Assembly (NCBI GenBank): GCA_963674595.2
Contig: CAXXFV010000029.1
Span: 32,001-96,000, forward strand
Source of the DNA: a bacterium
Lineage (GTDB): Bacteria > Zhuqueibacterota > Zhuqueibacteria > Residuimicrobiales > Krinioviventaceae
Length of the DNA: 64,000 bases
Direction of reading: 5' to 3'
Position numbers and translations under genes: made by a program. The notes beneath the pieces were generated by a model. The model did no database searches and was not told where the DNA came from. It saw nothing but the letters and a program-made list of their open reading frames with translations. This document shows, one piece after another, positions 1 through 64,000 of the stretch; the first letter of the stretch is position 1; each line of letters begins with the position of its first letter.

Positions 1-30
1 ACGGCACAGGAGCTAACATACTCTTAATTT

Positions 31-388
31 TTGATCGTCAAGAGGTTCCGGCTTCCTGGCACAGAAAAGATTTTGGAAAAATGTTCTATTCAATATTTTG
101 CAATTGGGATGCAATCCCGGTTTCATTGGTTCCGCAGGAGATTGCAAATCCCCTGCGAGCGGAGAAAATTTAAGAACATCTATCTCCACATACCAAATCC
201 CGAAGGGATGACATTATTATAGACGCGCAATAACCAACGGATTCAATCCCGAAGGGATGACATATTTGATCGTCAAGAGGTTCCGGCCTCCTGGCGTAGT
301 AACGATTTTGGAAAAATGTTCTATTCAATATTTTGCAATTGGGATGCAATCCCGGTTTCATTGGTTCCGCAGGGGATTGCAAATTCCC
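31..388. repeat. ~120-bp direct repeat pair (31-152, 266-388) built of REP-like hairpins, separated by two AATCCCGAAGGGATGACAT copies
   Basis: Both copies read TTGATCGTCAAGAGGTTCCGGC...GGTTCCGCAGG(A/G)GATTGCAAAT; ORFs 31..222 and 257..439 are near-identical by-products. Confidence 0.85.
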
Positions 389-447
389 AACAAGGCGGAA
401 GAATCGAAAAGTAAAAGAGCTTGTAATATGGAGGCGTAAATTCTGAT

Positions 448-906
448 ATGGTAAACAATTCTTTAAACTGGGAAAAATTTTGTCCGTTGTGTATTCACTT
501 TGATACGAATATGGGTGTGTGTTCACGGATTCATGAAAACATTCACCTAAATCCGGCCAAGTTTGAAAAAAAATGCAGCGGTAAATTTTTCGAATTTGAC
601 CAAACAAAAAAAACTGAAAAAAGTAAAAAAGGAAAAGTGAGTGAGGAATTAGAGCCGGATGAAACAGACGAAATAGACGAAACAGACGAAAGCATGGAAA
701 TTATCGAGGATGAAAAAGGCGGATTTTATAATTCAAAATTTGCCAAACCATTCGGCATTTTTATGATAATCGCCACCATCGGATTAAGTATATACAGTCT
801 AAAACATTACGGTTTTGAAATTCACAACATCCGCAATATAGCTATTTTTGTGTTTTTATGTATTGCTGTCGTTCAAAGAATTTTTAAAAACGATAAAAAC
901 AAATAA
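448..906 (+). CDS. hypothetical membrane protein (N-terminal Cys cluster, acidic linker, two C-terminal TM helices)
   Basis: ORF with upstream GGAGG; CPLC..C..C motif; two hydrophobic segments. Confidence 0.65.
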   Translation: MVNNSLNWEKFCPLCIHFDTNMGVCSRIHENIHLNPAKFEKKCSGKFFEFDQTKKTEKSKKGKVSEELEPDETDEIDETDESMEIIEDEKGGFYNSKFAKPFGIFMIIATIGLSIYSLKHYGFEIHNIRNIAIFVFLCIAVVQRIFKNDKNK

Positions 907-966
907 CAACCTGTTCAGTACGGTATCGCAGGATGACTCTAAAATAACAACCAGAGTATAAAAATA

Positions 967-1491
967 ATGAAAAAATCTATTCTCATCATATCATTCCTGT
1001 TTACTGTTTCGCTGCTTTACGGGCAGGAAATAAATTTATCTGACGAGTTTTTCCATCAACTGGGATACCGCATCACCAAATCAGATACTGAAAAAACAGC
1101 ATGGGAAGAACGCGAATTCAAGTTGCTTAACAAACGGGCCATCTCCATAAAAAGCATCAACCAGGTAAAAGGCTGGGCAAACACCTGGTATCGTTATATC
1201 ATCCAAATCGAATCATTTCCCACAACGGCCCGCGCCGAACAACGGCTCAACAGGATACTGGACCTTCCCCCGGACAGTCCGCTGCATGAGGACAAATCAT
1301 TTCCATTAAGAGAAGGATTTGTGTATAAAACATATACGGTCATTCTTTCCACAGATGTGTACAAATTTTATCTTGACCCGGAGTTTAAACGAATTTTTAA
1401 ACATGTTCAACATAAAATTAAAAAAACAGAAACATCGCTTGATATAAGAGAAAAATCCAATAAACAGGAGCTAAAAGATGAAAGCAATTAA
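967..1491 (+). CDS. hypothetical secreted protein
   Basis: MKK-type signal peptide, 174 aa ORF. Confidence 0.7.
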   Translation: MKKSILIISFLFTVSLLYGQEINLSDEFFHQLGYRITKSDTEKTAWEEREFKLLNKRAISIKSINQVKGWANTWYRYIIQIESFPTTARAEQRLNRILDLPPDSPLHEDKSFPLREGFVYKTYTVILSTDVYKFYLDPEFKRIFKHVQHKIKKTETSLDIREKSNKQELKDESN

Positions 1492-3466
1492 ACTTGTTTT
1501 TGTTTGTTTGCTGATTTTTTGCAGCCGGCCTGCAAACAGCCAATCCGCATTTTCTGCGTTTCAAGAAAGCTATAAAGAAGCTGAGCAGCAACAGAAATAT
1601 CACAAATATCAGTTGTCCCAAAAAACAATAAAACCTCAAAAATATTATAAAGGTCCCGAGGTTAACATCACCATACAACTTCCTAAAGACTGGATTTCAA
1701 GTGCATGGATAGATAATCCGGGTGATAGTGAGCCAAATTTTTGGGTGTATGCTGGTGATCCCTCGGAAGAACAAATTATTTACATGTATGGCAAAACCGT
1801 TGAGGACCCCAATGTTGCAGAAAATTTCCATATTAAAGAATTCATCGAATATGGTTATGGAGGAATGGATGCAACGGAATGGAACGACAGAACCATGTAC
1901 TATACGGTAGGCCATCCAACCGACAACATAACCACAGTATCCCTTGAATGCGACATCCGGATGAGTGATAAAAAGGCCCGGCTCTCAATTACCAGCTACA
2001 GGGACGATAATTTTGTGGTGATGTATTGTGCCGCCGCATTGCCAAAGAAATTCAAAAAATCACAGGACATGTTGAACACCATTTTAAATAGCATCACCAT
2101 ATCAGGATGGGCCGGGATTGGCTCGCTGGCCCCGAAAGACAGCGATCCGAAAAAGCTGGCATTTTCCAGGCCCAGGGATGAGGTTAAACTAAACAGGACG
2201 TCGGTTACAAAAAACAAACGTTCCCTTCCGTCAGCTAAAAAATCAACAACACAGGCAGGCAGAACATCGGCACATGTTTCGCTTAAAAAAATCCAGCAGT
2301 CCGGGTCATCATTTATTCTGCAATCGACAGGGTCAGCGCCGTCCAATGCCGTTGCAGCCGGTGCGGCAGCCATCCGGTCCGCTGCTGAATATTTTGACGC
2401 ATCCCCCAAAATAGACGGCGGCATCGGCGCCAACAACAATAAAGAAGCCCAGTTATTCTTTACAGCCCGGAAAAACGGCGTTACCTATAAGGGATTGGCT
2501 GTTTCAGGCAAAACCAATAATCAAACAGGACAAACCGTAACCCTGTTTTGCGACAAGGCCGCACATTTTCAACAATCCCTTCCGGATATGTTAAACGACC
2601 ACGGCAGCCGTGGCGCATCAACATCACAAAGCCGCAAACAATTGCGGCCGGAAGACCTGCAATGGCAATGGCACCAATGCGGGTCCGGACGCGTTAAAAT
2701 GCCCCAGGGCTGGAAAATAACATTATCCGACGGAGGCATGGTCGGCGGTTCAGGTCCCCAGGGCGGATTTACATTTGGTTTTAATTTCCAGGTACGTTAT
2801 CACGGCATGTTTGATGCGATGGTGGCCAATGACAGAAATTCTGTTCTCGAAAACTATCAACCGCCCCTCCCTGCCCTGGTCCATGTTTATCCAAGAATCG
2901 TTGCCGCCAAGCTCCATTTTGCGGGTCTTGAGGCCCCCCGTATAAATATCAAGGTCCTCGATCATCGAAAGATTGCTGCCCCCCAGGGACAGGAGGCAGA
3001 ATATATTCTTTGCCGGTCAACAATAAACGGAAAAAAAGATGACAATTTTGCCCTGGTTGTTACGTCTCCTGCCGGCGGGACCGGTATGTGGCTTTACTAT
3101 CAATCCTCTGTTTCAGCGCCGGTAGGACAGTTGGAAACCAACCTGCCTGTTTTGATGGAAATATGGGCCTCCTGGGAAACGAATCCGCAGATTTTTCGGC
3201 AAAGGATCAATCAGGCGCTGCGTGATATGAATATCGCCACGGAAACAATGCAGGAAACAATTGCAGCCCGTAACAAAAGTATTTACAACATGTCGCTAAA
3301 ATGGGATGAATATATTCGTGGCGTCGGGCATTTGTTAAATACCGATACCGGCGATGTGTTTGAACTCGATTTATACAAACTAGAGAGCTACAGAGATAAT
3401 TTAAACGATGCGGCAGGTTACCAGCTTTTTCGGGTCTTTGAACCATCAGAGATGTATGAATATTAG
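1478..3466 (+). CDS. large hypothetical secreted multi-domain protein
   Basis: 662 aa ORF, signal peptide, AGGAG RBS, low-complexity S/T/K linker. Confidence 0.8.
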   Translation: MKAIKLVFVCLLIFCSRPANSQSAFSAFQESYKEAEQQQKYHKYQLSQKTIKPQKYYKGPEVNITIQLPKDWISSAWIDNPGDSEPNFWVYAGDPSEEQIIYMYGKTVEDPNVAENFHIKEFIEYGYGGMDATEWNDRTMYYTVGHPTDNITTVSLECDIRMSDKKARLSITSYRDDNFVVMYCAAALPKKFKKSQDMLNTILNSITISGWAGIGSLAPKDSDPKKLAFSRPRDEVKLNRTSVTKNKRSLPSAKKSTTQAGRTSAHVSLKKIQQSGSSFILQSTGSAPSNAVAAGAAAIRSAAEYFDASPKIDGGIGANNNKEAQLFFTARKNGVTYKGLAVSGKTNNQTGQTVTLFCDKAAHFQQSLPDMLNDHGSRGASTSQSRKQLRPEDLQWQWHQCGSGRVKMPQGWKITLSDGGMVGGSGPQGGFTFGFNFQVRYHGMFDAMVANDRNSVLENYQPPLPALVHVYPRIVAAKLHFAGLEAPRINIKVLDHRKIAAPQGQEAEYILCRSTINGKKDDNFALVVTSPAGGTGMWLYYQSSVSAPVGQLETNLPVLMEIWASWETNPQIFRQRINQALRDMNIATETMQETIAARNKSIYNMSLKWDEYIRGVGHLLNTDTGDVFELDLYKLESYRDNLNDAAGYQLFRVFEPSEMYEY

Positions 3467-3519
3467 GTATGGTACAATTAACAAGGCCCGGGATTCGTTA
3501 CTCCGCGTTTTGAGAATGT

Positions 3520-4042
3520 TTCCCGGGACGCACGTAGGCAGAGATAATTTTAACGTTATGGAAAAGGAATTTCAAGAGGATCAAACCAGGCAGGGATTAA
3601 AAACTTTACACCCCTGCCCTGCTGCACTTTTAATCCACAACCACAGACAACACATTTTGTGCGGGAAAAATGTGCTAAATTCTTTAAAAACCACTTGCAC
3701 TAATGAGCCAAAATTTGTAACATTATTTTATCAGTTCTAAAGGATTGTTTGAAGGACAATTGGGTCACACGTGGGAAAAGGTTCAGGTCCTTTAGCTGAT
3801 TTACCACACATACAAACGGGCTTTATACACACACGAGGAATAGATTGCGTCGGTCACAAAATCACATTCCTTTTGTTTCACATTCACAATTTTTGGGTTG
3901 GGTGACGTGCGTTCGGACGATGATAAATCCGCTCGTTTTGGGACTGTTTTCTGGGACGTAAGTAGACAGAGATAATTTTAGCGTCATGGAAAAGGAATTG
4001 AAAGACAATCAAACCAAGCAGGAGTTAAAAATGTAAAATCCC
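3520..4042. repeat. imperfect ~95-bp direct repeats (about 3520-3615 and 3950-4042) flanking a promoter-RNA module
   Basis: GGGACG..GTAG.CAGAGATAATTTTA.CGT.ATGGAAAAGGAATT...ATCAAACCA.GCAGG in both. Confidence 0.75.
3695..3905 (+). ncRNA. promoter + conserved structured leader/ncRNA module, copy A
   Basis: TTGCAC(3695)-17bp-TAACAT, then ATCAG..AAGGA..GGACAATTGGGTC..CCTTTAGCTGAT..ACGGG..CACACGAGGAA..GATTGCG..AATCACATTCCT shared with the other copies. Confidence 0.65.
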
Positions 4043-4213
4043 TAAATATAAGGTCGGATTGTACAATCGCACATTCGTAAAGACGCACGGCCTCTCTACC
4101 ACGACGGCAACCGCTCTCAGAACCGGCAAACGAGAAACAAGACACAGTTATTATAATTATGAGCATGGAAATATTTTAAGCTGCAAAATACAAAACAAAA
4201 ACAGGAGGTATAA

Positions 4214-4402
4214 ATGTCGAGACGTTATTTTTGTCATAAATGTAACCCCAAGCGTGACATTACTGAATTAGTAAATAAAAAATTAAACGCTAATATGTCA
4301 GTGATGAGAAATATTACTATCTCTGACGAGGATGATTACGACGAAATAATTGTTACATGCCCGGAAGGTCATAAAAATCTTTTTAAAATACCAAATTATT
4401 AG
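4214..4402 (+). CDS. small putative Zn-ribbon protein
   Basis: AGGAGG RBS; CHKC...CPEGH metal-ligand pattern. Confidence 0.6.
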   Translation: MSRRYFCHKCNPKRDITELVNKKLNANMSVMRNITISDEDDYDEIIVTCPEGHKNLFKIPNY

Positions 4403-4410
4403 GGTGAAAC

Positions 4411-5166
4411 ATGAATGAAAATGAAATTATTGAAGAGATTACAGGTGAAAATGTATCTGAAGAGCTGGAAAAGGAGGTACAAACTTATCAATCTATTTTA
4501 AGTTACGAAGCAAGTATAAAGAAAATAGACGAATTTACGAAATGGATTTTCAGTGCATCAAGTATTGTCGCGGCATTAGGCGCCGGTTTTTCATCTGTTT
4601 ATTTTAACAATTTAGAAGGTATTAGTATATTATTATTTGGAATCAGCATTTTACTTATCACCTTTGTTCTATCCCTATCTGCATTTGCCTATGCTCCCAT
4701 AATCTTTACTTACAATCCAAATAAAATAAACATTTTAAAATATATTATAGAAAAATATTTAATTCGAAGAAGAGGTCTTCAAATTCGAATAGCCGGGATA
4801 TTATTTGCCCTGGCAATATTATTGGCCGGGTTGTCACCGTTAATTACCAAAGTTTTATATAATAAAAGTTCATTGAATGTGAATTACGAATACCTGAATA
4901 ATAGCAAAGTTAAGATATCATTTTCCGGTCAAAAGTTAAAACCAAACTCACAGCTAGCAATAAATATGTTTATTGTAAAAAACAAAAAATCCGTCAAAAT
5001 TGCTTCACTTAACAGTACCATTGCCGTCGGCGGTCATTATGAAAAAGAACTTTTATTTAATAAAATGGATGACCTGTTATCGTCAGATACTTTAAATATT
5101 GACTGCACGCTTTTATATAATAATTCTATTAAAAGCGATACGACCTATTCATTATATCTGAAATAA
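4411..5166 (+). CDS. hypothetical membrane protein (about 3 TM helices plus soluble C-terminal domain)
   Basis: 251 aa ORF starting 8 nt after the Zn-ribbon gene. Confidence 0.7.
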   Translation: MNENEIIEEITGENVSEELEKEVQTYQSILSYEASIKKIDEFTKWIFSASSIVAALGAGFSSVYFNNLEGISILLFGISILLITFVLSLSAFAYAPIIFTYNPNKINILKYIIEKYLIRRRGLQIRIAGILFALAILLAGLSPLITKVLYNKSSLNVNYEYLNNSKVKISFSGQKLKPNSQLAINMFIVKNKKSVKIASLNSTIAVGGHYEKELLFNKMDDLLSSDTLNIDCTLLYNNSIKSDTTYSLYLK

Positions 5167-5304
5167 CAGAAATAAAGCAGTTGCGCAACAAGGCAATCAT
5201 ACCGGAAAATGAACCGTGTTTGCTGAGAATATAACTAAATCCAGGAGTCAGTATGTTCAAGCTCTTTTTCGGCTTATTACAATCGTTATAATTGGAACCA
5301 TGCC

Positions 5305-6515
5305 ATGAAGTTTAAATTCAAAAATCCGTTTTCTATTTTAATAATACTCTTTTTTTCATTTTTTGCTCAAGCCCAGGATTCTAAAGAGTTTAATAAATTA
5401 TACTATAAAATAACGGCGAATCCGGTTTATAATGTCAAGAAGGAAATGACTCGACAGCCATACACCAAATCTATGAATACATGAACCACGTTAAGAAATT
5501 TTTAGAAACAGAACACAAGCTTAACGGCACAGGCCAATTTCAGTTTGCCGGGAACGAATCAAACAGCAATGACCTGCTCAAGCTTAATGTTGGGTTGACC
5601 ATCGATTATGGTATATACCCCTATGAATTTGATTTTTCCAGCAAAACAAATGCTGTGCTTACAAATGGTGAGTTTCAGGAAAATGTATCCGACATTGATG
5701 TTTCATTCGATTTACACCCCTTTCACCTGCCTGATACAAGTATAAGTGATGACCATGCCGGACTAGGGTTTGAAAATTATGTGTTTCTCAAAAGGCTTAA
5801 TGACGATTTTTTAGGGATCAACCAACGTTATGAAATCGGCACCGGTTTTATTTATAACATTTATACCGGAGGATTGACGGAAACAGGCGAAAAGCATAAA
5901 AAGGACCTGGACAAAGTATCCACAATTAAAAACCAGGATTTGATAAAATTTCTTGAAACATGTACCGATGCTAAAAATAAACTTGGCTTGTCGACAGAGG
6001 AATGTGGAACGCTCAGAAAAATGGAAAATGTAATTAAAAGAACAAACAAGAAACAATACTCCAAAGTAAGGGCCGCCCTGCTGTTGGGACTTTACTATGA
6101 GATCGACGACGCAAAAGCCTATAACACCATCAGGTTCAACAATGTTGATACATTAATGACACAATCATTTGAAACAACAAACAAATTAAAAGTTTCAATA
6201 AGGCCCACATTTGCCTGGAAACCGTCAGACAAATATTCCTTTTATTGCCGGTCATATTTTAAATTTCCTTTCAAAATCACAGATAAAATTTCAGCAGGCA
6301 ATTTAATGAGTGAAAAGAAGGATATTTTTATTGATTTAAAAGCATCCCTGAATATGAAAGTCGACCAGGATTTTACAATTGGTCTGGAATACAGACTGCT
6401 TTATGATTGTGCACCCAAAAGAATATATTTATTCGAAACAAACGGCCATCCGGTATTGCTGACCGGACAAAATCATCACAGTACCTTCGGACTGGTATTA
6501 AAATATAATTTTTAG
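5305..6515 (+). pseudogene. outer-membrane beta-barrel protein (DUF481-like) split by a 1-nt frameshift near 5435-5445
   Basis: 5305..5484 encodes a signal peptide (MKFKFKNPFSILIILFFSFFAQAQD); the other frame is open from 5433 into 5481..6515, which ends in the barrel signature LKYNF. Confidence 0.6.
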
Positions 6516-7001
6516 ATGATGATATGGCGTGGATTTACAAGTTTTAAACCGCCCCAAGGGTCCGCAGGCCGGCCAGGAATTCATAATTCGATATGCAGGG
6601 CGCTGTTTACCTGCGCCCTGCTTTCTGACGGATCCCGGAACGATCAATTATTCAAATGAAACCCGATAGAACAACGCTTTTCACACACCACACACACTGA
6701 CACTCACTTTCCTCTAACCTCTTTTAGAATCCGCTTATGACATAGAACAATTCAGAAACTACCTGGTCATAAAAATTTGGATACATTCATGATCAACAAA
6801 CACTCACCAAATACAGGCGGCATGGGCATTCGCAGCCCAATGCCGTCATTGAAAAAGTTGACTCGTTATATTATCAAACCCGTTCAATGCCATGTTGTTT
6901 TATACTTGTTTCGCGCATAAAAATCAAGACTCATTACCTGATTCATAAAAAATTTAATAACGAATTCAAGACATGTAATTTTGACAAAGGAGGCGTTAAA
7001 A

Positions 7002-8411
7002 ATGAAAAAAAGAATCACATTTTTATCAGTCCTTGTTATTTTCAGTATTATTGTTTTTTTCATTCAGTGTGGCAGCTCATCGCATTTAGAGTGGGTACGC
7101 ACTTTTGGCAGCACAAAGCCCGACGCCCCATACGGTTTAGTTGCAGATAGATCGGGAGCGTATATTACCGGCTCTTATTATATTATTGAAACCGTAGATA
7201 GTTCTACTCAATGTTTAGCTTTGATGAAATACAATCCCGATGGAATTCTGGAATGGGTGGATACATATAAAAATGGTTATGCACAATCACGTCCGATATT
7301 ATACCAAAGTGGAAAAGTGAAACATATTTATCTTATGGGAATAACAAAAGCCGTAGGAGATAGTAATGACTATTTAACACAAAAATACAGGGACAATGAT
7401 GGGCTCGCATGGAGCAATGTTTACACTTACTTTGATACTATAAGAGTTGATACGACGAGAATTGATACCGTTTATATAGATAAGGATGATAATCCGCATG
7501 GACTGGCTGTAGATTCTGATGCAAATGTGTATATAACCGGGTCAAGTTATAACGACGATACGGATGAAATTCTTACAATTAAATATGATAAAAACGGCAA
7601 TGAATTATGGAAAAAGAGATACCCGGATGATGAATCTGCCAAAGCAAATGGAAGTTCAGTCGCTGTTTTGGATAATTTTGTTTATGTATTTGGAAGCATA
7701 GGTGACCCGTCGGATTTTATCACACTTAAATATGACGCTCTGGAAGGTGATTTGCTGCAAAAACATATCTTTGATAATGGTAATGGATATAGAGATGATT
7801 CTAAATCCATGGCTTTTGATAGTGATAAAAATTTGTATATAACCGGCACGGCCTGGAATGATGAAGTAGATTTATCTTTAAACAGGGACATTATAACCGC
7901 TAAATATCAAAATGGGGATTTGTCAGTTCCACCAACCATTACGAGATATAATTATGAGGATGCCGACCGGTTAGATGAAGGAATGCAAATCATAACAAAA
8001 GCAGGATTCATTTATGTGTTAGGTATCAGTTGTGGTTCGACAACAGAATCGGATATCGTATTAATAAAATATGATCCTGATTTAACGGAAGTTAAAAATG
8101 TTCGTTATAATAACACACCTGTTAATAAAGCAGATTGGGCCTATAGATTTACTATGGATGATTATGGAAATTTATATCTGGCAGGGTCCAGCCAGAGTAT
8201 TGATGATAAATTCGATATAATAACGCTAAAGTATGATGCCGATCTTGAGTTACAATGGCTCCAAAGGTATGACAGCGGCGGTATTAACGATATTGGTCTG
8301 GATATAGCCCTATCAAATATTATAACCAATCATAATGATATTTATGTGATTGGCCGGAGCGTTTCAGAATTAAATGATGCCGATCATGTGCTGCTCAAAT
8401 ACAGTGAATAA
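7002..8411 (+). CDS. SBBP/beta-propeller repeat lipoprotein
   Basis: GGAGG before ATG 7002; lipoprotein-like Cys after a hydrophobic stretch; repeated 'D..GN.YITG' and 'DIITLKYD..G...W' motifs. Confidence 0.8.
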   Translation: MKKRITFLSVLVIFSIIVFFIQCGSSSHLEWVRTFGSTKPDAPYGLVADRSGAYITGSYYIIETVDSSTQCLALMKYNPDGILEWVDTYKNGYAQSRPILYQSGKVKHIYLMGITKAVGDSNDYLTQKYRDNDGLAWSNVYTYFDTIRVDTTRIDTVYIDKDDNPHGLAVDSDANVYITGSSYNDDTDEILTIKYDKNGNELWKKRYPDDESAKANGSSVAVLDNFVYVFGSIGDPSDFITLKYDALEGDLLQKHIFDNGNGYRDDSKSMAFDSDKNLYITGTAWNDEVDLSLNRDIITAKYQNGDLSVPPTITRYNYEDADRLDEGMQIITKAGFIYVLGISCGSTTESDIVLIKYDPDLTEVKNVRYNNTPVNKADWAYRFTMDDYGNLYLAGSSQSIDDKFDIITLKYDADLELQWLQRYDSGGINDIGLDIALSNIITNHNDIYVIGRSVSELNDADHVLLKYSE

Positions 8412-8519
8412 TAATTCCAGCATCAGGGAATAAATAAAACATATAACGCCCTGTTCGTTGAAAAACGCACTTGGTTAAATTTACCCGCTCGCAGGAGATT
8501 TGCACCCCCCTGCGGGATT

Positions 8520-8575
8520 TTCGATCGACCAAGGGTTCATATCCTTGGTCGGAATAATAAGAGGGCTTTGCCCTC
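8520..8575 (+). repeat. REP hairpin flanking RAYT (TTGATCG family)
   Basis: GATCGACCAAGG..CCTTGGTCGG stem plus AGGGCTTTGCCCT second hairpin. Confidence 0.8.
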
Positions 8576-9121
8576 CTAGCTTAAACATTCCTTATTTATG
8601 GTTATAAGGGCATTATCATCCAATATCCAGTTTTGCGTGCTGCTGTATTTCCAATACTCGGGCCTTTCGACAAATCCTTTGCGAACAGGATTATTGTGCA
8701 GATAATTTAATTTTTCAAGTAACCATTTTTCAGATTTCAAAGCAACCGGATGATATTCATCTTTCCATACTTTGTATTGCTGCTTTGGCAACCGGGAAGC
8801 CGCTTTTTCAAATATATTTATAAATTGAACCCTTTTGTCATTTTCCAATAACTCCCTGACTCTTTTTGATGTATATTGGCGAAAATCTCTCATAATATTG
8901 GATAGACTTGTTTCAGGTGTGTTCCATGTTATTAAATGTATATGAGTCGGCATAATTACATATCCAATGAGAAAAAGTCCTTTGTTTGCCTGGCAATATT
9001 TTAAGCTGTCCATGATAATTTGAAAATATGATTGATTTTGAAAAATCGGCAACCAGGCTGTTAAGGTGCATGTTGAATAATAAAAATTGGTTTCCGTGTC
9101 GTATATTTTGTAACGTTTCAT
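8576..9121 (-). CDS. REP-associated tyrosine transposase (RAYT, Y1 HUH family)
   Basis: YVIMPTHIHL (HUH) and YLHNNPVRKG..P..W.YSS motifs; flanked by inverted REP hairpins. Confidence 0.92.
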   Translation of the reverse strand: MKRYKIYDTETNFYYSTCTLTAWLPIFQNQSYFQIIMDSLKYCQANKGLFLIGYVIMPTHIHLITWNTPETSLSNIMRDFRQYTSKRVRELLENDKRVQFINIFEKAASRLPKQQYKVWKDEYHPVALKSEKWLLEKLNYLHNNPVRKGFVERPEYWKYSSTQNWILDDNALITINKECLS

Positions 9122-9146
9122 TTGATAATTCTCGTTCTTTTATCTA

Positions 9147-9200
9147 AAGGCATAGCCTTTATTTTATTACGTCCGGAGGTAGGAACCTCCAGACGATCAA
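9147..9200 (-). repeat. REP hairpin flanking RAYT, inverted orientation
   Basis: CGTCCGGAGG-TAGGAA-CCTCCAGACG followed by ATCAA (reverse complement TTGATCG...). Confidence 0.8.
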
Positions 9201-9286
9201 AAACGCACCAGTGAAATAATTTTGATTTGTACAAATTAATACAAGGGCTTTGTCCTTTTAAGTTCTTTGCTATAAAGTCACAGCCT

Positions 9287-10429
9287 TTATTTCAGCAAAA
9301 TCAATCTCCTTGTTTCAGAAAAATGCTCTGTTTGCAACCGGTAAAAATACACGCCGTTTGATAATCCATTGGCCTGCCAGACTATTTGATGTTTTCCGGC
9401 GGACTGAAAACCATTAACCAGCGTTTCCAATTGCCGGCCGGCAAGGTCGTAAATTGTCAGTGTCACATGAGATGAACCCGGCAGGTTGTAGGGAATGGTG
9501 GTTGATGGATTAAACGGATTGGGGTAATTTTGCGATAAATGAAACGTCGTTTTTTTAGCCGGTCTGTGTGGCTGCGGTACAGATGTAGAATAATCCTTGC
9601 TATGATTTTTGAAAAATTCCCAGATAACATCCGTTGCTTTAATGCCGGTGGACGGCCATTCGTGCGACGAGTTGGCGATTGTATAAAGGTCAATGTCGCC
9701 GTGACTATCCAACGCATGCCAGCTTATTTTTTTAACGCCAAAAGCCACATCAACAGTATCCGGCCGGGGATTGCAGTTGTTTTCATTGGCCCATAACTGC
9801 AAAGTATAATGTACGGGGATGATAAACGCGCCTTCGTAAAGTACGACAGGATCATAAAGACTATGAAAGTGAACGATTGCCAGCGGGTATTCCGGCTCAA
9901 AACCAAAGTATGCCATTCTCCCGGCGACCGGACCGATTGCTGATATGATATGGGATAGTTCAACACCCAGATGATATACCATAAAACCACCCAGAGAAAC
10001 GCCTGTTACAAAGATTTTGCTGGAATCAATTTTGTAATGGCGGCGTAATGTATCAATAAGTACGGATACAAATTCAACATCATCCCGATTATTCGTCAGT
10101 TCTGCATAACCAGGACCGCCTATGTTCCACAGTCCGTCTATGCCGCTTGGAAAGGCGACGATAAATTTTTCGGCATCGGCTTTGGCTGTCCATTGCGGCG
10201 TAACAGACCAGGTTTCTCCGGCGCCGCCGCGGCCATGGAATCCCAGCACAAGCGGATAGGCTGTTGAATCCGAATAACCGGCGGGAAGATGCAGGTAATA
10301 GGACCGGGTGTATACGATATTCGGATCGTTTTTGTCCGTTACATAAAGCTGCGTTTCCTGAGAAAATAACAAACTGAAACAGGGAAAAATGATACCCCAA
10401 AATAATGCCGCTGCATATTTCTTGACCAT
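9287..10429 (-). CDS. PHB depolymerase/LpqC-like esterase with C-terminal secretion (T9SS/FlgD-like) domain
   Basis: PLVLGFHGRGG, GVSLGG nucleophile motif, SQNYPNPFNPSTTI C-terminal domain. Confidence 0.88.
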   Translation of the reverse strand: MVKKYAAALFWGIIFPCFSLLFSQETQLYVTDKNDPNIVYTRSYYLHLPAGYSDSTAYPLVLGFHGRGGAGETWSVTPQWTAKADAEKFIVAFPSGIDGLWNIGGPGYAELTNNRDDVEFVSVLIDTLRRHYKIDSSKIFVTGVSLGGFMVYHLGVELSHIISAIGPVAGRMAYFGFEPEYPLAIVHFHSLYDPVVLYEGAFIIPVHYTLQLWANENNCNPRPDTVDVAFGVKKISWHALDSHGDIDLYTIANSSHEWPSTGIKATDVIWEFFKNHSKDYSTSVPQPHRPAKKTTFHLSQNYPNPFNPSTTIPYNLPGSSHVTLTIYDLAGRQLETLVNGFQSAGKHQIVWQANGLSNGVYFYRLQTEHFSETRRLILLK

Positions 10430-10498
10430 TTTTTACTCCTTTCTTGTTCACCCCGGAATTGCTTTTCCGGGTGCCGACAGCCGTTTGGCTGTTTTCTC

Positions 10499-10632
10499 TT
10501 GATCGCACAAGGGTTCCACCCTTTTACGGAATAACAAAAGCGCTTGACCCTTTTAAGTGAACCAGGTTCTTTGTTATAAAGGCAACGCCTTTATTTTATT
10601 GTGTCCGTATATTGGAACCGCCGGACGATCAA
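10499..10632. mobile_element. REPIN-like inverted REP doublet
   Basis: TTGATCGC.. at 10499 and ..GGACGATCAA at 10632; internal TTCTTTG(C/T)TATAAAG segment also at about 9260, 12205 and 12480. Confidence 0.6.
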
Positions 10633-10981
10633 TCCTTCGACTCCGCTCAGGATGACACCTCTCCCGCTTCGACTCGGGCCTTGAGCGGAGCCGAAAGGCC
10701 GCTCTGCTCGCAGGGGATTTGCAATCCCATGCGGAACCAATGAATCAGGGTTTTCATCCCTGTGATCCTACTTAAATAACTATATCATCCTTTCGGGATT
10801 CAATGGAGCCGGTGCCTTTTATCTATAATACTACCTCTACCCTCCGACGGAATAACTAAAGGGTTTTGCCCTTTTTATGTAAAGACCAAGCCTTTACTTT
10901 TCTGTGTCTTTATTATTTATTTATTGCCGGGTCATAGGTGATGATCCAGCCGACAAAAACAACTTCACTCCTGCCAACTTT

Positions 10982-12013
10982 TTATAAACGGCTATAGGTT
11001 ACCCAAAAGTCACCATAATCTGCGCTTTGTAACAATATTTGCAACTGTTTTTCAGAATTGAATTTTATTGGTATAAGTTCATTTTTATGGATACTGGCAT
11101 CAGGAGGCAGGTCCCAATTTTTATACAAACAAAATAGATAATAATCATTATTATATTTCATTATTTCAAAACTTCCGACATAGAGCGTTGTATGATTTCC
11201 ATGCATATGACTTTCATATACTTTATAGTTGGAAATTGTTCCGGACTTTGCAAACATAAATTCCGAATAAATGGAATAATAACCTTGAACATAGGTGGCT
11301 TTCCACATACCAATAATGAGCAGCTCATATTCATAAGGCTCGCGGACGGTAAAAGTCTTTGTACTGCTCCAGTCACTTATTTGTTTACTGTTCAGTGCCC
11401 TTACCCGCCAATAATACGTACCCAACGGCATGGAGGATGCAGGCGTATATTCTGCTTTGGGTATAGTTGAATCGTGAATTATCGGGCTGTTAAAATCAGC
11501 ATCATCATCAACAATCAGTTCATAATTTACAGCATCGTTTACCGTATTCCATGAAAATAAAGGTGTTTTATTTTTTGTGTCTGATTCATCTTTAGGGGCT
11601 ATCAGCACAGGTGCCGGCGGCGGTATTAATGTTTGAATAAGTGTAAAACTCCATACCGGCGTCCAATCGCCCCACACACCATCAGCATCCCTTGCCCGAA
11701 CCCGCCAGTAATAGGTGCCCAGAGAAAATTCTTTTGTTGGTGTATAGCTGTTATCCGGCGTCTTCTGCGTCAGCTCGGGACTGAGAAAGGTTTTACCCTC
11801 GTCAATGGCAATATGATATCCGGTTGCCCCGTTTATTTTGTTCCATGTGAACGTCAGATCAGGTGTTTCGAGGCTGGTTCCATTAACCGGATTTTGTAAA
11901 GAAAGGATTTTATTACCATTCATATCATTTTGGTCAACTTCGCTTGGTGACTTACAAAATAGCAAAAATGATAAAGCTGTAATACCTAATCCAAAACAGA
12001 ATTTGTAAAACAT
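10982..12013 (-). CDS. lipoprotein with two fibronectin-III-like domains
   Basis: GGAGG then ATG at 12013; two 'LGTYYWRVRA' repeats. Confidence 0.82.
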   Translation of the reverse strand: MFYKFCFGLGITALSFLLFCKSPSEVDQNDMNGNKILSLQNPVNGTSLETPDLTFTWNKINGATGYHIAIDEGKTFLSPELTQKTPDNSYTPTKEFSLGTYYWRVRARDADGVWGDWTPVWSFTLIQTLIPPPAPVLIAPKDESDTKNKTPLFSWNTVNDAVNYELIVDDDADFNSPIIHDSTIPKAEYTPASSMPLGTYYWRVRALNSKQISDWSSTKTFTVREPYEYELLIIGMWKATYVQGYYSIYSEFMFAKSGTISNYKVYESHMHGNHTTLYVGSFEIMKYNNDYYLFCLYKNWDLPPDASIHKNELIPIKFNSEKQLQILLQSADYGDFWVTYSRL

Positions 12014-12535
12014 TTTGACCTCCAATGATTTTAATACGTCCCGGAAATTCTGTTCCTGGACGTTAAAATACTCTCACCGCTCGCAGGGGATTTGCAAAAC
12101 CCTTCGGAACCAATGAAACAGGGATTTCATACCCAAACCAAAATATTTGATCGTACAAGGATTCTACCCTTGTACGGAATAATAAAAGGGCTTGGCCTTT
12201 TAAAAAGTTCTTTGCTATAAAGTCACAGCCTTTACTTTTCTGCGTCTTTATATTATTTATATATTGCCGGGTTATAAATGATGACCCAGCCTGCAACTTT
12301 TCAATGGTGCAGCAGAACTGCACGCTCCTGACAGGTTGAAATAATTTTCACTCCAACGCAGAGGCGCAGAGCACGCTGAGATTCGCAGAGGTTAAAAATT
12401 TCTCTCTGCGGTCCTCTGCGATCTTTGCGGCTCTGCGTTAAAATAAACTCGAACAAAAGGGCTTGGCCCTTTTAAAAAGTTCTTTGCTATAAAGGCAACG
12501 CCTTTACTTTTCTGCTTCCGGTTATATATAACATG

Positions 12536-12747
12536 ACGCACCCAACCCAAAAACGCCGGATGTGAACCAACAGGAATATGATTATGTGATAAACGCAATC
12601 TCTTCCTCGTGTGTGTGTATGAATCCCATATCTGTGTGTGGAAAATCAGCAAGGACGCCAGGAACTCCCAGACTCGACCAAATTATCCTGTAAACTGTCC
12701 GTTATAGCTGATAAATTAATAATACAAATTAAATAAAATCAAGGCAA
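12536..12747 (-). ncRNA. promoter + leader/ncRNA module, reverse-strand copy N
   Basis: Reverse complement reads TTGCCT-17bp-TATTAT then ATCAGC..GGAC..CAGGA..TCCTG..GTCCTTGCTGAT..CACACGAGGAAGAGATTGCG..TAATCATATTCCTGTTGGTTCAC. Confidence 0.7.
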
Positions 12748-12934
12748 GAGGTTTTTGAAAAATATTAAAAATAATTGATGGCCCAAAAAAAGCAGAGACG
12801 CACGGCCGTGCATCTCTACCAATGTGCGTCCCCGCTCGCGGTATCAAAAGTTCTTGAGCTGACCCTTTGTGTTCTTTGTGCCCTTTGTGAGAGAATACCC
12901 CCCTGCACTATTTTCAACATTTCTCAAAAATTCC

Positions 12935-12963
12935 TTGCACCAATGACACAAAATTTGTAATAT
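12935..12963 (+). promoter_or_regulatory. repeated sigma70-type promoter (no RNA module) upstream of the satD-like gene
   Basis: TTGCAC-17bp-TAATAT with the CCCCTGCACTATTTTCAACATT upstream block seen in other copies. Confidence 0.7.
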
Positions 12964-12982
12964 AATTCCATACTATCCAATA

Positions 12983-13057
12983 TGAACCAATTAGGTTCAA
13001 ACCTCACACAATGAACCAATAAAGTTCAATTAATTGTATGTGAACAAAATAAGTACA
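12983..13057. promoter_or_regulatory. three palindromic operator-like boxes TGAAC-N7-GT(T/A)CA
   Basis: Boxes start at 12983, 13012 and 13041 (29-bp period). Confidence 0.6.
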
Positions 13058-13084
13058 GCAGTAATAAAGAGAATAGGTATAAAA

Positions 13085-13717
13085 ATGAAATATCTCGCTG
13101 TGATTGCAGATATTATTAAATCCAGAGAAATTTTAAATAGAGAAGATTTCCAATTAAAGCTTACAAATAAATTGGAACAACTAAACAACTCTTCGAAAAA
13201 TATTATATCCCCGTATACAATAACGTTGGGAGATGAATTTCAATCAGTATATAAATCTGCTGATGGTCTGCTTGAAGATTTTTATGAAATATTAATTGAA
13301 TTATATCCCGTCAAAATTCGATTTTCCGTAGGACTGGACCTCATTTCCACAAATTTAAAGACAAATACATCTTTGGGAATGGACGGCCCCGCTTTTTATA
13401 AAGCCAGGGAAGGAATCGAAACTCTAAAAAACAAAAAAATTTCACTCGTCCAGTTTTTCAGTTCACAAACAGATGAGTTGGATCTGATTAATAAAAGTTT
13501 AATTTTGATGAACAGCATAATGAATAATTGGAAGTATAATTCATTATTTATATTTAATGAGCTTTTAAATACAAATCAAATTCCCAAAATTGCAAACAGC
13601 CTCGAAATATCTACCAGGGGTGTTTATAAAACAATAACAACAAATAACATTAAAGAATTTGTACGAATGCATCAAATGATAGAAAATTATTTAATAAAAG
13701 AAATAAACAGAGAATGA
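13085..13717 (+). CDS. SatD family protein
   Basis: IADIIKSR, TITLGDEFQ and MDGPAF..AR motifs; C-terminal HTH-like segment; ATG 13085 preferred. Confidence 0.88.
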   Translation: MKYLAVIADIIKSREILNREDFQLKLTNKLEQLNNSSKNIISPYTITLGDEFQSVYKSADGLLEDFYEILIELYPVKIRFSVGLDLISTNLKTNTSLGMDGPAFYKAREGIETLKNKKISLVQFFSSQTDELDLINKSLILMNSIMNNWKYNSLFIFNELLNTNQIPKIANSLEISTRGVYKTITTNNIKEFVRMHQMIENYLIKEINRE

Positions 13718-14473
13718 GCATACAAATTTTATATGTCTTCAATTTTTTGCTTATAATACGCATTATTTTCCAATGGAATGATGCCCAACTAACTTTTAAA
13801 AAGAATATTTTTATGTTCTTTTTACATACAATCTCTATCGTTCCATTTATAAATAATAATTTCTGTATTTTATTGTCAAGTATAATTCTATATCATATTT
13901 TTATATTTTTATCAGAAAAATTCATTAATGAAAAAACACTAGCCAGAATTTTACAATTTATTTTCATCGTTATAATGACCAGTTTTATATTTAAAGTATT
14001 TAACATAAAGTTTAACAATCTATTTTTAAATTTTTATAATATAATCAAACATAACAATATGTTATTAAATAGTTTTAATAACATCCAAATAAAAAAAGCT
14101 TTTATTGCGCTGTGTGGTGTTTTAATTGCAATGAATGAAATTAATAACCTTATACGATTCATTCTTAAATTTTTTAAAATCCAGCCATCATCAAATCACG
14201 AAAAGGATGACATTAAATCCGATAAAAATAAAGTAAATGATACAGAATTAAATCGAGGAAAAATTATTGGTATTCTGGAACGAATTTTAATATTTTTCTT
14301 TACACTTGGGGAATTATGCGTCAATTGGATTTATTTTAGCAGCAAAAGGTTTTACAAGATTTAAAGAGTTGGACAACAAAGATTTTGCTGAATATGTTTT
14401 AATAGGAACATTGCTCTCATGCTCATTATCCATATTTTTGGGATATTTATTTCATTTAATAATAGAAACATAA
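13714..14473 (+). pseudogene. DUF3307-like membrane protein with a +1 frameshift in a G4 run (14308-14311)
   Basis: GKIIGILER in the annotated frame; the conserved continuation IGFILAAKGFTRF..FAEYVLIGTLLS is in the next frame, stop at 14471-14473. Confidence 0.8.
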
Positions 14474-14623
14474 AACACTTTATTTCACATAACAATGTGC
14501 GGCACTTGACTGGCAGGCGGTATTTCAATTTCAGAAGATGAGCGCCAAAATTTTTCAAGAACAATCCAAATAGTGGGTAAAAATCTCCCCCCTGCACTAT
14601 TTTCAACATTCCGCAAAAATCCC

Positions 14624-14826
14624 TTGCCTTGATTTTATTTAATGTGTATAATTATTTATCAGATACAAGGCGTGTTTTTAGGACGATTGGGTCGGACATA
14701 TGAGTTCTGAAAACCTTGACTGATTTACCACTATTTTTTTAAATACGGGTTTTAACAGCACACACGAGGAAGAGATTGCGCTATAGCTATAATCATATTC
14801 CTGTTGGTTCACGGTCTCAAATTTTT
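14624..14826 (+). ncRNA. promoter + leader/ncRNA module, copy C
   Basis: TTGCCT-17bp-TATAAT (extended TG), then the full conserved module. Confidence 0.7.
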
Positions 14827-14923
14827 GTCGCCCCTGATATATTATCATAGCCGATTAAATAAATGGGGAATTTCCCCCGCAAATAAAGATTAACAGGGAA
14901 ATTTTAACAACAAGGGAGAATAG

Positions 14924-15631
14924 ATGAAAACAAGCAAAATAATTATCGTTATTCTGTTTTGCTTAAGCGCAATGGCCCAGGCTAAAAAGGACGTTTCACC
15001 GGAAATAAGATTGTTCGGGGGTTATGCGGATTTTCCCTATATGCCTTTTTTTGCAGATGAGTTTTATAGAGACGGCCTGGGTTTTTACAACGGAACAAAT
15101 GTCGGCATCAAAGCCGGTTTAAATATCTCTTCATTTGACGTGAATGTAAAATTCCGGCGCTATTATTACAAAGCCGATGGAAAATATGCCGGACGTGTTG
15201 AACCACATTACCATCACCATCTCGACATCAAGGGTGAGACCGAGCTGGAAATCAATACCTTTTCATTTGGAATTGAGTGGAATATCAGAAGGCATAAAAA
15301 AATTAGTCCATTTATCTATTGCGATTACTTGCCGGATTGCGATACAGATGTAAAAATTTTAAAAATCCCAACAGGTCCAAATTTACCGGCTTCCTATGCA
15401 AACATTCGAACAGATTTTTCATTTTCTGAAAACAACCGCAGCGGTTATGCCTTTGGGGCCGGCATTGAGATAAAAATTTTACCCCATATATCAGCGGGAA
15501 TTTTGGTCGAACAGGCAAAATTTCCAAAAGATCAAAATGATCCCAGTAACGACTCGATTTATTCAAAAGTACTGCCCCAGGAAAACATTTCAATCATGTC
15601 CGTTAATGCGCTGCTGAGCTTTGAATTATAA
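14924..15631 (+). CDS. outer-membrane beta-barrel protein
   Basis: Signal peptide, alternating beta-strand pattern, GYAFGAGIE motif. Confidence 0.75.
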   Translation: MKTSKIIIVILFCLSAMAQAKKDVSPEIRLFGGYADFPYMPFFADEFYRDGLGFYNGTNVGIKAGLNISSFDVNVKFRRYYYKADGKYAGRVEPHYHHHLDIKGETELEINTFSFGIEWNIRRHKKISPFIYCDYLPDCDTDVKILKIPTGPNLPASYANIRTDFSFSENNRSGYAFGAGIEIKILPHISAGILVEQAKFPKDQNDPSNDSIYSKVLPQENISIMSVNALLSFEL

Positions 15632-15802
15632 AACAGATAACCGGATGTCAATCGCAGTATACCGGGCCTGCCATACCGTTTTATATCAAATAGGGTAAAC
15701 ACCCGGATCTTTTAAATGCCCCGGGGAAAGAATTTTAAAACGACGATAAAAATTACAAATAAATAATCATTGCTAAAATGCACCAAAATTGGTACATTCT
15801 CT

Positions 15803-16153
15803 ATGAATAGCAAAACGCGTTTAAAAGTCGTATTTTACAGAACGGATTCAGGTAATGAACCGGTACGGGAGTGGCTTCAAAATTTATCTCGTGAGGACAA
15901 GAAAATAATTGGTGAAGACATAAAAACAATACAGTTTGGCTGGCCTTTAGGGATGCCCCTTGTTCGAAAATTAGAAAGCGATATATGGGAAATCCGCAGC
16001 AGTTTAAAAGACCGTATTTCACGCGTATTGTTTACCGTCATTAACGATAATATGATTTTACTCCACGGTTTTATTAAAAAATCCCAAAAAACACCCAAAG
16101 AAGATATGACTAAAGCAAGAAAAAGAGTTAAAGACATCAGGAGTCAATTATGA
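15803..16153 (+). CDS. RelE/ParE-superfamily toxin (Gp49/DUF891-like)
   Basis: FY.T.SG.EPVREWL, GWPLGMPLVRKL, IWEIRS, LLHGFIKKSQKTP; start 15803 or 15770. Confidence 0.9.
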   Translation: MNSKTRLKVVFYRTDSGNEPVREWLQNLSREDKKIIGEDIKTIQFGWPLGMPLVRKLESDIWEIRSSLKDRISRVLFTVINDNMILLHGFIKKSQKTPKEDMTKARKRVKDIRSQL

Positions 16154-16431
16154 ATAATAAATATATTGGCAGTGACTTTGATGATTTCCTTGAACAAGAG
16201 GGGTTGCTGGCGGAAATCGAATCGAATGCCATAAAAAGAGTCATTGCCTTTCAAATTAGTGAATTGATGAAAAAACACAAGCTTTCAAAAGCAGCCATGG
16301 CCAGACAAATGCAAACCAGTCGTTCGTCAATCGACAGACTGCTCGATCCCCAAAACGAATCCGTAACCCTTCAAACACTGGAACGCGCCGCAATTGTTTT
16401 GGGTAAAAGACTCGAAATAAATTTTATTTAG
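16150..16431 (+). CDS. XRE-family HTH antitoxin
   Basis: IGSDFDDFL..EG, MA..M.TSRS.IDRLLDP; overlaps the toxin stop. Confidence 0.9.
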   Translation: MNNKYIGSDFDDFLEQEGLLAEIESNAIKRVIAFQISELMKKHKLSKAAMARQMQTSRSSIDRLLDPQNESVTLQTLERAAIVLGKRLEINFI

Positions 16432-16530
16432 ACACAAAAGGATAATAACGTGTATTATCCTTTGTGTTCTTTGTGCCCTTTGTGAGAGAATCCCCCCCCT
16501 GCACTATTTTCAACATTTCTCAAAAATCCC

Positions 16531-16737
16531 TTGCCTTGATTTTAATTAATGTGTATAATTATTTATCAGATACAAGGCGTGTTTTCAGAACAATATGGTC
16601 GGACATGGGAGTTCTGAAAATCCTGACTGATTTACCACTATTTTTTTAAATACGGGTTTTAACCACACACACGAGGAAGAGATTGCGCTATAGCTATAAT
16701 CACATTCCTGTTGGTTCACGGTCTCAAATAGTTGGGT
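16531..16737 (+). ncRNA. promoter + leader/ncRNA module, copy D
   Basis: TTGCCT-17bp-TATAAT; TTTTCAGAAC(16582) is the perfect complement of GTTCTGAAAA(16611). Confidence 0.7.
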
Positions 16738-16869
16738 GATACTCTGCAGAACTATTCCAGTTGAAAAATTCCAGGGACGGCAATTTTTACAAAAGTGTTG
16801 TGAAATTCTCAGTCATGTTATTAAATAATTCTTTCTGTTGCATTTTGTTAACAAATTAGTTAACTTTTT

Positions 16870-17208
16870 ATGATAAGAGAAATTAAGTTCTATAAACATT
16901 ATTTTATTGACTTTTACAGGTCGTTAAGCAATTCCGCACAGGAAAAAATTGATTATGTTTTTAAATTGCTTGGGACCGTTAATAAAATACCGTCAAAATT
17001 CCTCAAACATATTAAAGGAACAGACGGACTCTATGAAATTAGAATTAAAACCGGCAGTGATATTTACAGAATTTTTTGCTGTTTCGATTCGGACAATATA
17101 ATAATACTGTTTCATGGATTTCAAAAAAAGAGCCAAAAAATACCGAAAAAAGAAATCAGCAAAGCAGTTTGTCTCAAAAATGAATATTTTAAAAACAGAA
17201 AAGATTAA
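16870..17208 (+). CDS. HigB/Gp49-like RelE-family toxin, copy 1
   Basis: GLYEIRI..YRIF..ILFHGFQKKSQK motifs. Confidence 0.9.
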   Translation: MIREIKFYKHYFIDFYRSLSNSAQEKIDYVFKLLGTVNKIPSKFLKHIKGTDGLYEIRIKTGSDIYRIFCCFDSDNIIILFHGFQKKSQKIPKKEISKAVCLKNEYFKNRKD

Positions 17209-17210
17209 CC

Positions 17211-17504
17211 ATGGATAAAGATATAAAAACATTTGATGAGCTTTTGGATAACAAATATGGTGTGCCCGGCACCCAAAAGCGCGACGCATTTGAAGTAAAG
17301 GCAAAAGCCTTTATTATCGGAGAAATGGTTAAACAAGCCAGAAAACAGGCCCAATTAACCCAGGAAGATTTGGCAAAAAAAACAGGGACAAAGAAAAGCT
17401 ATATCTCCCGGCTTGAAAACGGCAAAATTGATATTCAAATATCCACTCTTTTCAAAATATTTGAAGACGGCCTCGGTAAAAAATTAAAATTGACCTTTTC
17501 ATAG
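17211..17504 (+). CDS. HigA-like XRE antitoxin, copy 1
   Basis: LTQEDLAKKTGTKKSYISRLENG HTH. Confidence 0.9.
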   Translation: MDKDIKTFDELLDNKYGVPGTQKRDAFEVKAKAFIIGEMVKQARKQAQLTQEDLAKKTGTKKSYISRLENGKIDIQISTLFKIFEDGLGKKLKLTFS

Positions 17505-17624
17505 CCGCAGCGTGCGGCGTCACCCTGAGCGGCCTTTCGGCTCTGCTCAAGGACCGAGTCGAAGGGTGGCCAAGAAACCAGTCCATTCCCCCCTGCACTA
17601 TTTTCAAAATTTCTTAAAAATCCC

Positions 17625-17784
17625 TTGCCTTGATTTTAATTAATGTGTATAATTATTTATCAGCTACAAGGCATGTTTTCAGAACAATATGGTCGGACAT
17701 GGGAGTTCTGAAAACCTTGACTGATTTACCACTATTTTTTCAAATACGGGTTTTAACCACACACACGAGGAAGAGATTGCGTCG
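17625..17784 (+). ncRNA. promoter + leader/ncRNA module, copy E (3'-truncated)
   Basis: Same promoter and hairpin 1 as copy D; similarity stops after GATTGCGTCG. Confidence 0.65.
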
Positions 17785-17817
17785 CTCAGTATAATATTAT
17801 AATTCAAGGAGATTAAA

Positions 17818-18027
17818 ATGTTAAATCCAGCACCATCAACTCAGGAAATTATTATTATTTCAGTCGTGTGCCTCCTTCCGATTGTTCTGTTTTGGAAGAT
17901 ATTTAAAAAAGCAGGATACCCGGGAGCGTTATCTCTATTACTCTATATCCCTGTTGTAAATCTGGCTCTATTGATATATTTCGCATTTGCAAAATGGCCA
18001 ATTGAACATAAATTGAATGCGAATTAA
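17818..18027 (+). CDS. small membrane protein
   Basis: AAGGAG RBS; WKIFKKAG.PG..SLL..IP.VNL..FAF.KWP motif. Confidence 0.8.
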   Translation: MLNPAPSTQEIIIISVVCLLPIVLFWKIFKKAGYPGALSLLLYIPVVNLALLIYFAFAKWPIEHKLNAN

Positions 18028-18205
18028 GAGTCATTCTCAAGGGCATATTTGATGGCCCAGAGGTTGCGTATAGTCCTACCGCATCGTTCCAGTTAAAATA
18101 TTCCAGGGACGGCAATGTTCACAATTATAAATGTTGTGAAATTCTCAGTCATGTTATTAAATAATTCTTTCTGTTGCATTTTGTTAACAAATTAGTTAAC
18201 TTTTT

Positions 18206-18544
18206 ATGATAAGAGAAATCAAGTTCTATAAACATTATTTTATTGACTTTTACAGGTCGTTAAGCAATTCCGCACAGGAAAAAATTGATTATGTTTTTAA
18301 ATTGCTTGGGACCGTTAATAAAATACCGTCAAAATTCCTCAAACATATTAAAGGAACAGACGGACTCTATGAAATTAGAATTAAAACCGGCAGTGATATT
18401 TACAGAATTTTTTGCTGTTTCGATTCGGACAATATTGTAATATTGTTTCATGGATTTCAAAAAAAGAGCCAAAAAATACCGAAAAAAGAAATCAGCAAAG
18501 CAGTTTGTCTCAAAAATGAATATTTTAAAAACAGAAAAGATTAA
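18206..18544 (+). CDS. HigB/Gp49-like toxin, copy 2
   Basis: One amino-acid difference from copy 1. Confidence 0.9.
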   Translation: MIREIKFYKHYFIDFYRSLSNSAQEKIDYVFKLLGTVNKIPSKFLKHIKGTDGLYEIRIKTGSDIYRIFCCFDSDNIVILFHGFQKKSQKIPKKEISKAVCLKNEYFKNRKD

Positions 18545-18546
18545 CT

Positions 18547-18840
18547 ATGGATAAAGATATAAAAACATTTGATGAGCTTTTGGATAGCAAATATGGTGAA
18601 CCCGGCACCCAAAAGCGCGACGCATTTGAAGCAAAGGCAAAAGCCTTTATTATCGGAGAAATGGTTAAACAAGCCAGAAAACAGGCCCAATTAACCCAGG
18701 AAGATTTGGCAAAAAAAACAGGGACAAAAAAAAGCTATATCTCCCGGCTTGAAAACGGCAAAATTGATATTCAAATATCCACTCTTTTCAAAATATTTGA
18801 AGACGGTCTCGGTAAAAAATTAAAATTGACCTTTTCATAA
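18547..18840 (+). CDS. HigA-like antitoxin, copy 2
   Basis: Three amino-acid differences from copy 1. Confidence 0.9.
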   Translation: MDKDIKTFDELLDSKYGEPGTQKRDAFEAKAKAFIIGEMVKQARKQAQLTQEDLAKKTGTKKSYISRLENGKIDIQISTLFKIFEDGLGKKLKLTFS

Positions 18841-18963
18841 CCATAGCGTGCGGCGTCACCCTGAGCGGCCTTTCGGCTCTGCTCAAGGACCGAGTCGAAG
18901 GGTGTCCTAGCAAGCAGCACATTCTCCCCCACACATTTATTTTCAACATTTCTTAAAAATCCC

Positions 18964-19178
18964 TTGCCTTGATTTTAATTAATGTGTATAATTATTTATC
19001 AGAAAGGCGTGTTTTCAGAACAATATGGTCGGACATGGGAGTTCTGAAAACCTTGACTGATTTACCACTATTTTTTTAAATACGGGTTTTAACAGCACAC
19101 GAGGAAGAGATTGCGCTATAGCTATAATCATATTCCTGTTGGTTCACGGTTTCAATTATTTTGGGGTTGGGTGGGGTG
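18964..19178 (+). ncRNA. promoter + leader/ncRNA module, copy F
   Basis: TTGCCT-17bp-TATAAT; full module ending TTTTGGGGTTGGGTG like copies A and N. Confidence 0.7.
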
Positions 19179-19385
19179 TGTCTGTGATGGATTGGAAAGT
19201 TATTTATTATAAAGTCAACTACCGAGGAATACTCGGTAGTTCAAAAAGAAGGTGCCAGAAATATTAAACTCGATCGTTCAGAGGTCCCAACCTCTGGATG
19301 CAGGAAATTAAAGACTTTGCCTTTATGTTAACCAGTCCAAGGGTTTACATTCATAGACGATTAAAATTAATATTAGTAGGAAGAC

Positions 19386-20261
19386 ATGACTTACAAAGTA
19401 AACTCAGTGTTTGAAACAACATCGAAAGGAATTGCCTCGATCATCTCTGGCGGAGAGTCCGAAAGAGTCGAATTCGAACGAATGCTACCACCTGAGGCTG
19501 TCATTGCACGAGCCTTGACCGCTTTTGCCAATACTTCAGGCGGCATTCTTCTCGTCGGTGTTGATGACGACGGGGCTATCATCGGTTTAACAGATGGTGA
19601 GGTCGCCGAAGCAATCGCTAGATTACAGGCTGTCAGCTACTCACTCCTAGGACGGAACTGCAATGTTGGGACAGTTGAAGTGGATGGAAAATCAGTAGTT
19701 TACGTAAGCACAACGAAAATACCAGAGTATCTCGCACCCGTTGTAACTTCGGAGGGGCGAGCATACCGGAGGAAGGGATTTACGAACATAGGCATTGATC
19801 TTGGGACAACCAACTCATCCGTGATTTATTCACCATCGGTTGGTCCCCGAAAAATTTCTATATTCGTCGCTATGTCTTTTCGTATAGAAGAAGAGCCAGC
19901 CCTAGTAGACTATTTCCGTGCAATGCAACGGGCAATTGAGTATTTGAATGTAGCCATTGAGCTGAGACGTGTTGATCTTGCGGAGGGAGACTTTGAAATC
20001 TCTCAAAAAATCATGGATGAGATTGACATGGCAGATGTAGTTATCGCAGATCTAACACTAAATTCCCGAAATGTTTACTTTGAGCTTGGTTATGCACGTG
20101 GAAGAAAACGCCGTATTGTGCAGACCGCTAGAAAGGGAACTGTGCTCGAGTTTGATATTCGTAATTGGCGTACGATCTTTTATCGAAATGCAACAGAGTT
20201 GGAGGAGAAGCTCGTAGAAGAATTCAAGAATTTGTGGGATGAGTTGAAAGATACAGTTTAA
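19386..20261 (+). CDS. Schlafen/AlbA_2 domain fused to a nucleoside deoxyribosyltransferase/TIR-like domain (putative defence protein)
   Basis: GESERVEF, AFANTSGGILLVGVDDDG; C-terminal IFVAMSF, AD.VIADLT..RNVYFELGYA. Confidence 0.82.
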   Translation: MTYKVNSVFETTSKGIASIISGGESERVEFERMLPPEAVIARALTAFANTSGGILLVGVDDDGAIIGLTDGEVAEAIARLQAVSYSLLGRNCNVGTVEVDGKSVVYVSTTKIPEYLAPVVTSEGRAYRRKGFTNIGIDLGTTNSSVIYSPSVGPRKISIFVAMSFRIEEEPALVDYFRAMQRAIEYLNVAIELRRVDLAEGDFEISQKIMDEIDMADVVIADLTLNSRNVYFELGYARGRKRRIVQTARKGTVLEFDIRNWRTIFYRNATELEEKLVEEFKNLWDELKDTV

Positions 20262-20520
20262 CCATCCTTTCGTGTGGTCCGAGCCAGCGTAGGATCAGTC
20301 AGAGCGCAATTCTTCGACACCATTTTATGCTCAACAGGGCAAATGCCCTGTTATATTTAACGCCCTAGAGAAGATTTTCAGGTCAAGCAAGGTCAATAAT
20401 TAGTTGATTGTAACTCTACTGAGTTGTTCTATAGTCAATATTGGAAATATCCTAATCTTTTAACGTTTGCTAAAAGGAAATACAAAGTGAGTAAAGAATT
20501 TACAAAAGTTGAAATATTAT

Positions 20521-20563
20521 TTGCATAAGTTGTAATTTGTGACTATATTTGACATATTGTCAA
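20521..20563 (+). promoter_or_regulatory. methyltransferase promoter with 15-bp palindromic operator TTGACATATTGTCAA
   Basis: TTGCAT-17bp-TATATT; palindrome at 20549-20563 covers the expected start site. Confidence 0.65.
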
Positions 20564-20582
20564 TTTTATTCCCAGAGGATAC

Positions 20583-21842
20583 ATGAATTACAAAAAAATA
20601 ATAGAATTTTCAGCCCTCCGCGAACAGGCAGGTTTATCAATAGATCAAGTTGCAAACCTTACAGGTACAACATCCAGGACAATCTATCGATGGGAAAATG
20701 GTGAAACAAAACCCAATAAACTCGCTATAAATATTCTTCGAGATATTGTCAAAGAATATAGAACAGTAAAAAAAGAAAGTAATAATTTTACTTTTATCGA
20801 TTTGTTTGCAGGTATAGGTGGAATGCGTATTGCTTTTGAATCGATTGGTGGTGAGTGTGTTTACACAAGTGAATGGGATAAACATGCTGTAAAAACATAT
20901 CTTGCAAATTTTCCAGAGACACACAAAATTGATGGCGATATTATAAGAGTAAATCTCGATGATATTCCGAAACACAATGTATTAGTTGCTGGATTTCCAT
21001 GTCAACCTTTTTCAATTGCAGGAGTTTCTAAAAAAAATTCATTAGGTAAGCCACATGGATTTCGAGATAAAACTCAAGGAACTTTATTCTTTAAAATTGC
21101 AGAAATTCTCGAACGACATGAACCTGACGCTTTTCTGTTAGAAAATGTAAAAAATCTAAAAAGCCATGATCGAGGTCGGACCTTTAATATAATTTGTGAA
21201 ACATTGGACGAACTCGGCTACACTTTTGATACAAAAATAATCGATGCAAAATCCTTTGTTCCACAACACCGCGAAAGGGTTTTTATTGTTGGTTTTAAAA
21301 AAGATATGGGATTCAATTTTCAAACACTCAAAATTAATAAGCCAGAAACCGGCCCTAAACTTCGATCTATTCTGCATCCGGAAGATGGCACAGAGTCACC
21401 AACACCATATACAGAAGAAACAACAGGAAAAGTGAAACCCAAATTTACACTATCAGAAAATTTATGGAACTATTTACAAAGTTACGCAGAAAAGCACCGA
21501 GCTAAAGGTAATGGTTTTGGATTCGGTTTAGTTGGACCGAGCGACACAGCCCGGACACTTTCAGCCAGATATTACAAGGACGGTTCTGAAATTTTAATAA
21601 GACAACGAAAGGAAAGGCCAAGAAGATTAACCCCGCGAGAATGCTCTAGACTTATGGGCTTTGATAATTTCTATAGAGAATTCAAAATACCTGTTTCCGA
21701 TACACAAGCATATAAACAGTTTGGAAATTCTGTCGTTGTTCCAGTCGTTGAAGCTGTCGCTTCACATATGCTTCCTTATATTTTAGGTAAAAAATCAGGA
21801 ATTTCTGCAAAACAGCTTAAGCTTGATTATGCCGAATATTAG
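20583..21842 (+). CDS. dcm: C5-cytosine DNA methyltransferase with N-terminal HTH (Dcm/M.EcoRII-like)
   Basis: FIDLFAGIGG, GFPCQPFS, ENVKNL, RTLSARYYKDGSEIL, YKQFGNSV. Confidence 0.93.
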   Translation: MNYKKIIEFSALREQAGLSIDQVANLTGTTSRTIYRWENGETKPNKLAINILRDIVKEYRTVKKESNNFTFIDLFAGIGGMRIAFESIGGECVYTSEWDKHAVKTYLANFPETHKIDGDIIRVNLDDIPKHNVLVAGFPCQPFSIAGVSKKNSLGKPHGFRDKTQGTLFFKIAEILERHEPDAFLLENVKNLKSHDRGRTFNIICETLDELGYTFDTKIIDAKSFVPQHRERVFIVGFKKDMGFNFQTLKINKPETGPKLRSILHPEDGTESPTPYTEETTGKVKPKFTLSENLWNYLQSYAEKHRAKGNGFGFGLVGPSDTARTLSARYYKDGSEILIRQRKERPRRLTPRECSRLMGFDNFYREFKIPVSDTQAYKQFGNSVVVPVVEAVASHMLPYILGKKSGISAKQLKLDYAEY

Positions 21843-21855
21843 GATTTTATAAGTA

Positions 21856-22323
21856 ATGGTAGATGTTGTAAGCCCTCAAAAACGTAGCCAAATGATGTCG
21901 GGTATTCGCGGAAAGGATACAAAACCTGAACTTCAAATAAGAAAAGCCCTGCATGCACGAGGTTTTAGATATCGATTACATAATAAAAATCTCCCAGGGA
22001 AACCGGATTTAACTTTACCAAAATATAATGCTGTTATTTTTGTTCATGGTTGTTTTTGGCATTTACATGATTGTCATTTATTTAAATGGCCATCAACACG
22101 ACCAGAGTTTTGGCAAAAAAAAATAACAGGTAATAAAATTAAAGATAAAGAAAGTATCACCAAATTAAAAAAATCAAATTGGAGAATTTTGATAGTTTGG
22201 GAATGCGCTTTAAAAGGTAAAGAAAAACTTGATTTTCAATACATAATTGATACAATTGATAAGTGGCTCAATTCTTCCCAAAATTTTTTTGAAATAAAAG
22301 GTGAAAGCAAAACAAATGATTAA
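21856..22323 (+). CDS. vsr: very-short-patch repair endonuclease
   Basis: RS.MMS.IRGKDTKPE, LPGKPD, FVHGCFWH. Confidence 0.95.
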   Translation: MVDVVSPQKRSQMMSGIRGKDTKPELQIRKALHARGFRYRLHNKNLPGKPDLTLPKYNAVIFVHGCFWHLHDCHLFKWPSTRPEFWQKKITGNKIKDKESITKLKKSNWRILIVWECALKGKEKLDFQYIIDTIDKWLNSSQNFFEIKGESKTND

Positions 22324-23521
22324 AGGATTTCTTTCAAATTATTTCAAAGGTATAGCAGCCAAATATTTAAGCTCGGTTGAAACTCATCCAGAAAATTCAA
22401 ATCAACATGAATTCAATGGAATTGCCGCCTTAAAAACAATACTTGGTGAGTCAAAATATACTTTTAGCTCAAGAATTCTCTATTTGGGTTCAGACGAAAA
22501 CGATATTATTTCAACTGAATGCAAGCTTACATGGTATGACGCAAGAGAAAGCCACCCGTCTCGCTCGGAATACCGCCTATATTTCCAGACTAATCCAGTA
22601 CTTGAACAAGCTGATATTGGAGATTTACTCATCATTGGTCTTACAAGCGATGATACATTATTTATAGTGATTGCGAAAGCAAATACAACTTATGAATCAC
22701 AACTTCGTTGGCTATTCGCTCTTGATGAAATAGGTGAGCGTTTCAATGTTCGAAAAATCGAGGATAAAAACGACTTTCAGTTAAATTTCTCGATCAGATA
22801 CATATTTGATGAACTAGGAATCGAGATTAAAGAAAAAGCTGATGATTTTCTTGATTTGTTAATACAACGTTTTGAGGATAATTTCCCGACAACACATGAT
22901 TTTTCAGATTTTGCACGACAAACATCAGATCCAATCACAATTTTTGATGATCCAGATACTACAATTGTTAACTGGATAGATCACGAAGAAATGTTGTTTC
23001 GAACGTTTGAAAAACATCTCGTGTCACAAAAATTGGATGAAGGTTTTAACGATGTTGATGAATTTATAAGCTATTCTCTCAGTATACAAAATCGTCGAAA
23101 ATCCAGAGCAGGCTTTGCTCTAGAAAATCATCTAGAATATCTTTTTCTTCAAATGAATGTTGATTATTCAAGAGGGAAAATGACCGAAAACAGGTCAAAA
23201 CCTGATTTCATCTTTCCCGGTATTAGTCAATACCAAGACAATAACTTTCCAAATAACAACCTTACGATGCTTGGTGTAAAATCAACGTGTAAAGATAGAT
23301 GGCGACAAGTATTATCTGAAGCCTCTAAAATAAAAAAGAAACATTTATTTACACTGGAACCTTCGATATCATGTAATCAAACTGACGAAATGATTGCGAA
23401 TAATTTACAACTTGTTCTTCCAGAAAGTTTGCATAATTCCTATCAAAGGAGCCAGCGTATCTGGCTTATTAATTTAGCAGAATTTATAAACATTGTCAAA
23501 ATTCGTCAAAAAAACTCGTAG
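22301..23521 (+). CDS. EcoRII-like type II restriction endonuclease
   Basis: SNQHEFNG, RSEYRL, NRRKSRAG.ALE.HL, KPDFIFP, KSTCKDRWRQVL. Confidence 0.9.
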   Translation: MKAKQMIKGFLSNYFKGIAAKYLSSVETHPENSNQHEFNGIAALKTILGESKYTFSSRILYLGSDENDIISTECKLTWYDARESHPSRSEYRLYFQTNPVLEQADIGDLLIIGLTSDDTLFIVIAKANTTYESQLRWLFALDEIGERFNVRKIEDKNDFQLNFSIRYIFDELGIEIKEKADDFLDLLIQRFEDNFPTTHDFSDFARQTSDPITIFDDPDTTIVNWIDHEEMLFRTFEKHLVSQKLDEGFNDVDEFISYSLSIQNRRKSRAGFALENHLEYLFLQMNVDYSRGKMTENRSKPDFIFPGISQYQDNNFPNNNLTMLGVKSTCKDRWRQVLSEASKIKKKHLFTLEPSISCNQTDEMIANNLQLVLPESLHNSYQRSQRIWLINLAEFINIVKIRQKNS

Positions 23522-23705
23522 CCCCACTCAACATCCAACAAACAAACAAAATAGAAAAAACCATTATTTAAAATTTGCAGTTAAACAAAAATTCGCTCAA
23601 TATCTGTTGGGCCCACAAAGCGAGCCCACCCCACCCGATTAAATCCTCCCCCCCTCCCCAAAAACCCCTTTATTAACCATCTAAAATTCCGTATATTATA
23701 AAACC

Positions 23706-24905
23706 ATGAACAGCTATCAACAACTTTTTAATACAACGAATCCGCACATTCGGGACGGCCAGATCGGGCTGCTGTGTAATCAAACGGCTTTTGACGCAGG
23801 AAGCGGCACGTATCTGTTTCAGCTATTGGCTGAAAAGTTTAACCTGAAACGGTTGTTTTTCCCGGAGCACGGTTTGTTTGCCGAGCTGCAGGACCAGGTG
23901 CCGCTGGACTCGTCCGAAGCCTATCGTTTTTTAAACATGGACTGCGAGTTCCGCTCTCTGTACGGCAGCACGGACAAAACCCTGCGGGTGGACGCGGCAG
24001 ACCTGTCCGATTTGGATGCGCTGATTGTGGATATTCAGGACGTTGGCAGCCGCTATTACACCTTTGCCACCACGCTCAGTTATCTGCTGGAAAAAATTGC
24101 CGCGCACAAACCGGGCCTGCTTGTGTATATCATCGACCACCCCAATCCGGCCGGGCGCAAGGTGGAAGGCACGCCCCTGGACCCTGTGTACGAGTCCTTT
24201 GTCGGGCGGCCGGGTCTGGTGCACCGGCATGGTCTCACCATTGGTGAGCTGGCGCTTTTTTATCAGCACCAGATCGGCGCACACCTGAATTTAGAGATTG
24301 CCAGATACACCACAACCGGCGCGTCTGGCCTCACCACCTGGGACGTCCCTCCTTCTCCCAACATGCCGGGGCCATACACGCCCCTGGTTTATACGGGTCA
24401 ATGTTTGCTGGAGGGCACGAACCTGAGTGAAGGACGGGGCACCACGCGTCCTTTTGAAATTTTCGGCGCGCCTTTTCTAACGAACACGTTCAAGGTGAAC
24501 GCCTGGCCCCATGAACCGGGCGCGGTGCTGAGGCCGTTAAAATTTATCCCCACGTTTCACAAACACGCGCAGCAGGTGTGCAGCGGATTTCAGGTCCATC
24601 TCACAGGTCCATCCTACAACTCGCTGGCCCATTCGCTCAAGTTTTTGCGATATGTGAAGGACCATTTTTCAGCCTTTGAATGGCGCACGGAAGAGTATGA
24701 ATTTATATCCGACAAACCGGCCATAGAAATCCTTGCCGGTGACGAGGCGCTGATCAGCTATCTGTACGGGGAGGAAAAATATTCAGCGGTCCGCGAAAAA
24801 ATGACACAGGAGGAACAAAAATGGATGGACACGGCGTCGCAGTTTTTGCTGTATCCGCAGCCGCTTTTTCGGGCGGACCTAAAGCCGGAGTTTGATTACG
24901 CCTGA
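23706..24905 (+). CDS. exo-beta-N-acetylmuramidase NamZ family (DUF1343)
   Basis: PEHG, DIQDVGSRYYTF, HGLTIGEL, SPNMP, SEGRGTTRPFE. Confidence 0.9.
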   Translation: MNSYQQLFNTTNPHIRDGQIGLLCNQTAFDAGSGTYLFQLLAEKFNLKRLFFPEHGLFAELQDQVPLDSSEAYRFLNMDCEFRSLYGSTDKTLRVDAADLSDLDALIVDIQDVGSRYYTFATTLSYLLEKIAAHKPGLLVYIIDHPNPAGRKVEGTPLDPVYESFVGRPGLVHRHGLTIGELALFYQHQIGAHLNLEIARYTTTGASGLTTWDVPPSPNMPGPYTPLVYTGQCLLEGTNLSEGRGTTRPFEIFGAPFLTNTFKVNAWPHEPGAVLRPLKFIPTFHKHAQQVCSGFQVHLTGPSYNSLAHSLKFLRYVKDHFSAFEWRTEEYEFISDKPAIEILAGDEALISYLYGEEKYSAVREKMTQEEQKWMDTASQFLLYPQPLFRADLKPEFDYA

Positions 24906-24948
24906 ATCAAGTGACGGGTTATCAGCATATTAGCGCTTAATAAAAATT

Positions 24949-25668
24949 ATGATTAATAGACAGACAATTACATATTCAACATTAGTTGTTTACTTTTTCT
25001 CAATAATGATATTGATAATGGTTGTATTTTTTAAATTATTTTTATCCATTATTTTTGGGCCGTTTATTGATATGTTGGCAATGATTGGGGCCTTTATATT
25101 ATCATTATTATCCTCTCTACTATTGATTTTTTTAATAAAGAAAAGTGTAATATACAAAGTCATTCCGATTCTTATTCTAATTACGCTTTGTTTAATATTC
25201 TTTTCTCCTTTACGATTTGATTTTTCCAGAAAACTTTATTATCAAATAAATAAAGGTCGGTTACATAAAATTGAAGCAATCCTAAGTGAGAATCCAGAAA
25301 TTGAAGAAATGTCTGATTTACAAAGGCATCATAAAAATATAAATGAGAAATCTTTTTCTGATAAAGATATAGTCAAAAATAAAAAGCAAATTCAAGCAAA
25401 GTTTGGTGATTATTTAAAAGAAACACATATTGATATCGATATCATAGTTCAGTTACGTAATTTAATGGATAGGTCTGAAATTATAGAGATTAGAAATTAT
25501 GATAAATATTTATTGTGCACGATTGATGGATTTATTGATAATGAATTTGGAGTTCTTAAACTTAAGGATGGTACTCTAAAAGAAGGAGATTCTATTGAAC
25601 CATGGGGATTTAGAATTGTTACCCTTGAAGAAATAGGAGATGGCTGGTATTATTGGGCAGCAACGTAA
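24949..25668 (+). CDS. hypothetical membrane protein, probable integron gene cassette
   Basis: Very AT-rich ORF with three N-terminal TM segments, followed by an attC-like site. Confidence 0.7.
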   Translation: MINRQTITYSTLVVYFFSIMILIMVVFFKLFLSIIFGPFIDMLAMIGAFILSLLSSLLLIFLIKKSVIYKVIPILILITLCLIFFSPLRFDFSRKLYYQINKGRLHKIEAILSENPEIEEMSDLQRHHKNINEKSFSDKDIVKNKKQIQAKFGDYLKETHIDIDIIVQLRNLMDRSEIIEIRNYDKYLLCTIDGFIDNEFGVLKLKDGTLKEGDSIEPWGFRIVTLEEIGDGWYYWAAT

Positions 25669-25746
25669 CTGAGAAATAATTTCGTTAGGTGCATTTTTCG
25701 GTTCGTGCGTCAACAACCAAATCTGCTCATTACCTTGCGTCTGTTG

Positions 25747-25881
25747 CACTAACAAATGCATTCACTTGAAAAAAGGGTAAATTTTAAAATCCAGAAAAAT
25801 TGTGCGGCGGGTCAAAACTTAATTATTTCAAAACGGATGAAGCGAAGCCAGCCATTTTTCAAGTGATGCTCGTCGTTAACA
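25747..25881 (+). mobile_element. integron attC-like site
   Basis: R'' CACTAAC; arm GCATTCACTTGAAAAA pairs with TTTTTCAAGTGATGC with one extra base; R' GTTAACA; 135 bp. Confidence 0.72.
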
Positions 25882-25980
25882 CGTTTTCACTTGCATTTTA
25901 GGTCACTTTTAATTATTGTTAACCTGACAAGATTTTAAAATTTCCCAATAGAACAACTCATCAACCATTAGAGGAGTCAC

Positions 25981-26523
25981 ATGAAAAAACTAACATTATT
26001 TTTAACCGCAGCGCTTTTTATAACTCTGCTGCAATCCTGTACCAATACCGATAAAAAGCTCTATGGGACCTGGAAACTGGACACAAAACAATCGACCGAT
26101 CTTGTTACCTGGAGATACCGACAGCTTGAAGTGAATATTGAAAAAAACGAACAGGGTGTGGTAAGCATCGTTAACAACTGGATGGAGCGCGGCAAAGTTG
26201 CCAATATCGATTCCATGGCGTTTGTTCCGGGACAGGGCGTTACTGAAATTCCTGTCACGTCACAAATCTGGCCGGAAAACTGGTACATGGGTGTTTTGGC
26301 AAAACTGGGCACCATGAAAAAAGCAAGCGGCGAATGGCAGGAACCGGACCGCAAGCTTGCAGTAACACGGGAACTGACCGTGGAAATATCACAGGGCGAT
26401 ACCGTATTTGAAACCACTTTTGAATATTCTTTGGACCGGCGCGGCGATACCATGACCATTATTGAAAAAAGATCAACACGCCCAACGCCCATAACTCTAG
26501 TTTTAACCAGAGTTGTCGAATAA
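25981..26523 (+). CDS. hypothetical lipoprotein
   Basis: GAGGAG RBS; LQSC lipobox; LYGTWKLD lipocalin-like motif. Confidence 0.8.
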   Translation: MKKLTLFLTAALFITLLQSCTNTDKKLYGTWKLDTKQSTDLVTWRYRQLEVNIEKNEQGVVSIVNNWMERGKVANIDSMAFVPGQGVTEIPVTSQIWPENWYMGVLAKLGTMKKASGEWQEPDRKLAVTRELTVEISQGDTVFETTFEYSLDRRGDTMTIIEKRSTRPTPITLVLTRVVE

Positions 26524-26546
26524 CATTTAACAAAAGACCTGAAATT

Positions 26547-28169
26547 GTGAAAGGAAATAATATGATTAAATATAAATGGCTTGCCCTGTTATTGGCGCTC
26601 ATTTTTGTTGTTCCGGTATTCAGTCAGACAGCCGATGAAATGTATGTAATGACCCTGGATAACAACTGGGAAATTGACGGCGATCTGCCGACCAAAGCGA
26701 TGCTGATCAGTCTTCAGGGTGTGGCGAATCTGGATGCCCCGCGGCTCTACTTTTTGTATCCGCAAAAATGGGATTTTAAATTTTCCGAACCGCTGATGAA
26801 CTATTATAATACCTCACGCAATATGGAGTTTACCCCGCTGACCACGCCCGAAGAGGCCCTGGAAAAACTGAGCCGTTTTGTAAAAGGCTATGTTGTTTGG
26901 GACAAATCAGAGCGCACGTCGCTGATTGTTGCCTTTACCGCCGCCGGTCAATACGAGTCCATTATTGTTTCGGAAGAACTGATTCCATTGGCTGAAAAAT
27001 ACGGTCTGAAAATGAAAGCCGATTTTCGCGGTCAATTTACGGGTCAGAGTGATTATGAAATTTATACCTGGGCCTATAAAGAATATTGGAAAAACTGCAG
27101 CCGCGATTACCTGGTTTATATGGGCGGCGAGCACGGCAAAATTATGAAACCGGGTATTGCTGATTTTGGTATCCACAAAAAAGCGTTTTTCACCGACGCT
27201 TCCACCAATCCTGCTGACACGCTGGAATATCATTTTGCCAAACGCTTGTTCCGTGAAATGAAACCCATGAGCCTGGTTATGGGATGGCATTCCTATAAAA
27301 AAGACAAAGAAGCCCAGCACGCGCGTTTGGCTTCCAACTATGCATTGCGTATAGAAGGTTTGCACACGCTGCCGAATATGAGTTTTAACCATCAGATTGG
27401 GTTAACGCCCGGATACAAGTTTAAAAACAATCACAGTGTTGAACCCGGCAAAGAATATGTTCCGGAAAACAAAGTGTACCTGGCCTGCATTCAAACAGAC
27501 TGTCTCGGACTTGGCGCCTGGACCGAACCCGGCCGCGGTGATATTCCATACGCATGGGAAGTGACCATGAACTGGTCATGGCTGGCCCCGGCCATGCTGC
27601 AGTTTTTTTATGACGAATCGACCCCCAACGACTATTTTATCGGTTCGCTTTCGGGTCCCGGATATATGTACCCCAAGGCCATTCCTATGGAGTATTTGCC
27701 GGAAACCGTGGAAAAAGCTTACGAGTTGATGCAAACCCTGGACCTCAATTCTTTTGAACTGATGGAGCACACCAATTATTGGGAAACCGACGGTTTGGAT
27801 GACGATATTACCGAAGAGGTTATGGACGAATATTATAAAGGCATGCCCGACGCAATCGGATTTGCCAACGGTTACCGTCCGGCCCATACCTTTGCCGTTA
27901 AAAACGGTGTTCCTTTTATCTCTTTTGATTATTATTTGTCTGAAAAACGTGACGAAGACGAAGCCGCCGCCGATATTATTGAGCTGGCTAATTTGAACAG
28001 CAACAGGCCCTATTTCTGTCTGCTGCACGTTCGTGAATTCGGTCATATTGAACGCGTAAAACGGATTCTCGGCAAACTCGGTCCGGACTTTGAGCTGGTG
28101 CCGCTGGATGTCTTTTTCAAAATGGCCGGTAACAATCCGACCTACACAACGCGATACGCTGAACAATAG
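26547..28169 (+). CDS. GxGYxYP-family putative glycoside hydrolase
   Basis: SLQG.AN, SGPGYMYP motif, signal peptide. Confidence 0.85.
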   Translation: MKGNNMIKYKWLALLLALIFVVPVFSQTADEMYVMTLDNNWEIDGDLPTKAMLISLQGVANLDAPRLYFLYPQKWDFKFSEPLMNYYNTSRNMEFTPLTTPEEALEKLSRFVKGYVVWDKSERTSLIVAFTAAGQYESIIVSEELIPLAEKYGLKMKADFRGQFTGQSDYEIYTWAYKEYWKNCSRDYLVYMGGEHGKIMKPGIADFGIHKKAFFTDASTNPADTLEYHFAKRLFREMKPMSLVMGWHSYKKDKEAQHARLASNYALRIEGLHTLPNMSFNHQIGLTPGYKFKNNHSVEPGKEYVPENKVYLACIQTDCLGLGAWTEPGRGDIPYAWEVTMNWSWLAPAMLQFFYDESTPNDYFIGSLSGPGYMYPKAIPMEYLPETVEKAYELMQTLDLNSFELMEHTNYWETDGLDDDITEEVMDEYYKGMPDAIGFANGYRPAHTFAVKNGVPFISFDYYLSEKRDEDEAAADIIELANLNSNRPYFCLLHVREFGHIERVKRILGKLGPDFELVPLDVFFKMAGNNPTYTTRYAEQ

Positions 28170-28177
28170 ATAATTTT

Positions 28178-28206
28178 AAGCCCTGATCTTTCAGGGCTTT
28201 TTTTTT
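28178..28206 (+). terminator. rho-independent terminator
   Basis: AAGCCCTGA-TCTT-TCAGGGCTT followed by a T run. Confidence 0.85.
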
Positions 28207-28259
28207 GGAGGGGTACCTGCTTTGGAATAATGCTGTTTTTTCTACAACTGATTCAATAT

Positions 28260-29330
28260 ATCTCTCACAAAGGCACAAAGGTCACAGAGAAATAAAAAAC
28301 ATCAATCCAGTCCTTTGTGTCCTTTGTATATTCTTTGTGTTCATTGTGGTAAAAAGATAACCATTTAAAAAGCCTCAGCACAGAGCCGAAGGGTGACTGG
28401 ATTCCTACTTGCGCAGGAATGACAAGTTTCGATCACATTGTGTCCTTTGTGTGTTCTTTGTATTCATTGTGGTAAAAAGATAACCATTAAAAAAAACCAC
28501 AGCACAGAGCCGAAGGGTGACTGGATTCCTGCTTGCGCAGGAATGACGGGTTTCGAGCACATTGTGTCCATTGTGTATTCTTTGTGTTCGTTGTGGTAAA
28601 AAGATAACCATTTAAAAGAGATTCAATGCGGAGTCGAAGCGGGAGCAATGTCGAGCGGATGTCACCCTGAGCGGAGTCGAAGGGTGCCCTCATCCTAAGC
28701 AAAGCCGAAGGGTGGCTGGATTCCTGCTTGCGCAGGAATGACGGGTTTCGAGCACATTGTGTCCATTGTGTATTCTTTGTGTTCGTTGTGGTAAAAAGAT
28801 AACCATTTAAAAGAGATTCAATGCGGAGTCGAAGCGGGAGCAATGTCGAGCGGATGTCACCCTGAGCGGAGTCTAAGGGTGTCCTCATCCTGAGCGGAGT
28901 CGAAGGGTGACTGGATTCCTGCTTGCGCAGGAATGACAAGTTTCGATCACATTGTGTCCTTTGTGTGTTCTTTGTATTCATTGTGGTAAAAAGATAACCA
29001 TTTAAAAAGCCTCAGCACAGAGCCGAAGGGTGACTGGATTCCTGCTTGCGCAGGAATGACGGGTTTCGAGCACATTGTGTCCTTTGTGTGTTCTTTGTGT
29101 TCATTGTGGTAAAAAGATAACCATTTAAAAAAAACCACAGCACAGAGCCGAAGGGTGACTGGATTCCTGCTTGCGCAGGAATGACAAGTTTCGAGCACAT
29201 TGTGTCCATTGTGTATTCTTTGTGTTCGTTGTGGTAAAAAGATAACCATTTAAAAGAGATTCAATGCGGAGTCGAAGCGGGAGCAATGTCGAGCGGATGT
29301 CACCCTGAGCGGAGTCTAAGGGTGTCCCCC
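28260..29330. repeat. tandem REP mosaic array (BIME-like), 7 units of about 122 or 195 bp
   Basis: GTGGTAAAAAGATAACCATT recurs 7 times, interleaved with GGATTCCTGCTTGCGCAGGAATGAC and CCTGAGCGGAGTCGAAGGG. Confidence 0.9.
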
Positions 29331-29362
29331 TACACTTGTATTAAACATTTCTCAAAAACCAC

Positions 29363-29560
29363 TTGCGCCAATAACACAAAATTTGTAATATGTATTATCA
29401 GCCATAAAGGACGATTTTTCAGGACAATTCGGTCGGATATGGGAGTTCATGAAAACCTTTAGCTGATTTACCACCTTAAAATTTATATATGGGAAGTTAC
29501 AGCACTTGCGAGGAAAGATTGCGTCGGAGTTATAATCATATTCCTGTTGTTAGCACTCAA
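29363..29560 (+). ncRNA. promoter + leader/ncRNA module, copy G
   Basis: TTGCGC-17bp-TAATAT; ATCAGC..AAAGG..TTTTCAGGAC / GTTCATGAAAA..CCTTTAGCTGAT; GAGGAAAGATTGCG..TAATCATATTCCT. Confidence 0.7.
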
Positions 29561-29782
29561 AAATATTGAGCAGGGCAAAATTGTGTCTGGCAAAACAATA
29601 TAAAAACGGCTAAATTTTACTACTGTAAATACGGATATAGAAATGTAAGAAAACTATGTTAGCGGAGTTTAGGAACGCTGTCTCTTTCAGAAAAGACCCG
29701 ATGTGTAACCGAAGAGACGTTCATCGTGTACGAAATGGAAATCGGTTTTTTAAAACTAAATGTATGTTGGAGAATTGGCTGA

Positions 29783-30190
29783 ATGGAATATCTGGGATCA
29801 TGTTTATGTAGAACGGTTAAATATAAAGTTACAGGAGAGTTTGAAAATTTCTATTTGTGCCATTGTCGGTACTGCCAGAAAGATACAGGCTCTTCACATG
29901 CAGCAAACTTGTTTTCATCAACAGCTAAACTTGAATGGCTTAGAGGTGAAAACAATGTACGAAAATTTCAAGTAAAAAAATCCAATCATGTAAGAGCATT
30001 CTGCTTAACATGTGGATCTGCCTTACCCAATGTGCAAATGGAAGGTAGGCTTCTGGTGGTCCCTGCGGGAAGTTTGGATTGTAAATTGGATAAAATACCA
30101 GATGGACACATATTCATTTCAAACAAAGCGAACTGGGATGAAGCACTGGAAACAGTGAAAAAATTTGAGCGATTTCCATTTAAAGAGTAA
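29783..30190 (+). CDS. GFA family (glutathione-dependent formaldehyde-activating-like) protein, integron cassette
   Basis: GSCLC, CHC..CQK.TG, FC..CGS motifs; bounded by GTTAGCGGA (29658) and TCCGCTAAC (30256). Confidence 0.9.
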   Translation: MEYLGSCLCRTVKYKVTGEFENFYLCHCRYCQKDTGSSHAANLFSSTAKLEWLRGENNVRKFQVKKSNHVRAFCLTCGSALPNVQMEGRLLVVPAGSLDCKLDKIPDGHIFISNKANWDEALETVKKFERFPFKE

Positions 30191-30257
30191 ATCGCTATGA
30201 ATCGTTAAAGTCTATTTCAAGGGCTATTAACAAGGAAAAAATGCTTGAAAAAAATTC

Positions 30258-30334
30258 CGCTAACAACTGCTTCCAGGGGACGCCATAACCGCGCTGTCGC
30301 GCGGTCACAGTGCCTGTTAAGCAGAGCATTATGT
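30258..30334 (+). mobile_element. integron attC site with degenerate R' box
   Basis: R'' CGCTAAC; CTGCTTCCAGG pairs imperfectly with CCTGTTAAGCAG; inner stem ACCGCGC/GCGCGGT; R' ATTATGT (G to A). Confidence 0.75.
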
Positions 30335-31388
30335 GCCAGACAGCTATCATTCAATTTTACATCGGATTAAAACACAAGTGCTGAATTTTTTAAAAAGAAA
30401 ATTAAATCCCGCATGTTATCAAGGAATAAGAAATAATTCCCAACATTTCGAGGGCTGGTATTTCAAAATAGTTGATAAAAATCAGCAAAATTTATATGCC
30501 ATTATACCAGGTGTTTTCATTGATAAAAATAAAACGGATAGTCACTCATTCATACAAATATTTAATGGTGTAAACAACAAAACTTATTATTACAGGTTTC
30601 CAATCGAGGATTTTCAATCAAAAGATTATGATTTTAATATTCAAATTCATTCAAATTCATTTTCTTTAAACACATTGTTATTAGATCTGGACAGTTCTTC
30701 TCTAAATATAAATGGTGAATTGAATTTTGAAAACTTGATACAATGGCCTAAAACTCTAGTTTCACCCGGTATTATGGGCTGGTATACCTGGGTACCCTTT
30801 ATGGAATGTTATCATGGTGTTTTAAGTTTAAATCATAATATTCAAGGTTATTTAAATATAAACGGTCACGATATAGATTTTTCAAACGGTAAAGGCTATA
30901 CAGAAAAGGATTGGGGAAAGTCATTTCCTGAAGCTTGGCTCTGGTGTCAATCTAACCATTTTAATACTGAAAATGTTAGTGTTACAGGATCGATTGCCAT
31001 TATACCTTGGATTAAGAGACCTTTCTTGGGTTTTATTTTTGGTCTATGGCATAATAATAAATTATATCAATTTTCTACTTATACCGGTGCGAAACTTGTT
31101 CATCTTGAAATGGAAGAAAGTAAAATCAAATCTATTTTAGAGCAAAAAAACCTGACCCTGGAATTTATCATAAATCGTAGCAATGGAGGCTTTCTTCAGG
31201 CGCCAACAATAAATGGAATGACCCATCAAATATCCGAATCAATAAAGTCAACTGTAGAGATCAAGTTATCGAAAAAATCAATCATTAAAAGTGAGACTAT
31301 TTTTAAGGACACCGGGCGACATACCGGTTTTGAAATTACAGGAGATGTTAAGCGATTGATCGAAATGTATAAAAATTTAAAATCCTGA
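30333..31388 (+). CDS. tocopherol cyclase family protein (true start probably slightly downstream)
   Basis: FEGWYFK, GIMGW..WVPFMECYHGV, GY.EKDWGKSFPEAW.W.Q. Confidence 0.85.
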   Translation: MPDSYHSILHRIKTQVLNFLKRKLNPACYQGIRNNSQHFEGWYFKIVDKNQQNLYAIIPGVFIDKNKTDSHSFIQIFNGVNNKTYYYRFPIEDFQSKDYDFNIQIHSNSFSLNTLLLDLDSSSLNINGELNFENLIQWPKTLVSPGIMGWYTWVPFMECYHGVLSLNHNIQGYLNINGHDIDFSNGKGYTEKDWGKSFPEAWLWCQSNHFNTENVSVTGSIAIIPWIKRPFLGFIFGLWHNNKLYQFSTYTGAKLVHLEMEESKIKSILEQKNLTLEFIINRSNGGFLQAPTINGMTHQISESIKSTVEIKLSKKSIIKSETIFKDTGRHTGFEITGDVKRLIEMYKNLKS

Positions 31389-31399
31389 AGGAGCAATCA

Positions 31400-32335
31400 A
31401 TGATGGATAGAAATCATCCGGGTATTACTAAAATGGTTCGAGCACCATTTTTATCGTCAATCATCAGTCCATTGATTGTCGGAACTTTACTTTCGGTTAT
31501 CATAACCGGAAAATTACAAGTATTGAATTTTATTATTGTGCTGATTATGGGAATTTGTTTACATATCGCTACCAATGTCTACAATGATATTTATGATACA
31601 AAACAAGGGACCGATAAAATCAATGTCAATCGTAATGAATTTAGCGGTGGTTCCGGTGTGCTGGTAGATCATCCGGATTTATTTCCTAAAATGTATCGTT
31701 TGGCACGATTGGGATTGATTGGTGCGGTTTTAGCAACCATTGTACTTTATTTTAACATTAATGATCGTTTACAGATTCATCTAATATTATTGTTGCTCTT
31801 TTCTTTATTCTTTAGCAAATATTATACTGCAGCGCCGGTAAAGCTGGCTTATCGGGGATTGGGTGAATTTTTTGTTTGGCTTGCCTTTGGGCCTATGGCT
31901 ATTCTTGTTGCTGCAGTAAGCCAGAATGTGGGCTTTTATAAAATAATTTGTTTGGCGATGCCGATTACAGGAATTAGTACACTCTCAATTCTTTTAATCG
32001 GTCAAATGATTGATCTTGACGCCGATAAAGCAACCGGGAAATTGGGCGTGGCGGCCAGATTTGGAAATAGAGCGACAAGTTACATCTATATGATTGTACA
32101 AATCGTATTATGTATAAATATTGTTATATTGTCAATCGTATTCTTAAAAAATGGTTGGCCTGTGTTAATAAGCCTTATTCCTTATATTATATTAATACCC
32201 AAGATTTTTAAAATTATAATTCAAAATTATGATCACCCGGAATCCATAAAAATAGCAGCGCGGTTGAACGTTTTACTTCACATATTATTTTCCTTGTTAT
32301 TTATTATAGGTTTAATTTTAATAATCGTTTTTTAG
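31400..32335 (+). CDS. UbiA/MenA-family prenyltransferase
   Basis: N..NDIYD..GTD, SGGSG, LAYRGLGE, D.D.DK..GK; multiple TM helices. Confidence 0.88.
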   Translation: MMDRNHPGITKMVRAPFLSSIISPLIVGTLLSVIITGKLQVLNFIIVLIMGICLHIATNVYNDIYDTKQGTDKINVNRNEFSGGSGVLVDHPDLFPKMYRLARLGLIGAVLATIVLYFNINDRLQIHLILLLLFSLFFSKYYTAAPVKLAYRGLGEFFVWLAFGPMAILVAAVSQNVGFYKIICLAMPITGISTLSILLIGQMIDLDADKATGKLGVAARFGNRATSYIYMIVQIVLCINIVILSIVFLKNGWPVLISLIPYIILIPKIFKIIIQNYDHPESIKIAARLNVLLHILFSLLFIIGLILIIVF

Positions 32336-32637
32336 TATAAAAGACAATAGATACAAGCTTTAATATTAAGTAAAAACGGAAACAGATCAATAATAAACTG
32401 AATATCCAGGCACACAAGTAACAGAAAAGTCTAAAAACACAGGTAACACTTTAACAAATAACAAAAAACTGCAATGGATTTTGCTCGCCCTGTGAATCTT
32501 TCCCAGGGCGTAAATCAGGCGGTATAATTACCCCGATAAATTTAAGGTTTAATGATATGATCGCCCGAAAGTTCCTACCTCTGGCCGTAATAAAGTTTTA
32601 ACGTATTATAGCTATAAATTTGGAATGTTTTATATAA

Positions 32638-33085
32638 AAGGGCAAAGCCCTTTCGTTAATCCGTCCAAGGGTATGAACCATTTGACGATAAAGTTTCCAT
32701 CGGGGATATAATCCCGAATCCATTGGTTCCGCAAGGGATTTCAAATCCCCTGCGAGCGGTGACTGGATTCCTGCTTGCGCAGGAATGACAGGCTTCGATC
32801 ACATTGTGTCCTTTGTGTGTTCTTTGTGTTCATTGTGGTAAAAAGATAACCATTAAAAAAAACCACAGCACAGAGCCGAAGGGTGACCGGATTCCTGCTC
32901 TCGCAGGAATGACAGGTTTTGATCACATTGTGTCCTTTGTGTGTTCTTTGTGTTCATTGTGGTAAAAAGATAACCATTTAAAAAGCCTCAGCACAGAGCC
33001 GAAGGGTGACTGGATTCCTGCTTGCGCAGGAATGACAGGTTTAGAATCCTCAGCGGTCCTCAGCGTTCTCTGCGCCTCTGCGTTT
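32638..33085. repeat. REP mosaic (same units as the 28.3-29.3 kb array plus a TTGATCG-family REP)
   Basis: Three GGATTCCTGCT..CGCAGGAATGAC units and two GTGGTAAAAAGATAACC units. Confidence 0.85.
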
Positions 33086-33144
33086 AAAGCATTTCTAAAT
33101 AGAACCACACCTTCCCCTCTCCCCCATTTTCCCGTATAAATAGC

Positions 33145-33173
33145 TTGCGCTAGTTCTGTATAATTTGTAATAT
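33145..33173 (+). promoter_or_regulatory. repeated promoter without RNA module
   Basis: TTGCGC-17bp(..AATTTG)-TAATAT. Confidence 0.6.
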
Positions 33174-33295
33174 TCATGTGCCGCCATCTTTTAGGATCAG
33201 GTTATAACATTTACAGTCCAATTGATGACGCGGTGAAAATGAGCATCAAAAAACCAAAGAACAAAATTCTATATCTATAAAACAACGAGGTCCGA

Positions 33296-34759
33296 GTGAC
33301 AGATTCAAACAACAATGAAAATAAAGAACAACAGGAAAAACCGCCCGAGATAACGATCGAACAACTCCCCCCGGAACTGCGTGAAGCAGCAGGGCGCATA
33401 AAATGGTCAACCCTCACTCCTGTTCAGGCCCAGTCGATTCCACCCCTGCTTGAGAAAAAGAACATGATGATTCAGGCACGCACGGGCAGCGGCAAAACAG
33501 GGGCTTTTCTTCTCCCTATGCTCAAGGGGCTCGACGCGGAACAGAAGGTCTGCCAGGCCCTCATCCTGGTGCCGACCCGGGAGCTTGCGTCGCAGGTATG
33601 GCAGGAGGCCCAAATTCTATTCGGCGAAAACAGCTTGACGTGCACCGCTGTTTATGGCGGCGTGGGTTACGGCCAACAGATAGAGGCGTTGAAAAAAGGC
33701 GCCCAGATTGTTGTAGGAACTCCCGGCCGGGTGTTGGACCACTTGCTCAAACGTACCATGGATTTAAAACATTTAAAAGTGCTGATTTTTGATGAAGCGG
33801 ACCACATGTTGTCCATGGGGTTTTATCCTGATATGAAAAAACTCCAGACTCATTTGCCGAAACGCAAAATTCACACCTGCATGTTTTCAGCAACCTTTCC
33901 GTCTTTTGTAATGAGCGTTGCAAATCAGTTTATCCGCAACCCGGAATTCCTCAGTCTAAGCAGCGAACAGGTCCATGTTGCAGAGACGCAGCATGTTTAT
34001 TATATGGTTCCGGCAATGGACAAGGATCGCGGTCTGGTTCGTATTATCGAGGTGGAAAATCCGGCATCTGCTATTATTTTTTGCAACACCAAAGCCAACG
34101 TGGAATTTGTAACCATTGTGCTGCAACGTTTTGGTTATGATGCGGACGGCTTGACGTCCGACCTGACGCAACAAGCCCGCGAGCGGGTCTTGCAGCGTCT
34201 GCGAAAGGGCACACTGCGCTTTCTGGTGGCAACCGATGTCGCGGCCCGCGGCCTCGATATTCCGGAACTCTCCCATGTCATTCAATACGAAGCATCCGAT
34301 GACCTGGAGAGTTATATTCACCGGTCGGGCAGAACCGGACGCGCGGGGGCCAGCGGCACGGCAATAACCCTGGTGAGCCGATCTGAAATGCGGCTCATAA
34401 TTCGTATAGCAAACAAATATGACATTCCCCTGCAAGAGTGGCGCTTGCCTACAGACGATGACGTTGCAAAAATTGTCGCCCAGCGCCTGACCGCGCTTTT
34501 AGAGGCAAGACTCAGGGAACGCGATAAACTGCAAACGGAACGCAGTCTCAGGTTTTTGCCGCTCGCCAGGTCGCTTGCGGAAAATGAGGACGAGTCGGCG
34601 ATCATTACAATGCTTCTGGACGATTATTATCAGGAACAAATGCATGCCCCGCTGGTGCCGCTACAGGACATTCAACCGGCAGAAACAACATCGAATAAAA
34701 CCGGTCAGGGTCCGCGCAATAAAAAATACAGGCGCTATCGCCGCAAACCGAATCAATAG
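33296..34759 (+). CDS. DEAD-box RNA helicase
   Basis: Q motif TPVQ, ARTGSGKT, PTRELA, DEAD, SAT, ARGLD, HRSGRTGRAG. Confidence 0.95.
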   Translation: MTDSNNNENKEQQEKPPEITIEQLPPELREAAGRIKWSTLTPVQAQSIPPLLEKKNMMIQARTGSGKTGAFLLPMLKGLDAEQKVCQALILVPTRELASQVWQEAQILFGENSLTCTAVYGGVGYGQQIEALKKGAQIVVGTPGRVLDHLLKRTMDLKHLKVLIFDEADHMLSMGFYPDMKKLQTHLPKRKIHTCMFSATFPSFVMSVANQFIRNPEFLSLSSEQVHVAETQHVYYMVPAMDKDRGLVRIIEVENPASAIIFCNTKANVEFVTIVLQRFGYDADGLTSDLTQQARERVLQRLRKGTLRFLVATDVAARGLDIPELSHVIQYEASDDLESYIHRSGRTGRAGASGTAITLVSRSEMRLIIRIANKYDIPLQEWRLPTDDDVAKIVAQRLTALLEARLRERDKLQTERSLRFLPLARSLAENEDESAIITMLLDDYYQEQMHAPLVPLQDIQPAETTSNKTGQGPRNKKYRRYRRKPNQ

Positions 34760-34843
34760 GTTCATGGCGTATGGAAAAGGAATTACCGGCTTGTTATGTT
34801 AAATAAGGAACATGCAAAGCCGTAGGGACCTGAGATGTCAAAC

Positions 34844-35285
34844 TGCCCGGCCTTTCGACTCCGCTCAAGGCCCGGACTCTGTGGACGTTGAGCGAAGCCG
34901 AAGGGTGGCCTCATCCTGAGCGGAGTCGAAGGGTGACTGGATTCCTGCTTTCGCAGGAATGACGGGTTTCGATCACATTGTGTCCTTTGTGTATTCTTTG
35001 TGTCCGTTGTGGTAAAAAGATAACCATTTAAAAGTGATTCAATGCAGAGGTTGCAAAGGCGCGCAGAGGGAACCGGAAATTGCCCATCCTTAAAGCGGAC
35101 GCTGCCCGGCCTTTCGACTCCGTTCAAGGACCGGATTTTGCGGACGCTGAACGGAACCGAAGCGGGTGAACAGGGTAAAGCCCATTTTTATCTAGTATCC
35201 TGGAGAAAATTTTTAAGATGATCAAACCATGTAGGGGTTAAAAATTTTTAACCCCTACACATATCAATTGATCGCCCAAAGATTT
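34844..35285. repeat. intergenic module X (second copy 39754-40167)
   Basis: Near-identical ~430-bp REP mosaic at both sites. Confidence 0.88.
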
Positions 35286-35320
35286 CCGGGGCGAGCAAAA
35301 ATTAAAGGAAAGTAGCACAA

Positions 35321-36127
35321 ATGAATAAACGAATACTTTTTGTATTGATAGTGTGTTGTATGTTTTCATCTTTGTTGAATTCAATAAAAGCGCAAACGAA
35401 CTGCACATATTATTCAAAGAACAATTGTGATCAGGATCAGATTCTTGAATTACTTGATAGCTGTCCTTGTATTTATGATATAGATACAATCAAAGAATTT
35501 ATTATTAGATTATCAATTCCCGAAATAGAATTACCAAACTCTCTATTTGAAAATTCAATCGTTAGTAAAGTAATTATTGAAGAAAGTGGAGAAATAAATG
35601 CAATTTTATTAAGTAAATCAATCAATTCAAATGCAGATAGTCTACTTGTAAATTCAATATTAGAATCAAAATTTACTCAATATAAAGATACATCATATAC
35701 AAATACTAACTATTGTATTGCATTACCATATCATATACGAAACGGAAAAATCTTTTCATCCATTTATAGTCCAATAGATATAGTTCCATCACAAATGAAA
35801 AGATTAAAAGTAAATAGAAAAACATTTACCCAAACACAACTACCTGATGATACTCCACCTAAACCGATTGACGGTTTTGATGCTATTAAAAGAAATATTG
35901 AATATCCAATATCAGAAAGAGCAGCAGGAATTCAGGGAAAAGTTGTTATAAGAGTTGTTGTTGATGATATGGGAAATATAAGTTCATATCAAGTTTTAAA
36001 ATCTCCATCAAAGAAATTAGCAAAAGCTGCATACAAGGCAATTAAATCTGTAAAGTGGGTACCAGCAAAGCAGAATGGAAAGCCCATATCTGTGTGGGTA
36101 ACAATACCAATTTATTTTAAATTATAA
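35321..36127 (+). CDS. TonB C-terminal domain protein
   Basis: YP..RAAGIQGKV.IRVVVD..G, W.PAKQNGKPI.VW..IPI.F. Confidence 0.88.
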   Translation: MNKRILFVLIVCCMFSSLLNSIKAQTNCTYYSKNNCDQDQILELLDSCPCIYDIDTIKEFIIRLSIPEIELPNSLFENSIVSKVIIEESGEINAILLSKSINSNADSLLVNSILESKFTQYKDTSYTNTNYCIALPYHIRNGKIFSSIYSPIDIVPSQMKRLKVNRKTFTQTQLPDDTPPKPIDGFDAIKRNIEYPISERAAGIQGKVVIRVVVDDMGNISSYQVLKSPSKKLAKAAYKAIKSVKWVPAKQNGKPISVWVTIPIYFKL

Positions 36128-36158
36128 TTGTTTAAAATATTGTTCACCTTGGGAATGT

Positions 36159-36528
36159 TTCCTGTGGCGCCAATCAGGCAAGGTATGTACACCGTTAAAT
36201 TTAAGGTTTTATAATTAATATGGACCCGTTATTTAAGAACGGATCAGGGCAATATGCCCTGTTTTATTTTACGGCCCGGAAAAGGAGTTCCGGGGCGAGC
36301 ATGGTTTTGCCGCACCATTGAGTATTTAATATATAAATAAATTCAGAGCCGTGTCACCCTGAGCGAAGTCGAAGGGTGACTGGATTCCTGCTTTCGCAGG
36401 AATGACGGGTTTTAAGCCCTTTGTGTGCTCTGTGACCTCTGTGAGAAAATATCCCTTCCCCATTTGCGTTTAAAGCATTTCTAAAAAAAATCACACCTTC
36501 CCCCATCTTTTTAAAAATCATTTGCGCT
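36159..36528. repeat. intergenic module Y (second copy 40183-40554)
   Basis: Near-identical ~370 bp ending in the repeated promoter. Confidence 0.88.
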
Positions 36529-36720
36529 AATACTGAATAATTTGTATTATTCATTTATCAGCCACAAAAGACTATTTTCAGGACGATTGGATCGCGCATG
36601 GGAGTTCCTGATGTTCTTTTACTGGTTTTCCACTATCTATAAAAACGGGATTTAAAAGCATACACGAGGAAAAGATTGCGTCGGAGTCCATAGTACACTC
36701 TTGTTACTCCATGGTGTTAA
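36522..36720 (+). ncRNA. promoter + leader/ncRNA module, copy I
   Basis: TTGCGC-17bp-TATTAT; TCAGGA(36578)/TCCTGA(36606); ACACGAGGAAAAGATTGCGTCGG. Confidence 0.65.
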
Positions 36721-36916
36721 TTATTGGATCAGGTATGGTTTATTGAAAATAACAGGATGTCGGTTCTGCCAACCCACTCTGAAAAATATATAAAAAAAAA
36801 TTTCAATGGTGTGTTAAAAATCCATCCGAAAATCAGGAATTTAAAATCATAAAACAAGGGATCAAAAATATAAACTTGTAACTATCCGATTTATTATATA
36901 AAACAAGGAGAAAAGC

Positions 36917-39049
36917 TTGAAAAAGACATTTATTGTTCTATTTATTTATTTTTTAATTGCTCCACTATATAGTCAGGATGGCGATTTACAGCTTTTAAAC
37001 CATTGGCCGGATGGGCCTTGTTTCGCTGTTGCTAAATACAACGATATGATTTTAATAGGTAACGGAGCTTCATTAGACATTTTAGAAATTGACGATTCTC
37101 AACAAGTAAAATGTATCGGTAGAATGACAACACCGGGCGTTATTAAGAATATTGAAATTGCGGGGCAGTTTGCTTATGTCGCTGATTATGCTTCAGGGTT
37201 ACGGATCATATCGCTTGAAAATCCGCAAACGCCATTTGAAATCGGATTTTACAAGAGTTCCTGCAGGATAAATGATGTTGCAATTAAGGGAAATTATGCC
37301 TTTTTAGGCAGCGAATCGTTTGGTGTTAGAGTACTTGATATTAGCGACCCAGCTTCCCCAAAACAGGTTTCTACTTTTGAAACAGGGCAAACGTCGATGA
37401 ACACGTTAGAGATCGTTGGGGATTTTTTATATATTGCAGATGGTTTTTCCGGGATGAAAATATTTAATATTTCCAATCCGCTGTCTCTAACCCTGGTAAA
37501 AGAGTTTGCCACGCAACACAAAGCCATGGATATTTTCATTCAAGGGGATTATGCCTTTGTTGCCGATTATTTTAAAGGACTGCGAATTATAAATATAAAC
37601 GATCCGGCAAACCCTGAAGAAATTGGATTTTATGAAAAGAGTGAAATAATGACTTGGGGTGTTTCTGTATTTGGACACTATGCTTATCTGGCAAATTCTT
37701 ATAAAGGTATTTCTGTTTTAGATATTACAGATTTGCAAAATCCGGTAGAAATTGCAACTGCCGATACACCACATTTTGCTTATAACCTGGTTGTTGATGG
37801 ACAATATATATATGTTGCTGACTGGGATTCCGGTTTGAATATTTTTGAGGCTGGTGATTCTATCGGCTCCGCTCCTGTAGCCTCCTTTGCAACAAGCGGA
37901 CAAGTTGAAGATATAGTTGTTGAAAACGATATTGCATTTGTTGCCTATGGATATTCAGGATTACATATTATTGATGTCAGCAATCCATTTAATCTACAAG
38001 AACTATGTCGCGTGAAATTCCCGGTGCCTGTAACTCATGTGCAGGTGCAGGATAAACATGTTTTTGTTTCAAATTCAAATGGACTTTATATATATGACAT
38101 ATCCAATCCCAATAGTCCCAATGAAATTGGATGGATTGAGGCAAATTGTAATAATTTTACTATCAACAACAATCTTGTTTATCTATATAACGAGGGAGCC
38201 GGTCTTGAAATTTATGATATTTCCGATATAAATAGCCCTGTTTTTATTGCAGGCTATCCGATTAATGGATATTGGTGCCATGACATTAAATACCTTAATG
38301 GTCTCGTCCTGTTGTCCATAGGAGCACCTCCAAATTCCGGGCTGCATACGATTGATGTGCGCGATATTCACAATCCCACACTTTTGGATTTTTGGGACAT
38401 ATGTTATTACACAATCAGTATTTGGAATAATTCGGCTTATTTGTTAACGGCAAGCACACCCTCCAACTCTTTATATCGTCTTGATGCAAGCAATCCCGAT
38501 GCCTTAGAGAAATCCTGGGTATTTGAATGCGTGGGATCAGATTTTTTCATCAAAGATGATCTGGCCTACTTTACAAAGCGCGATATATATATATTTGATA
38601 TGAATCAGCCTGATGGACAACCAAATGAAATAGGATACTTGCCTGATTTATGGTACAATTCAAATGAGATTTATGTTGATGAAAGTCATGTTTATGTAAA
38701 TGATCAAAATGCTGGTTTTTTTATTTTTGACCATAGTACGATCAGTTGGGTACAAAAAGAGACCGGTCCCGAAAATTCTTGCACAATGAAAAGCTATCCA
38801 AATCCATTTAATTCCAGTGTAACAATGACTTTTCAAACAAGTAAAAGCAGTCCTGTAAATTGGGCTGTTTATAATTATATGGGACAAGAGGTTTTCAGCA
38901 AAGAATGTGGTGTTATGGCTGGGGGAATCCACCAGTTTAGATGGAATGGCGAAAACCATCATGGAACACCTGCCCCTTCAGGAGTATATTATATAAAAAT
39001 AGCGACCGACCATCAAATGGAAGTACAAAAAGTTACATTGATAAAATAA
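36917..39049 (+). CDS. LVIVD-repeat secreted protein with C-terminal FlgD/T9SS-like domain
   Basis: Many 'G.YAYVAD..GLRII.I.NP..P' repeats; YPNPFNS..PSGVYYI. Confidence 0.9.
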   Translation: MKKTFIVLFIYFLIAPLYSQDGDLQLLNHWPDGPCFAVAKYNDMILIGNGASLDILEIDDSQQVKCIGRMTTPGVIKNIEIAGQFAYVADYASGLRIISLENPQTPFEIGFYKSSCRINDVAIKGNYAFLGSESFGVRVLDISDPASPKQVSTFETGQTSMNTLEIVGDFLYIADGFSGMKIFNISNPLSLTLVKEFATQHKAMDIFIQGDYAFVADYFKGLRIININDPANPEEIGFYEKSEIMTWGVSVFGHYAYLANSYKGISVLDITDLQNPVEIATADTPHFAYNLVVDGQYIYVADWDSGLNIFEAGDSIGSAPVASFATSGQVEDIVVENDIAFVAYGYSGLHIIDVSNPFNLQELCRVKFPVPVTHVQVQDKHVFVSNSNGLYIYDISNPNSPNEIGWIEANCNNFTINNNLVYLYNEGAGLEIYDISDINSPVFIAGYPINGYWCHDIKYLNGLVLLSIGAPPNSGLHTIDVRDIHNPTLLDFWDICYYTISIWNNSAYLLTASTPSNSLYRLDASNPDALEKSWVFECVGSDFFIKDDLAYFTKRDIYIFDMNQPDGQPNEIGYLPDLWYNSNEIYVDESHVYVNDQNAGFFIFDHSTISWVQKETGPENSCTMKSYPNPFNSSVTMTFQTSKSSPVNWAVYNYMGQEVFSKECGVMAGGIHQFRWNGENHHGTPAPSGVYYIKIATDHQMEVQKVTLIK

Positions 39050-39210
39050 TTATAAACAATACGCTCGTCCCGGGATTCTACGTAAGGACGCATGAACACA
39101 AGGGCTGTGTCTTTTTACTTTATTCGAGGCAGGCGTCGAATCCAGTTTACCCAGTGGACTGACTTTACCTGTTAATTACATATAATTAATTATAACTTCC
39201 TGGAGGACTT

Positions 39211-39666
39211 TTGAATTATAAAACAAACCCGTATTACGCCAGAAAAATTTTTGCTACAATAATAGACTATGGATTATTTTTAATGGCCACTATTTTATAT
39301 ACAATGCTTATTGGGAGTCCAAATGACCAAGGCGTTTATTCTGTAAATGGGGTACCCGCTCTTATCATACCGACCCTTTGGTTTTTATATTTTATTATTA
39401 TAGAAGGAGAATACTCGAACACACTCGGACATTATTTTCTTAATTTAAAAGTAGTTCAAACAAATGGACAAAAAATTTCAATAAAACATTCCTTAAAAAG
39501 AAGATTATTGGATATTATAGATTTATTTTTTTATGGAATACCTGCACTAATTACAATTTCTAAAACGCCAAACAACCAAAGGTTAGGCGATCTTTGGGCA
39601 GAAACGCTGGTCGTCCATAAAGATGATGTCGAGCATATAAAAAAATATTTTAACAATGAAAAATAA
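39211..39666 (+). CDS. RDD family membrane protein
   Basis: R.FA.IID, TLG...LKVV, QRLGD.WA.T.VV. Confidence 0.88.
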   Translation: MNYKTNPYYARKIFATIIDYGLFLMATILYTMLIGSPNDQGVYSVNGVPALIIPTLWFLYFIIIEGEYSNTLGHYFLNLKVVQTNGQKISIKHSLKRRLLDIIDLFFYGIPALITISKTPNNQRLGDLWAETLVVHKDDVEHIKKYFNNEK

Positions 39667-39753
39667 TTATCTTGTAATAAATGTGTAATAATGCCAACCA
39701 GATTAATTCACAGGTCGAAACAATGTCATCTTGGGCGGAGCTAATGAGAACGT

Positions 39754-40576
39754 TGCCCGGCCTTTCGACTCCGCTCAAAGCCCGGACTCTGTGGACGTTG
39801 AGCGAAGCCGAAGGGTGGCTGGATTCCTGCTTTCGCAGGAATGACGGGTTTCGATCACATTGTGTCCTTTGTGTATTCTTTGTGTCCGTTGTGGTAAAAA
39901 GATAACCATTTAAAAGTGATTCAATGCAGAGGTTGCAAAGGCGCGCAGAGGGAACCGAAATTTGCCCATCCTTAAAGCGGACGCTGCCCGGCCTTTCGAC
40001 TCCGCTCAAGGACCGGACTTTGCGGACGCTGAACGGAATCGAAGCGGGTGAACAGGGTAAAGCCCATTTTTATCTAGTATCCCGGAAAAAATTTTTAAGA
40101 TGATCAAACCATGCAGGGGTTAAAAATCTTTAACCGCTACACATATCAACTGAACGCCCAAAGATTTTGCTGACGCTGCAACTTCCTGTGGCGCACATCA
40201 GGCAAGGTATGTACACCGTTAAATTTAAGGTTTTATAATTAATATGGACCCGTTATTTAAGAACGGATCAGGGCAATATGCCCTGTTTTATTTTACGGCC
40301 CGGAAAAGGAGTTCCGGGGCGAGCATGGTTTTGCCGCACCATTGAGTATTTAATATATAAATAAATTCAGAGCCGTGTCACCCTAAGCGGAGTCGAAGGG
40401 TGACTGGATTCCTGCTTTCGCAGGAATGACGGGTTTTAAGCCCTTTGTGTGCTCTGTGACCTCTGTGAGAAAATATCCCTTCCCCATTTGCGTTTAAAGC
40501 ATTTCTAAAAAAAAATCATACCTTCTCCCCATCTTTTTAAAAACCATTTGCGCTGGTTCTGTAGAATTTGTATTAT
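39754..40576. repeat. modules X+Y joined directly (empty allele), ending in a promoter for dut
   Basis: Only 15 bp (40168-40182) between X and Y; TTGCGC(40548)-17bp-TATTAT. Confidence 0.85.
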
Positions 40577-40642
40577 GCATACTGTGAAATAAACAGTGCC
40601 TTTTGTGTTACATCTTAAAAACAAGGAAAAGAGAATTTTATC

Positions 40643-41077
40643 ATGCAAGTAAATATCAAAAATAATTCAAAACATCCATTGCCCCACTACTCAACCGAAC
40701 ATTCTGCCGGACTGGACCTGCGTGCAAATATCGACGAGCCCATCGTATTAAATCCCCTGGAGAGAGCGTTGGTCCCAACCGGACTGTTTATTGAGCTTCC
40801 CGAGGGATATGAAGCGCAAATTCGTCCCCGAAGCGGTTTGGCTTATAAACATGGATTATCTATATTAAATGCACCGGGAACAATCGATGCTGATTATCGG
40901 GGCGAGATTAAGGCGCTGTTGGTTAATTTGTCCAATGAACCATTCACCATACACGATGGCGATAGAGTCTGCCAAATGGTCATTGCAGCATACACAAAGG
41001 TTGATTTGATAAAAGTAGAGGAATTATCTGAAACGGTCAGGGGAGCCGGTGGATTCGGACATACCGGAAAAAAATAA
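40643..41077 (+). CDS. dut: dUTP diphosphatase
   Basis: [34 protein letters not shown]. Confidence 0.97.
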
Positions 41078-41252
41078 CTATTTAAAACCGATTTAACAGA
41101 GATCACAAAGGCGTCACCCTGAGCGGCCTTTCGACTCCGCTCAAGGACCGAGTCGAAGCGGGAGCAGGAATGACAGGTTTCGAACGCTGCGTTTAAAGCA
41201 GTTCCGAAAAGAACCCCACCTTACCCACTCCCCTATTTTTCTTAAAAATCAT

Positions 41253-41445
41253 TTGCACCGGTTTTATTTAATTTGTATTATTCTTTTGATAGCCATATTA
41301 GACTTTTCAGGACAATTGGGGCGTGCATGGGAGTCCCTGATGTCCTTTTGCAGGTTTTCCATGATTATTAAAAACGGGATTTAATTACAAAATATATTGT
41401 ATTTATATTATTTACAAAACATTACCGAATTATGCTATGTGTTTA
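41253..41445 (+). ncRNA. promoter + leader module, copy K (hairpin 1 plus alternative AT-rich tail)
   Basis: TTGCAC-17bp-TATTAT; TCAGGAC..GTCCCTGA; AAAAACGGGATTTAA; tail shared with copy L. Confidence 0.6.
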
Positions 41446-41481
41446 AATAATGATCTAAAATAAAATGAATGTGCATTAAAA

Positions 41482-44280
41482 ATGAAAAATAATATAAATC
41501 AAAATCCGGAACAAATCGCCAGAGACAAAATAGACAAGATGCTCATTGATGCCGGGTGGATAGTACAATCCAAATCAAAAGTAAATTTATCAGCAAAAAA
41601 AGGTGTGGCGGTACGAGAATATTTGACAGACATTGGACCTGCTGATTATGTATTATTTGTTGACCGAAAGCCCGTAGGTGTTATTGAAGCAAAGCGGGAA
41701 GAAGAAGGTGTTCGCTTAACAGTCCATGAAGATCAGGCCGAGTCCTATGCTAAAAGCAAACTCAAACATTTAAACAACGATCCACTGCCATTTGTATACG
41801 AAAGCACCGGCACTTTAACACGCTTTACCAATCACAGAGATCCCAAGCCACGCTCACGGCCTGTTTTTAGTTTTCATCAACCTTCAACGTTGGAAGAATG
41901 GATTAAAAGGCCGGATACGCTGAGAAGCAGGCTTCAAAGAATGCCCGGCCTAATTGAAGACGGATTACGCCCGGCACAAAAGGAGGCCATTAAAAAACTT
42001 GAGGTTTCCTTTAAAGACAATCGTCCAAAAGCATTAATTCAAATGGCAACAGGTTCAGGTAAAACATTTACGGCCTGCACGTTTGTCTATCGATTATTAA
42101 AACATGCGGATGCAAAGCGGATTTTGTTTCTGGTTGACACCAAAAATCTTGGCGAACAGGCAGAACAGGAATTTCTTAAATATCTGCCCAATGATGACAA
42201 TCGAAAATTTACAGAACTGTACAATGTTCAGAGACTCTGTTCAAGCTATATCGCTTCCGACAGTCAGGTTTGCATCAGCACAATTCAACGGCTTTATTCC
42301 ATCCTTCAGGGCAAAGAGCTGGATGAAAAGCTTGAGCAGGAAAACCCGAATGAAAAATTCTGGCAGAAAAAGGAACCGATGCCGGTTGCATACAGTCCCA
42401 AAAACCCTGTAGAACAATTTGATTTTATTATTGTTGATGAATGCCACCGTTCCATTTATAATTTATGGAAACAGGTGCTGGAATATTATGATGCCTTTTT
42501 GATCGGGCTTACAGCAACCCCGGATAAACGAACGTTTGGATTCTTTGATGAAAACGTGGTCAGCGAATACACCTATGAAGACTCTGTTACGGATGGTGTG
42601 AATGTCCCTTATGATGTTTTTACCATTGAAACCAAAATCACAAAAAACGGCGCAAAGATTAAAGCCAAAGAATATGTGGACAAGAGAGAAAAACTGTCAC
42701 GCAGAAAACGTTGGGAACGGCTTGATGACGATTATGAATATACAGCGAAAAAATTGGATAACGATGTTGTCAATCCAAGCCAAATTAGAAACATAATCAA
42801 AGCGTTTAAAGATTGTTTGCCCACGATCTTTCCGGACCGGTTTGATGAAAATGGAGAGTTTGAAATCCCTAAATCATTGATATTTGCCAAAACAGACAGC
42901 CATGCGGATGATATCATCCAAATAGCCCGGGAAGAATTTGCCGAAGGCAATGATTTTTGTAAAAAAATAACCTATAAAATTGATGATGACCCCAAATCTA
43001 TCTTGAACCGGTTCCGCAATAGCTGGGCACCGCGAATTGCCGTAACAGTGGATATGATTGCCACCGGCACGGATGTAAAACCATTAGAAGTCCTGCTTTT
43101 TATGCGGGATGTAAAAAGTATCAACTATTTTGAGCAAATGAAAGGACGCGGTACAAGGACCATCAGTTTTGATGATTTGAAACGCGTCACCCGGACAGCC
43201 AAACATCAAAAAACACATTTTGTAATTATTGATGCCGTTGGTGTTGTCGAATCTAAAAAGACAGACAGCCGCCCGCTTGAGCGCAAGCGGTCTGTTCCTT
43301 TAAAAGATTTATTAGACGCTGTGGCAATCGGCGCACAGGATGAAGACCTGTTTTTATCACTTGCAAACCGGTTGATTCGCCTGGATAAACAGCTTACCAA
43401 AGATGAAAAAATAAAATTTATGGAAATGTCTGACGGCAAACAAATAAACCAGGTGGTAAAAGCGCTGTTAAACGCATACAATCCCGACATTATTGAATAT
43501 AAATCAAAAGAATTGATTAATAACAAACCAAAGCTGGACAGAACACCGGCTTTTGAAGATGCCTGCCGACAACAGGCGCAGGAAGAACTGGCAACACTGG
43601 CTGCCTCCGCCTTTAATGGTGAAATAAACGAGTATCTTGAAAATGTGCGCAAAGTTCATGAGCAGATTATTGATATGATAAATCAGGACAAGGTAACCAA
43701 AGCCGAATGGAACAGTTACACCAAAGACACAGCAAAAAAAGTGGTTAAAGACTTTGGTGAATATCTGCAAAAGCACAAAGATGAAATTAAGGCGCTCTCT
43801 ATTTTTTACAGCCAGCCCTATCAACTGCGGCAGCTTACTTTTAAAATGATTAAAGAGGTTTTGGAAAAACTGAAACTCGATAAACCGTTACTGGCGCCAA
43901 ATTATGTGTGGGATGCCTATGCACAGTTGGAAGCAGTAAAAGGAAACAGCCCCAAAAATGAACTGGCGGCATTGGTTTCTCTTATTCGCCGGGTAACAGG
44001 TCTGGATGAAACATTAACATCATACGACAGCACGGTAAACAGAAATTTTCAAACCTGGGTATTTAAAAAGCATTCTGGTGCAGGGGATAAATTCACAGAA
44101 GAACAGATGGAATGGCTGCGAATGTTAAAAGACCATATTGCCACCAGTTTTCATATTGAAGTGGATGATCTGGATTATACGCCATTTGATGCACAGGGCG
44201 GCAGGGGCAAAATGTACCAGTTGTTTGGAGATGATATGAATATTATAATTGATGAACTGAATGAGGCATTGGCGGCGTAG
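41482..44280 (+). CDS. hsdR: type I restriction enzyme R subunit
   Basis: ADYVLF..VIEAK, MATGSGKT, DECHRS, LTATP, QMKGRGTR. Confidence 0.95.
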   Translation: MKNNINQNPEQIARDKIDKMLIDAGWIVQSKSKVNLSAKKGVAVREYLTDIGPADYVLFVDRKPVGVIEAKREEEGVRLTVHEDQAESYAKSKLKHLNNDPLPFVYESTGTLTRFTNHRDPKPRSRPVFSFHQPSTLEEWIKRPDTLRSRLQRMPGLIEDGLRPAQKEAIKKLEVSFKDNRPKALIQMATGSGKTFTACTFVYRLLKHADAKRILFLVDTKNLGEQAEQEFLKYLPNDDNRKFTELYNVQRLCSSYIASDSQVCISTIQRLYSILQGKELDEKLEQENPNEKFWQKKEPMPVAYSPKNPVEQFDFIIVDECHRSIYNLWKQVLEYYDAFLIGLTATPDKRTFGFFDENVVSEYTYEDSVTDGVNVPYDVFTIETKITKNGAKIKAKEYVDKREKLSRRKRWERLDDDYEYTAKKLDNDVVNPSQIRNIIKAFKDCLPTIFPDRFDENGEFEIPKSLIFAKTDSHADDIIQIAREEFAEGNDFCKKITYKIDDDPKSILNRFRNSWAPRIAVTVDMIATGTDVKPLEVLLFMRDVKSINYFEQMKGRGTRTISFDDLKRVTRTAKHQKTHFVIIDAVGVVESKKTDSRPLERKRSVPLKDLLDAVAIGAQDEDLFLSLANRLIRLDKQLTKDEKIKFMEMSDGKQINQVVKALLNAYNPDIIEYKSKELINNKPKLDRTPAFEDACRQQAQEELATLAASAFNGEINEYLENVRKVHEQIIDMINQDKVTKAEWNSYTKDTAKKVVKDFGEYLQKHKDEIKALSIFYSQPYQLRQLTFKMIKEVLEKLKLDKPLLAPNYVWDAYAQLEAVKGNSPKNELAALVSLIRRVTGLDETLTSYDSTVNRNFQTWVFKKHSGAGDKFTEEQMEWLRMLKDHIATSFHIEVDDLDYTPFDAQGGRGKMYQLFGDDMNIIIDELNEALAA

Positions 44281-45546
44281 ATGAGAGAAGATTGGATTGA
44301 AGCAGAATTAGGGGAAATTTGTAATATAAATATGGGGCAGTCTCCTCCATCAACAACATATAATGATAGGGGTGATGGACTTCCATTTTTTCAAGGAAAA
44401 GCTGAATTTACTTTACTTCACCCAAAAGTTAAAAAATGGTGCAATAAACCAAAGAAGATTGCTGAAGTTGAAGATATTCTTTTATCTGTTAGAGCGCCTG
44501 TTGGAGCGACTAATATAGCAAATGTGAAATGCGCAATTGGTCGGGGATTAGCCGCGATATCATATAAGCCCTGTATGCTTTTTGTTCTCTACTTTTTAAA
44601 ATTGATAGAAAAAAAATTAGATGAACAAGGTACAGGAACAACTTTTAGAGCAATATCGGGTGCTATACTTAAATCCCAAAAAATTCCTCTGCCCCCTCTC
44701 CCTGAACAACGCGCCATCGTCGCCAAAATAGAAGAATTATTTAGTGAGTTAGACAACGGCATTGCCAACCTGAAAGCGGCCAAAGACAAACTGGAAATCT
44801 ACCGCCAGGCTGTTTTAAAAAAAGCGTTTGAAGGAGAATTGACAAATACAAAAAATATTGAATGGATTACTCTCGGTGAAGTTTGCGATAATGTAGAATA
44901 TGGGACTTCTTCTAAATCAGATAAGGAAGGACAAGTTCCTGTATTACGAATGGGTAATATTCAAAACGGTAAGTTTGATTGGCAAGATTTGGTTTTTACA
45001 AGTGATAAAGAAGAAATTAAAAAATATAAATTACACAAGGATGATGTTTTATTCAACAGAACAAATAGTCCTGAATGGGTCGGAAAAACAGCAATATATA
45101 AAGGTGAAAGGCCAGCAATCTTTGCTGGCTACTTGATTAGAGTTAATTATAAGAAAGATTTAATTGATGGTGATTACCTAAACTATTATTTGAATTCACA
45201 TACAGCTAAAAAATGGGGTAATAAAGTAAAAAGTTTTGGAGTCAATCAAGCAAATATCAATGGTACTAAATTAAAAAAATATCCATTTCCACAGACATCT
45301 TTACAAGATCAAAAAGAAATTGTCATTGAAATCGAAACCCGTCTCTCTGTCTGCGACAATATCCAAAAAAGCATTGATGAAAATTTACAAAAAGCTAAAG
45401 CCCTGCGCCAAAGCATATTAAAAAAAGCATTTGAAGGCAGGTTGCTGAATGAAGAGGAATTAAAAGCCTGCCGCCTGGAACCGGACTGGGAACCGGCAGA
45501 AGAACTGTTGAAACGAATTAAAGATGAAAAGAAAGCCAAAGCATGA
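44281..45546 (+). CDS. hsdS: type I RM specificity subunit
   Basis: Two TRDs; PLPPLPEQRAIV; LRQSILKKAFEG. Confidence 0.95.
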   Translation: MREDWIEAELGEICNINMGQSPPSTTYNDRGDGLPFFQGKAEFTLLHPKVKKWCNKPKKIAEVEDILLSVRAPVGATNIANVKCAIGRGLAAISYKPCMLFVLYFLKLIEKKLDEQGTGTTFRAISGAILKSQKIPLPPLPEQRAIVAKIEELFSELDNGIANLKAAKDKLEIYRQAVLKKAFEGELTNTKNIEWITLGEVCDNVEYGTSSKSDKEGQVPVLRMGNIQNGKFDWQDLVFTSDKEEIKKYKLHKDDVLFNRTNSPEWVGKTAIYKGERPAIFAGYLIRVNYKKDLIDGDYLNYYLNSHTAKKWGNKVKSFGVNQANINGTKLKKYPFPQTSLQDQKEIVIEIETRLSVCDNIQKSIDENLQKAKALRQSILKKAFEGRLLNEEELKACRLEPDWEPAEELLKRIKDEKKAKA

Positions 45547-47030
45547 GTAACGAATCGAGTATTATATCAAAAGTGTGGAGTTTTGCCCACGTATTGAGAG
45601 ATGATGGTGTGGGGTATGGAGATTATCTGGAACAGATTACCTATTTACTGTTCCTAAAAATGATCGACGAATTTGCCAAACCGCCCTATAACAGAAAAAT
45701 TGCCGTGCCTGAAGGATATGGCTGGGAAAGCCTGAGAAATAAAAAAGGGGCAGAACTAGAACTTCACTATACAACCATGCTCCGAACACTGGCAAAAACC
45801 AAAGGCATTTTGGGACAGATTTTCACAAAGTCACAAAACAAAATTCAAGATCCTGCCAAACTTTATCGCATCATCGATATGGTGGATAAAGAAAAATGGA
45901 GCATGCTGGGAACCGACCTGAAAGGAAAAATTTATGAAGATTTGCTGGAAAAAACCGCCGAAGATACCAAAAGCGGCGCCGGCCAATATTTTACCCCCAG
46001 GCCCCTCATTAAAGCCATGATCGAGTGTGTGCGTCCCGAACCAAACAGAACAATATGTGATCCGGCATGTGGAACAGGCGGGTTCTTTCTGGCCAGTTTT
46101 GATTTTATTGATAAACACCATCCGTTAAATATCGATCAAAAGAAATTCCTGAAAAACGAAACGTTTTACGGCAACGAAATTGTTGCCAACACCCGCCGAT
46201 TGTGCCTGATGAACATGTTCCTGCATAACATCGGTGAACTGGATGGCGGCACCTTTATTTCTTCCACGGATGCTCTTGTTGCGGATGAAGGAAACAGATA
46301 CGACTATGTGCTGACAAATCCCCCATTTGGTAAAAAAAGCAGTATGACCATTACCAATGAAGAAGGCTTGCAGGAAAAACAAGACCTCACATACAATCGT
46401 CAGGATTTTTGGAAAACAACGTCCAACAAGCAGCTTAATTTTTTACAACACATCAAAACATTATTAAAAACCACCGGCGAGGCAGCCGTTGTTCTGCCTG
46501 ATAATGTATTATTTGAAGGCGGTGCCGGTGAAACAATCCGTAAAGAGCTGATGAAAACAACCGATTTGCACACCATATTAAGGCTGCCTACAGGTATATT
46601 CTATGCTCAGGGCGTTAAAGCAAACGTGCTGTTTTTCGATAACAAGGCCGCTTCAAAACATCCCTGGACTAAAGAGGTTTGGGTGTATGACTACCGGACC
46701 AACATCCATCACACCCTCAAGAAAAAACCACTAAATCTGGAAGACCTGAGAGATTTCATTACACTTTATAATCCGTCCAATCGAAACAACAGAACCGAAA
46801 CCTGGTCTGAAGAAAATCCCGAAGGCAGATGGCGTAAATTTACGTATGAAGAAATCATCGCCAGAGATAAAACCAATCTGGACATCTTTTGGCTCAAAGA
46901 TAAAAGTCTGGCAGACCTGGATAACCTCCCTGATCCGGACGTCCTCGCAAGCGAAATTATTGACGATATAGAAGCCGGTTTGGAGAATTTTAAATCGATC
47001 ATGGAGACGCTTAACGGAGAGCGGGTTTAG
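45543..47030 (+). CDS. hsdM: type I RM methyltransferase
   Basis: GQYFTPR, DPACGTGGF, NPPFG. Confidence 0.95.
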   Translation: MSNESSIISKVWSFAHVLRDDGVGYGDYLEQITYLLFLKMIDEFAKPPYNRKIAVPEGYGWESLRNKKGAELELHYTTMLRTLAKTKGILGQIFTKSQNKIQDPAKLYRIIDMVDKEKWSMLGTDLKGKIYEDLLEKTAEDTKSGAGQYFTPRPLIKAMIECVRPEPNRTICDPACGTGGFFLASFDFIDKHHPLNIDQKKFLKNETFYGNEIVANTRRLCLMNMFLHNIGELDGGTFISSTDALVADEGNRYDYVLTNPPFGKKSSMTITNEEGLQEKQDLTYNRQDFWKTTSNKQLNFLQHIKTLLKTTGEAAVVLPDNVLFEGGAGETIRKELMKTTDLHTILRLPTGIFYAQGVKANVLFFDNKAASKHPWTKEVWVYDYRTNIHHTLKKKPLNLEDLRDFITLYNPSNRNNRTETWSEENPEGRWRKFTYEEIIARDKTNLDIFWLKDKSLADLDNLPDPDVLASEIIDDIEAGLENFKSIMETLNGERV

Positions 47031-47184
47031 CCGCAGGTTGCGCTTCTACCGCACCATTATGTAAAAAACAAATTCAAAGCCGTGTCACCCTGATCGGCCT
47101 TTCGACTCCGCTCAAGGACCAAGTCGAAGGATGACCGGAAAACAGGTTTTTAACAAGATCGTAACTCTAACCGGAGCCATTAAC

Positions 47185-48681
47185 ATGGAATTTAACAGAC
47201 GCAATTTTATCAAAACGGTCGGTATGGGCGCCCTGTCATCAGGATTAGCAGGATTTCTGCAGTCGTGCGCTAAACAATCGTCCCCGCCCAATGTGATATT
47301 CATCCTGTCCGATGACCTCGGCTATGGCGACTTGGGCTGCTATGGGGCCACACATTTTGAAACACCCGCCTGCGACCGTCTTGCCAATGAGGGCATGCGC
47401 TTTACGGACGCCCATTCAGCCTCTGCCGTTTGCAGTCCCACCCGTTACTCTGTGCTGACCGGGCGTTATAGCTGGCGCAGTTGGCTTAAAAACTGGGTGC
47501 TTATGGAAAACCATCCCCTGTTGATTGATACGGACCGGCTCACCATGGGTAAAATGTTCCAAAAGGCCGGTTACACAACCGGATGTATCGGTAAATGGCA
47601 CCTGGGCTGGGGCACGGACCTGAATACCGATTTCAGCGGCGAGGTCAGTCCCGGACCATTAGAAGTGGGATTTGACTCGTTTTATGGTGTTCCATTCAGC
47701 CACAACAGTTCCAAACCGCTGCAGGTATTTATACGCGACCGGCATATCGAGAACCTGAAAAACGGACTCAAGTATAACAGCGAAGAGGCCATGAAAGATA
47801 CGGTCCGCGAGCTGGAGGACACGGCCATTGATCTTTCCAAAGAGGCTGTTGCATTTGTAGAGCGGAACAAAGACAAACCGTTCTTTCTCTATTATCCCAC
47901 CACCAACATACACTTTCCCCTGACGCCCAACAGCCGTTTCAAGGGCGCTTCAAACGCCGGCGTTTACGGTGACTTTGTCGTCGAGTTTGACTGGGCGGTG
48001 GGTCAGCTTCTCGATGCACTGGACCGCAACAACCTCACCGACAATACAATAGTCGTGCTCACCAGTGACAACGGCGGACGGCCCGACCCGGACATGCACG
48101 GCCACAAATGTAACGGGCCCTGGCGCGGCACCAAAAGGCAGATATACGAAGGCGGCCACCGGATACCCCTGATTGTGCGCTGGCCGGGTAAAGTTGAAAA
48201 AGGCTCCACCTCTAACGAGACGGTCTGTCTCACAGATTTTTTTGCCACTTTTGCCAATTTGCTTGACCAGCAGCTTCCTGAAAATGCCGGTGAAGACAGT
48301 TATGACCTGACGAACCTGTTGCAGGGCAAACGTTATGAACAGCCGCTGCGTGAGGCCACGGTTCATCACTCTGTGTCCGGGCAATTCGCCATACGCAAAG
48401 GCGACTGGAAACTGATAGAAGGCAGCGGCAACGGTGATTTTCCCAGGGATGCGGAAAACCACATCGATATAAAAGTGAGGAATCCCGAAAAGGACCCGGA
48501 AACCGGTAAATGGAGCAAAATGGATTACTTTTTGTTAAAGCCCGACGGAGAATTCCAGCTTTATGACCTGAAAAATGATCCTGCGGAGGAACACAATCTC
48601 GCTGAAAAGCGCCCCGACAAAGTTAAGGAATTATATGCCCTGTTGAACCATTACCGTTCAGGTAAAAGATCAGCGTCATAA
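47185..48681 (+). CDS. arylsulfatase-family sulfatase with Tat signal
   Basis: NRRNFIK, DDLGYGD, CSPTR, GKWHLG, SDNG; ATG 47185 preferred. Confidence 0.92.
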   Translation: MEFNRRNFIKTVGMGALSSGLAGFLQSCAKQSSPPNVIFILSDDLGYGDLGCYGATHFETPACDRLANEGMRFTDAHSASAVCSPTRYSVLTGRYSWRSWLKNWVLMENHPLLIDTDRLTMGKMFQKAGYTTGCIGKWHLGWGTDLNTDFSGEVSPGPLEVGFDSFYGVPFSHNSSKPLQVFIRDRHIENLKNGLKYNSEEAMKDTVRELEDTAIDLSKEAVAFVERNKDKPFFLYYPTTNIHFPLTPNSRFKGASNAGVYGDFVVEFDWAVGQLLDALDRNNLTDNTIVVLTSDNGGRPDPDMHGHKCNGPWRGTKRQIYEGGHRIPLIVRWPGKVEKGSTSNETVCLTDFFATFANLLDQQLPENAGEDSYDLTNLLQGKRYEQPLREATVHHSVSGQFAIRKGDWKLIEGSGNGDFPRDAENHIDIKVRNPEKDPETGKWSKMDYFLLKPDGEFQLYDLKNDPAEEHNLAEKRPDKVKELYALLNHYRSGKRSAS

Positions 48682-48738
48682 AAGGGCCAAGCCCTTTCGG
48701 TAATCCGTATAAGGGTAGAGAACATTTGGACGATCAAA

Positions 48739-49236
48739 ATGAATCTAATAAATAGGGAGGATAATTACATTTTGAAAAGACAAAAACATACAATAGGCGC
48801 TATTGTAAAAATAAAAATTGACCATGAGTTTCAGACTTATGCCAGGATTCTCAATAATGCAAGTTATGCATTTTACGATTGTCGAACAAAAAATGATATT
48901 AAAGACTTAAATTTAATAGCATCAAAACCTATTTTATTTATTTTATCAGTTTATAAAAGCGCAATTACAAAAGGAAGGTGGTTAAAAATTGGTACTCTTC
49001 CTTTAGAAGAAAAATTAAAAAGCCTTCCTTTGACATTTATTCAAGATGACTTGAATCCAAATATTTTTCAAATATACGATCCTAATACAGGTGAATTTAG
49101 AAAAGCTTTAAAAGAAGAGTGTTTGGACTTGGAATGTGCATCTGTATGGGAAGCTGAACATGTAGAAGAACGTTTAAGAGATCATTACGATGGGAAACCA
49201 AATGTGTGGGTAGAACAATTAAGAATAAAATTGTAG
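48739..49236 (+). CDS. Imm26-like polymorphic-toxin immunity protein
   Basis: G.IVKI, W..IG.LPL, C..LECASVW...HVEERLRDHY.G. Confidence 0.72.
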   Translation: MNLINREDNYILKRQKHTIGAIVKIKIDHEFQTYARILNNASYAFYDCRTKNDIKDLNLIASKPILFILSVYKSAITKGRWLKIGTLPLEEKLKSLPLTFIQDDLNPNIFQIYDPNTGEFRKALKEECLDLECASVWEAEHVEERLRDHYDGKPNVWVEQLRIKL

Positions 49237-49465
49237 AATGGGCCATTTAAGCCCATCATTTAACCGATACTTAAATTTGTAATTATTTGTATAAATATTT
49301 TCCCTACGGTTATCTTTTTGCCGGGTTCCACAAAAGAATCCGACCTACAACTTGGAAGATCAAGGGATGAAATCCCGAATTCATTGGTTCCGCAGGGGAT
49401 TGCATATCCCCTGCGAGCGGAGAATTGCCCAAATGTAAAAGAATGGAAAGTAAAGGTTTAAGCTT

Positions 49466-49975
49466 TTGGATAAATATAATAGAAAATTAAATGAGAGTCT
49501 TTTTCTAGCTGAATTTTACAATCATATCAAACTATTTGGATTCAAAAAAACTGGTAAAACGTTTTGGAAAAATAAAAACGATATAAAATTTTTAATTAAT
49601 TTTCAAAAATCTCAATGGGATACTTTATTTTATATAAATATCGGTTTTTACTTTGAATCACTAAAACCTTTAGAAAAAAAAGTACCCAAAGATTACGAAT
49701 GGCATTTTTGTAACAGGATTAATTCATTAATAGAAATGCCTAAAGTTAGTCTTGAAAAATTAACTAATTACAATCTCCCAGAAGAAAAAATCGTAATATC
49801 CGTGAATGAACTATTTAGCTATTTTAAAAATGACATTATTCCATTAATGGATAAAATTGGTAATTATTCCTATTTAAAAAATAATTTTAGTGATTCTGCA
49901 ACATTTAAAGGATTTATAATTCAAAATTTAAAATCATCGGATTTTCTTAATTTTTTTCAAAAAAATTCTAATTGA
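49466..49975 (-). CDS. DUF4304-like protein
   Basis: GFKK.G.TFW, INFQKSQW..FYINIG. Confidence 0.7.
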
Positions 49976-50562
49976 TAAATTTTTTATCGCCCAAAAATTC
50001 TGCCACATCTGGAACTTCCCTGGGCGCAAATCAGGCGGGGTATTTACCGGGATAAACCCAAGGTTTAATAATATAAGCATTAATATAGGCCCGTTATTTG
50101 AGAACAGATCAGGGCAGATGCCCTGGTTTATTTAAAGGGCAAAGCCCTTTCGTTAACCCGTCCAGGGGTAGAGAACCCCTGGACGATCAAACAATCAGCA
50201 GCAGGGGCCTTTCGACTTCGCTCAAGGACCGCAAATTACCCAACCTTGAAGCGGACGCTGAGCGGAGTCGAAGCGGGAGCAGAGTAACCATGTCATCCTG
50301 AGCGGAGTTAAAGGGTGGGCGTGGGGTAACACCAAATGGTTTTGCAGCTTTAAATTAAACATCAAATTCATTCAATAATAATGTTATGAGTAAGAAAATA
50401 TCTTGTAAAGAAGATAAAAAAGTATTATCTATTGTTATTATATATAGGTCTAACCAAGGTTGATGGATTTGAACAATAGAACATATACAATCGTTAGGCA
50501 GCACCTGATAATGGAGGTTCAGTATATTACATTTTTGATGTGATTTTCTGTATATTAATTGC

Positions 50563-51546
50563 ATGAACATGATTGACAAAAAAATTAAAGAGTTTCAAAT
50601 TTGGTACAAAAATGAATTACCTCATCATGAAGAGGCGATAAGCTTTTTTTCTAACCTGATTATCGAAATTCCAAAAGTAGAATCTGTCAGTAGCAGGGTT
50701 AAAACTTTGGATGAATGTATTAATAAATTCAAACGAAAATATTTATCCTCTTTAGAACAGGAAAACAAAGAATATAAAATTAATAATTACATTACCGATT
50801 TAATAGGAATACGTGCAATCTGTTTATATTCTGAAGATGTCTATAAAATAAGGCAAAAACTGAAAAAATATTTTCAAGAAGTTGAAATAACAGATAAATC
50901 AGGCCAATTAGAAAAAACCGATGATAAATTCGGTTATAAAGGGGTGCACCTGCAATTGGCCCTGAAGAATCGATTAAAGGGGATTCCGGATCAGGCAAAA
51001 TTCAAAAAAATTACATTTGAGCTTCAAATTCATACGATTATACAGGATGCATGGAGTATACTGGATCACAAAATAAAATACAAAAAAAGTATACCTCAAA
51101 ATCTTAAGCGAAGAATTAACCGTTTATCAGCTCTATTTGAAATTGCTGATGATGAGTTTTTAAGCATCCAGAAAGAAATTTCCCTGGAAGAACTAAAAAT
51201 TAATAAAAGGCTCCAAAGGGGCGGAAAAATTGAACGAACAAAAGCCCTTGATGTATTCCGGTTTTTGTTCATTTCATTGAAATATTTCCCTGATTACTAC
51301 TTTGTAGAGTCTAAAATTGATGGATTTGTTCAAGAAATTTTAACGCTCAATAGCAACTTTACAGAAGGAGAATTAAATGAAGCATTAAAATTGCATCTCT
51401 CTTTTGTAAATAAAATAGAAATAAAAATAAAACAAAATTTGAATCCATATACAAAAATCCGATACTGTTTATACAAGTTCGATTTTAAAAACTTTGAATC
51501 ATTATTGTCTAAACATCAGCAGGGCATAATAAATAGTTACACTTAG
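50563..51546 (+). CDS. RelA/SpoT-domain small alarmone synthetase-like protein
   Basis: SRVK, TDLIGIR, GYKGVH, ELQIHT..QDAW..DH.IKYK. Confidence 0.88.
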   Translation: MNMIDKKIKEFQIWYKNELPHHEEAISFFSNLIIEIPKVESVSSRVKTLDECINKFKRKYLSSLEQENKEYKINNYITDLIGIRAICLYSEDVYKIRQKLKKYFQEVEITDKSGQLEKTDDKFGYKGVHLQLALKNRLKGIPDQAKFKKITFELQIHTIIQDAWSILDHKIKYKKSIPQNLKRRINRLSALFEIADDEFLSIQKEISLEELKINKRLQRGGKIERTKALDVFRFLFISLKYFPDYYFVESKIDGFVQEILTLNSNFTEGELNEALKLHLSFVNKIEIKIKQNLNPYTKIRYCLYKFDFKNFESLLSKHQQGIINSYT

Positions 51547-51942
51547 TGGGTGGGTTAAATAATAATTACTATTTCCAAATCGATGTATAATAATAGATGT
51601 GATGCAGTAAATTCAATAGTGCGGACAGGAAGCTTGAACGTTGCGTATTCTATACGCCAGGTTACAAGTTGCAGGCCGGCATACAATTTTAAACCATGTC
51701 ATTTTTATATTTAAAGCGGACCCTGAGCGGCCTTTCGACTTCGCTCAAGGACCGAGCCGAAGCGGGAGCATGAATGACAGGTTTCGAACCTTCTGCGATC
51801 TCTCCGCCTTTGCGTTAAAAGCAATTTTTAAAAAAAACCACCATCACCCCGGGTAAACCGTCATTTTCCTTTAAATTCAATAAAAATGAGTCAATCCGTT
51901 GCAGAATAATATATAATTCTATATATTATTACAACGAGTTGA

Positions 51943-53895
51943 ATGAATAACCAGGATAAAGCTATGAATTTAAAGTTCACCAAACGTTTTTTAATTTCAT
52001 GTCTCTCCCTGATCATATCCGGTATGGGATGCACTCAACAAAAACATGATATTGAAAAATATCCCTACCCGGGATATTCCAATCTGTCAGAAAAGGCCGG
52101 CTGGCTGCAACAAGACCTGCGTAAAAACAACCTGCAATACGGCCTTGTTATGCCCAGGGTCCTGCTCCCGCCCGAGGGAAACGCTGATCTCTCTTCTGCC
52201 CATCAGGAAGACGGCGGCAACCGTACCGGTCCATATCTGGCAACGCTCAGTTTTCAATATGCGGTAACCAAGGACAGTTTGGTTAAAAAGTGGGCAAACG
52301 AATCCTTTGAGGCTATTGAAATACTAGAAAAAGTAACAGGCGTAGAGGGCAGTATTGCCCGAAGTTTTAATAAATCAACTGTTAAACAACGTCACGAAGA
52401 CTGGTTCTTTTATCCCATGGAGTGGCACCAGTCCACCAGTATGCCCGGTTATCGTTTTCTTGGCGATCCCAGTTCCGACACCTATTCAAACCTGATGTAT
52501 GGCCTGGCGAATTATTATGACTTGGCGGCTGATGATGCTTACAAAAAACGTGTGCAGGATTGGGTTCGCAAAGTTACAGACAGAATGATTGAAAACGATA
52601 TGCGCATTGTGGATATTGACGGCAAAATGACGCTGTGGGGAAATTACAGTCCTTCGCTGGACAAGGAAAAATTAAACTTTTTGCTGGCTCTGTATCATCT
52701 TAAAATCGCTTATCACATTACCGGCGATGAAAAATACCAGGATACATACCTTGAGCTTGTTAACAAACATTTGTATGCCGATAATGCCATATTGGCGGCG
52801 TCTTTTAAACCGCCGTACGTTCCCTGGGATACCTACCATTTTATGAAAGGCGCTTACCTGCTGTTAAAGTATGAAACAGACGGGTATTTAAGGAATAAAT
52901 ATCTGGCAGCGCTTGAACGGTTTTGGCTCAAAGAATATCCCTGCAAAAACATGACACTGCAGCTTGTTTATAATCATTATGTGCCGGACCAGGGCGGTTT
53001 TGATGAAAAGTCCATCAAACAAATGGTTGACTGGCATGGCGCAAGACGATGGACGAGCGACGACATGATGCGCAAGGGCAACGGCGTGGAGCGTATAAAA
53101 GGCACCTGGATTGAGCCGTCGCATTTTTACCTGCTTGTATATTGGAAAGCGCGTTACCTGCAATTGTTAACAGCCGACGGCAACATCGGCAAAGGCAATC
53201 CGCCTGAATGGGCCGTGCCCAAACCTGATAAATATAAAGGTATGGTGTATGTCCCGGCAGGAGAATTTACAATGGGCAGTAATACCGGTGATCAGGATGA
53301 ATCGCCGCAGCGTACGGTTTATGTCGATGGATTTTATATTGATCGATTTGAAGTGACCCAGGCGCAGTATGCAAAGTTTAAAAAAGGTTATAAATACGAT
53401 GAAAAAATTGTGGATGAAACGGTTCTTAAACAAGAGTGGATGGATAATAACAAGCCGGTTGTAAATATAAACTGGTACGAGGCTGTTGAATATTGTAAAT
53501 GGGCCGGGAAACGTCTGCCCACAGAAGCAGAATGGGAAAAAGCGTCGCGAGGTGTTGATGGACGAAAATATCCCTGGGGCGAAATACATGATATGAGTTT
53601 TGGCGAACCCGACGGTATTGCCAAAACAGCGGCATGGCGGGCCGGCAAAAGTCCCTATGGCGCCTATTGGATGGCCGGGGGACCGTGGGAATGGACGGCC
53701 GACTGGTACCAGCCCTATCCCGGTAACACCGTTGAAAGCCCGGCCTATGGCGAAAAATACAAGGTCATCAGAGGGGCATACCGCATTGCCGATCCCAGTA
53801 TGCAGCGATGTGCACACCGCTATTACCTTGATCCGAATATGAAACAGAGCGGTTATCCGGTTGGATTTAGATGCGTCATTTCTGCGGACGAATAG
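51943..53895 (+). CDS. lipoprotein with C-terminal FGE-sulfatase (SUMF1) domain
   Basis: PAGEFTMG, EVT, RLPTEAEWEKA, WEWTADW, GFRC. Confidence 0.88.
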   Translation: MNNQDKAMNLKFTKRFLISCLSLIISGMGCTQQKHDIEKYPYPGYSNLSEKAGWLQQDLRKNNLQYGLVMPRVLLPPEGNADLSSAHQEDGGNRTGPYLATLSFQYAVTKDSLVKKWANESFEAIEILEKVTGVEGSIARSFNKSTVKQRHEDWFFYPMEWHQSTSMPGYRFLGDPSSDTYSNLMYGLANYYDLAADDAYKKRVQDWVRKVTDRMIENDMRIVDIDGKMTLWGNYSPSLDKEKLNFLLALYHLKIAYHITGDEKYQDTYLELVNKHLYADNAILAASFKPPYVPWDTYHFMKGAYLLLKYETDGYLRNKYLAALERFWLKEYPCKNMTLQLVYNHYVPDQGGFDEKSIKQMVDWHGARRWTSDDMMRKGNGVERIKGTWIEPSHFYLLVYWKARYLQLLTADGNIGKGNPPEWAVPKPDKYKGMVYVPAGEFTMGSNTGDQDESPQRTVYVDGFYIDRFEVTQAQYAKFKKGYKYDEKIVDETVLKQEWMDNNKPVVNINWYEAVEYCKWAGKRLPTEAEWEKASRGVDGRKYPWGEIHDMSFGEPDGIAKTAAWRAGKSPYGAYWMAGGPWEWTADWYQPYPGNTVESPAYGEKYKVIRGAYRIADPSMQRCAHRYYLDPNMKQSGYPVGFRCVISADE

Positions 53896-54119
53896 GATGA
53901 CAGTTGCTTTTTATAAGCGGGAAAGTCGACCTAGTGTCACCCTGAGCGGAGTCGAAGGGGGACACTTTTGGGATAGGGGATGAAATCCCGGTTTTATTGG
54001 TTCCGCAGGGGATTTCCAATCCTCTGCGAGCGGAGGCGTTTAGGCGGTTTTTGATGCCCTGCTGTTTTTATTAATTATCAACCTCTGCCCTACCCTCACC
54101 TATTTTTCTCAAAAACCAC

Positions 54120-54370
54120 TTGCGCTAATACTGTAGAATTTGTAATATTCTTTGTCAGCCATACAGGACTGTTTTGGGGACGATTGGTCGTGCATGGGAG
54201 TTCCTGAGGTCTTTTTGCTGGTTTACCATTATTATTAAAAACGGGATTTAAGGGTACAATATATTGTATTTATATTATTTACAGAACATTGTTGGTATAT
54301 ATTATATAATATATTTATAAAATTTATTATAGGTAGTTATCAGATTTGTTTAACACTATGCTATGTGCTT
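54120..54370 (+). ncRNA. promoter + leader module, copy L (hairpin 1 plus alternative tail)
   Basis: TTGCGC-17bp-TAATAT; GTGCATGGGAGTTCCTGA; AAAAACGGGATTTAA; AATATATTGTATTTATATTATTTACA. Confidence 0.6.
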
Positions 54371-54428
54371 TAGAAATAAGTTAATCAATAATAAAATTTT
54401 CATATAACGATAGAAAAGGAATTTTAGC

Positions 54429-56174
54429 ATGTCATATGAGACTGCATTGAAAATTGTAGATGTAATTAGTGACATTCACAAAAAAAGATACCTTCTTCCA
54501 GCAATACAAAGAGAATTAGTATGGGATACTGAACAAATTGAAAAATTATTCGATAGCCTTATGAGAGATTATCCAATTAGTTCTTTTTTATTTTGGAAAG
54601 TCGAAAAAGATAAAGTGAATGAATATGAATTTTATGAATTTATAAGAGATTATCATGAGAGAGATAAACAACATAATCCAAAAGCAAATGTGACAGGAGA
54701 TGATGAAATAACCGCAGTGTTGGATGGCCAACAAAGATTGACATCATTATATATAGCATTAAAAGGGACATATGCTTATAAATTGCCACGGAAAAGATGG
54801 GATAATGATCAAGCATATCCAAAAAGAAAGCTATATTTAAATCTGGTAAAAATGTCAGACGAAGCTGATTGTGAATATGATTTTAAATTTTTGACTAAAG
54901 AAGAGTCTCAAAAAAACAATGATAACAATTACTGGTTTTCTGTTGGAAAAATTCTAAATTTAAAAGAGCCTGGTGACGTTAGTGAATATTTAAGTGAAAA
55001 TGTATTTGATGATTATTCCAAAGAAAAACGAAAATTTGCTAATAAAGCACTATTCAAATTACATAACGTTATTCATGAAAGGGGTTCCATCAGCTATTAC
55101 CTCGAAAAAAGTCAAATATTAGATAAAGTTTTAAATATTTTTATTAGAATAAATAGCGGTGGAACTGAACTAAATTATTCAGATTTATTGCTTTCAATAG
55201 CTTCGGCTCAATGGAAAAAAAGAGATGCAAGAGAAGAAATAATAAATTTTGTTGATGAATTAAATAATATTGATGGTGGTTTTAATTTTAATAAAGACTT
55301 TATTTTAAAATCTTGCTTGATTTTAAACGACTTTAAGGATATAGCATTTAAAGTTGATAATTTTAATAAAAAAAATATGGTTAAAATTGAGGATAATTGG
55401 GAAAAAGTTACTAATGCAATTAGATTGTCAGTACATCTTGTTTCAAGTTTTGGTTATAACAGAGAAACACTTACATCAAATAATGCTTTAATTCCAATTG
55501 CTTACTATTTACAAAAAATTAATGCTCAAGAAACTTATATAAATTCCTCACGAAATTTAAGTGACAAATCGGATATTAAAAGGTGGTTAATTTTATCGCT
55601 TATTAAAAGAACTTTTAGCGGTCAACCAGATAATGTGCTTCGCCCAATTCGAAATATAATAAAAGATTCAAATTCCAGTTTTCCATTGAAGCAAATAATA
55701 AATAAATTTAAAGGAACAAATAAGTCACTAATATTTTCTGATGAAGATATTGAAAATTTAACACTTTACAAATATGGACAGGGCTTTACTTTTTCTGTCC
55801 TTTCATTGATATATCCAAATTTGGATTATAAAAATCAATTTCATATTGACCATATACATCCCAAGAGTTTTTTTACTAAATCACAACTTAGAAAAAAGGG
55901 AATACTTGACGAAGATATAGAAAATTATCAAGATTATGTTAATTATATTAGTAATCTTCAAATATTAGAAGCGACACCGAATATAGAAAAACTAAACAAA
56001 GATTTTGAAACTTGGCTGGATAATATTTGTCCTGATGAAGACTCAAGAAATGAATACATAAAAACTCATTTAATTCCAAATGTTAATTTAAACTTCAAAA
56101 ATTTCATCGAATTTAGTGATAAAAGAGACAAATTGCTAATACATAGATTAAAAAAGATGTTACAAGCAGATTAA
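54429..56174 (+). CDS. GmrSD-like DUF262-DUF1524 restriction endonuclease
   Basis: LPAIQRELVW, LDGQQRLT, F.RINSGG, HIDHIHP, NLQ. Confidence 0.9.
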   Translation: MSYETALKIVDVISDIHKKRYLLPAIQRELVWDTEQIEKLFDSLMRDYPISSFLFWKVEKDKVNEYEFYEFIRDYHERDKQHNPKANVTGDDEITAVLDGQQRLTSLYIALKGTYAYKLPRKRWDNDQAYPKRKLYLNLVKMSDEADCEYDFKFLTKEESQKNNDNNYWFSVGKILNLKEPGDVSEYLSENVFDDYSKEKRKFANKALFKLHNVIHERGSISYYLEKSQILDKVLNIFIRINSGGTELNYSDLLLSIASAQWKKRDAREEIINFVDELNNIDGGFNFNKDFILKSCLILNDFKDIAFKVDNFNKKNMVKIEDNWEKVTNAIRLSVHLVSSFGYNRETLTSNNALIPIAYYLQKINAQETYINSSRNLSDKSDIKRWLILSLIKRTFSGQPDNVLRPIRNIIKDSNSSFPLKQIINKFKGTNKSLIFSDEDIENLTLYKYGQGFTFSVLSLIYPNLDYKNQFHIDHIHPKSFFTKSQLRKKGILDEDIENYQDYVNYISNLQILEATPNIEKLNKDFETWLDNICPDEDSRNEYIKTHLIPNVNLNFKNFIEFSDKRDKLLIHRLKKMLQAD

Positions 56175-56243
56175 ATGAAAGAAGGATTGATCGTCCCGGG
56201 ATTCTACCCTGGAACGTAATAACATAAGGGCTTGGTTCTTTAA

Positions 56244-56810
56244 ATGTGCCAGAGAAAAATCATGAAAAAAAACACTGTTATATTTTTTTTAACGCTTTTA
56301 ATTACCTTCTATTTCCATACCAATGCTACGGCTGATGATATCTTTCCTGATCATAATGGAACTTTTATCAACGACTTTGCGAATTTAATAGATCAAAAGG
56401 ATGAAAATATCATAAAATCCCTTTGTGCTGATATTTTTAAAGATGAATTGGCTGTTATTGTTGTATGTACTATTGAATCCTTACCGAAAGTAAAGAAAGA
56501 GTATAATGATCCTCTTCTTTATGGAACTGATTTATTTAATTACTGGGGTATCGGTCGAAAAGGTATTAATGATGGATTACTGATATTAATAAGCAAGGGT
56601 GATAGCAAAGCTGCAATTTGCACAGGCTATTTAATTGAGTATTATTTACCTGATCCTGATGCAGACATTGTATTAAAGTCGTATATGTTTCCTCATTTCA
56701 AACAAGGTAATTATGGCAAGGGTATTATAGAAGGTATTATTGAAGCAAGAAAAGTGATGGAGAAAAACCGCAGATTATTATCTCATGAGAAAAATGGGGA
56801 AAGAAAATAA
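56244..56810 (+). CDS. TPM-domain protein
   Basis: INDFANLI, LFN.WGIG..NDGLLIL, FKQGNY..GI. Confidence 0.85.
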   Translation: MCQRKIMKKNTVIFFLTLLITFYFHTNATADDIFPDHNGTFINDFANLIDQKDENIIKSLCADIFKDELAVIVVCTIESLPKVKKEYNDPLLYGTDLFNYWGIGRKGINDGLLILISKGDSKAAICTGYLIEYYLPDPDADIVLKSYMFPHFKQGNYGKGIIEGIIEARKVMEKNRRLLSHEKNGERK

Positions 56811-56916
56811 AGCTTACTTTTCGTTGCTTTGCCAAGTTTGATCGTCCCGGAATTTTATCCCTGGACTCCAAATAAATCAGGGCTTACTGCCCTCCCCCAT
56901 TTTTCTCAAAAACCAC

Positions 56917-56986
56917 TTGCGCTAAAACTGTAGAATTTGTAATATTCTTTGTCAGCCATAAAGGACTGTTTTTTCAGGACGATCAA
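56917..56986 (+). promoter_or_regulatory. promoter + first ~35 nt of the module (copy M), ending at a REP-like end
   Basis: TTGCGC-17bp-TAATAT; GTCAGCCATAAAGGACTGTTTTTTCAGGACGAT then CAA. Confidence 0.6.
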
Positions 56987-57033
56987 ATCAAGTTAGCCGA
57001 CCAGCTCGTTTCATTCTCTGTTAGATAAAAGTC

Positions 57034-57804
57034 TTGTACGTGAGGAGAAATATGAAAACACTTTTTATTGGACATGGATCACCGTTAAATGCCATAAAAG
57101 AAAATTCATATACACGTTACCTGACGCAATTGGGTAAAGAATTAAAAAAACCGGAATGTATTATGGTTTTTTCTGCGCATTGGCTGACCCGGGGAACGTT
57201 CATCACCGGCAATCCCAAACCGGAACAAATTTATGATTTTTATGGCTTTCCTAAAGAATTATATCAGGTCCGATACCAGCCTGCCGGCATGCAAAACCTT
57301 GCAGAAAAAATCAGTCAGGAAATAACAGAGATACAAGTTGATTATAATAGAGGGATTGATCATGCCGCATGGGCCGTTATTAAACACATGTATCCTGATC
57401 AAAGCATTCCGGTCATTGAGATGAGCCTTGATGTTGAACTGACAGAATCGGCTCATTTCCAGCTCGGGAAAAAGATTTCAGCGCTGAATCTCGATAACGT
57501 ACTATATATCGGAAGCGGAAATTTGGTGCATAATTTATACGAGATTAATTTTGATGATGCTGCCAAACCATTTGATTGGTCAACAGAAACAAACAAGTGG
57601 ATAGAAGACAAGGTGAACAGTAAAAACATTGATGAATTAATACATGCCCAAAAATATATGCCGAACTATAAAAAAGCCGTCCCGACAGATGATCATTATT
57701 TGCCTTTGTTTTACATACTTGCAATGATGAAAGAAAAGATGAATATTGAATATAATGAAATACAAAATGGCTCCATTTCCATGATGAGTATTTCAGTAGA
57801 ATAG
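57034..57804 (+). CDS. DODA/YgiD-type extradiol dioxygenase
   Basis: FIGHGSP, SAHW, YDFYGFP, GIDH.AW, GSGNLVHNL, PT.DHYLPL. Confidence 0.92.
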   Translation: MYVRRNMKTLFIGHGSPLNAIKENSYTRYLTQLGKELKKPECIMVFSAHWLTRGTFITGNPKPEQIYDFYGFPKELYQVRYQPAGMQNLAEKISQEITEIQVDYNRGIDHAAWAVIKHMYPDQSIPVIEMSLDVELTESAHFQLGKKISALNLDNVLYIGSGNLVHNLYEINFDDAAKPFDWSTETNKWIEDKVNSKNIDELIHAQKYMPNYKKAVPTDDHYLPLFYILAMMKEKMNIEYNEIQNGSISMMSISVE

Positions 57805-58023
57805 CCGTAGGGTGCGGTTCTACCGCACATCAAGTAACTAAAATAAATAATCTATACAATGTTTCGAAACCGGTCTCAACGCAAAGGCCGCAAAAGTGCC
57901 ACCCTTCGACTCCGCTCAGGGTGACCAAAAGATATATCTTAAAAGTTGTCCGGATTCCTGTTTCACAGGAATACCAAATGTTGATATAAAATAAATATTA
58001 TTCCTTAAAAAAAAGAGTTTTAA

Positions 58024-58671
58024 ATGAAACTAGAATTATCCAACCATGACCGCAGCCGTCTGGACCTGCGGGTCGCTGAAACGGAAAAGCGCACCCAAAT
58101 CCAGATTGTTTTGTCACTCATCCGGCGCAGTGACTCTTATGATGAACTGCCCTGGAAAGCTTTTGCATTGGGCGCGTCCGTTGCCGGCCTGCTGCTCCTT
58201 GTGCTGGAATGGCGGCTGTACAACTGGTATTCGCCTGTAACAACGCTCATCGCGGTGTTGGGCATATTGGGGTGCGGCGCTTTGCCGGCATTGTTGACGG
58301 TTATTTTTCCCCGATTCGCCAAATGCTTTTTATCCGTTCACCGCGCTGAGGTGGAAGTGCAGCAATATGCAAAATCCTTATTCCTGGATAGGGAACTGTT
58401 TGCCACCCAAAAAAGAACAGGCATTCTTGTCCTCATCAGCTTGTTTGAGCGGCGCATTGTTATCTTGCCGGACAAGGGATTAGCCGACCGGTTAAAACAA
58501 GAGGATGTGCAAAACATGATCGCGGCCATGACGCCGCTTTTGAAACGTAAACAAATCAGCCGGGCCTTTGATGTTGCTTTGGACGAACTGTCCCGCATAA
58601 TGGCAGCCACCGGGCCATCCGCTAGTGAGAATGAACTGCCCAATCAAATTATCGAGGAGGACGGCGAATGA
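58024..58671 (+). CDS. TPM-domain membrane protein
   Basis: EKRT, TGILV.ISLFERR..I.PD.G, NELPN. Confidence 0.85.
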   Translation: MKLELSNHDRSRLDLRVAETEKRTQIQIVLSLIRRSDSYDELPWKAFALGASVAGLLLLVLEWRLYNWYSPVTTLIAVLGILGCGALPALLTVIFPRFAKCFLSVHRAEVEVQQYAKSLFLDRELFATQKRTGILVLISLFERRIVILPDKGLADRLKQEDVQNMIAAMTPLLKRKQISRAFDVALDELSRIMAATGPSASENELPNQIIEEDGE

Positions 58672-59615
58672 AAACACGATCAATATTCCTGTTGCTCCCG
58701 CTGGTGCTGTTAACGGGCGTTTTGCTGTTTGCTGCGGATGTTCCCTATCTCACCGGACGCATCACGGACAACGCACAGCTTTTATCCCCGGAGGTCAGCC
58801 GGTCATTAACGGAAACCATGAAAGCGCATGAAGACCGCACCGGAAACCAGATCGCCGTGCTGACGGTCCCCACAATCGGAGACGAGAGCATTGAAGAATA
58901 TGCGTCCGAGGTTTTTGAAGCATGGAAACTCGGACAAAAAGGCCAAGATAACGGCCTTTTAATTGTGGTGGTCCCCAACGACCGGCGAATGCGCATTGAA
59001 GTAGGCTATGGCCTGGAGCCGATACTCACGGACGGCATGGCCGGGCAGATTATCCGCACGGAAATGACCCCCAAATTTAAAAACGGGGACTATAACAGCG
59101 GCATTGCTGACGGCGTTGGTGCTGTTATTCAGGTGCTTGAAGGCGGGGTGTTGCCAGAAGAAACGGTCGACAGCGGGTCTAAAAAATCATCCGGATTATT
59201 TCAGATGGAGGGGCCTGACCTTCCTATCAAAGAGCGTATTCTCATGGGGGCATTTATTTTCGGAATTATCGGATTATTTACGGCCATTGCCCTGTTCGGG
59301 GCCGGTATCGGCTGGTTTCTCTACTTTTTCCTCATACCGTTCTGGGCCACATTTCCGATTGTAATTTTGGGGTCCACCGGTGCGTTTTATCTGTTTCTCA
59401 CCTATCTGATCGGGTTCCCGGTGGCAAAGCTGTTTATACGAAAGACCGCCTGGTACAAAAAAGCGAATAAAAATTTGCGCACCAAAGGTCATACTTCCAT
59501 CGGCGGGTTCACGGTGCGGTCCGGCAGTTCCGGCGGATCGTGGTCATCAGGCGGATCAAGTTTTTCCGGCGGTGGAGGATCATCCGGAGGCGGCGGTGCG
59601 TCGGGAAGCTGGTAG
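58668..59615 (+). CDS. YgcG-like TPM-domain protein with Gly-rich tail
   Basis: RIEVGYGLE, FSGGGGSSGGGGASGSW. Confidence 0.92.
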   Translation: MKTRSIFLLLPLVLLTGVLLFAADVPYLTGRITDNAQLLSPEVSRSLTETMKAHEDRTGNQIAVLTVPTIGDESIEEYASEVFEAWKLGQKGQDNGLLIVVVPNDRRMRIEVGYGLEPILTDGMAGQIIRTEMTPKFKNGDYNSGIADGVGAVIQVLEGGVLPEETVDSGSKKSSGLFQMEGPDLPIKERILMGAFIFGIIGLFTAIALFGAGIGWFLYFFLIPFWATFPIVILGSTGAFYLFLTYLIGFPVAKLFIRKTAWYKKANKNLRTKGHTSIGGFTVRSGSSGGSWSSGGSSFSGGGGSSGGGGASGSW

Positions 59616-59906
59616 GTGACAAGATTTTACATAAATTTTGAAATATTCTCCCATTAATATCGGTTAACAAGTAAAAGAATGACAACCTTTGAAAATCAAT
59701 TAAAAAACCGGTTCTGATATATCGTTTTTATTCAAGCCGGGTCGGCACGTGTTTAGAAAAAAGATTATTGATTTGGGTCCATCCCGGAAAAAGTTGCCGC
59801 TTATTACTGAATAATGTTATAACATTTTAAGGAACACTGACACCGTAACACGTGTCAGGTTTCGAACGGCAGAAAAGGTGAATTGTTATAAACGATATTA
59901 ATTCTT

Positions 59907-60734
59907 TTGGGAGATTTTGATATGAAGCACAAGATAAAATACCTGTATTTTTTAATCGTTACAGCACTTGTTTTTCAATACTGTGCGACTGTCCCAGTCA
60001 CAGGAAGAAAACAGTTAAATCTGGTTCCTGCCTCTACCATGTTATCGATGAGTTTCCAGCAATATGCTGACTTTTTGGATTCCAACAAGGTGAGCCAAAA
60101 TCAGCAACAAACAGCGATGGTTAAACGGGTGGGCGCCAGAATTGAAAAGGCGGTGGAACAATATTTCATAGAAAAAAATATGGCGGATGAGCTTAAAAAT
60201 TACGCCTGGGAATTTAACCTCGTGGAGAGCAATGAAGTGAATGCCTGGTGTATGCCCGGCGGCAAGGTTGTGGTTTACACCGGAATTTTACCTGTCACCA
60301 AGGATGAATCAGGGTTAGCGGTAGTCATGGGACACGAAATTGCCCATGCCATTGCCGGACACGGGAATGAGCGCATGAGTCAGGGATTGCTGACAGAAAT
60401 GGGCGGTATGGCGCTGATGAAAGCGCTGGAACAAAAACCCGCACAGACTCAACAATTATGGCAGACTGCGTTTGGAGTTGGTGCTCAGTTTGGGGTCCTC
60501 CTCCCTTTTAGCCGGCTGCATGAAAGTGAGGCTGATCATCTGGGACTCATTTTTATGGCAATGGCCGGTTATGATCCCAATAAGGCAGTCGAGTTTTGGC
60601 AGCGAATGGCAGCGAATAGTTCAGGACAAAAACCGCCTGAATTTATGAGCACTCATCCATCGGATGAAACAAGAATTAGAAAGATACAAGCTGAACTGCC
60701 TGAAGCAATGAAATATTACAAAAAATCGGGCTGA
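59907..60734 (+). CDS. M48 family metallopeptidase
   Basis: NAWCMPGGK, HEIAH, ESEAD, STHP. Confidence 0.93.
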   Translation: MGDFDMKHKIKYLYFLIVTALVFQYCATVPVTGRKQLNLVPASTMLSMSFQQYADFLDSNKVSQNQQQTAMVKRVGARIEKAVEQYFIEKNMADELKNYAWEFNLVESNEVNAWCMPGGKVVVYTGILPVTKDESGLAVVMGHEIAHAIAGHGNERMSQGLLTEMGGMALMKALEQKPAQTQQLWQTAFGVGAQFGVLLPFSRLHESEADHLGLIFMAMAGYDPNKAVEFWQRMAANSSGQKPPEFMSTHPSDETRIRKIQAELPEAMKYYKKSG

Positions 60735-60943
60735 GAAATCAGCAATTTTATCTAAAACATAAAGTTGTCCGGAAGGACTTTTTAAAGCCGAATTTTATGG
60801 GCACTGTAACCTTGGGCAATTTAACGAAACCTTTTGTTTATTGAAATAACTGTCTGCAATATATCGTTAACATTTTAAGAAATTATAATTCTATATTTTT
60901 GATAATAGAAAAAACATGAGTTTCAACCAAGAAAAGGAGATAG

Positions 60944-63121
<2,178 letters not shown>

Positions 63122-63130
63122 TATTACAAG

Positions 63131-63183
63131 TTGATCGTTCCGGGGTTCTGCCCCGGAACGGATTAACAAGAGGGCTTGGCCCT
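63131..63183 (+). repeat. TTGATCG-family REP
   Basis: TTGAT-CGTTCCGGGG-TTCTG-CCCCGGAACG..AGGGCTTGGCCCT. Confidence 0.85.
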
Positions 63184-63265
63184 CCGACTTGTTCTTTGAA
63201 TAATTGTAAACTGGATTCTTGTTTTCGCAGGAATAACAGGTTTCAATCTTTGATATTATAAAAAT

Positions 63266-63296
63266 AAAAAAGGCCGGTCAAACAACCGGCCTTTTT
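63266..63296. terminator. bidirectional terminator
   Basis: AAAAAGGCCGGT-CAAACA-ACCGGCCTTTTT between convergent genes. Confidence 0.85.
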
Positions 63297-63374
63297 CTAT
63301 TTTGGGTAAAATCCGTATGTTCTTGCTGTTAATTGCGGACATTACGTGAAAGGGTCAGAACTTGTTTACGTCAT

Positions 63375-64000
63375 TCAATTTTTAATGGCAGGTATAACTT
63401 TTAAAAGAATTTCTTTAACCTTTGCTCTATCACCTGTCATAACAACAACACATTTTAAATGAGGAATTATATATATTTTTTGTTCGGCTGCTCCCGACGC
63501 AAAAAAGACATCATTCTTTTCAAGCAATTGAGCAACCGCTGAGGTTGGTAAAAATTGCCACAGATGATAACCATAACTGCGATCCTCCTTGGAGAACGCA
63601 ACATGCACCTTGACAGATTCGTCGATCCATTCCTTTGAAACTATTTGCTTGCCTTTCCACTCTCCATTCTGAAGGTATAATTGACCGAATAACGCCATAT
63701 CCAGGGGACGCAAATCCAGGCCGCCTGCTGTGTTGGTCAGGTCATGCGGACCTTTGGCCCAATACCAGTCGGTAATTCCCAGTGGTGTAAATAAATATTT
63801 TTTCGCATAATCTTCAGCAGACATTCCCGTTCGATTTTTTATAATTCCCGAAAGCAAACAGGAACTGCCGCTGCTGTAACTCCATACTTTTCCCGGTTCA
63901 AAAGCTACGGGCCTGTTTAACATATACTCTACATAATCGTCACTGGACCCGAGACTGTCTTCACTTTCAAATCCGGCTGTCATAGCCAAAAGATGATGTA
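63375..64000 (-). CDS. class C beta-lactamase-like serine hydrolase (5' part outside the window)
   Basis: PG..WSYS, LF.PLGI, DMA.FGQLYL..G.W.G.QIVS..W, YGY.W. Confidence 0.88.
   Translation of the reverse strand, partial: HHLLAMTAGFESEDSLGSSDDYVEYMLNRPVAFEPGKVWSYSSGSSCLLSGIIKNRTGMSAEDYAKKYLFTPLGITDWYWAKGPHDLTNTAGGLDLRPLDMALFGQLYLQNGEWKGKQIVSKEWIDESVKVHVAFSKEDRSYGYHLWQFLPTSAVAQLLEKNDVFFASGAAEQKIYIIPHLKCVVVMTGDRAKVKEILLKVIPAIKN

Follow-up and report, generated by a model that had tools for sequence, protein, structure and literature searches.

A repeated sigma70-like promoter with a structured non-coding leader before unrelated accessory genes in a Zhuqueibacterota bacterium

The window analyzed here, a stretch of 64,000 nucleotides, contains 14 copies of one sigma70-like promoter, and many of them are followed by the same non-coding sequence. 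Is this sequence the 5' leader of the next gene, a separate small RNA, a selfish repeat or a recombination site? With moderate confidence we favor a lineage-specific multicopy expression module, consisting of a predicted strong sigma70-type promoter and a non-coding structured 5' leader for accessory genes.

Promoter and leader copies in the window

All promoter sites named in a preliminary description of this DNA are present, and a promoter-profile search with nhmmer gave exactly 14 matches in the window's part of contig C29. A repeat search placed 12–13 of the 14 sites into shared families (D4/D5/D12), and the motif CACACGAGGAA occurs 8 times at no more than one mismatch against 0.70 expected, a count reached by 0 of 100 shuffles. 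Ten promoters are followed by a conserved leader of about 160–200 nt, which at full length comprises stem P1, a linker and hairpin P2; covariance model R1 found these ten copies. One more promoter, at 56917, keeps a fragment of about 35 nt that R1 did not report. The claimed ten leaders and one fragment are all present. The features are listed below (the -35 box starts at the first coordinate of a promoter, or at the second on the minus strand; bit scores are those of R1).

3695-3723, plus strand: promoter (TTGCAC-17-TAACAT)
3728-3882, plus strand: full-length leader (P1, linker, P2), 131.6 bits
12719-12747, minus strand: promoter (TTGCCT-17-TATTAT)
12561-12714, minus strand: full-length leader, 147.2 bits, facing minus-strand ORFs 12063-12323 and 10982-12025
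12935-12963, plus strand: promoter only, upstream of a SatD-family gene (13034-13717)
14624-14652, plus strand: promoter (TTGCCT-17-TATAAT)
14656-14813, plus strand: full-length leader, 140.2 bits, then an outer-membrane beta-barrel gene (14924-15631)
16531-16559, plus strand: promoter
16563-16720, plus strand: full-length leader, 140.6 bits, then a Gp49/HTH toxin-antitoxin pair (16870-17504)
17625-17653, plus strand: promoter
17657-17818, plus strand: leader with P1 and linker intact and P2 diverging inside, 105.4 bits
18964-18992, plus strand: promoter
18996-19148, plus strand: full-length leader with G-rich extension, 132.3 bits, then a Schlafen AlbA_2 gene (19386-20261)
29363-29391, plus strand: promoter (TTGCGC-17-TAATAT)
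29395-29556, plus strand: full-length leader, 147 bits, then a GFA gene (29783-30190)
33145-33173, plus strand: promoter only, upstream of a DEAD-box helicase gene (33296-34759)
36522-36550, plus strand: promoter
36555-36713, plus strand: full-length leader, 133.5 bits, then an LVIVD/T9SS-tail protein gene (36917-39049)
40548-40576, plus strand: promoter only, upstream of a dUTPase gene (40643-41077)
41253-41281, plus strand: promoter
41286-41416, plus strand: leader with P1 and linker only, 67.9 bits, then a type I restriction R subunit gene (41482-44280)
54120-54148, plus strand: promoter
54152-54283, plus strand: leader with P1 and linker only, 86.9 bits, then a GmrSD gene (54429-56174)
56917-56945, plus strand: promoter
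56949-56985, plus strand: leader fragment, 5' arm of P1 only, before a LigB-family gene (57034-57804)

In the copies at 41286 and 54152, P2 is swapped for other sequence. The copy at 17657-17818 enters a short ORF, beyond which the Gp49/HTH pair occurs a second time. Extensions differ among copies: a G-rich one (TTGGGTTGGGTG) lies downstream of the copy at 3728-3882, at about 3895-3906, and the copy at 29395-29556 bears an alternative 3' extension (TTGAGCAGGGCAAAATTGTG). As had been stated, the lone minus-strand copy faces minus-strand genes, and the cargo of the window (toxin-antitoxin, restriction-modification, defence and T9SS-secreted proteins, of diverse families by Pfam) is also as described.

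Geometry, orientation and cargo across the genome

Using the covariance model (E≤0.01), we found 87 leader copies in the organism's own genome, on 19 of its 37 contigs, while nhmmer gave 84. A promoter (TTGNNN-(16-18)-TANN[AT]T) lies immediately 5' of 85 of the 87 leaders, with a 17-nt spacer between -35 and -10 in 78 of them. The end of the -10 box is 3–4 nt upstream of model position 1 in 74 copies, and position 3 is the first paired base of the leader. Among 84 promoter matches, 25 are without leader, so at least some units can do without it. A conserved reading frame is lacking, with at most 6 of 75 copies open in any of six frames, and no Rfam family matches the leader; both results agree with the preliminary description. 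Neither the 150 other genomes that were sampled from the phylum nor pattern scans of three public collections yielded a copy. Our data support an element that is non-coding, structured, absent from Rfam and fused to its own promoter.

For each leader we then took the longest ORF (≥100 aa) in the 700 nt that follow. Its strand agrees with that of the leader for 81 of the 87 copies and is the opposite one for 2, and 4 copies have no such ORF; the corresponding counts for 1000 random positions are 485, 506 and 9. The claim that the element points into the next gene therefore extends to the whole genome (about 50% would be same-strand at random positions), and this check, for which random orientation had been set beforehand as the refuting outcome, came out non-random. 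An Rfam match and a lack of covariation had likewise been set as refuting outcomes, and neither was observed. The gap from leader to ORF has a median of 193 nt, and the module sits about 200–500 nt upstream of the start codon. BLASTP sorted the 81 proteins encoded behind the leaders into 74 unrelated clusters, the biggest having 6 members. The copies form one repeat family with fixed promoter-leader geometry, gene-ward orientation and unrelated cargo.

A small RNA had been offered as an option. On this reading the copies would be a family of independent trans-acting RNAs, and transcription that continues into the next gene would be incidental. In its favor, every copy combines a promoter of its own with a structured, conserved body of about 200 nt, and terminator-type repeat modules stand behind a few copies, e.g. 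that at 12561-12714 on the minus strand. However, a terminator-like site before the gene, within about 200–230 nt after the leader, was found for only 7 of 87 copies and is thus rarer than in random windows (124 of 1000). A terminator is generally absent between leader and gene, a same-strand ORF follows nearly every copy at the short distance given above, and several leaders reach the start codon directly, including the window copy at 17657 and the one before intI on contig C3. Separate small RNAs are disfavored by these results and we consider them quite improbable.

The copies could also be selfish or neutral interspersed repeats of the MITE, Correia or bcr1 type. Their hairpin would then function in mobility or in processing by RNase III, their promoter would be a side effect, and their orientation bias would arise because harmful insertions were lost. 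There are many copies in one lineage only, and they are clustered in islands, with 38 of the 87 on three contigs amounting to 7.6% of the genome; precedents with promoters or RNA-level compensatory changes are Correia elements (PMC2649163) and bcr1 (PMC3184786). Against this, the copies have no terminal inverted repeats, the sole inverted repeat being the internal P1, and the 5' boundary varies among subfamilies while conservation tapers gradually at both ends. The bias toward gene 5' ends is far more extreme than is known for MITEs. In addition, 85 of 87 copies retain both promoter boxes (-35 and -10) despite a mean column identity of only about 70%, which argues for selection on promoter function. 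We therefore regard a selfish or neutral repeat as improbable.

Structure of the leader and its possible roles

Two alignments were used to examine the structure. In the model-fitted alignment of 75 copies, which had itself been fitted to the structure, paired cells make up 85.1%, compared with 80.3% in shuffles and 30–50% in slid controls; changes on both sides occur in 25 of 31 pairs (115 cells), including 14 of 14 pairs in the two inner P1 helices. None of 500 shuffles reaches the observed value on any of five measures, though this shuffle test overstates structural support because the copies are related paralogues. In the structure-blind MAFFT alignment of 42 copies, 84.6% of cells are paired (slid controls 31–48%) and double changes occur in 15 of 31 pairs, which 1 of 500 shuffles reaches; covariation is modest here, with a score of 0.166 against 0.154, reached by 7 of 500 shuffles. 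P1 pairing is kept through double substitutions, and the compensatory changes reported earlier for the first stem are confirmed on both alignments. Support for the second stem is weaker: in the model-fitted alignment, variation in P2 is mainly one-sided, with double changes in 7 of 11 pairs but few cells.

Single-copy folds gave the P1 topology closed at nucleotide 1 in 13 of 16 copies, including four diverged ones (L099, L105, L109 and L104), and a different minimum-energy structure in the other 3. The stability of P1 is not unusual, with z < -1.8 in 5 of 16 copies and z > -0.5 in 7. Among the helix cells, 177 are G-U/U-G and 96 are A-C/C-A, an excess of 1.8 to 1 that is consistent with folding of the sense strand. 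It is also compatible with a DNA hairpin, because G-T is the least harmful mismatch in single-stranded DNA.

P1 might act as folded single-stranded DNA, either as an attC-like recombination site or by providing a homology arm when cassettes are exchanged, and repeated modules would permit accessory cassettes to be swapped. One true integron integrase (TIGR02249, 453.7 bits, cut-off 265) is encoded directly behind a leader copy, and in the window small units form a co-directional array with repeat modules between them. Contigs of other samples (run X6 record 24, run X3 record 12) span the window with gaps of cassette size that begin and end in intergenic repeat regions, but these joints come from short-read metagenome assemblies, which break at repeats. 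The consensus of attC core sites is RYYYAAC/GTTRRRY, and by eye the closing stem of P1 (ATCAGC/GCTGAT) misfits it. The constant distance to the -10 box is explained by an RNA and not by recombination, and the intI gene is away from the window, without an obvious flanking cassette array. A DNA-level site is, in our judgment, very improbable.

A different proposal for the leader is a regulated switch, in which one trans-acting factor would tune about 85 accessory units together; candidates are a protein that binds RNA (CsrA, for example), a processive antiterminator and a small ligand, with the hairpin and conserved loops as the putative binding site. The unpaired stretches (the 20-nt P1 apical loop, UUUACCA, ACGGGAU and CACACGAGGAAGAGAUUG) are conserved at least as well as the stems, and GGA occurs in three conserved motifs: AUGGGAG (P1 apical loop), ACGGGAU (linker) and GAGGAA (5' arm of P2). 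The leader stands directly behind the promoter, as do the put RNAs of phage HK022, and units are often separated by terminator-like sites (upstream of the promoter in 26 of 87 copies). On the other hand, no partner factor was identified. The genome has one csrA gene, but only one of the three GGA motifs is in a hairpin loop, and CsrA binding is a weak alternative. A second NusG-domain gene adjoins a polysaccharide locus with no leader beside it, and the leader's GCUGAUUUACCAC mismatches the organism's rrn boxA UGUUCUUUGAAAA. A genome-wide search with three motifs of at least 20 nt found no complementary sequence outside the known copies, and a riboswitch-like class restricted to one of 151 sampled phylum genomes would be unusual. 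Such a switch is possible but rather unlikely.

In the favored expression module, with a leader of about 160–215 nt, each copy would begin the transcription unit of one of about 80 genes or operons, which are unrelated and mostly accessory. RNA polymerase is predicted to start 6–7 nt past the -10 box, at the first paired base of P1, so the mRNAs would open with a long imperfect 5'-terminal hairpin and have no single-stranded 5' tail. Hairpins at the 5' ends of the ompA, aprE and ermC leaders protect mRNAs from 5'-end-dependent decay. The strong conservation of unpaired stretches does not fit a pure stabilizer; these stretches probably serve as a binding site for a common factor or make tertiary contacts, and the leader is therefore probably more than a stabilizer. 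Copy number and sequence divergence suggest that the module spread within the lineage by duplication and recombination rather than by classical transposition, and no transposon ends were seen at its copies. It may have been retained as it would give newly arrived genes a working start.

Comparison with known systems

Among single-gene features, the ompA, aprE and ermC hairpins likewise stand at the very start of the mRNA, preceded by almost no unpaired nucleotides. The module would instead be a putative stabilizer shared by about 80 units, and its hairpin sits inside a longer conserved leader. The HK022 put RNAs and the Bacillus EAR element are structured processive antitermination RNAs that act in cis on the transcription complex. 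They share with the module a structured leader directly behind a promoter, but the module has no sequence or Rfam similarity to them and its stems are arranged differently.

Correia elements duplicate a TA target and insert in either orientation. According to PMC2649163, these Neisseria repeats (CREE) are interspersed MITEs with terminal inverted repeats, can give an adjacent gene a promoter (also cited in PMC3575422) and are co-transcribed, their RNA hairpin influencing transcript fate. The module is likewise an interspersed repeat with a promoter for the adjacent gene and a predicted RNA hairpin, but it lacks terminal inverted repeats, has one internal hairpin at the predicted start and is gene-ward in 81 of 87 copies. 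The bcr1 repeat of the Bacillus cereus group is, in the available part of PMC3184786, a lineage-specific transcribed repeat of about 155 bp whose compensatory changes keep the RNA structure and whose stability differs among copies; the module resembles it in these respects. That part describes 5-bp direct repeats at the flanks of bcr1 and no promoter of its own, whereas the module has a promoter at fixed distance, and direct-repeat flanks were not seen.

Putative mobile promoters (Matus-Garcia, Nijveen and van Passel 2012; commentary PMC3575422) are closely similar non-coding sequences upstream of unrelated genes, with no known IS attached, and some may carry RNA motifs. Most families are pairs of about 92% identity, defined on -150 to -50 (PMC3575422). 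Like them, the module places similar non-coding sequence before unrelated genes of one genome; unlike them, it has 87 copies at about 70% column identity, defined -35 and -10 boxes and a long structured leader with covariation, and lies about 200–500 nt from the start codon. The best reading is that the module is related in kind to both mobile promoters and transcribed structured repeats.

Promoter-leader modules in the window and in the genome

The window (C29:32001-96000) has a G+C content of 39.6%, and its plus strand holds nearly all of the long open reading frames (ORFs). It contains 14 copies of a promoter-like sequence made up of an A-tract, TTGC(A/G/C)N, 17 nt and TA(T/A)(A/T)AT. An nhmmer promoter profile matched the same 14 positions reported in the preliminary description and no others in the window part of contig C29. 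In agreement with the earlier tally of ten promoters with a leader and one with a fragment, a conserved leader sequence begins 3-5 nt past the -10 box in 10 window copies and the copy at 56917 retains only the first ~35 nt; the promoters at 12935, 33145 and 40548 are without leader. The motif CACACGAGGAA occurs 8 times in the window, against 0.70 expected, and the copies at 14624, 16531, 17625 and 18964 are 76-98% alike, a sign of local duplication. The genes behind the window modules encode a SatD-family protein, an outer-membrane beta-barrel protein, two Gp49/HTH toxin-antitoxin pairs, a Schlafen AlbA_2 protein followed by a C5 methylase and an EcoRII-type enzyme, a GFA protein, a DEAD-box helicase, an LVIVD protein with a T9SS sorting tail, a dUTPase, a type I restriction R subunit, a GmrSD enzyme and a LigB-family protein.

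We further searched the whole source assembly (6.62 Mb, 37 contigs). A profile HMM recovered 84 copies of the leader, and a covariance model (R1; 160 positions with 31 base pairs, trained on 42 full-length copies) gave 87 matches at E<=0.01, spread over 19 contigs. The copies are clustered: 38 of the 87 fall on contigs C29, C26 and C13, which together make up 7.6% of the genome, and none on the 421-kb contig C4. Copies inside a cluster are mostly co-directional. The sequence TTGNNN-(16-18)-TANN[AT]T lies directly upstream of the leader in 85 of the 87 copies, with a spacer of 17 nt in 78 of these 85 and 3-4 nt between the end of the -10 box and model position 1 in 74 of them. In the first leader hairpin (P1) pairing begins at model position 3, which lies 6-7 nt past the -10 box. 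RNA polymerase normally starts 6-7 nt past the -10 box; judging from these distances, the transcript 5' end is predicted to fall at the P1 base. The promoter can also stand alone, since 25 of its 84 profile matches in the genome are without leader. The rRNA promoters of this genome look different (TTGACA-17-TAnnTT).

For each copy we recorded the strand of the longest ORF of at least 100 aa beginning or ending within 700 nt downstream. It was the same in 81 of the 87 copies and opposite in 2, and 4 had no such ORF; 1000 random positions and strands gave 485, 506 and 9, respectively. The orientation into the next gene, noticed earlier in the window, thus holds genome-wide. From leader end to ORF start the median distance is 193 nt (interquartile range 113-304). 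BLASTP grouped the 81 downstream proteins into 74 clusters, the biggest with 6 members, and the diversity of accessory cargo described previously is borne out by this count and by the toxin-antitoxin, restriction, defence and T9SS-tailed proteins of the window.

A terminator-like site (hairpin plus T-run) was found within 230 nt 3' of the leader in only 7 of the 87 copies, compared with 124 of 1000 random windows, and upstream of the promoter in 26 of the 87. Being common upstream and rare downstream, these sites indicate that the module tends to open a new unit past the terminator of the previous gene and to run into the next gene. The downstream count does not favour a separate small RNA, an option in the preliminary description, and an attenuator was rejected because there is no general terminator 3' of the second hairpin (P2). 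At most 6 of 75 copies are open in any frame on either strand, which confirms that the leader has no common reading frame; ATG-started ORFs of 15 codons or more do not recur at a common position among the same 75 copies, and a leader peptide was rejected as none is conserved.

A consensus scan gave three sigma70-like sites (TTGAGA/TTGAAA-17-TATGAT) on the opposite strand in the 3' part of the leader:

14792-14820 (-), sigma70-like site
17796-17824 (-), sigma70-like site
19127-19155 (-), sigma70-like site

Antisense transcripts across the leader could start from such sites, but the sites may be due to chance, because 44 sites were counted against 29.7 expected in this AT-rich region.

Predicted structure of the leader RNA

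P1 is an imperfect hairpin of ~75 nt with three helices of 6, 7 and 7 pairs separated by internal loops, and its apical loop of 20 nt is highly conserved (..AAUUUGGUCGNGCAYGGGAG..). The linker contains the conserved stretches UUUACCA and ACGGGAU, and CACAC lies ahead of P2, in which GAGGAA..GAUU is paired with AAUC..UUCCU. In the model-fitted alignment of 75 copies, standard pairs occupy 85.1% of cells (80.3% after shuffling) and both sides have changed in 25 of the 31 pairs (115 cells). None of 500 shuffles reached the observed value in any of five measures, a count that overstates independence because the leader copies are paralogues. When the partner was slid by 1-3 columns, pairing fell to 30-50%. 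Double changes are seen in every one of the 14 pairs that make up the two inner P1 helices, so the compensatory changes suggested earlier for the first stem are substantiated; for instance, pair 31-95 is GC in 40 copies, AU in 13 and GU in 7, and pair 19-104 is CG in 18, UA in 12, UG in 9 and GC in 3. The second stem of the preliminary description, P2, holds up in part, conservation and G-U changes being its main support.

Because a model-fitted alignment leans to structure, we repeated the count on a structure-blind MAFFT alignment of the 42 closest copies. As a result, 84.6% of cells were paired (slid controls, 31-48%), double changes occurred in 15 of the 31 pairs (matched by 1 of 500 shuffles) and the covariation score was 0.166 against 0.154 (matched by 7 of 500); with paralogous copies, these shuffle counts overstate independence as well. 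From the plain MAFFT alignment RNAalifold predicted only a 5-bp closing stem, and the inner P1 helices required a hand-drawn structure and model-based realignment. In helix cells, G-U/U-G combinations number 177 and A-C/C-A combinations 96; this excess favours folding of the sense strand and is also compatible with single-stranded DNA. When 16 copies were folded one by one, 13 adopted the P1 topology closed at nucleotide 1, among them four diverged copies with other stem sequences. The folds are not unusually stable, with z values between +0.55 and -3.45 and 5 of the 16 below -1.8.

A mutual-information scan for pseudoknot or tertiary pairs revealed no convincing extra helix, and its top pair, columns 149-161, looks like a subfamily signal; we rejected this candidate. 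Many copies extend ~40 nt beyond the 3' end of R1. A GGG[TC]1-2GGG core occurs there in 17 of the 87 copies, at a fixed offset whose median is 12 nt, compared with 0.6% of random windows; other subfamilies have a different 3' extension. A G-quadruplex was rejected, since four G3 tracts are present in only 2 of the 87 copies.

Lineage range, duplications and neighbouring repeats

At gathering scores Rfam 15 had no match in the whole window; in E-value mode one leader copy gave only chance matches (E at least 2.2), and 20 further copies had no match at the leader position. The leader therefore remains unrecognised by Rfam, as the first inspection had supposed, in the window and in 21 copies taken singly. 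BLAST of one copy against 40 relatives gave no match. R1 found no leader in 42 further genomes from the order or in 150 others sampled from the phylum (105 of high quality), in each case among the best 19-68 candidates scored per genome, and the genus is represented in these searches by the source genome alone. For public collections we used an exact-sequence pattern, which matches 22 of the 84 own copies. It gave single chance matches (genome_contigs 20, metagenome_contigs 26, viral_contigs 3), and a second pattern gave 6 in viral_contigs; none was homologous by nhmmer or R1. Two pattern matches in Ca. Latescibacterota chromosomes lie inside coding sequence. With no leader in the genomes and collections searched, the family looks like an expansion within one lineage. 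The 16S sequence of the source genome is 81% identical to those of two Ca. Latescibacterota chromosomes and the genome encodes T9SS cargo proteins, on which grounds we place it in the FCB group and claim nothing closer.

Three near-identical local duplications, each over at least 300 nt, indicate recent duplication of units inside the array:

16793-17092 and 18129-18428, 99% identity, covering the Gp49/HTH toxin-antitoxin unit (repeat group D6)
36159-36458 and 40183-40482, 99% identity
34917-35216 and 39799-40098, 97% identity

Some leader copies end multi-kb repeats with ~88-94% mutual identity, here B1 and B2:

B1, upstream of leader copies C3:116775, C10:51936, C9:142312 and C25:5570: helicase-like ORFs, then a terminal 64-aa ORF (...YLRDVYYKY)
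B2, upstream of leader copies C3:77527, C9:127630, C5:26204 and C29:6923: SSB and other phage-like ORFs

B1 and B2 probably represent integrated mobile elements present in several copies, each copy with a terminal, outward-reading promoter-leader. The only true integron integrase gene of the genome (locus L138, G000:C3:115823-116767(-); TIGR02249, 453.7 bits against a cut-off of 265) starts a few nt past the leader copy C3:116775-116929(-), on a contig different from that of the window; it lies within a long minus-strand gene run, with no obvious cassette array adjoining. Integron attC sites have the cores RYYYAAC ... GTTRRRY closing an imperfect hairpin. By inspection the consensus of the P1 closing stem, ATCAGC ... 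GCTGAT, differs from this core, and P1 was rejected as an attC site.

Contigs of other samples (runs X1, X3, X4 and X6) were compared with window positions 3000-16450. A 9-kb X6 contig (record 24) has ~97% identity to the window, is without ~8467-9272 and 10500-11163, and carries ~900 extra nt between 12067 and 12496. An X3 contig (record 12) joins position 10835 to 12452. These are short-read assemblies broken at repeats, and many joints come from paralogous copies and from other organisms at 85% likeness. The cassette-sized gaps of the two bridging contigs hint that strains gain or lose entire units at intergenic repeats, with junctions that short-read contigs cannot place.

Other repeats accompany the modules in the window:

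28315-29255 and 32758-33045: tandem arrays, period ~124-125 nt (also scored 195 nt), 2.3-2.9 copies per row, 90-95% matches
17522-17591, 18858-18927, 41116-41185, 47087-47156, 51720-51789: second intergenic repeat family (..CCCTGAGCGGCCTTTCGACTCCGCTCAAGGACCGAGTCGAAGGGTG..)
34844-34909, 35103-35168, 39754-39819, 39985-40050: the same family, further copies
10499-10566, 12147-12214, 56187-56254, 63131-63198: post-gene repeat module
9134-9200, 10566-10632, 12479-12545, 32626-32692: post-gene repeat module, inverse orientation
106-166, 341-401, 32703-32763, 49364-49424, 53977-54037: REP-like family, 61 nt, 5 copies, 84-100% identity

The tandem arrays hold TTTGTGT-type short repeats and the hairpin GGATTCCTGCTTGCGCAGGAATG. 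Members of the CCCTGAGCGGCCTTTCGACTCCGCTCAAGGACCGAGTCGAAGGGTG family contain imperfect inverted repeats and often lie directly upstream of a promoter-leader copy. The post-gene module consists of a small perfect hairpin and then a terminator-like hairpin, frequently ending in GTTCTTTG; this 8-mer is also found within the rrn boxA TGTTCTTTGAAAA, which may be coincidence. The REP-like family forms two hairpins, GGGATGCAATCCC and CGCAGGGGATTGCAAATCCCCTGCG.

Proposed function and relation to known systems

We propose that any gene behind the module would receive from it a strong promoter together with a standard 5' end. From the predicted start at the P1 base, the mRNA would carry a 5'-terminal hairpin without a single-stranded tail, and such hairpins protect the ompA, aprE and ermC mRNAs from 5'-end-dependent decay. 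The -35 and -10 boxes are kept in 85 of the 87 copies despite a mean column identity of 70%, which argues for selection on expression and not for neutral decay of a repeat.

The chief competitor to this plain stabiliser reading is a regulated switch. The leader has conserved unpaired stretches beyond what stabilisation alone accounts for; they suggest a shared binder or a tertiary fold and mark a probable, still putative, factor-binding site. No partner was found among the NusG paralogue, boxA, complementary sequence and CsrA. The second NusG-domain protein (locus L148, G000:C7:125383-125658(+), 174 aa) is encoded directly after a Wzc-like chain-length/tyrosine-kinase gene in a polysaccharide locus, the usual context of UpxY-type specialised antiterminators; having no link to the leader family, it was rejected as a partner. 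A Nus-factor boxA was likewise rejected, since GCTGATTTACCAC of the leader agrees with TGTTCTTTGAAAA of the rrn leader at ~5 of 12 positions by hand comparison. For three long motifs, no complementary site of a trans antisense partner was present in the source genome outside the known copies. As for CsrA, the genome has one csrA gene, yet just one of the three conserved GGA motifs, that of the P1 apical loop, sits in a loop.

A more far-reaching proposal, which we regard as improbable, combines regulation with exchange. The leader would be a genome-wide 'standard 5' end' on ~85 unrelated accessory or defence units, all switched together by one dedicated factor (protein or ligand), and the promoter-leader and terminator modules would double as homology arms for the exchange of cassettes between strains, as an RNA-level, RecA-based counterpart of the integron.

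If the module works as a promoter with a stabilising 5' end, it would be a natural portable "expression cassette", one promoter and leader reused before ~80 unrelated genes, many of them for defence, toxin-antitoxin, restriction and secreted proteins. This would be one route by which a little-studied, uncultured FCB-group bacterium expresses newly acquired genes; it would also make a large regulon definable by sequence alone and offer a compact promoter-leader part for genetics in a tool-poor group.

The literature searched, which concerned the general phenomenon and comprised main texts, held no prior description of the leader family. The putative mobile promoter (PMC3575422) comes closest in concept; the term likewise denotes similar upstream sequence before non-paralogous genes in one genome (here, 74 clusters among 81 proteins). 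By its measure (at least 80% identity over at least 50 nt, at positions -150 to -50 of the start codon), some pairs of copies (repeat groups D3 and D9) reach 80% or more and most copies 60-80%, and the module lies further upstream. A classical MITE does not fit: terminal inverted repeats of the MITE/Correia kind are absent, the sole inverted repeat being the internal P1, the 5' flank varies between subfamilies, and at either end conservation falls off gradually; no sharp ends could be defined. Among repeat families, the nearest are the Correia elements, which provide a promoter and whose RNA hairpin is bound by RNase III (PMC2649163), and another is bcr1, which is transcribed and whose RNA structure is kept through compensatory changes (PMC3184786). 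Compared with all three, the module differs in its fixed promoter-to-hairpin geometry, its near-uniform orientation into genes, its long leader with conserved unpaired motifs and its lack of transposon ends. The repeat family is real, striking and lineage-specific, and is kin to mobile promoters and to transcribed structured repeats.

Follow-up and report, generated by a model that had tools for sequence, protein, structure and literature searches.

How one gene comes to lie inside one of two nearly identical intergenic blocks, and not inside the other, is the question raised by a 64,000-nt stretch of DNA (hereafter, the window) on contig CAXXFV010000029.1 of a bacterium from the phylum Zhuqueibacterota. 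A sequence-only reading of the window had described two copies of a pair of modules, X and Y, with 873 bp carrying a TonB-domain gene (gene T) between the modules in one copy only. Pairwise alignment of the two loci, which that reading had proposed as a check, confirmed this: X and Y are 96–99% identical between the loci, and the difference between a filled and an empty copy is real (Table 1). X aligns in two tracts (34844–34909 vs 39754–39819, 98.5% over 66 nt; 34917–35285 vs 39799–40167, 95.9% over 369 nt with 15 mismatches) and Y in one (36159–36554 vs 40183–40580, 96.5% over 398 columns, with 99% identity in the initial 300 nt), and blastn and the repeat search agreed on these tracts. Y recurs as described, but its homology reaches 36554 and 40580 rather than 36528 and 40554, and X1 is 28 nt longer than X2. 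The 873 bp at 35286–36158 are single-copy, with only a self-match in the 6.6-Mb genome. Both modules are far closer between the two loci than to the other family members listed (roughly 70–93% identity), and the view that the loci are paralogous copies of one composite intergenic block of REP-family repeats, one of them with a gene, is supported by sequence comparison. The uninterrupted version that had been placed near 49985 was also recovered, with 49988–50133 aligning through the junction at 76.5%.

Table 1. Positions of the block copies, repeat parts and genes considered here (window coordinates unless a contig is named)
Feature	Position	Strand	Remarks
RAYT1	8576..9121	-	181 aa; NCBIfam NF047646, 102.2 bits (cut-off 80)
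Module X1	34844..35285	+	Composite of smaller repeat units; 115-nt X-tail (35171-35285) at end
X-tail of X1	35171-35285		GTAG-type 30-nt palindrome at 35230-35259; terminal REP head and left arm
Right-end REP remnant (3' arm and inverted head)	35284..35298	+	Left edge of T
Gene T (TonB_C)	35321..36127	+	268 aa; Pfam TonB_C, E 1.6e-20, C-terminal domain
MRE in filled copy	36140-36301		Terminator-like hairpin 36245-36261; inverted right REP 36272-36301
Filled copy's own left-REP 5' half (head, left arm, loop)	36140..36158	+	
Module Y1	36159..36554	+	MRE portion, then further repeat units and promoter-side module
LVIVD-repeat beta-propeller protein with type IX secretion sorting tail	36917..39049	+	Between block copies
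RDD-family membrane protein gene	39211..39666	+	Between block copies
Module X2	39754..40167	+	Counterpart of X1 without 28 nt of it
Empty copy's left-REP head and left arm (hairpin tip) of MRE	40168..40182	+	
Module Y2	40183..40580	+	MRE of empty copy: 40168-40325
Third copy, diverged, uninterrupted	49983..50133	+	X-tail-like REP head, then MRE; directly behind DUF4304 gene
RAYT2 element	C29:188765-189466		Same contig; NF047646, 108.8 bits (cut-off 80)

The region of gene T has a GC content of 25–31%, and the N-terminus of the protein appears, by eye from the translation, hydrophobic and signal-peptide-like. Among 5.8 billion proteins no relative exceeded 34% identity; besides T itself, one protein was found (34% over 45% of the query). 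No transposase or recombinase was found within the 873 bp, and the window yielded neither an Rfam match at gathering thresholds nor a tRNA. Among 40 genomes from the same family or order, none of them of the same genus, only the DEAD-box helicase gene was matched (~68%), and a metagenome scan with the X-tail palindrome returned no allele of this locus: at 25 loci the likeness was limited to the 27-nt GTAG-type palindrome, and the surrounding DNA was unrelated and mostly high in GC. We also considered an RDD paralogue beside an MRE (defined below) on contig C13 as a duplicated cassette, which was ruled out by an identity of only 31% over 49 aa.

The first ~160 nt of Y derive from an element of a REP-associated tyrosine transposase (RAYT), and we refer to this part as a miniature RAYT-derived element (MRE). 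It retains the leader of RAYT2, the last ~45 nt of its ORF, its terminator and both inverted REP ends, and the flanks of RAYT2 equal both MRE ends. All copies tested (8/8) align collinearly in two pieces to these flanks, at C29:188767–188838, upstream of the ATG, and at 189363–189464, which covers the ORF end, terminator and inverted REP; at the level of sequence, this demonstrates a RAYT origin. The terminal inverted repeat measures ~50 nt, and a related autonomous copy is present, the MRE itself having no transposase. Since the interior consists of RAYT leader, ORF end and terminator, the MRE derives from a whole RAYT unit by internal deletion, as MITEs do from insertion sequences.

We found 42 MRE loci or fragments in the genome, 37 of them on two contigs (5% of the genome), beside low-GC accessory genes. 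A same-strand ORF ends within 61 nt upstream at 22 of the 42, as against 744 of 6000 random intergenic positions, and 18 of these 22 ORFs have a GC content of at most 0.33; the flanks of T resemble gene flanks in such gene–MRE arrays. Apart from Y1 and Y2 themselves (98–100%), copies are only 72–93% identical to Y2, so recent transposition is not evident, and near-identical pairs occur only within larger duplicated blocks. The family thus has the structure of REPINs and MITEs without the near-identical dispersed copies and empty sites of recent mobility, and it is old. Y2 is 84% and 82% identical to two E-type copies and 81–82% to two C13 copies, and a tree of 18 MRE interiors supported 3 of 15 inner branches and did not single out either Y1 or Y2 as the chimera. 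When species genomes were scanned for the MRE core pattern, 0 loci matched.

RAYT1 and RAYT2 score above the cut-off of their family model, and inverted copies of a dispersed repeat flank the gene. In RAYT1, these are REPs made of a TTGATCG or TCGATCG head and a hairpin (~8518–8553 and 9171–9200). The two proteins are 50% identical. Y1_Tnp has eight matches in the genome, of which five are ORFs of 156–184 aa with weak scores (21.7–35.7 bits); three of the five, namely RAYT1, RAYT2 and a truncated ORF on C26, are visibly alike. RAYT genes are described as usually single-copy per genome (PMC5581495), which does not hold here. The REPs of RAYT2 fold at −13.2 and −11.4 kcal/mol (z −6.5 and −4.7), and the right REP of Y1 at −11.6 kcal/mol (z −4.4). 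Their heads read TTGATCG, TTGCTCG or TCGATCG, not GTAG; a separate GTAG-type palindrome lies within the X-tail (Table 1). Head-plus-hairpin sites make up 59 of 1118 heads (5.3%, vs 2.7–4.0% for five control heads), about half of these 59 strict sites being expected by chance, and with the 42 MRE loci or fragments the repeats fall short of the hundreds of copies typical of REPs.

The edges of T consist of REP parts. Both junction sequences that had been quoted agree letter by letter, and the junctions lie, as claimed, within REP hairpins of the same family as those at the window's RAYT, with a TTG[A/C]TCG head and a hairpin. At the left edge, the 14-mer TTCCGGGGCGAGCA (35284–35297) is a copy of the 3' arm of the right REP of Y; it recurs exactly only at 36288–36301 and 40312–40325, with 0 recurrences expected (100 shuffles). 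Together with the end of the X-tail, the remnant of which it is part gives a 10-bp hairpin (−9.1 kcal/mol, z −2.7). The right junction is indeed in a REP hairpin, but homology to the repeat family extends 19 nt further left than had been noted, because the filled copy has a different half there; this half is of a type found directly behind genes on C13 and is unlike the half at 40168–40182. Similarly, the 15 bp between X2 and Y2 are present as described, but instead of being a spacer they supply the first REP of Y with its head and left arm. With a right-REP arm at its left edge and a left-REP half at 36140–36158, T therefore stands between REP halves, with breakpoints near hairpin apexes. Three of the four breakpoints, namely the two ends of the T segment and the recipient break on the right, adjoin the loop, at the loop/right-arm boundary 5' of TTCC. 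The fourth, the left recipient break, falls at the left terminus of the MRE. The hairpins at the junctions have decayed (z −0.9 and −0.1 vs shuffles). The half at 40168–40182 is absent from the filled locus and that at 36140–36158 from the empty one. Since the 15-nt half-REP was replaced and not kept, no simple conservative insertion took place, and since each locus has a REP half missing from the other, a single step does not turn either copy into the other.

It is very unlikely that the pair results from mis-resolution, by which ~290 near-identical nt of Y would have been misjoined and the true arrangement would be helicase–X–T–Y–dUTPase with a separate or circular 4.0-kb Y–LVIVD–RDD–X, or two strains merged into one sequence. 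The genome is in 37 contigs with 5.06% contamination, none of the independent contigs listed spans the whole stretch, with breaks inside X and Y, and a contig of run X4 connects the RDD side to an X1-type head, all of which would be compatible with such an error. However, both junction types are bridged in the same sample with 0–2 differences, and filled and empty X/Y junctions would coexist in it even then. This independent support comes from Logan contigs of runs X3–X6, of which run X5 and run X6 are each from another study. The filled junction is bridged in run X3 (35235–36202, 0 differences), run X4 (35222–36141) and run X6 (35233–35618 and 35611–36301), and the empty junction in run X3 (40053–40226), run X4 (40065–40420) and run X5 (40117–40415); contigs carrying the filled or the empty junction thus come from runs of two other organism labels. 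Therefore, neither junction is an assembly artefact. The helicase contig of run X3 (1892 nt) has 0 differences over 1600 nt (33300–34899), so nothing in that contig points to a second strain. Contig depths are similar (helicase 2.9, T 4.9, LVIVD–RDD 3.8, empty junction 3.4, dUTPase 3.7), which counts weakly because there is one figure per contig.

Depth also fell to 0 over 35388–35909 (T) in run X5 and to about 0 over 36954–39563 (LVIVD and RDD) in run X6. A strain without T and another without LVIVD–RDD, as these gaps might indicate, were discounted, as no contig joins either gap. A T–Y–dUTPase arrangement in run X6 was likewise rejected: its contigs ending at 36301 and starting at 40298 overlap within the repeat and do not bridge it.

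We consider, with slightly better than even confidence, that host-function recombination between REP/MRE copies is the most likely cause of the one-gene indel between the paralogous blocks. The core of the block is an X-tail ending in a REP head and abutting the ~160-nt MRE, i.e., a RAYT element minus its ORF. In the filled copy, the low-GC accessory gene T has the 3' half of one REP on its left and the 5' half of a second REP on its right; at this place the empty copy holds only the 15-nt REP half. Unequal recombination between MREs flanking T, in an "MRE–gene–MRE" arrangement, might have removed T from one copy; on another route, hairpin breakage or template switching might have brought a "REP half–T–REP half" segment into the other copy. 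The repeat anatomy, the breakpoint positions, the RAYT origin of the MRE and both junctions in independent runs are observed, whereas the enzymology, and whether T entered or left, are inferred; the repeats mark a point of gene gain or loss. Other REP-bounded breakpoints speak for recombination: in the MRE at C13:65917, no left arm can be recognised on the 5' side of the loop/right-arm boundary, the likeness of the E116/E118 repeats (97% over 434 nt) breaks off precisely at the right REP's foot, and a solo palindromic REP stands behind an X-tail at ~C29:120947–120979. Additionally, an association of BIMEs with strain-specific DNA is described for E. coli (PMC1525189). Against recombination, the abrupt drop of identity at the hairpin loop is unusual for a RecA crossover in 160 nt of homology. 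Because X is more diverged than Y over the tracts given above (15 mismatches in 369 nt vs 99% identity over 300 nt), a single event does not suffice without gene conversion. The whole-genome self-comparison yielded this single gene-sized filled/empty pair, so generality is not demonstrated.

Cassette exchange linked to REPs and RAYT, as the sequence-only reading had proposed, drew support from breakpoints in REP hairpins and from a Y start that is an internally deleted RAYT2 copy, but not from recurrence: the self-comparison gave no second gene-sized filled/empty pair, which leaves it with a single case. A RAYT, as an HUH Y1 enzyme, would nick single-stranded REP hairpins beside the loop, 5' of TTCC, and rejoin them, so that an apex-to-apex segment moves as a cassette. 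The shared boundary of both T-segment ends and the right recipient break fits this, as do the further MRE in which no left arm is recognisable on the 5' side of the same loop boundary, the two intact RAYTs on the same contig, and the MRE family, which shows that copying of REP-bounded DNA once took place about 40 times. In vitro, TnpA_REP can cleave and transfer strands, and its cuts fall at CT or CA on either side, 5' and 3', of the stem-loop (PMC8266576). However, the mapped sites of TnpA_REP and IS200/IS605 described in that paper are not beside the loop, conservative insertion would have retained the 15-nt half, the divergence of the MRE copies speaks against recent mobility, and shuffled sequences fold as well as the junction hairpins do. 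We therefore regard RAYT-catalysed exchange as doubtful. The broader idea that RAYTs cut and rejoin these hairpins, with MREs as attC-like exchange points and the co-oriented low-GC orphan arrays as an integrase-free cassette system run by an HUH transposase, is a long shot. We also give little credence to a coincidental mosaic, in which T would always have stood between separate X- and Y-type modules, nothing entered or left, and the identity arose by two gene conversions or module copyings. The genome has 29 Y-head and 11 X-tail matches, which also occur apart, the situation named beforehand as one that would make the adjacency coincidental; yet X-tail and Y-head abut as a recurring composite in five loci, forming one long hairpin in E-type copies. 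Unequal divergence (4.1% in X vs about 1% in Y) and the run X4 contig, which hints at exchange between the copies, would suit a mosaic, but both identity tracts stop exactly at a REP, and conversion would not be easy between family members that are this diverged and share few long identical stretches.

REP/RAYT systems are usually viewed as vertically inherited residents of core intergenic regions, and their biological role is still debated. Unlike this picture, the RAYT-derived repeats here are concentrated in the accessory, defence-rich, low-GC part of the genome, sit directly behind individual orphan genes, and coincide exactly with the breakpoints between which one gene is present or absent. 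The RAYT ORF ends retained in MREs give a direct sequence link from a whole RAYT unit to non-autonomous repeats. Should a RAYT have catalysed the exchange, gene cassettes would have a new way of moving; should host recombination be responsible, the case would be a clear example outside Proteobacteria of REP-type repeats as breakpoints of gene gain and loss.

Among known systems, the REP/BIME and RAYT (TnpA_REP, "REPtron") system of Proteobacteria is similar in that a Y1 HUH homologue passing the NCBIfam model stands between inverted palindromic repeats; these have a conserved 5' head and occur as dispersed extragenic copies. It differs in having a GTAG head, whereas the genome studied here has TTG[A/C]TCG, only dozens of copies and several RAYT paralogues. 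Pseudomonas islands are described as REP deserts (PMC3390384), in contrast to MREs beside low-GC accessory genes. Like REPINs, which are REP doublets mobilised in trans, MREs are non-autonomous, with two inverted REPs related to RAYT flanks (PMC3337134, PMC3116915), but they are longer, and their interior is RAYT leader, ORF end and terminator. Integron cassettes with attC sites resemble the small, mostly orphan, co-oriented genes that have a hairpin-forming repeat within tens of nt, and the filled and empty state at a hairpin. Unlike in integrons, the repeat is RAYT-derived and the half-site was replaced; none of the genome's eight tyrosine recombinase matches (PF00589, Phage_integrase) lies on the repeat-rich contigs C13, C26 and C29, and no IntI-type recombinase stands beside the arrays on these contigs up to their ends. 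REPs and BIMEs that border strain-specific DNA and serve as IS targets in E. coli and Pseudomonas (PMC1525189) share REP-bounded variable DNA with fixed break points, whereas the insert described here has no transposase or target duplication, and its ends are themselves REP halves.

Modules X and Y occur twice in the window, once around gene T, which encodes a TonB_C-domain protein (filled copy, X1 and Y1), and once without it (empty copy, X2 and Y2). Blastn of both loci and a repeat search bore out this recurrence, which a reading of the sequence alone had described. X1 and X2 align in two pieces (34844-34909 with 39754-39819, 98.5% identity, 66 nt; 34917-35285 with 39799-40167, 95.9% identity, 369 nt, 15 mismatches), X1 being longer by 28 nt, and Y1 (36159-36554) matches Y2 (40183-40580) at 96.5% identity over 398 columns and at 99% in the first 300 nt. 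The 873 bp separating X1 from Y1 had no other match in the 6.6-Mb genome, and their GC content is 25-31% versus 38-40% for the contigs. Overall, the earlier observation was confirmed, and its interpretation is partly supported.

Both modules are mosaics of smaller sub-units. We searched the genome with the last 115 nt of X (X-tail) and the first 114 nt of Y (Y-head), which gave 11 and 29 matches, respectively, nearly all on contigs C29 (carrying the window at 32001-96000) and C13. X-tail directly abuts Y-head at five loci (see table), which makes the "empty" form a standing composite within this repeat family. The uninterrupted version noticed near 49985-50035 proved to be a partial case of this adjacency (49983-50133).

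Searching the genome for Y1 transposases gave eight matches. RAYT2 (108.8 bits) and RAYT1 (102.2 bits), which share 50% identity, both exceed the cut-off of 80 in the NCBIfam model for REP-associated tyrosine transposases (RAYTs), and on each side of RAYT1 lies a TTGATCG or TCGATCG head with a hairpin after it. C26:88026-88496 holds a third, shorter RAYT (156 aa) of this type, whose flanking hairpins are different. Y begins with a miniature RAYT-derived element (MRE) with terminal inverted repeats of ~50 nt each. In all eight copies tested, the MRE aligned to the RAYT2 locus in two collinear pieces, the 5' part to C29:188767-188838, immediately 5' of the RAYT2 ATG, and the 3' part to C29:189363-189464, a stretch that takes in the final ~45 nt of the ORF plus a terminator-like hairpin and an inverted REP (repetitive extragenic palindrome). 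Given this alignment to both flanks, the MRE is a RAYT unit without ~525 bp of its ORF.

Coordinates of the main features (window coordinates unless a contig is named)
Feature	Position	Details
X-tail/Y-head adjacency	empty copy; C29:116202-116454; C29:118308-118560; C26:4834-5042; C13:39420-39612	
RAYT1	8576-9121	minus strand
RAYT2	C29:188857-189408	183 aa; flanks correspond to both ends of Y-head
MRE	36140-36301 (filled); 40168-40325 (empty)	~160 nt
DEAD-box helicase	33296-34759	
ORF of T	35321-36127	268 aa; TonB_C, E 1.6e-20; also TIGR01352
LVIVD-repeat protein	36917-39049	type IX secretion tail
RDD-family protein	39211-39666	
dUTPase	40643-41077	
Type I restriction-modification system	41482-47030	

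Where an MRE copy comes after a gene, it starts with a REP whose parts are, in order, head, left arm, 3-nt loop, and right arm. The 15 bp at 40168-40182 do lie between X2 and Y2, but rather than a separating spacer, as had been supposed, they are the head and left arm of the left REP of the MRE. In copies that follow X-tail, the end of X-tail pairs with the right arm, forming one long hairpin with this 15-mer at its tip (15 pairs and −7.7 kcal/mol in the copy at C29:116k). The filled copy carries a different 5' half (36140-36158), which on C13 is the type present downstream of genes, and its MRE is 99% identical to Y2 from the loop onward. On the left, T is bordered by TTCCGGGGCGAGCA (35284-35297), the same sequence as in the MRE's right REP (right arm plus inverted head); in the window, this 14-mer occurs only there, in Y1, and in Y2 (expected, 0). 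T thus lies with a REP 3' half on its left and the 5' half of another REP on its right. Three of the four breakpoints fall at a loop/right-arm boundary, and the remaining one is the left terminus of the MRE. This anatomy agrees with the claim that both junctions lie inside REP hairpins resembling the RAYT flanks. The junction hairpins are weak: −6.6 kcal/mol (z −0.9) for the empty copy, −4.5 (z −0.1) for the filled right, and −9.1 (z −2.7) for the filled-left chimera, compared with −13.2 (z −6.5) and −11.4 (z −4.7) for RAYT2's own REPs.

We found 42 MRE loci or fragments, of which 37 are on C13 and C29 (5% of the genome). A same-strand ORF stops within 61 nt upstream of 22 of the 42, versus 744 of 6000 intergenic positions drawn at random from the same contigs (binomial p ~5e-10, with naive ORF calls and non-independent copies), and 18 of these 22 ORFs have a GC content of at most 0.33. 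On C13, 62-85 kb (62000-85260), many co-oriented genes (GC 0.24-0.36) have an MRE 5-44 nt downstream; the majority lack a Pfam family, and those with an identity encode, among others, a CAP12/Pycsar TIR-domain protein, an RHS-repeat fragment, an RDD protein, an ankyrin protein, and a DDE transposase. The MRE of the filled copy begins 12 nt past the stop codon of T, which looks like one more such gene-MRE unit. T has a single distant relative (34% identity) among 5.8 billion proteins. The head-plus-hairpin family is small (59 of 1118 heads, 5.3%, in a strict census, versus 2.7-4.0% for five control heads), and none of the eight Phage_integrase-family matches in the genome is on C13, C26, or C29.

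Defense genes are abundant across the wider window, which looks like an accessory island. Defense-type genes at 13034-25668 and 41482-56174 include SatD, Schlafen/AlbA_2, Dcm-Vsr-EcoRII, type I restriction-modification, Imm26, DUF4304, a RelA_SpoT-domain protein, and GmrSD. Three Gp49 (HigB-like toxin) genes (15770-16153, 16870-17208, and 18206-18544) lie within a locally duplicated region (14582-19115), whose repeats are 93-96% identical with spacing differing by 3.2 kb.

Eight public runs contain part of the stretch, and contigs of four (X3-X6) were placed on it. In X3, the likely source sample, a 968-nt contig (35235-36202, no differences) bridges both filled junctions and a 174-nt contig (40053-40226) the empty one; X4 contigs agree on both. 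Contigs of X6, from another study and organism label, cover 35233-35618 (no differences) and 35611-36301 (five differences), showing that the filled junctions are not confined to the source sample. In X5, under a third organism label, one contig (40117-40415) bridges the empty junction and another covers 36383-39751 before running into an X head; its helicase contig matches only to 34784, the remaining 1655 nt being off the stretch, and DNA 3' of the helicase therefore differs in X5. None of the contigs listed crosses the whole region; they end within X and Y. Because of this, and because Y1 and Y2 are nearly alike over ~290 nt, the assembly may be a mis-resolved repeat whose true form is T-Y-dUTPase plus a 4.0-kb Y-LVIVD-RDD-X unit. 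A two-strain mixture is weakly argued against by the similar depths of X3 contigs (2.9 to 4.9) and by a 1892-nt X3 helicase contig without differences across its 1600-nt placed part. An X4 contig from the RDD side (39779/34870) enters an X head matching X1, including the X1-specific 28 nt, reflecting either X1/X2 exchange in part of the population or an assembly phasing problem.

A single step cannot turn either copy into the other, since a REP half present in the one is missing from the other, and vice versa. A segment consisting of a REP 3' half, T, and a REP 5' half could have been inserted or swapped in from a gene-MRE context, replacing the long-hairpin tip in one of the two X-MRE blocks produced by a duplication. 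Alternatively, an ancestral X-MRE-T-MRE would have been duplicated first, with one copy then losing T by recombination between two left REPs and the first MRE of the other collapsing to a right-arm remnant. Both histories fit, and the MRE-interior tree and identities, as well as arm complementarity by manual pair counting, are compatible with both. Either could be accounted for by host recombination or hairpin-provoked breakage, the favored explanation, which is also consistent with a repeat family in decay. The sequence-only reading had proposed REP/RAYT-linked exchange; its REP breakpoints stand, and catalysis by RAYT is attractive given where the breaks fall, but the TnpA_REP cleavage sites reported in PMC8266576 lie 5' and 3' of the stem-loop, and there is no sign of recent RAYT activity here.

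Gene exchange at REP hairpins did not emerge as recurrent: among 80 candidate pairs in a genome self-comparison at ≥88% identity, only the X/Y locus was a gene-sized filled/empty pair, the others being tandem arrays or unrelated duplications. There are, however, further breakpoints that fall at REPs. Composite blocks of unit A, X-tail, and MRE at C29:116202-116630 and 118308-118741 (434 nt, 97% identity) are direct repeats around a Reg_prop beta-propeller gene with a type IX secretion tail, and their likeness breaks off precisely at the right REP's foot; the X-Y pair is arranged in a parallel way about the LVIVD gene. In the MRE at C13:65917, no left arm is recognizable on the 5' side of the loop/right-arm boundary, and a solo palindromic REP follows X-tail at ~C29:120947-120979. 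X-tail itself contains a 30-nt palindrome (35230-35259 and 40112-40141) starting with GTAG and ending with CTAC. Its 27-nt core turned up in unrelated settings, mostly high in GC, in 25 metagenome stretches, many of them from a single metagenome, and the palindrome appears to be a classical GTAG-type REP common to distant organisms. Tandem arrays of a ~125-nt unit with two hairpin motifs occupy 28315-29328 and 32758-33042 (C29:60315-61328 and 64758-65042); among genomes of other families in the same order, its 28-29-nt core (e.g., 34936-34964) recurs at 96-100% in G021, G030, and G034 and at 88% over 37 nt in G036. Elsewhere, an 8-kb region is present in two copies (C3:116783-125482 and C10:51944-60320; 91-96% identity), the former with an extra unique 338 bp (121899-122235) between its two aligned blocks.

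A literature search of main texts found no paper on REP halves of a RAYT-derived mini-element enclosing a gene, nor on mini-elements keeping RAYT ORF ends, which does not prove absence from print. According to the portions of the sources covered here, REPs are known as insertion-sequence targets and BIMEs as borders of strain-specific DNA in Escherichia coli (PMC1525189), REPs in Pseudomonas mark old core regions, with islands being REP deserts (PMC3390384), and RAYT groups with small flanking-repeat families have already been described (PMC5581495).
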